From: Candidatus Babeliales bacterium
Lineage (GTDB): Bacteria; Babelota; Babeliae; Babelales; JANWKD01
Direction of reading: 5' to 3'
Assembly (NCBI GenBank): GCA_963722075.1
Contig: CAVRJM010000004.1
Span: 1 to 19,053, forward strand
Length of the DNA: 19,053 nt
Part shown: positions 1 through 19,053 of the stretch, piece by piece
Numbering within the stretch: the stretch's first letter is position 1
Layout of the letters: each line of letters opens with the position of its first letter
Translations under genes and position numbers: made by a program
Notes under the pieces: generated by a model
Database searches by the model: none
What the model saw: the letters and a program-made list of their open reading frames with translations, nothing else
Told to the model about the DNA's origin: nothing

Positions 1-123
1 GCCACTTATAACTGTGGCCATCGTTGCGATATATAATGAACCCCAGAAACTTGACACGATAAAATTAAAAATGTGTTAGTTTTTAATGAACATGAAAGTG
101 AACATTATTATCGGGGAATTTTT

Positions 124-399
124 ATGGCAAGAAGATATAAAAAACATAGTAGTTCATTCAAAGCAAAAGTAGCTATAGATGCTATTAGAGAACAAAAAAC
201 TTTAAACGAACTAAGTCAGGAACATAGCATTGCTCCTGCACAAATCTCTATCTGGAAAAGACATGCTGAAGAAAATATGAGCAACCTTTTTGAGGGGAAA
301 CAAGAAAAGGACCAACAAGAGGAAATTGATAGGCTTTATCGAGTAATTGGTCAAATAACGGCAGAGCGTGATTTTTTAGAACGCTCGCTCAATCGATAG
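124..399 (+). CDS. IS3 transposase OrfA (HTH)
   Basis: MARRYKKHSSSFKAKVAIDAI...IGQITAERDFL. ATG 124 follows GGGGA and is preferred to the GTG at 73. Confidence 0.9.
   Translation: MARRYKKHSSSFKAKVAIDAIREQKTLNELSQEHSIAPAQISIWKRHAEENMSNLFEGKQEKDQQEEIDRLYRVIGQITAERDFLERSLNR
372..378 (+). promoter_or_regulatory. Putative -1 programmed frameshift site U_UUU_UUA (OrfA to OrfB)
   Basis: OrfA reads GAT TTT TTA. The -1 frame is open from 378 into OrfB at 420. Confidence 0.7.
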
Positions 400-419
400 A
401 TTTAAAGCAGCGTAAGGAA

Positions 420-1301
420 ATGGTTGAGTGTGTAAATGAAGCAATAGACTTTAAAAGAAAATGTGAACTTTTAGATGTATCGAGAGGATCGATGTATTAC
501 AAGCCTAAACCTCAAAAAAATAATGATGCAATTATTATGAATGAGCTACGTGAAATTTATCAAGAAACGCCTTCCTATGGCTATCGGCGCATGACAGTAG
601 CTTTAAGAGAAAATGGTTTTTTGGTTAATCATAAAAAAGTCTTTATGTTGCTTAAGATAGCGGGCATCCAGGCCATTTACCCTCGCAAAAAAACAACCAT
701 ACGAAATCAGGGGCACAAAGTATTTCCTTATTTATTGCGTGGGTTGCTTATTAATCGACCAAATCAGGTTTGGCAAGTAGATATAACCTATATAAAAATA
801 CGGGGTGGTTTTGTATATTTGGTTTGCTTAATTGATGTTTTTAGTCGAAAAATCATGGGATGGAAATTGTCAATTTCTCTTGATACAGCGTTATGCATAG
901 AGGCGTTCAATAGTGCTTTGCAACATGGTATTCCAGAAATTGTTAATAGCGACCAAGGATGTCAATTTACCAGTGCTCTGTGGGTTGAATTAGTGCAACA
1001 ATATGGAATTCAAATAAGTATGGATGGTAAAGGAAGATGGGCAGATAATGTTTATATTGAGAGGCTTTGGCGTACGATAAAATATGAGATGATACATTTG
1101 CATAGCTTTGATACAGTTCAACAGGTAAGAGATGCGCTTGCAAGTTACATTGTTTTTTATAATACACGACGTTATCATTCAAAGCTTAATTATCACGCAC
1201 CAGACGCTATTTTCGCAAAAAAAATTATTCCATCTAAAAAAGAATTATTCGAAAGTTTTATAGCTTCACAAATTTATAAACTTGGAGCCGCTATGATTTA
1301 A
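420..1301 (+). CDS. IS3 transposase OrfB (rve/DDE integrase core)
   Basis: YGYRRM, WQVDITYI, NSDQGCQF and DNVYIERLW motifs. Confidence 0.95.
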   Translation: MVECVNEAIDFKRKCELLDVSRGSMYYKPKPQKNNDAIIMNELREIYQETPSYGYRRMTVALRENGFLVNHKKVFMLLKIAGIQAIYPRKKTTIRNQGHKVFPYLLRGLLINRPNQVWQVDITYIKIRGGFVYLVCLIDVFSRKIMGWKLSISLDTALCIEAFNSALQHGIPEIVNSDQGCQFTSALWVELVQQYGIQISMDGKGRWADNVYIERLWRTIKYEMIHLHSFDTVQQVRDALASYIVFYNTRRYHSKLNYHAPDAIFAKKIIPSKKELFESFIASQIYKLGAAMI

Positions 1302-1858
1302 ATTTTTTTTTAATTTCGTGTCTTGACAAAGGGGTTCACTATAATAGTCAGTTTGATTGGTGTCTAGAGAGATTTTAATATTTGCTTCTTTAATTTTATT
1401 AATGAAATGATAAGGCGTAGAGCCGTCTGTTAGGGGAATATTCTTTGCATAATGAATGCTAGAGAGCGGTGCATTCTCTAGGGATTGCGCTGTTGTCTCG
1501 ATGCCCATTCCATGCAGCACGGCACCTAATTTTTTGATGATGAGAGAAAAATCTTTATAACACAGCTCATCAACATTGTTGCCAAACAAAAGCTTTGGCA
1601 AAGAGAGTTCAATCTTCAACATAAGATCAAACAAGCCTTGTGCATTGATACGATTTTGCAAAGTTAAATGCGGTTTATATTCCCCTTTCAGGAGTTCTTT
1701 CCGTGTTGGGTTCTGCTTTGCTTGGATGGTAGAAGAATGTGGCGATAACAACACGTGTGCTGATGGTTGAAATTTATCAGGTTGAATGATCTGATACATG
1801 TTTTTACTTAAGGTGAAAACTACGGTGTCGATCATGCCCAGCATTCTTTTGATATTAG

Positions 1859-2092
1859 TTAGCATTGGATGTAAACAAGATGATTCAAAGGTAAAGCAAT
1901 CGCTGATAAAATACAAGGGCCGCAATTGCGAGCCCTTATTTGATTACCTTTTGATTTTCGTTTTTTCTTTTCTTTAGGTCTTTTTGCATTTACTCTTTTA
2001 TCAATTGCAATGAGTATTACAAAAAAATCTGTAAGTCGCTTTTTTTCCTCAGAAGATAACATCACATTTATTTTTAAGAGATCTTTCTCCAT
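1859..2092 (-). CDS. Small basic hypothetical protein upstream of the Rep-like gene
   Basis: 77-aa Lys-rich ORF with GGAG upstream, co-oriented with and 23 nt before the Rep-like ATG. Confidence 0.55.
   Translation of the reverse strand: MEKDLLKINVMLSSEEKKRLTDFFVILIAIDKRVNAKRPKEKKKRKSKGNQIRARNCGPCILSAIALPLNHLVYIQC
1915..1937. other. GC-rich near-perfect palindrome/hairpin
   Basis: aagggc cgcaa/ttgcg (a) gccctt: 11-bp arms with one bulged base. Confidence 0.6.
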
Positions 2093-2218
2093 ACAATCTC
2101 CATAAGATACTTTTGAAATATCTTAATTTCTTTCTTAGTTTTTACGGTTATAAAAACCATTATTGAATTAGGAACAAATAAAATTGGAATTAAGCTTAAT
2201 AACAGCTTTTTTGCCCAA

Positions 2219-2311
2219 CTAGCCCGATATATGCATTTCGATTATGCTGATTGATGCAAGCCAATATTGTGAGGTGAGTTGCAGAATCTGAATTCTGTTG
2301 AGCAAGGACAT
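2219..2311 (-). CDS. Putative 30-aa leader/small peptide MSLLNRIQILQLTSQYWLASISIIEMHISG
   Basis: AAAGGA SD before the ATG. The first 18 codons are homologous to the copy starting at 13749 (MSLLNKIQILYQISQNRL). Confidence 0.4.
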   Translation of the reverse strand: MSLLNRIQILQLTSQYWLASISIIEMHISG

Positions 2312-2372
2312 GATCGTTCCTTTGATGAGGAGAGTACTTTGATTACTACAGAGTGGTAGTATATGCGATTTG
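2257..2372 (-). repeat. Conserved leader segment, copy 1 (paralog at 13695-13810)
   Basis: Shared blocks cagaatctgaatt, agcaaggacatgatcgtt, gagagtacttt, gattactaca and agtatatgcgatttg. Confidence 0.9.
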
Positions 2373-2573
2373 GAAGTAAATGTAAGTGTACATTACTCTT
2401 GTTAAAAAATATGGATCATCATTGAAATTAATATTATGAAAGTCAATTATCTAAATTGAAAATATTTCTAATAGAATCATTTATATAAAAAACTTATTAT
2501 AACAATACCACCTTTTGACCTAATTTTCCGCTTAGGATAATCTAATAAGTAATATTAATCATATGGAGGATCT

Positions 2574-3503
2574 ATGCTAATATATCGAACTATTTTTATT
2601 TTTCTTTTCTTTGTTAATGCAGCTTCTTTTACTTGTCATTCAAATCAACAAGATTTATTACAAGAAAAGCTTTACAAGGCCATAATGAATGATTCATCAG
2701 AAGAAATAAAGCTTGTTATTAAATCGGGCGCTAAAGTTGATTTTGTCAAAGACAATAAGTCTCCTTTAATTTTAGCTATTTTACTTAAACGATCTAACTC
2801 TATTGACTGCTTATTAGAATGTGGTGCAAAAGTTAATATACAATTAATTGAATACGCTGTTAAAGCTCGTGATAGTAAAATAGCTGCAATCATAGCAAAC
2901 AAATGTAAAGCTGATCTTAATGCAACTTATGCAGGTTATACTCTTATACAACTTGCAATGGGTTGTTGCGATTACAAAACTGTAATCTGGTTAATTAAGA
3001 ATGGAGCAAATTTTAATGATGAATTTATTTCTCAATCTACTGGAGGATGGGGATACGGTTATCCGCAAGACGGGTCAATTCTTCTTGAATTAATTCAAAC
3101 TTTAATAATTTATGGATATCCTGTAAATAATCTATGGAATGAACCGATTTGGGGAAACTTTTGGCTTTCTTTTAATGATCAAATTATTAGTGAGGCAATA
3201 GTCCAGCTATTGATTAAAAATGGTGCCAATCCTAATTATATTTTCTATTTAGATCGTGATAAAAAAATATTTTCTACACCATTAATGAAAGCTATTACAT
3301 ATAGTAATCTAGGTGCAGTTAAAGTCTTATTAAATTCAAATGTTAACGTTAATCAACAAGCATGTGATTATAATTATATTAGATCTTTTAATTTATATAC
3401 TCCTCTTTCATATGCAATAGAAAAACGAAGTGTAATTGGTGATCGTAATTGCGTGTTTGATACTATTATAAAACTATTGCTAGAACATAAAGCAGGTTTG
3501 TAA
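2574..3503 (+). CDS. Ankyrin-repeat protein with N-terminal signal peptide
   Basis: SPLILAI...LLECGAKVN, TPLMKAI...LLNSNVNVN and TPLSYAI...LLLEHKA; hydrophobic N-terminus; GGAGG RBS. Confidence 0.9.
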   Translation: MLIYRTIFIFLFFVNAASFTCHSNQQDLLQEKLYKAIMNDSSEEIKLVIKSGAKVDFVKDNKSPLILAILLKRSNSIDCLLECGAKVNIQLIEYAVKARDSKIAAIIANKCKADLNATYAGYTLIQLAMGCCDYKTVIWLIKNGANFNDEFISQSTGGWGYGYPQDGSILLELIQTLIIYGYPVNNLWNEPIWGNFWLSFNDQIISEAIVQLLIKNGANPNYIFYLDRDKKIFSTPLMKAITYSNLGAVKVLLNSNVNVNQQACDYNYIRSFNLYTPLSYAIEKRSVIGDRNCVFDTIIKLLLEHKAGL

Positions 3504-3547
3504 GCAAGTAACTGCTTACGTTATAATTCAATCTTCATAGGGGTGTT

Positions 3548-4648
3548 ATGGGACTCAATAGATGTTTATACTATTTGACAATTTTTGTAATAAATTTCTC
3601 AAATATTTCAAAAGGTTCAAGTGATCGGCTAATGGCAATAGTTATTACAATGCTTAGCATACTCATAATCGAATTAGCATTATTTATAGGCAGCATTATT
3701 TTTCGTTTAAGATTTAATACTCTAATCAAAACTATCTTAATAACAGGATTAATCATTTCATTAGGAAGTTGTTTTTTCGCTTCAATATATTATTTATCAA
3801 ATTATCGTTTTAAAAAACAAACTATGAATTTAATACCTGAAGAACAATTAATAAGTCTTAAAGCAGCCTATCAAGCACATAAACAAATGGATTTTGACAA
3901 ATTAGCCTTAGATTCAGCAGATAGAATAAAACATATTTGTAGCAAGGATCAGGTTGAAATATCTTGTTTGATTAAAGAAGTATCAAGGATTAATGAAATT
4001 CTAGATAATATATTCATAACTTCCAGTGAAGGCGAAAAGCTTAATGAATTACGGACAATAATAGTCAATATAGTGAGAGCTGGTTGCGAAGAATACCCTG
4101 ATACTTTAACACTTTTTAATCACGCTGAGCGATTAAACGATTTGTATAGAAAAGTTTATTTCAACCCACTAATAGTCGAGTTTAGTAAGATATTGGTCGA
4201 AGAAGGACCCATTGGCTATGTTAAATACATAACAAAATTATGTAAGACAGAAGATGGTAGAGAAGAGTTAGAACAAATACTGTCTTTGCCCTATGTAGAA
4301 ATTTTGGAAGATTATTTGCATGATGTTGAAAAATTTAAACTTTTTGCCATTGAATTACTATCAGATATCCCATCCAAAATCCAAGAGAAAATATCCAATC
4401 ATGATATTCAACAATTCATAAAAAATGAACTACCTGAGCTTATAAAAACTTTTGATGGACGCAGAAAAGTAATTATGCATCTAATACACCTCTACAAAAT
4501 ACCAATGGTTCCTTTGAGCGTTATATTAGATATCTTTAAAGAAAATAATGGCATTGATATCAATAAAATCACAAACGAACAAATAGAGAAACGCATCAAC
4601 ATCAAAATTGATAGCATTATTCTGGGGTTTACAAAAAGAGCTAATTAA
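3548..4648 (+). CDS. Hypothetical membrane-anchored protein
   Basis: 366-aa ORF with two clear N-terminal hydrophobic helices; the start may be the ATG at 3632. Confidence 0.75.
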   Translation: MGLNRCLYYLTIFVINFSNISKGSSDRLMAIVITMLSILIIELALFIGSIIFRLRFNTLIKTILITGLIISLGSCFFASIYYLSNYRFKKQTMNLIPEEQLISLKAAYQAHKQMDFDKLALDSADRIKHICSKDQVEISCLIKEVSRINEILDNIFITSSEGEKLNELRTIIVNIVRAGCEEYPDTLTLFNHAERLNDLYRKVYFNPLIVEFSKILVEEGPIGYVKYITKLCKTEDGREELEQILSLPYVEILEDYLHDVEKFKLFAIELLSDIPSKIQEKISNHDIQQFIKNELPELIKTFDGRRKVIMHLIHLYKIPMVPLSVILDIFKENNGIDINKITNEQIEKRINIKIDSIILGFTKRAN

Positions 4649-4737
4649 AAGATTAACTGGAAAATATAAATAATGGCAGAATTAATTTGAATAATTGGCC
4701 TGAAAATAAATGCTTTATATAATAGGAATTAACAATA

Positions 4738-5340
4738 ATGACTTTTTTTGAATTCGTAAGCACATGGTTGTTGGGAATATTAACCTTCTCTTTAACTAAT
4801 GATAATACTGCAATAGCGCAATGTAGAGAGGATTTGATTGAGCTTGAAAAAGAGTTGGAAAGTTTAAGAGATGATTCTACTCGCATACAAAATACACATT
4901 TTAAGAAAATTATAAATATTAAACAAATATTAAAAAAGTTAAATATACATTATGCTGGCCTATTCATTAGGCACTATGGATTACAAACACTTATTGAAAA
5001 AAGTTTTGAAGATATTTACAGGATGGAAAGTAATCCTTATGAACCTCAGAATAAAAGTAATATTGTTAGTATTGAGCTTACTGACCTTTGGGGTTCAATT
5101 CCTAATGGTAAATACCAAGCTACAAAAATAAAAGAATTACAAAAATCATTTTTCTGTAAAGGCTTTTTAGGTAGAACTTTATACTTTATTGAAAATAATC
5201 CATTTATAAATTTTATCAAAAATAATCCCATTAAAATAATCAGCTTGGTTATAATATTGATATTAATCGGTTTATATAAACTATATATCAATGTAATTGA
5301 ATATTCCCCTTTAAATTTAATAATCAATCTCAATTTTTAA
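4738..5340 (+). CDS. Hypothetical protein with N- and C-terminal hydrophobic segments
   Basis: 200-aa ORF with AGGA RBS, a short coiled coil and a C-terminal TM-like segment. Confidence 0.65.
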   Translation: MTFFEFVSTWLLGILTFSLTNDNTAIAQCREDLIELEKELESLRDDSTRIQNTHFKKIINIKQILKKLNIHYAGLFIRHYGLQTLIEKSFEDIYRMESNPYEPQNKSNIVSIELTDLWGSIPNGKYQATKIKELQKSFFCKGFLGRTLYFIENNPFINFIKNNPIKIISLVIILILIGLYKLYINVIEYSPLNLIINLNF

Positions 5341-5397
5341 GCTAGAACACACAGTTTTTATGATTTATACGCCCATAGTAAATTCGATGTCGTGGTT
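5329..5397 (-). repeat. Diverged 69-bp coding-tail repeat A (paralog at 16808-16876)
   Basis: 53/69 identical to repeat B, ungapped. Minus strand reads NHDIEFTMGV*IIKTVCSSLKIE. Confidence 0.8.
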
Positions 5398-5419
5398 TAA
5401 GTTGCCTCCACTAGGTAAC

Positions 5420-5448
5420 GCTCGTCATTTTTGAAAAAAATGACGAGC
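5420..5448. other. Perfect 13-bp hairpin upstream of the GIY-YIG pseudogene
   Basis: gctcgtcattttt-gaa-aaaaatgacgagc. Confidence 0.8.
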
Positions 5449-5470
5449 AGGCCAACAATTAGATAAAAAT

Positions 5471-5747
5471 ATGTTTTACATTTATTATCTTAAATCCCAA
5501 GCTTTTCCCGATAAAACCTACATAGGCTTTACTTCTAATTTATAACAAAGATTCTTAGCTCATAACGCAGGAAAATCAATATACATTAAAGATTTTTAAA
5601 CCATGGGATCTGGTAGGTTTTCTGGGATTTGATCAAGAAGCAAAAGCTTTAAAGTTTGAGCGATATTTAAAATCAAATGCCGGCAGAATATTCTTGCGCC
5701 GATATTTTTATCTCTTGATAATAATGTATAGTATTTCTTTGATTTAA
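5471..5747 (+). pseudogene. Small GIY-YIG nuclease pseudogene
   Basis: MFYIYYLKS..PDKTYIGFTSNL*QRFLAHNAGKS.. then a frameshift at ~5597, then KPWDLV..ALKFERYLKSNAGRIFLRRYF. In-frame TAA at 5543-5545. Confidence 0.85.
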
Positions 5748-5748
5748 C

Positions 5749-5770
5749 ACACCATAAGGTGTAGTTTTTC
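5749..5770 (+). terminator. Possible intrinsic terminator
   Basis: acacc-ataa-ggtgt followed by agtttttc, just after the GIY-YIG pseudogene. Confidence 0.35.
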
Positions 5771-5782
5771 TTTGAAAAATTG

Positions 5783-5822
5783 GGTAAAATGCCTATATTG
5801 GCTATGTGAGTTCGAGTCTCTC
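5783..5822 (+). pseudogene. Possible degenerate 3'-half tRNA remnant (long variable arm, Tyr/Leu-like)
   Basis: gcc-tatatt-ggc stem followed by a T-arm-like gtgag-TTCGAGT-ctctc (4/5 pairs). No 5' half or acceptor stem. Confidence 0.3.
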
Positions 5823-5854
5823 AAGAAATACTAATTCAAATTCAATCAGCACAA

Positions 5855-5899
5855 TATTTATATATATTAAAAGCATTTGCTAAAAAACGATTTTGGTAA
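5855..5899 (+). pseudogene. Miniature, internally deleted GIY-YIG remnant
   Basis: One frame reads YLYILK|AFAKKRFW*. 5876-5900 is 23/25 identical to 11804-11828. Confidence 0.5.
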
Positions 5900-5902
5900 T
5901 TT

Positions 5903-6412
5903 ATGGATGAACTATTAGACATTGTAAATGAGCATGACCAGATTATCGGTCAAATGTATCGATCCGAAATTTACAAACAAAAGCTTAACAACTTTCGGGT
6001 TATTAATGCCTTTCTTGTAAACAGTAAAAAAGAGGTATGGATTCCAAGGCGCACTAAGCAAAAAAAGCTTTTTCCCTTATGCTTAGACGCGAGCGTTGGC
6101 GGCCATGTCATGACTGGTGAAAATTATCAACAAGCATTTGAAAGAGAACTTCAGGAAGAACTGAATCTTGATGCTGCTCATTGTACTTATGAAATAATAG
6201 CCAAATTAACACCACATACGCATAATGTTTCTGCTTTTATGCAGCTCTATGTAATTCATACTTCCATGACACCTTCTTACAATACGAATGATTTTGAATC
6301 TGCTCGTTGGATCAACATTTTAGATTTACAATCAATGATTAAAAATGGCGAACTTATAAAGGGTGATTTGCCTATATTAATCACAACACTTGAAACATTT
6401 TTGCTCGAGTAA
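5903..6412 (+). CDS. NUDIX hydrolase (IDI/YfcD-like)
   Basis: Nudix box GGHVMTGENYQQAFERELQEELNL; N-terminal ELLDIVNEHDQIIG. Confidence 0.92.
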   Translation: MDELLDIVNEHDQIIGQMYRSEIYKQKLNNFRVINAFLVNSKKEVWIPRRTKQKKLFPLCLDASVGGHVMTGENYQQAFERELQEELNLDAAHCTYEIIAKLTPHTHNVSAFMQLYVIHTSMTPSYNTNDFESARWINILDLQSMIKNGELIKGDLPILITTLETFLLE

Positions 6413-6441
6413 CTATAAAAGAGAGCAGTATCAACAAATTC

Positions 6442-7104
6442 TTAATCAGTAATTATAACTAATTGACTCTCTATAGCTTTAATTTTTTTATCAGCATTTT
6501 TTTCTGCTTCACTTTGTTGTAACATAGCTGGCAAGGGCTTAACTCCCGGAGCATTATTATATTCTTTAATAAAACTTGCAATTGTTGCTAAAAAAGTTTC
6601 TGCAAGATTATCATACGATGACCCAACGCCAATAATTTCTGCTGAAACATCGTATTTTTTAACTATATCATATGACTCAATAAGTTTTTTATATACATTT
6701 TTCGTAGCATTAAAAATTTCTTTTAATGTAGTTATTGTATTATGAGAAAGATTAGTTGCAATCGGATTATACGTACTCTTTAAATTTTTGATCGTTGTTA
6801 TTAGATGAATAATTTCTGTTGATGGAATTGCATGGGTATTTTTTTCTAATATATCTTCAACTGCTTCAATGCTCTTATTTATACTATGTGCAATTATCTT
6901 GTTGTTAATATCATCAATAGTAGAACCCTGCGCATTCCATGTTCTTTTTATTAATTCGAAAGCTTTTTGGCCTTGAATGAAAGCTTTATGTGCTTTACTG
7001 GTTATTAACATTGTTTCAAGCTTTTTTTCCTCTAGTGCTTTAATCCCTTGTGTAAAGAAAATTATAATTGCAACCATCGTAAATAATTGTAATTGTTTTT
7101 TCAT
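6442..7104 (-). CDS. Hypothetical secreted helical protein
   Basis: 220 aa; MKK start, hydrophobic core and IKA cleavage site; AGGA RBS. Confidence 0.8.
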   Translation of the reverse strand: MKKQLQLFTMVAIIIFFTQGIKALEEKKLETMLITSKAHKAFIQGQKAFELIKRTWNAQGSTIDDINNKIIAHSINKSIEAVEDILEKNTHAIPSTEIIHLITTIKNLKSTYNPIATNLSHNTITTLKEIFNATKNVYKKLIESYDIVKKYDVSAEIIGVGSSYDNLAETFLATIASFIKEYNNAPGVKPLPAMLQQSEAEKNADKKIKAIESQLVIITD

Positions 7105-7374
7105 AATTTTTTCCTAGTTCAACCTTCTTGTACTCTATATTTTTTATTACAATAGCACATTTAGTTTTCTGGTTGCAATAATTCAATAGTAATAATTATT
7201 GCCACTTTGAAAATAATAATAGTATAATAAAGACAGAGTGATAATTATGTTTTCTGTTTAAAAAGGACTTAGCATATGAAAAAGATTTTATTAGGCATAA
7301 TCATAATAGGTTGGGCGCTGGGGGTTAAAGCTTATAGTGAACCCCTTTGTCAAGACACGAAATTAAAAAAAAAT

Positions 7375-8256
7375 TTAAATCATAGCGGCTCCAAGTTTAT
7401 AAATTTGTGAAGCTATAAAACTTTCGAATAATTCTTTTTTAGATGGAATAATTTTTTTTGCGAAAATAGCGTCTGGTGCGTGATAATTAAGCTTTGAATG
7501 ATAACGTCGTGTATTATAAAAAACAATGTAACTTGCAAGCGCATCTCTTACCTGTTGAACTGTATCAAAGCTATGCAAATGTATCATCTCATATTTTATC
7601 GTACGCCAAAGCCTCTCAATATAAACATTATCTGCCCATCTTCCTTTACCATCCATACTTATTTGAATTCCATATTGTTGCACTAATTCAACCCACAGAG
7701 CACTGGTAAATTGACATCCTTGGTCGCTATTAACAATTTCTGGAATACCATGTTGCAAAGCACTATTGAACGCCTCTATGCATAACGCTGTATCAAGAGA
7801 AATTGACAATTTCCATCCCATGATTTTTCGACTAAAAACATCAATTAAGCAAACCAAATATACAAAACCACCCCGTATTTTTATATAGGTTATATCTACT
7901 TGCCAAACCTGATTTGGTCGATTAATAAGCAACCCACGCAATAAATAAGGAAATACTTTGTGCCCCTGATTTCGTATGGTTGTTTTTTTGCGAGGGTAAA
8001 TGGCCTGGATGCCCGCTATCTTAAGCAACATAAAAACTTTTTTATGATTAACCAAAAAACCATTTTCTCTTAAAGCTACTGTCATGCGCCGATAGCCATA
8101 GGAAGGCGTTTCTTGATAAATTTCACGTAGCTCATTCATAATAATTGCATCATTATTTTTTTGAGGTTTAGGCTTGTAATACATCGATCCTCTCGATACA
8201 TCTAAAAGTTCACATTTTCTTTTAAAGTCTATTGCTTCATTTACACACTCAACCAT
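7375..8256 (-). CDS. IS3 transposase OrfB
   Basis: Protein identical to 420..1301. Confidence 0.95.
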   Translation of the reverse strand: MVECVNEAIDFKRKCELLDVSRGSMYYKPKPQKNNDAIIMNELREIYQETPSYGYRRMTVALRENGFLVNHKKVFMLLKIAGIQAIYPRKKTTIRNQGHKVFPYLLRGLLINRPNQVWQVDITYIKIRGGFVYLVCLIDVFSRKIMGWKLSISLDTALCIEAFNSALQHGIPEIVNSDQGCQFTSALWVELVQQYGIQISMDGKGRWADNVYIERLWRTIKYEMIHLHSFDTVQQVRDALASYIVFYNTRRYHSKLNYHAPDAIFAKKIIPSKKELFESFIASQIYKLGAAMI

Positions 8257-8276
8257 TTCCTTACGCTGCTTTAAAT

Positions 8277-8552
8277 CTATCGATTGAGCGAGCGTTCTAA
8301 AAAATCACGCTCTGCCGTTATTTGACCAATTACTCGATAAAGCCTATCAATTTCCTCTTGTTGGTCCTTTTCTTGTTTCCCCTCAAAAAGGTTGCTCATA
8401 TTTTCTTCAGCATGTCTTTTCCAGATAGAGATTTGTGCAGGAGCAATGCTATGTTCCTGACTTAGTTCGTTTAAAGTTTTTTGTTCTCTAATAGCATCTA
8501 TAGCTACTTTTGCTTTGAATGAACTACTATGTTTTTTATATCTTCTTGCCAT
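8277..8552 (-). CDS. IS3 transposase OrfA
   Basis: Protein identical to 124..399. Confidence 0.9.
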   Translation of the reverse strand: MARRYKKHSSSFKAKVAIDAIREQKTLNELSQEHSIAPAQISIWKRHAEENMSNLFEGKQEKDQQEEIDRLYRVIGQITAERDFLERSLNR

Positions 8553-9151
8553 AAAAATTCCCCGATAATAATGTTCACTTTCATGTTCATTAAAAACTAA
8601 CACATTTTTAATTTTATCGTGTCAAGTTTCTGGGGTTCATTATAGCTAATGCTGATGAAGATAATTTGCGCAATGGGCTTCCTGATTTTTCAAATGCTAT
8701 CATAAATATTCATAAAATGATAAAAATAATAAAAAAAATGCAAGATATTAATATGGATTATAAAAATATATCTGATAATGTCACTTTGCTAGGAAATTAT
8801 ATAAATAGAGCAATAAATCAAGGTTCTGATTTGCTTTCATTGATAGATAATCTTGATAAATTAAATAAGCCTGAAAGCTTGCGCTGGTCAAAATCAGAGC
8901 AAAACGCTATTGAGAGAACATTCACTTATTTTTCTAATACTTTGCATGGTAGGGGAATTGATTCGGAAACTTATACTAATTTAAAACAAAAAATGGATAG
9001 GCTTAAAACAATATATCAATCAATACTTAATAAATTAAAATCTAAATTTCATATCTCTTTGTAAGCGATAAAGGCTTAAAAGCAATAAGTTGCTCACGAA
9101 TAACTTCTAAAGGGCGTTGTACATTAGGCAACCAAACCTTATTTACAGGAA

Positions 9152-10189
9152 TTACGCATAAACACTAGCATTGTTTTGATCTAGAGCCGTAATGCATCGA
9201 TTTAAAAAAGCAGGATTTTTTTTCTTAAGAGCTCTGATAGCGGTTTCTGCGTTTTTATAACCATTTTTTTTCATTTCCAATTGAACGAGAGAATATGCTA
9301 AAAGCACGGCACAAATATGGTCATATTGTGTAACTATTTTTCGAGAAAAACATTCCTGTAAACCTAAACTTTGCTTAGTAGTTCTATTTAATTTCTCTAT
9401 GCCCCATCGCTTTTTATAATTCATAGCATGTTGTTTTGGAGTAGCTTTATAGGTTGCTGCTTGGTAAACAATTGTTTCATTGCCATGCTTATCAATGCGC
9501 CTTACAGCGGTAATATATAAAGAAAGGCCGCGCCAAATAACTTGTACAGTTCGAGCCATTTGGCGGCCTTTTGGACGTATTTCTTTAATTTCACGCAGCT
9601 TTTTCTTTTTTCCTTTGTACTCAACAACACGATTACTATGCATGCGCACTTCAGTTTCAATGTTATTTTCAATAGCCCATTGTAGATACTTTACAGTAGC
9701 ATATGCACCATCTAAAACAGCAATAATTCGTGTATTAGGGAAAAGTTTTTGAGCGGTATTAATGAAATGTTGTACAGTAATTCTTAAAGCTTCGCTTGGA
9801 TTTGTATAAAATTCCTTACCAAAAGTAAAAGCAGCATTTATAGGCACAACAAACTTACGATCAGAAATAGCACCAATAATCAATTTGTATGCATTAATCG
9901 ACCTGCCTATCTTAGTATCAAAAAGCCATCCCGTACCTTCCATCATTTGAGAATGAATTTTTTTGATAGCCGTTTCATCTATAACTGCTAATAATTCTTT
10001 TTTATCAGCGAAAATTTGTTGTGCAATTTTTTTTGATTGTTCAAGGCTTTCATGACCTGGCCGTAACATTCGGCTAATGGTATCTCCGCTTTTTTTGATT
10101 ACCCTACCCATATTCTCAAAACTTCGTTTGCCAATATTTGTAAGAATTGTAAGAAATGGATAAGTTGCTATAGTATTAACGATGATCAT
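9152..10189 (-). CDS. DDE transposase, IS701/IS4-like
   Basis: VIDETAIKK, VLDGAYA and the Y-x2-R-x3-E-x6-K motif YKKRWGIEKLNRTTK; the stop codon lies inside the IR. Confidence 0.92.
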   Translation of the reverse strand: MIIVNTIATYPFLTILTNIGKRSFENMGRVIKKSGDTISRMLRPGHESLEQSKKIAQQIFADKKELLAVIDETAIKKIHSQMMEGTGWLFDTKIGRSINAYKLIIGAISDRKFVVPINAAFTFGKEFYTNPSEALRITVQHFINTAQKLFPNTRIIAVLDGAYATVKYLQWAIENNIETEVRMHSNRVVEYKGKKKKLREIKEIRPKGRQMARTVQVIWRGLSLYITAVRRIDKHGNETIVYQAATYKATPKQHAMNYKKRWGIEKLNRTTKQSLGLQECFSRKIVTQYDHICAVLLAYSLVQLEMKKNGYKNAETAIRALKKKNPAFLNRCITALDQNNASVYA

Positions 10190-10191
10190 TT

Positions 10192-10229
10192 TAGGCTCTC
10201 CCTTGAATTAGGCTTTTTGGGAGAGTCTA
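10192..10229 (-). promoter_or_regulatory. Hairpin sequestering the transposase ribosome-binding site
   Basis: Minus strand UAGACUCUCCC-N16-GGGAGAGCCUA-AA-AUG, 10/11 paired. Confidence 0.6.
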
Positions 10230-10514
10230 TTATTTTTTAAAAATACGTCTAGATCAAATCTTTAAATACTCTGCGGAAGTCCTGTATTTACATCATCCAT
10301 TAATCTATACCAAGCTCTTTGATTATACTTTGCAAACAGCATTCTTAACTCTCTGGAGCTCATAACATTCAGTGCTTGATTCAAGCCAAAGAGCTGCAAA
10401 ATCTTTGTTGGACTTAATTCAGGGTTATTGAAAATTAAATCAGCAAGATTTTTCATTAGCTAGTTTATAATCAAGCAAGGGAGGCCTTTTTGATTCAATC
10501 TCATCTAGATAATG

Positions 10515-10567
10515 CACTATTATTGAGTAGAGATGTTTTTAATCACACTCTTTACTCAATAATAGTG
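10515..10567. repeat. Long inverted repeat (15-bp perfect arms, extendable inward)
   Basis: cactattattgagta ... tactcaataatagtg, directly after the stop of 10569..11102. Confidence 0.85.
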
Positions 10568-10568
10568 T

Positions 10569-11102
10569 TTATTTGAGTACTTCTTTATTTTTTTCTAGAA
10601 AACTTGAAGAGTCATCACCTAAACGATCAATGACGTTTGCTATGTTTAATACAATATCTTTTAAATTTACGATTGTAGGCTTAACTTTTGCTTTGGGATC
10701 AAACTGCTTAGCTAAATCATCTGTAGTTGCAAATGCATTGGCAAAAATTAAATGAGAATTTCCCGGTGTTTTTCCTGCTAAGAATACATTAAACAATGGG
10801 GTAGATATTTTATTAGTTTTTATTACGGATTGTTGCAAATTATTAAAATCGACATCGCTAAGGCCGAGTACTTCATAATCTAAACTTTTAATATCTACTG
10901 CAAATGCTTTTAAGGTATCATTAAAGCCTTTACTTAACATAGCCTTTGTATTTTTGATTACATTTAAGCTTTTTTGTAATTTTTCTATCTTTTCTTGTAC
11001 TTTTGCAACTTGTCCTGGTCGTCCTTGACTCTGTGCTGCTTGAATTGATGTCAAAAATATGGCACTCAGTATAATAGTTGATAATTTAATAGAATTTTTC
11101 AT
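10569..11102 (-). CDS. Hypothetical secreted protein
   Basis: 177 aa; signal peptide ending IQA; AAAGGA RBS. Confidence 0.8.
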   Translation of the reverse strand: MKNSIKLSTIILSAIFLTSIQAAQSQGRPGQVAKVQEKIEKLQKSLNVIKNTKAMLSKGFNDTLKAFAVDIKSLDYEVLGLSDVDFNNLQQSVIKTNKISTPLFNVFLAGKTPGNSHLIFANAFATTDDLAKQFDPKAKVKPTIVNLKDIVLNIANVIDRLGDDSSSFLEKNKEVLK

Positions 11103-11320
11103 AATACATATCCTTTTTTTATTTTAAAATAATTGAATATTAGTACGGTTACTCCTATATTTAATTATAAATTAAAACTATTCAAATAGTCAATAACTGA
11201 TTAAGCTTATTTTCAAAGAACATTAATACAATCCAAATAAAGTGACTTTTATTTTTTCATCGGCAAGTCTGGTGCTCCTACATCAGAAATCTTTCTACCA
11301 AGAATTATAAAAAATAAAGA

Positions 11321-11764
11321 ATGAAAATGTGCATAAATACTTGTTTATTACTAAATGTATTTTCTTTTGCTATGAATGCCATGGAAGGTGATCTAAGCAA
11401 ACAAAGAGAAAGTGTACAGCGAAGCCTTGAAGCAGCAAGAAAAGAGCTCACTGAAAATAGACTGAATAGGTTAACTCGAACTGTAGCAAATTTAGAGTTA
11501 AGTGAAGAAGGGCTTATTGAGAGAGTTGAACGTCAAGAAAAACAACTAACTATTTTTAGAACATATGTTAGGGCTATGAATCCTAACTATGTACTAGAAA
11601 ATGGTGAATTTAATGAAGAATTTTATTGGGCGCATCAAGCAGAGCTAGAGGTATTAAAGAAAAATGTTGAAGAATCAAAAAAAAAATATCTAGAAGCAAA
11701 ACATGCGCGCCAACAATTTTTAGCAACACATAATGAGTTTGAAACCAATCAAAAAAACAACTAA
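11321..11764 (+). CDS. Hypothetical secreted coiled-coil protein
   Basis: 147 aa; signal peptide ending MNA/ME; E/K/R-rich heptads. Confidence 0.75.
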   Translation: MKMCINTCLLLNVFSFAMNAMEGDLSKQRESVQRSLEAARKELTENRLNRLTRTVANLELSEEGLIERVERQEKQLTIFRTYVRAMNPNYVLENGEFNEEFYWAHQAELEVLKKNVEESKKKYLEAKHARQQFLATHNEFETNQKNN

Positions 11765-11766
11765 TT

Positions 11767-11827
11767 ATGTATTGTGTATATAAAAGTAATATCTGGCCAT
11801 GTCTTTGCTGAAAAACGATTTTGGTGA
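11767..11827 (+). pseudogene. Miniature, internally deleted GIY-YIG remnant
   Basis: MYCVYKSN, then with a 1-nt shift SGHVFAEKRFW*. Confidence 0.5.
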
Positions 11828-11832
11828 TCACA

Positions 11833-12003
11833 AAAAGCTTCTCGTTGGTTTTTATAACCACTTTCATCAAAGCTAAAACTTTTAATAATGCCAAAATCTC
11901 TGACTTGGCAATATTTCTCTAGGCGAGCTACTTGCGCTGGCAGTGAATTGCCCGCTTCTTTTTGTTCTTCCATACTTACACAGGTGATTAAAATTGCTTT
12001 CAT
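11833..12003 (-). pseudogene. N-terminal fragment (~57 aa) of a serine recombinase, probably large-type, with a degenerate catalytic motif
   Basis: MKAILITCVSMEEQKEAGNSLPAQVARLEKYC...FDESG aligns with the resolvase motif RVST.EQ...SL.AQ, with R>C and T>M; truncated. Confidence 0.75.
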
Positions 12004-12156
12004 GATTGCTCTAATAATTATGGGTTAATCTTTTTAATGTTCTAGAGCTTATCACGAAGGGTGAAGAAGCGGTAGATAGTTGTAGCAAATAACTTGATGT
12101 GATAAAATTATTAACCAGTTATGTCGGTATAAAAACCATAAAAGAAAGTAACCCCC

Positions 12157-12687
12157 ATGAAATTGATAAATTATATACCAAGCTATATGGCAGCCATTAT
12201 ACTTCTATGTAACATACCCAATATACATAGCATGGATGATTCACTACTAGGCAAAAAACTTTGTAAGGCTTCAAAAAAAAATGATATTAAAAAAGTCAAA
12301 GAATTATTAAGCCAAGGTGCAAATCCTAATTATCTTCAAAGTACTTTAACCGATACACCACTTCTTTCTGCTGCATCTAGGGGCAATGTAGAAATAGTCA
12401 AAGTCCTAATTGATGCGGGTGCGAATGTTAATAAAGAACAACCTTCATTTGGCCATACTCCTTTACATTTTGCTGTTATTAGTCAACATTTACCTGTTGT
12501 GCTAGCGTTAATAGAAGCAGGCGCTAAAGTAAATACTGAAACTAAAATGGGGACTACCCCAATGGGAAACGCAGCTTATCATGATAACGTAGCTATCGGA
12601 AAAGAATTACTTAAACACGGCGCTTCTTTAACAGGAACTAGCGAGGAATGGAAGAAAAAATTGGCTGATAGTTTAATAAAAGAATAA
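12157..12687 (+). CDS. Ankyrin-repeat protein (about 4 repeats) with signal peptide
   Basis: TPLLSAASRGNVEIVKVLIDAGANVN and GHTPLHFAV...LIEAGAKVN. Confidence 0.95.
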   Translation: MKLINYIPSYMAAIILLCNIPNIHSMDDSLLGKKLCKASKKNDIKKVKELLSQGANPNYLQSTLTDTPLLSAASRGNVEIVKVLIDAGANVNKEQPSFGHTPLHFAVISQHLPVVLALIEAGAKVNTETKMGTTPMGNAAYHDNVAIGKELLKHGASLTGTSEEWKKKLADSLIKE

Positions 12688-12750
12688 CAAAAGCACATTT
12701 CCATCTTCAAATTTGAAAAAATATTCATAAAATTCTCAAAAGGGAAGATC

Positions 12751-13479
12751 CTACTTTTGTTTCTTATTTGTTTTTTTCACTATAGTACGATTCAAATATT
12801 TAAATAATGAAGTCATAGTTCTTTTTTTTGTAATTGTATGAACATGCCAACTCAAAAGGATTAACTTACAAACCAACCCTTCATTTAAGCGAACCAATGG
12901 ATGGGGATCATCTGAGCTACTATTATGTTTGAGTTTTATTTTAAAAGTAAGTCGTCTAAATTCTTTTGATTTTTCAAAATAAATGTAATCGTTCAAAGGT
13001 GTTTTTTGAATAGGTATTTTAATTATTAAACCTTTTGTTTGTAACTGTTGAAGTATAGCTAAGTTTTTAGTCTGTTCAGTAGAATCATTTTGTTTTTTCC
13101 CTCGTGACATCCACAATCTTGATTCCCACCTTGCTTGAAGCTCTCCTTCAGCATGTAAAAGCGCACATCTCAAAAGATAGAAATATTGTTGTAGCATGCA
13201 TAGTTCATTGTTATCAGTCAATTTAAAATATTTCATGTATTCCAGCAAAGCTTGGCTTATGATTTCTGCATGATAACCACAAACAGCAATAAGAATAGAC
13301 TCAATGAATTTTGCGTAATCATTTTTTGTTTTTCCTGTTGGAATTCTATTTGCAGCTATTATTTTTTTACTTAGTTCTTCCCAGTCCATTATATCATTCA
13401 AAAGGAGAAGCTCAGTATTTGCAAATAACAACATCCCTATAGAAGATTTAATTTTTTCTGCGGGTGATTTTAAAGCCAT
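12751..13479 (-). CDS. Hypothetical protein
   Basis: 242-aa ORF with no recognised motif; its start overlaps the end of the 13470-13691 remnant. Confidence 0.65.
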   Translation of the reverse strand: MALKSPAEKIKSSIGMLLFANTELLLLNDIMDWEELSKKIIAANRIPTGKTKNDYAKFIESILIAVCGYHAEIISQALLEYMKYFKLTDNNELCMLQQYFYLLRCALLHAEGELQARWESRLWMSRGKKQNDSTEQTKNLAILQQLQTKGLIIKIPIQKTPLNDYIYFEKSKEFRRLTFKIKLKHNSSSDDPHPLVRLNEGLVCKLILLSWHVHTITKKRTMTSLFKYLNRTIVKKTNKKQK

Positions 13480-13691
13480 GTGTTACACCTTAATGGTTTA
13501 TAATTGATTAAATGTTGTCGTACCTCACTGAAAGACCTACGCGCAATCTGCAAATTCACTTTATTTGCATCATTCATAAGCCTATACCAAGCCTTTTGAT
13601 TATATTTTGTAAACATCATTCTTAACTTTCCAGGGTTCATACTATTGAGTGCTTGCTTCAAGCCAAAGAGCTGCAAAATCTTTGTTGGACT
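13470..13691 (-). pseudogene. Second C-terminal fragment of the probable Rep-like gene
   Basis: SPTKILQLFGLKQALNSMNPGKLRMMFTKYNQKAWYRLMNDANKVNL...RQHLINYKPL. 13657-13691 is an exact 35-nt match to 10380-10414. Confidence 0.75.
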
Positions 13692-13694
13692 CAA

Positions 13695-13810
13695 CAAGCC
13701 GATTTTGTGAGATTTGATACAGAATCTGAATTTTGTTAAGCAAGGACATGATCGTTTCTTGATGAAGAGAGTACTTTTGATTACTACAAAGGGAGAGTAT
13801 ATGCGATTTG
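13695..13810 (-). repeat. Conserved leader segment, copy 2
   Basis: Homologous to 2257-2372 and fused directly to the C-terminal fragment. Confidence 0.9.
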
Positions 13811-13847
13811 CCATTAATTACTAGAAGTAAATCTATAAAAAGACGAG

Positions 13848-14636
13848 CTACTTGAGACAATCATATAAATATCCTCTCCACTCTTTTTCAACTTCATGAT
13901 CTGGTAGGCGTTTCATAAGCTCTAAACATTCTTTTTGAAAATCAATATCAGGAGAATGCTGCACTATAAGCCATGCATTCTGACAAGATTCTTTTCCAAA
14001 TTTCGACAACGTAGGCCAACCATGCAACGCAACAATCTCCTTAAGCTTTTCTGTATTATCATTATCAAGCTCAGAAAGTCCATCACCAAGCAACCACCAA
14101 GAGCTATTTGTTTCATGGATACCATCGAATATTCTTTTGCGAAGGTCTTGGCCCGCTTCAGCCATTTGCTTAAGCATCATTTTCACTTCATCTTGCGCAA
14201 ATGGTTCATTGCTATGACTTCGTATACGATCGTGTAAATACATAATCAATCTTTTTTCAACCTCATGATCTGGCAGACGTTTCATGAGTTCTAAACATTC
14301 TTTTTGAAAATCAAGATCAAGAGAATGCTGCACTAAAAGCCATGCATTTTGACAAGCTGCTTGTCCAAATTTTGACAATGTAGGCCAACCATGCAATGCA
14401 ACTATTTCCTTAAGTTTGCTTGTATTATCATTATCAAGCTTAGGCAGACCATACTCATGCAGAACATCATGAAGAGAACGTTTGGTTTCGTGGACTTTAT
14501 CTAATATTCTTTTGCGAAGATTTTGGTCTTCTTCAGCCATTTGTTTAAGCATTATTTTCACTGCATCATCAGCAGATAATTCTTTGCTATGAAGTACTAG
14601 AAAAAAAGTAATCAATATTAAAAAAAATTTTTTCAT
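13848..14636 (-). CDS. Secreted protein with two tandem DUF6624-like domains
   Basis: Signal peptide; duplicated D..NT.KLKEIVALHGWPTLSKFG..CQNAWL.VQHS.D.DFQKECLELMK; DNA repeat offset 369-375 nt. Confidence 0.8.
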   Translation of the reverse strand: MKKFFLILITFFLVLHSKELSADDAVKIMLKQMAEEDQNLRKRILDKVHETKRSLHDVLHEYGLPKLDNDNTSKLKEIVALHGWPTLSKFGQAACQNAWLLVQHSLDLDFQKECLELMKRLPDHEVEKRLIMYLHDRIRSHSNEPFAQDEVKMMLKQMAEAGQDLRKRIFDGIHETNSSWWLLGDGLSELDNDNTEKLKEIVALHGWPTLSKFGKESCQNAWLIVQHSPDIDFQKECLELMKRLPDHEVEKEWRGYLYDCLK

Positions 14637-14658
14637 ACATTTTCCTTAACTATTAAAT

Positions 14659-14823
14659 TTATTTTTTATTTTTAAAAACATCTTGTGGTTCTTTTCCAAA
14701 CTCTGATTGATCTTGCATAGATCGAAGAATTTTAATTTCTAACAAAGCTTGTTCTTCAATTTAAGCAATTTCATCTTTATCTAGGCGCTTTTCAAGATAT
14801 TTTTTAAAGCTTTTTGTTTTCAT
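14659..14823 (-). pseudogene. Degraded small gene, probably an internally deleted XRE-type regulator/antitoxin
   Basis: MKTKSFKKYLEKRLDKDEIA*IEEQALLEIKILRSMQDQSEFGKEPQDVFKNKK*. In-frame TAA at 14761-14763; starts 10 nt after the upstream HTH gene. Confidence 0.5.
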
Positions 14824-14833
14824 CTTTAGGCTT

Positions 14834-15250
14834 TTATTTACTCTTTTTCTTTGCATGCAAAGCTCGAGCACTTGAAGAATCAACATGCGGTTGCTTTATC
14901 ATTACAGGCTTTTTCAACCTTGGAAGATTTACTTTCACTTCAGCTTTTTGTTTTGTTTTTGTTTTAGGGGTAACCTTAATAGTAATATCTTGGCCCAAGA
15001 TATTTAAAAAACGAAAAAGTCTTTCAAGAGAAAAACCAGCTAATCTTCCTGTACTTAAAGCAGATATCTTTGGCTGATCTATTTCTAGAAGCTCTGCTGC
15101 TGCAACTTGTGTAAGGCCTTTTTGCTCAATTATTATGTTAATTTGATATGCAAGTTCTGCTTTAGCAAGTCTTTCTTCTAGATTTGAAAGGTCAAGATCT
15201 GCAAATACATTGCGTAAACCTCTAGGTTTTAAGTCGGTTATTTTGTGCAT
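14834..15250 (-). CDS. XRE/HTH_37 transcriptional regulator (HigA-like antitoxin), orphan
   Basis: NVFADL...LAKAELA...GLTQVAAAELLEIDQPKISAL..GRLAGFSLERLFRFL; the N-terminus may be substituted. Confidence 0.85.
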   Translation of the reverse strand: MHKITDLKPRGLRNVFADLDLSNLEERLAKAELAYQINIIIEQKGLTQVAAAELLEIDQPKISALSTGRLAGFSLERLFRFLNILGQDITIKVTPKTKTKQKAEVKVNLPRLKKPVMIKQPHVDSSSARALHAKKKSK

Positions 15251-15298
15251 TGGGTCTATTTATTTGTAAAAAGACTTTAAAATCACATAACATAATTT

Positions 15299-15535
15299 TT
15301 ACCACAATACACAAAAATCACATGGACATACTGATTGTTCTTCTTGTAATTTTTTAAGTCTATTATTTATCTTTAGTAATCGATGTTTCCTTTTTCGTTC
15401 TTTTGTAATCAAATCATCGAGCACATCAATTGCCGCCGTTTCCTGCGCTTCGGTTTTAGGCTCTAATTGTTGCATAGCATTAATTGATATTGTAAATAAT
15501 ATAGAAATAAAACAAATTGTTAAAAATTTTTTCAT
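15299..15535 (-). CDS. Small secreted hypothetical protein with C-terminal CPCDFC
   Basis: 78 aa; MKK start, hydrophobic core and INA/MQ cleavage site. Confidence 0.7.
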   Translation of the reverse strand: MKKFLTICFISILFTISINAMQQLEPKTEAQETAAIDVLDDLITKERKRKHRLLKINNRLKKLQEEQSVCPCDFCVLW

Positions 15536-15851
15536 AGTTATTAATTTTTTTCAATTAATTAAGGCAGAAAATTACTTAATAACTTCTCCTCTAGATCATA
15601 TAATAAAGATTATATTCAAAATATAATAAAAAAAATTGCGAAACAAATTTATTCAAAAGATTTAGTTCTTTTTATGTATTTTAATGCAATTTTTATACAA
15701 CACTAATTAACATAGCATTTTTCACCTGAGATGATAAGAACTTATAATTTTGCTATAACAAATTAAAATTGATAAAATCTGTAAACTCCTTAGAATTAAC
15801 GGAGTTTGGCCCTTTAGATGAATATTTTCTAATCAAATACTTTAAGAGATA

Positions 15852-16073
15852 TTACCACTTTCTATTCAATAAAAGACTTTCTCGGCTAAGATTTGTCTTT
15901 CTAGCAAGCTCAGTCATTTCTCGACCTTGTGCTTCATAAACATTTTTTAATGCAAGTAAAAAAACATTTGGATCTTCATCGGTAATTGCTACATTAAGAT
16001 AAGCTGATGCAAGTTCGGGATCTTGTAAATCTTGAATGAGTTTTTCTTGATAATCTCTAAATCTTCTTTTCAT
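15852..16073 (-). pseudogene. Truncated addiction-module antidote (HI1420-like)
   Basis: DPELASAYLN..DEDPNVFLLALKNV.EA...LSRESL, then lacks the YRMLS..GNP half present in the neighbouring paralog. Confidence 0.75.
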
Positions 16074-16105
16074 GATTCATTTAGATTTAAGTTATGCAAA
16101 AATAG

Positions 16106-16405
16106 TTATTTTTTTGGTGAGATATTAATTTGTAAATCCATTGCATCTACAATAGCAGTAATATTGTCCCATCGTGGATTGCCTGTCTTAGAAAGCATAC
16201 GATAGACTGTAGACCTGCTCATACTATTTTCTTTTGCTAGAGAGCTTTTATTTTCTTCATAGGCTTCTATAACATTTTTAAGTGCTACTAAAAAAACTCG
16301 TTTATCCTCATCTGCTAACGCTTCATTAAGATATGCAATCGCATATTCAGGATCTCTGAGTTTTTCTGCAAAATAATGTTTAAATTCTTTTAATTTTTTA
16401 GTCAT
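16106..16405 (-). CDS. Addiction-module antidote protein (HI1420-like HTH antitoxin)
   Basis: AIAYLNEAL.DED..VFLVALKNV...SRSTVYRMLSKTGNP. ATG 16405 lies 1 nt after the toxin stop, with an AAGGGG SD. Confidence 0.9.
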   Translation of the reverse strand: MTKKLKEFKHYFAEKLRDPEYAIAYLNEALADEDKRVFLVALKNVIEAYEENKSSLAKENSMSRSTVYRMLSKTGNPRWDNITAIVDAMDLQINISPKK

Positions 16406-16406
16406 A

Positions 16407-16724
16407 TTACCCCTTATATTGTTTCCAATACTCAATAGCTTTTTCTAGATCCCTATTTTGACTCTTTTTAAGACCGCCGGTAAGTATAATGACAATGGTC
16501 TTACCCTTTTTCCCAAAATAAATTCTATACCCTGGACCAACGTGAATTTTAAGTTCCGAAACACCGTCTCTTAATGGTTCACAATCACCAAAGTTGCCTA
16601 CACTCAACCTATCCAACCTCGTTGCTATAATTCGCTGAATATTTGCATCAAGATCATCAAACCATTTAGTAAATGGGCAAGTACCGTTTTTTGTCTCGTA
16701 AAGGATTATTTTGATAGCTTCCAT
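16407..16724 (-). CDS. Addiction-module killer protein (HI1419-like, RelE/HigB fold toxin)
   Basis: PFTKWFDDL...RL..GNFGD.EPLRDGVSELKIHVGPGYRIYFG...LTGG.KKSQNRD. Start reassigned to ATG 16724. Confidence 0.92.
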   Translation of the reverse strand: MEAIKIILYETKNGTCPFTKWFDDLDANIQRIIATRLDRLSVGNFGDCEPLRDGVSELKIHVGPGYRIYFGKKGKTIVIILTGGLKKSQNRDLEKAIEYWKQYKG

Positions 16725-16731
16725 ACCAATA

Positions 16732-16760
16732 AGTGTAGCATATATGGCACACATTATCAA
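16732..16760 (-). promoter_or_regulatory. Sigma70 promoter with overlapping palindromic operator for the TA operon
   Basis: TTGATA-N17-TACACT-N7-ATG. Imperfect palindrome gtgtagcatatatggcacac (16/20) at 16733-16752. Confidence 0.7.
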
Positions 16761-16807
16761 TAGTTTTAGATAATAAAGATGCACATTGTTTCTAGTATTT
16801 GTTAGAC

Positions 16808-16876
16808 CTCAATATTTAAGCTAGAACAAACGGTTTTTATGACTTGCACACCAGAGGAAAACTCAATTTCATGGTT
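16808..16876 (-). repeat. Diverged 69-bp coding-tail repeat B
   Basis: Minus strand reads NHEIEFSSGVQVIKTVCSSLNIE(V*); paralog of 5329-5397. Confidence 0.8.
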
Positions 16877-17045
16877 CACTCTAAAATGAGCAACTACTTA
16901 TGGTGCCTTGAAGACTTTGATATTAAAACACCTGAAGGCAAAAGAAATAAGCGATTTTGATGTACTTGGAGGGCAGTATCGAATGGTTAATTTTACCGCA
17001 ACAAATAGTAAAAAGTAGTAATAAACAAAAATTGGAATAGTTGCT

Positions 17046-17966
17046 TTAAGAGTTTAGATATTTTTGGAATAATGCTAAAATTTCTGGGTGTGTACGTTGT
17101 ATTTTTTCAGCATCCTTCCAAGGAGTTGACATTACATCCCGATACATTTCTGGTTTTGATATGTATTGTAATCGAGGATTAGCACCTTTCTGTAATAATA
17201 ATTCTATTAGATTAAGGTCATCAAATACATTACATGCATACCATAAAAGTGGCTTTCTAGTTTCATACCATAAAAAATCATAATTTGCATTTAATCCTTT
17301 TTCTATGAGAAGTCTGAATAATTTTTTACATGCAGGATGCTGTTCATGTGTACTTCTTGGAACACTAAAATCTCTAGGTAGATCATCAGCGTTCACCTGA
17401 GCTTCTTTTTCTAATAATTCAAGTGCCAGTTCAGGTTCTCTGCTTAAATGGATATAATACATTAAACCATAATCATTAATTCTAAAATTAAGATTTAAAC
17501 CATCCTGAAGAGATAAACGTATAGTTTCTTGATCTCTGCGTCTGATTCGCTTAATTCGATTCACAATATCTTTTATTTTAAACGTTAAAAAGATTCCAGG
17601 TTCTTTGACTTTTTCTTGTAATTTTTGTGCAACTTCAATAAATTGTGTATCTGAAGTAAGAGAATGCATTAAGAATGCATTTATTTTTTTTGAAAAATAA
17701 TCCGCGGTGACAAATTCATAGTTTTCATGACTAGTTGCTGCAAAATTACTCATCGCTTGTAAGGCTGCTATAAATTCACCAATATTTTCAACCGATTGCG
17801 GCATCAATAAAACAATTATTCCGCTTTTAATTTCAGAAATTAATAATGGAGAAAAATTATCTATTTCTTGTGCATCTTTATTAAGTTCCTCCATGACGTG
17901 TAACTTCTCAAAAAAGAAAAGTATCACAAATAGAACAAACATACGAGACATTTTAAAATGATTCAT
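17046..17966 (-). CDS. Protein with C-terminal ankyrin-like repeats and N-terminal hydrophobic leader
   Basis: LLIEKGLNAN and PLLWYAC..DDLNLIELLLQKGANP; AAGGTG RBS. Confidence 0.8.
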   Translation of the reverse strand: MNHFKMSRMFVLFVILFFFEKLHVMEELNKDAQEIDNFSPLLISEIKSGIIVLLMPQSVENIGEFIAALQAMSNFAATSHENYEFVTADYFSKKINAFLMHSLTSDTQFIEVAQKLQEKVKEPGIFLTFKIKDIVNRIKRIRRRDQETIRLSLQDGLNLNFRINDYGLMYYIHLSREPELALELLEKEAQVNADDLPRDFSVPRSTHEQHPACKKLFRLLIEKGLNANYDFLWYETRKPLLWYACNVFDDLNLIELLLQKGANPRLQYISKPEMYRDVMSTPWKDAEKIQRTHPEILALFQKYLNS

Positions 17967-18108
17967 AATTCACCTTTTTAATAGAGTTACTCTTTTTAAT
18001 AGAATGACGAAGGAACTCCATGATTTGTCAGATCTAATAGATACGTTACTTAGTTATCTTCCTTAAGCATAATGGTATTTTCAAGTTACTGCTGGCTGAA
18101 CCAAACAG

Positions 18109-18795
18109 CTAAGCAGATTTCCGTGCAAACAGATTCAAAAGCGCCTGTGCTGCGGCAGCCGATGATGCGGGATTTTGCCCGGTAACAAGTCGACCATCAA
18201 CGACTGCAAAGCTCTCCCAATCGGGCGCTTTCTCATAGAGACCACCAAGTCTCTTCAGCTCATCTTCGACAAGGAATGGCACAACCTTGGTAAGGTGAAC
18301 AGCTTCCTCTTCACCGTTAGTAAAACCCGTCACGCGCTTACCCTTCACAATTGGAGCTCCCTTGTACATCACCCGATGGAGCACAGCTGGTGAATGGCAG
18401 ACTGCGGCGACCGGCTTGCCTGAATTATAGAAAGACTCGATGAGAGCTATTGAATCGGCATTGTCGACAAGATCCCACATAGGGCCATGACCGCCCACGT
18501 AGAATATGGTGTCAAAATTCTCCGCTTTCATATCGGCGAGCTTGACCGTCCGCGAAAGCGCTTTTTGCGCAGTTGGGTCTTGCTTGAACCGTGTCATCGC
18601 TGGAGTTTGATTTTCTGGTATATCGCTTTTGGGATCAATCGGCGGTTGCCCACCTTTGGGTGAAGCCAACGTTAGTTCAACACCTGCATCGCTGAACACA
18701 TAATAGGGGGCCGCGAACTCCTCAAGCCAGAAGCCGGTCTTACGGCCGGTGTTTCCCAGTTGATCGTGGGACGTCAGTACCATAAGTATTTTCAT
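18109..18795 (-). CDS. DJ-1/PfpI (Hsp31-like) type 1 glutamine amidotransferase-domain protein
   Basis: MKILMVLTSH..LG.TG..TGFWLEEFAAPYY, GGHGPMWDL, AAVCHSP (nucleophile Cys) and VTGQNPAS. Start taken at MKILM. Confidence 0.95.
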   Translation of the reverse strand: MKILMVLTSHDQLGNTGRKTGFWLEEFAAPYYVFSDAGVELTLASPKGGQPPIDPKSDIPENQTPAMTRFKQDPTAQKALSRTVKLADMKAENFDTIFYVGGHGPMWDLVDNADSIALIESFYNSGKPVAAVCHSPAVLHRVMYKGAPIVKGKRVTGFTNGEEEAVHLTKVVPFLVEDELKRLGGLYEKAPDWESFAVVDGRLVTGQNPASSAAAAQALLNLFARKSA

Positions 18796-19053
18796 CTTCT
18801 TTTTTCCTTTGTTTTTCGCCATACTTTCATTCATGTCGCTGATCCCTGTAGCTCTTCGTTGTCCTATCCTGCAGACAATAATTTATGAGCTGATTCTCTT
18901 TATACCAATTATATTTTTCCGTGTAAAATCAGGATGCTTAAGATATGATTCTCTGAAGATTTTTCAACTCACCCTTGCTTAATACAACATCGAAAAACAG
19001 GCCTTAAGATATAGTATGAGCATAGATACTTAAATATAATTGTTTACATTGTT

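Follow-up and report, generated by a model that had tools for sequence, protein, structure and literature searches.

Stacked remnants of small mobile elements encoding a Rep_trans-fold protein and a large serine recombinase in a Candidatus Babeliales contig

The window, which is a whole contig of 19,053 bp, holds the decayed remains of small mobile elements of one family, at least three in number (A, B and C), which probably entered a tRNA-Glu gene of a protist-parasitic bacterium one by one, each at its 3' end. We give a probability of about 0.8 to the reading that elements of this family stack at tRNA-Glu, encode a Rep_trans-fold initiator copying their circular form and carry a large serine recombinase (LSR) gene spanning its own att site. 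As the window is the entire contig, the sequence left of position 1 is absent from the assembly; the tRNA and the LSR of element A also lie off the contig.

Remnants of three elements in the window

The preliminary description listed seven gene pieces and a gene beginning with MIDT, all on the minus strand, and their coordinates and strand were confirmed (Table 1). By self-BLAST, the leaders 2257-2372 and 13695-13810 are 85% identical (E 1e-28), the C-terminal fragments 10282-10417 and 13559-13694 are 85% identical (E 1e-35) and the tails 5329-5397 and 16808-16876 are 77% identical (E 2e-6). The piece taken for a serine recombinase N-terminus does correspond to residues 1-61 of an intact 488-aa LSR, its match to Pfam Resolvase being weak. 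The two coding tails were correctly placed; they belong to the 3' end of the LSR gene and not to Rep.

Table 1. Features of the window, by position
Feature	Position	Strand	Description
Element A Rep, codons 164-173	2..31	-	truncated by contig end; 10/10 residues identical to P0001/P0002
IS3-family IS within Rep gene	32..1343	+	3-bp target duplication; Pfam HTH_Tnp_1 and rve
Element A Rep (MIDT...), codons 1-164	1344..1835	-	predicted Rep_trans-fold/G2P-like initiator
Small ORF, 77 aa	1859..2092	-	amphipathic helix and basic tail; intact in element A
GC-rich hairpin and T-rich stretch	1905..1945	-	inside small ORF, ~77 nt before Rep start
Leader A	2219..2386	-	sigma70-like promoter 2386-2358, Shine-Dalgarno-like site, 30-codon leader ORF 2311-2219
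Element A upstream cargo	2574..5340	+	ankyrin protein with signal-like N-terminus 2574-3503; orphans 3548-4648, 4738-5340
Element A far-end att site and detached LSR C-terminal tail	5317..5423	-	tail now with frameshift and stop
Decayed GIY-YIG-type nuclease module	5448..5868	+	86% to C1:1112956-1112529 beside tRNA-Glu
Element B downstream cargo	6442..9064		secreted-type orphan 6442-7104 (-); signal-peptide gene 7276-9064 (+)
Element B Rep, codons ~262-370	9057..10523	-	frameshifted; tblastn
IS4-superfamily element splitting element B Rep	9146-10284		6-bp target duplication; Pfam DDE_Tnp_1/DDE_5
Element C LSR, codons 1-57 only	11833..12003	-	87% to intact 488-aa LSR over 61 residues
Element C cargo flanked by Rep and LSR	12157..13479		ankyrin protein 12157-12687 (+, Pfam); orphan 12751-13479 (-)
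Element C Rep, codons 299-368	13485..13694	-	fused straight to leader C
Leader C	13695..13810	-	85% to leader A
Element C upstream cargo	13848..16784	-	DUF6624 repeat protein; HTH_37 antitoxin-like gene
Element C upstream cargo, TA part	within 13848..16784	-	Gp49/RelE-like toxin and HI1420-type antitoxin, antitoxin fragment (Pfam)
Element C LSR tail, codons ~10-33	16802..16876	-	att core lost; tail profile E 1e-10 (whole genome)
DJ-1/PfpI gene	18109..18834	-	marks tRNA-distal part of tRNA-Glu island

The Rep gene of element A, 82-86% identical to homologues of ~372 aa, is broken before its catalytic Tyr: codons 1-164 (1835-1344) are followed by the IS3 and then by codons 164-173 (31-2). A second IS3 copy, 99.9% identical to the first, interrupts the signal-peptide gene of element B at 7333-8644. 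The best local hairpin upstream of Rep (-17.1 kcal/mol) is not called by a strict terminator scan; comparable hairpins with variable loops were found by eye ~50-85 nt upstream of Rep in many Dependentiae loci, and it is likely an attenuator or terminator. The leader is confined to the closest family; a promoter match lies on the 5' edge of its conserved part, and the ATG and first ~10 codons of its ORF are retained in 9/9 copies. As in intact elements, the upstream cargo of element A (ankyrin assigned by Pfam) lies between the leader and the att/tail, the latter being found by a tail profile next to a degenerate att core (5423-5418). The adjacent GIY-YIG-type module, named from a reading of its translation without library match, lies directly against the 3' end of tRNA-Glu in the empty site and is flank that element A displaced.

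In element B, 6444-7312 is 88% identical to DNA of the relative genome G001 that comes after a Rep gene, with one ORF between the two. In element C, a ~1.3-kb deletion removed the small ORF and most of Rep, and the Arg of the catalytic motif is replaced in the LSR fragment; TA genes like those of this element come after the tail in G001, G003 and G004. The DJ-1 gene is 84-86% identical, in the same orientation, to the one distal to tRNA-Glu in G004 and in C1, the chromosome of the assembly. The contig is separate from C1, genes shared with C1 are 84-86% identical, and its IS3 is missing from C1 yet matches a G001 copy at 99.9% identity; it therefore probably derives from a co-binned relative.

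Intact relatives and the Rep family

The best 80 of 165 matches provided 77 related loci, some of them redundant; intact elements read att/tail - cargo - promoter/leader - small ORF - Rep - cargo - LSR - tRNA 3' end. In this set, a co-oriented LSR lies downstream of Rep in 62 of the 77 loci (56/63 with at least 5 kb), and the tail is upstream and co-oriented in 55/77 (46/55 with at least 5 kb), on the opposite strand in 5 and downstream in 1. The LSR ends at a tRNA 3' end in 43 of 57 cases, ARAGORN reporting no tRNA at the other 14, and the 29 fully bounded elements span 4.6-14.4 kb (median 8.3). The pieces of the window keep the order and strand of these intact elements. It had been proposed from the window that small related elements, each with a gene II/X-like initiator and a serine integrase, inserted repeatedly and then lost their cores; the 77 loci bear this out, and relatives have similar stacks at tRNA-Glu with the same distal DJ-1 gene. 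That earlier proposal, sound as to stacking, had not recognized that the elements target a tRNA and that their att site falls within the LSR gene, nor what the small ORF probably does.

Of 230 genomes from the phylum, 61 contain the Rep family, which also occurs in Patescibacteria and forms 1,290 clusters of proteins when grouped at 50% identity. The cargo had been described as effector-like and TA genes. TA-like genes are indeed frequent (11/21 elements), but ankyrin and secreted proteins are not enriched over the genome: by a crude heuristic, signal-peptide-like ORFs are 37/143 inside Dependentiae elements versus 451/1211 in the chromosome, and ankyrins are 4/114 cargo ORFs versus 23/1211, by methods that differ between the two counts. 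Among the 114 cargo ORFs of 21 elements, a Pfam scan of ORFs of at least 80 aa, which left 45/114 without family, detected no transfer genes and, at E<=1e-5, no inovirus morphogenesis (pI/Zot) or coat families. No relatives were found in the IMG/VR, phage and plasmid collections.

Judged by sequence, the C-terminal fragments come, like the MIDT gene, from one ~372-aa protein family of Rep_trans-fold/G2P-like type, which keeps the catalytic Tyr motif. Its model (pLDDT 89.5) has the TBP-like catalytic fold and best matches RepDE and RepSTK1 in the PDB (4cwc, 4cij; Z 9.6, rmsd 4.3, 221 aligned, and Z 8.2, 4.4, 203; next 5.8; Foldseek E 2e-3). Among viral structures (BFVD), it matches an inovirus G2P, and 27/106 Rep proteins match phrog_702. 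Tyr183-x-Lys185 and Glu226 are invariant (135/135) and Arg224 is found in 134/135, with a spacing resembling Y191/K193/E196 and R212/E214 of RepD, the residues being mapped by motif spacing and secondary structure and not by coordinate superposition. Equivalents of RepD R140, R189 and the T-x-Y-x-G strand are missing; in the R-x-D-x-A-x-D motif, His replaces the first Asp (RepD D142) in 129/135 and the Arg is not kept. The suggested affinity of the MIDT protein with Rep_trans holds for the fold, but Pfam PF02486 (Rep_trans) matches none of 106 close and 118 distant members, and Phage_CRI (PF05144) matches 1/106 close members and 13/118 distant ones with E<=0.01, 10 of them above the curated cut-off. 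From its model, Rep may act like PF02486 proteins although it falls outside that Pfam family.

The recombinase gene, its tail and the small ORF

PF00239 and PF07508 are present in all 120 listed LSR homologues and PF13408 in most; intact relatives match LSR folds, with catalytic, recombinase and zinc-ribbon/coiled-coil domains. In these relatives, the LSR reading frame ends in antisense tRNA, and both element ends have in common a ~6-bp core that is the antisense of the last bases of the tRNA. Sixteen elements from the best 80 of 165 matches have a clear start codon-like TGG at both ends; 12 of these share 6 nt and the other 4 share 7-10 nt, 13 of the 29 bounded elements being set aside for want of a far-end TGG. 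C1 reads flank-core-tRNA-Glu (empty site) and the window has the same flank followed by core and tail (filled site), their alignment ending exactly past the core, which points to short-core site-specific recombination.

A conserved frame of ~33 codons runs on from the far-end core. On this sequence evidence, the tails are the last ~33 codons of the LSR, detached because the crossover falls inside the LSR gene; by tblastn, those of the window match neither Rep nor integrated LSR. Of 49 tails located from DNA alone, with a matrix built on the att arm, 46 remain open in frame over codons 11-30, as against 5 and 1 in the alternative frames; pN/pS is 0.33 versus 1.03 and 1.78. Natural LSR-tail fusions are P0213 (1/120 listed) and seven tandem junctions; at tandem junctions, such fusions are possible without any circle. 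The model of the tail itself is middling (pLDDT 51-74) and displays no docking site.

The small-ORF family, which matches no Pfam family, lies upstream of Rep, no more than 3 kb away, in 61/75 loci and is fused to Rep in 3. In an intact relative (L067), the predicted complex of the small ORF with the LSR scores 0.77 and the best of three controls 0.00; the score mark is reached by 116/157 solved pairs and 2/215 mismatched pairs. The runs agree in at least 74% of contacts, with a partner pLDDT of at least 64. The predicted interface (LSR 333-347 and 418-473) is the coiled-coil base, where known recombination directionality factors (RDFs) bind, so that the small ORF is likely an RDF, i.e., an excision factor. 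The predicted complex may echo solved LSR-RDF complexes.

Mechanism, alternatives and related systems

The element would be excised as a circle, on which the LSR would regain its tail and which the Rep_trans-fold initiator likely copies by rolling circle. At integration, the crossover would occur just within the acceptor stem, leaving the tail stranded, and the element would provide the last bases of the tRNA, which thus remains whole. Excision would be driven by the small ORF, whose predicted binding site is where the coiled coil of the LSR meets the zinc domain; the tail would probably bias the LSR made from the circle toward integration. Each newcomer would separate its predecessors further from the tRNA, and their cores would then be ruined by ISs and deletions while cargo persists. 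The weakest step is spread between cells, most likely by the DNA-uptake machinery of the host (ComEC is present in 223 of the 230 genomes).

The same elements could be integrative mobilizable elements (IMEs), moved by a co-resident conjugative system, with the Rep_trans-fold protein acting mainly as relaxase. They have their own integration/excision module, carry TA systems and lack transfer genes in the cargo scanned; furthermore, Rep_trans proteins of streptococcal IMEs are given as proven relaxases (PMC7563843) and tandem accretion as typical of IMEs (PMC5704250). We consider this unlikely, since a VirD4-type coupling protein is found, as a weak match, in 1/230 genomes versus 61 for the Rep family. 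No oriT was identified in the elements. Satellites of filamentous (inovirus-like) phages, whose G2P-like Rep would make single-stranded circles packaged by a helper, are somewhat less probable: they would fit the size (4.6-14 kb) and the nearest sequence and viral-structure matches of Rep, but not the lack of relatives in viral and plasmid collections, and Zot-like matches are weak, occurring in 20/230 genomes and never in the family of the window.

About as improbable as satellites is that the tail is an attP arm with neutral read-through that leaves the LSR unaffected, the small ORF being a Rep regulator. Solved LSRs align up to residues ~469-478 only, hence the tail-less LSR is already domain-complete, and the att arm, with its symmetric positions, takes in the first ~8 codons of the tail; yet the codons past the arm stay open and are conserved at the protein level. 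Likewise, the small ORF shares an operon with Rep, overlaps the hairpin and can be fused to Rep, but it is predicted at the RDF site of the LSR, unlike controls. Finally, the separate contig, the absence of its IS3 from C1 and the divergence from C1 could betray an assembly chimera or unrelated debris. This is very improbable given the order and strand kept from intact elements and the same stacks, with distal DJ-1, in relatives; the conserved order contradicts unrelated debris.

In Mx8 IntP and SSV1-type integrases, which are tyrosine recombinases, attP lies within the integrase gene, so that integration alters the protein. The presence of an LSR and a Rep_trans-fold gene separates the family from the tycheposons of Prochlorococcus, cargo elements that likewise build tRNA islands by serial insertion and decay; as described in 10.1101/2020.12.28.424599, these have tyrosine integrases (910/937), primase/helicase modules and ~40-bp att repeats, hallmarks that the present elements do not have. 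IMEs with Rep_trans/MobT and CIME accretion, in the accounts of PMC5704250 and PMC7563843, are similarly small, with an integrase, a Rep_trans-type protein, TA and variable cargo, and tandem decayed stacks. As reviewed there, serine-recombinase IMEs disrupt internal gene sites, whereas here the LSR targets tRNA 3' ends and the tRNA stays intact; moreover, Rep is G2P-like and outside PF02486, and no helper conjugation system was found.

An LSR gene whose 3' end overlaps attP/attL, and tandem islands, are also seen in the Dehalococcoides ssrA islands with the serine integrase DsiB, an enzyme that its authors thought possibly fully functional only on the circle (PMC3146451). In their account, these islands differ by a tmRNA target, a 20-bp repeat and a module of six genes that includes a second recombinase but lacks Rep, and neither a conserved tail nor an RDF is shown there. 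SPbeta SprA/SprB, A118/LI, Bxb1 and phiC31, as presented in PMC12286644 and 10.1101/2025.01.03.631226, share the Pfam Resolvase, Recombinase and Zn ribbon domains, the short core and a small partner at the coiled-coil junction, as predicted here; the present LSRs add a ~33-aa C-terminal tail past the aligned end, which depends on the integration state. With the pT181-family RepD/RepSTK1 and gpII/G2P, as treated in PMC4797284, Rep has in common the TBP-like fold, Tyr-x-Lys, Arg-x-Glu and an N-terminal Asp. It differs not only in the residues given above but also by its ~10% identity and by its location on a chromosomal integrative element.

A more far-reaching view, which we hold only tentatively, is that of a large undescribed family of self-replicating elements of Dependentiae and Patescibacteria that target tRNAs and, free of conjugation and capsid genes, would spread by host competence and be a main builder of the islands of these intracellular bacteria. 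The tail would shield the RDF site so that the tailed, circle-borne LSR only integrates, integration would amputate the tail, and an RDF of 50-100 aa cotranscribed with Rep would couple excision to replication. Recent LSR structure papers leave open whether a C-terminal extension sets direction.

Although the stack in the window is itself dead, it serves as a record of how such elements accrete and decay. The family makes available hundreds of natural sets of LSR, att and candidate RDF whose sites are defined, and the system would allow a direct test of whether an integration-dependent C-terminal extension sets the direction of a recombinase. For small-genome protist parasites and ultra-small bacteria, it provides a concrete route of gene gain and loss at tRNA islands.

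Probable layers of decayed elements, and intact relatives

The seven co-oriented pieces and the MIDT gene of the preliminary description, which read them as stacked small elements with effector-like and toxin-antitoxin (TA) cargo, are all present as described. Mapping on full-length homologues assigns the MIDT gene, together with the two C-terminal fragments, to one protein of ~372 amino acids (Rep), all three copies of which are broken in the window, and the recombinase stub corresponds to codons 1-57 of a large serine recombinase (LSR) of ~485 amino acids. The pieces share 72-85% identity with intact copies in the related element L067 and 77-85% with one another, and hence are separate insertions.

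The organization of intact relatives was deduced from 77 loci, a few of which overlap, obtained from the best 80 of 165 matches and including records of Dependentiae and of Patescibacteria. Their order is tail - Rep - LSR - tRNA, the tail being the detached last ~33 codons of the LSR at the far att end. A same-strand LSR lies downstream of Rep in 62 of the 77 loci and a tail upstream of it in 55; both ends were found in 29, delimiting elements of 4.6-14.4 kb. Of 57 LSR ends, 43 lie no more than 12 nt from the 3' end of a tRNA (Asp 12, Asn 10, Glu 9, Arg 9, Gln 3), and several of the 14 without a called tRNA run, by eye, into tRNA-like antisense or another tail. A 4.3-kb derivative in the related genome G003 (L147:12437-16854) runs tail - TA cargo - intact LSR - tRNA-Glu, with no match to Rep or to the small ORF. 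In Patescibacteria-type elements and in L135, a gene of ~98 amino acids, missing from the window's type, directly precedes Rep.

Three elements, A to C, would be layered in the window. The most distal, C, would comprise the tail at 16876, TA and DUF6624 cargo, the leader, a deletion into Rep, further cargo and the LSR stub at 11833. Towards the tRNA, it would be followed by B (the end of Rep plus two cargo genes, in synteny with the related genome G001), then by a nuclease module, which adjoins tRNA-Glu at the empty site, and finally by A (att at 5423, cargo, leader, small ORF and Rep), which would leave the contig in the tRNA direction. A comparable decayed stack, with two tails and one Rep remnant, occurs at tRNA-Arg in the chromosome contig C1. 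Such accretion and decay is a pattern described for IMEs and CIMEs (PMC5704250) and for tycheposons (10.1101/2020.12.28.424599). Several genomes also hold GIY-YIG-like genes of ~80 amino acids with flanking palindromic repeats; they sit immediately at the 3' end of a tRNA or at an att core that has been displaced, as though the same sites served a second mobile module.

Features of the window and of related loci (window coordinates unless a locus or contig is named)
Feature	Position	Strand	Remarks
Rep codons 1-164 (MIDT gene)	1835-1344	-	compared with full-length homologues
Rep codons 164-173	31-2	-	past the IS3 insertion (3-bp target duplication)
Rep codons ~262-370	10523-9057	-	frameshift; IS4-like element with a 6-bp duplication
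Rep codons 299-368	13694-13485	-	compared with full-length homologues
IS3	32-1343; 7333-8644; L146:16868-18179 (G001:C1)
IS4-like elements	9146-10284; G000:C1 873506-874644		80% identical; independent insertions into two different Rep remnants
53-bp imperfect palindrome	10515-10567		exactly at the end of Rep homology in element B
GIY-YIG-like small genes	5448-5868; L021:7396-7635; L026:11929-12183; L030; L035-L037; L046		L030 beside tRNA-Glu
~98-aa gene upstream of Rep	L088, L094, L099, L102, L118, L124, L128, L135, L141		SpoVG: Pfam in L135, similarity in the others
Secreted-type protein	13848-14636		two tandem DUF6624 units; 81% paralogue at C1 578,170-578,957, ~8 kb from a tRNA-Val/Asn/Asp cluster
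DJ-1/PfpI gene	18109-18834		~50% G+C versus 32% for the contig, suggesting foreign origin

The assembly (1.47 Mb) consists of four contigs, C1 being a near-complete chromosome and the window the whole of C4 (19,053 bp). Homologues bear the names Candidatus Babeliales or Dependentiae, and the window interior gave no tRNA or Rfam match. Counterparts at C1 1,104,800-1,113,000 are 86% identical to the nuclease module and 84% to the DJ-1 gene and point the same way relative to the tRNA; DJ-1 likewise lies at the end of the tRNA-Glu island of G004, another related genome. C4 therefore looks like another allele of the chromosomal tRNA-Glu island. It probably derives from a co-binned relative, because its IS3, missing from C1, has a 99.9% identical copy in the same-genus G001, and because contig C3 is largely an 88-96% copy of a different C1 region; both C3 and C4 resemble DNA of such a relative.

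A split recombinase and its predicted excision factor

The tail starts at a core that is the antisense of the last bases of the tRNA, and integrated LSR frames end in the same bases; on visual inspection, the majority of 120 LSR homologues terminate in tRNA-antisense peptides. Among the 29 bounded elements, 16 have a clear core on each side and share a run of 6 nt (12 elements) or 7-10 nt (4), the other 13 being set aside. The tRNA-Glu site of C1 reads flank-core-tRNA and window 5423-5418 reads the same flank-core-tail, so that one site is empty and the other filled.

The tail was compared by tblastn with the end of Rep and with that of the integrated LSR, and both identities were rejected. 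The tail is under protein-level constraint: in tail sites located by att-arm DNA alone, codons 11-30 are open in 46 of 49, versus 5 and 1 in the other frames, and pN/pS, computed on 40 tails selected by profile and with pairs that are not independent, is 0.33 in frame versus 1.03 and 1.78. Natural proteins joining LSR and tail are also found (P0213 and seven tandem junctions). The tail is an added extension, since solved LSRs align only up to about residue 470-478; it is modelled as two helices (pLDDT 51-74). The same overlap was reported for DsiB by McMurdie et al., who suggested that the full enzyme exists on the circle only (PMC3146451). An average-symmetry scan did not single out the attP centre (0.39 versus 0.38 and 0.35 for shifted centres), symmetry being limited to individual positions. 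In L095, L104, L109 and L121 (proteins P0158, P0172, P0177 and P0186), the LSR end is the same but a different type of tail comes after it; this points to a sister family of split LSRs, with exchange of tails at tandem junctions.

None of 47 members of the small ORF family matches a Pfam family. Of 75 loci, 61 have a member in the 3 kb upstream of Rep, 46 have it no more than 600 nt away, and 3 show a fusion with Rep. Co-folded with the DNA-binding half of the LSR from the same intact element (L067), the small ORF scored 0.77 versus 0.00 for the best of three controls; the mark applied was attained by 116/157 solved pairs versus 2/215 mismatched pairs; the runs showed at least 74% contact agreement and partner pLDDT of at least 64. 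The predicted contact places helix 18-31 at the base of the coiled coil (LSR helices 335-382 and 388-415), on LSR residues 333-347 and 418-473; helix 18-31 is nearly unchanged in the window copy. Known and predicted recombination directionality factors (RDFs) sit at this junction, which C-terminal LSR extensions have been speculated to block (PMC12286644, 10.1101/2025.01.03.631226). The model, which may echo solved complexes, supports binding of the small ORF to the LSR, and the small ORF is thus a predicted excision factor.

The leader was found in the closest family only. It begins with a sigma70-like promoter; such matches are at chance level in this region, but this one coincides with the border of the conserved block. 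The start of the leader's short ORF is kept in 9/9 copies. A structured RNA was discarded (consensus of merely -2.2 kcal/mol), this being a weak test with 1/6 inputs misplaced.

Rep, cargo and possible transfer

The Rep fragment has 478 homologues and the Rep profile 1,290 clusters; of 230 genomes from the phylum, 61 carry the family. Library matches are faint (phrog_702 'replication protein' 27/106; Phage_CRI 1/106 and 13/118; TIGR01629 1/106), Pfam Rep_trans matched none of the 106 + 118 members, and no sequence match was found in the PDB. The best structural matches of the model (pLDDT 89.5) are RepDE and RepSTK1 and, among viral models, inovirus G2P. RepD is described with the catalytic pattern Y191, K193, E196, R212 and E214 and the metal ligands D46, D142 and E214 (PMC4797284). 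Among 135 family members, Y183, K185 and E226 are invariant, followed by R224 (134), D188 (127) and D3 (121); the position expected for D142 is occupied by His128, and the family fails the full Rep_trans motif. We infer that Rep acts like a rolling-circle nicking initiator. Tyr171 was ruled out as nucleophile, being conserved in just 16/135. No common origin motif emerged from k-mer counts, and the hairpin with a T-rich tail ahead of Rep is read as an attenuator rather than as the nick site because its loops are not conserved.

Dependentiae elements contain 143 ORFs no shorter than 80 amino acids; of these, 114 from 21 elements were scanned as cargo, small ORFs and the longest element being excluded. 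RelE/Gp49-like, Fic or HEPN genes occur in 11 of these elements and restriction-modification in 2; the 114 ORFs also include 4 ankyrins, several resistance-like and hydrolase genes and 45 ORFs without family, and none belongs to a conjugation or capsid family. An enrichment of effectors in these elements was not supported, signal-like ORFs being 37/143 inside versus 451/1211 in C1; the elements thus shuffle secreted genes typical of the lineage without enrichment.

Among 230 genomes surveyed for transfer genes, ComEC is found in 223 and a VirD4-type protein in 1; Zot-like matches are weak (20 genomes), with none in the window's family. Rep relatives are absent from INPHARED phages and PLSDB plasmids, and none of 17 pattern matches in IMG/VR was confirmed. 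Uptake of excised circles through competence is the preferred route, but also the weakest step of the explanation. No description of the family or of its combination of parts was found in the literature searched, subscription papers, supplements and LSR catalogues, which may list members, falling largely outside its scope. Every single part has precedent.
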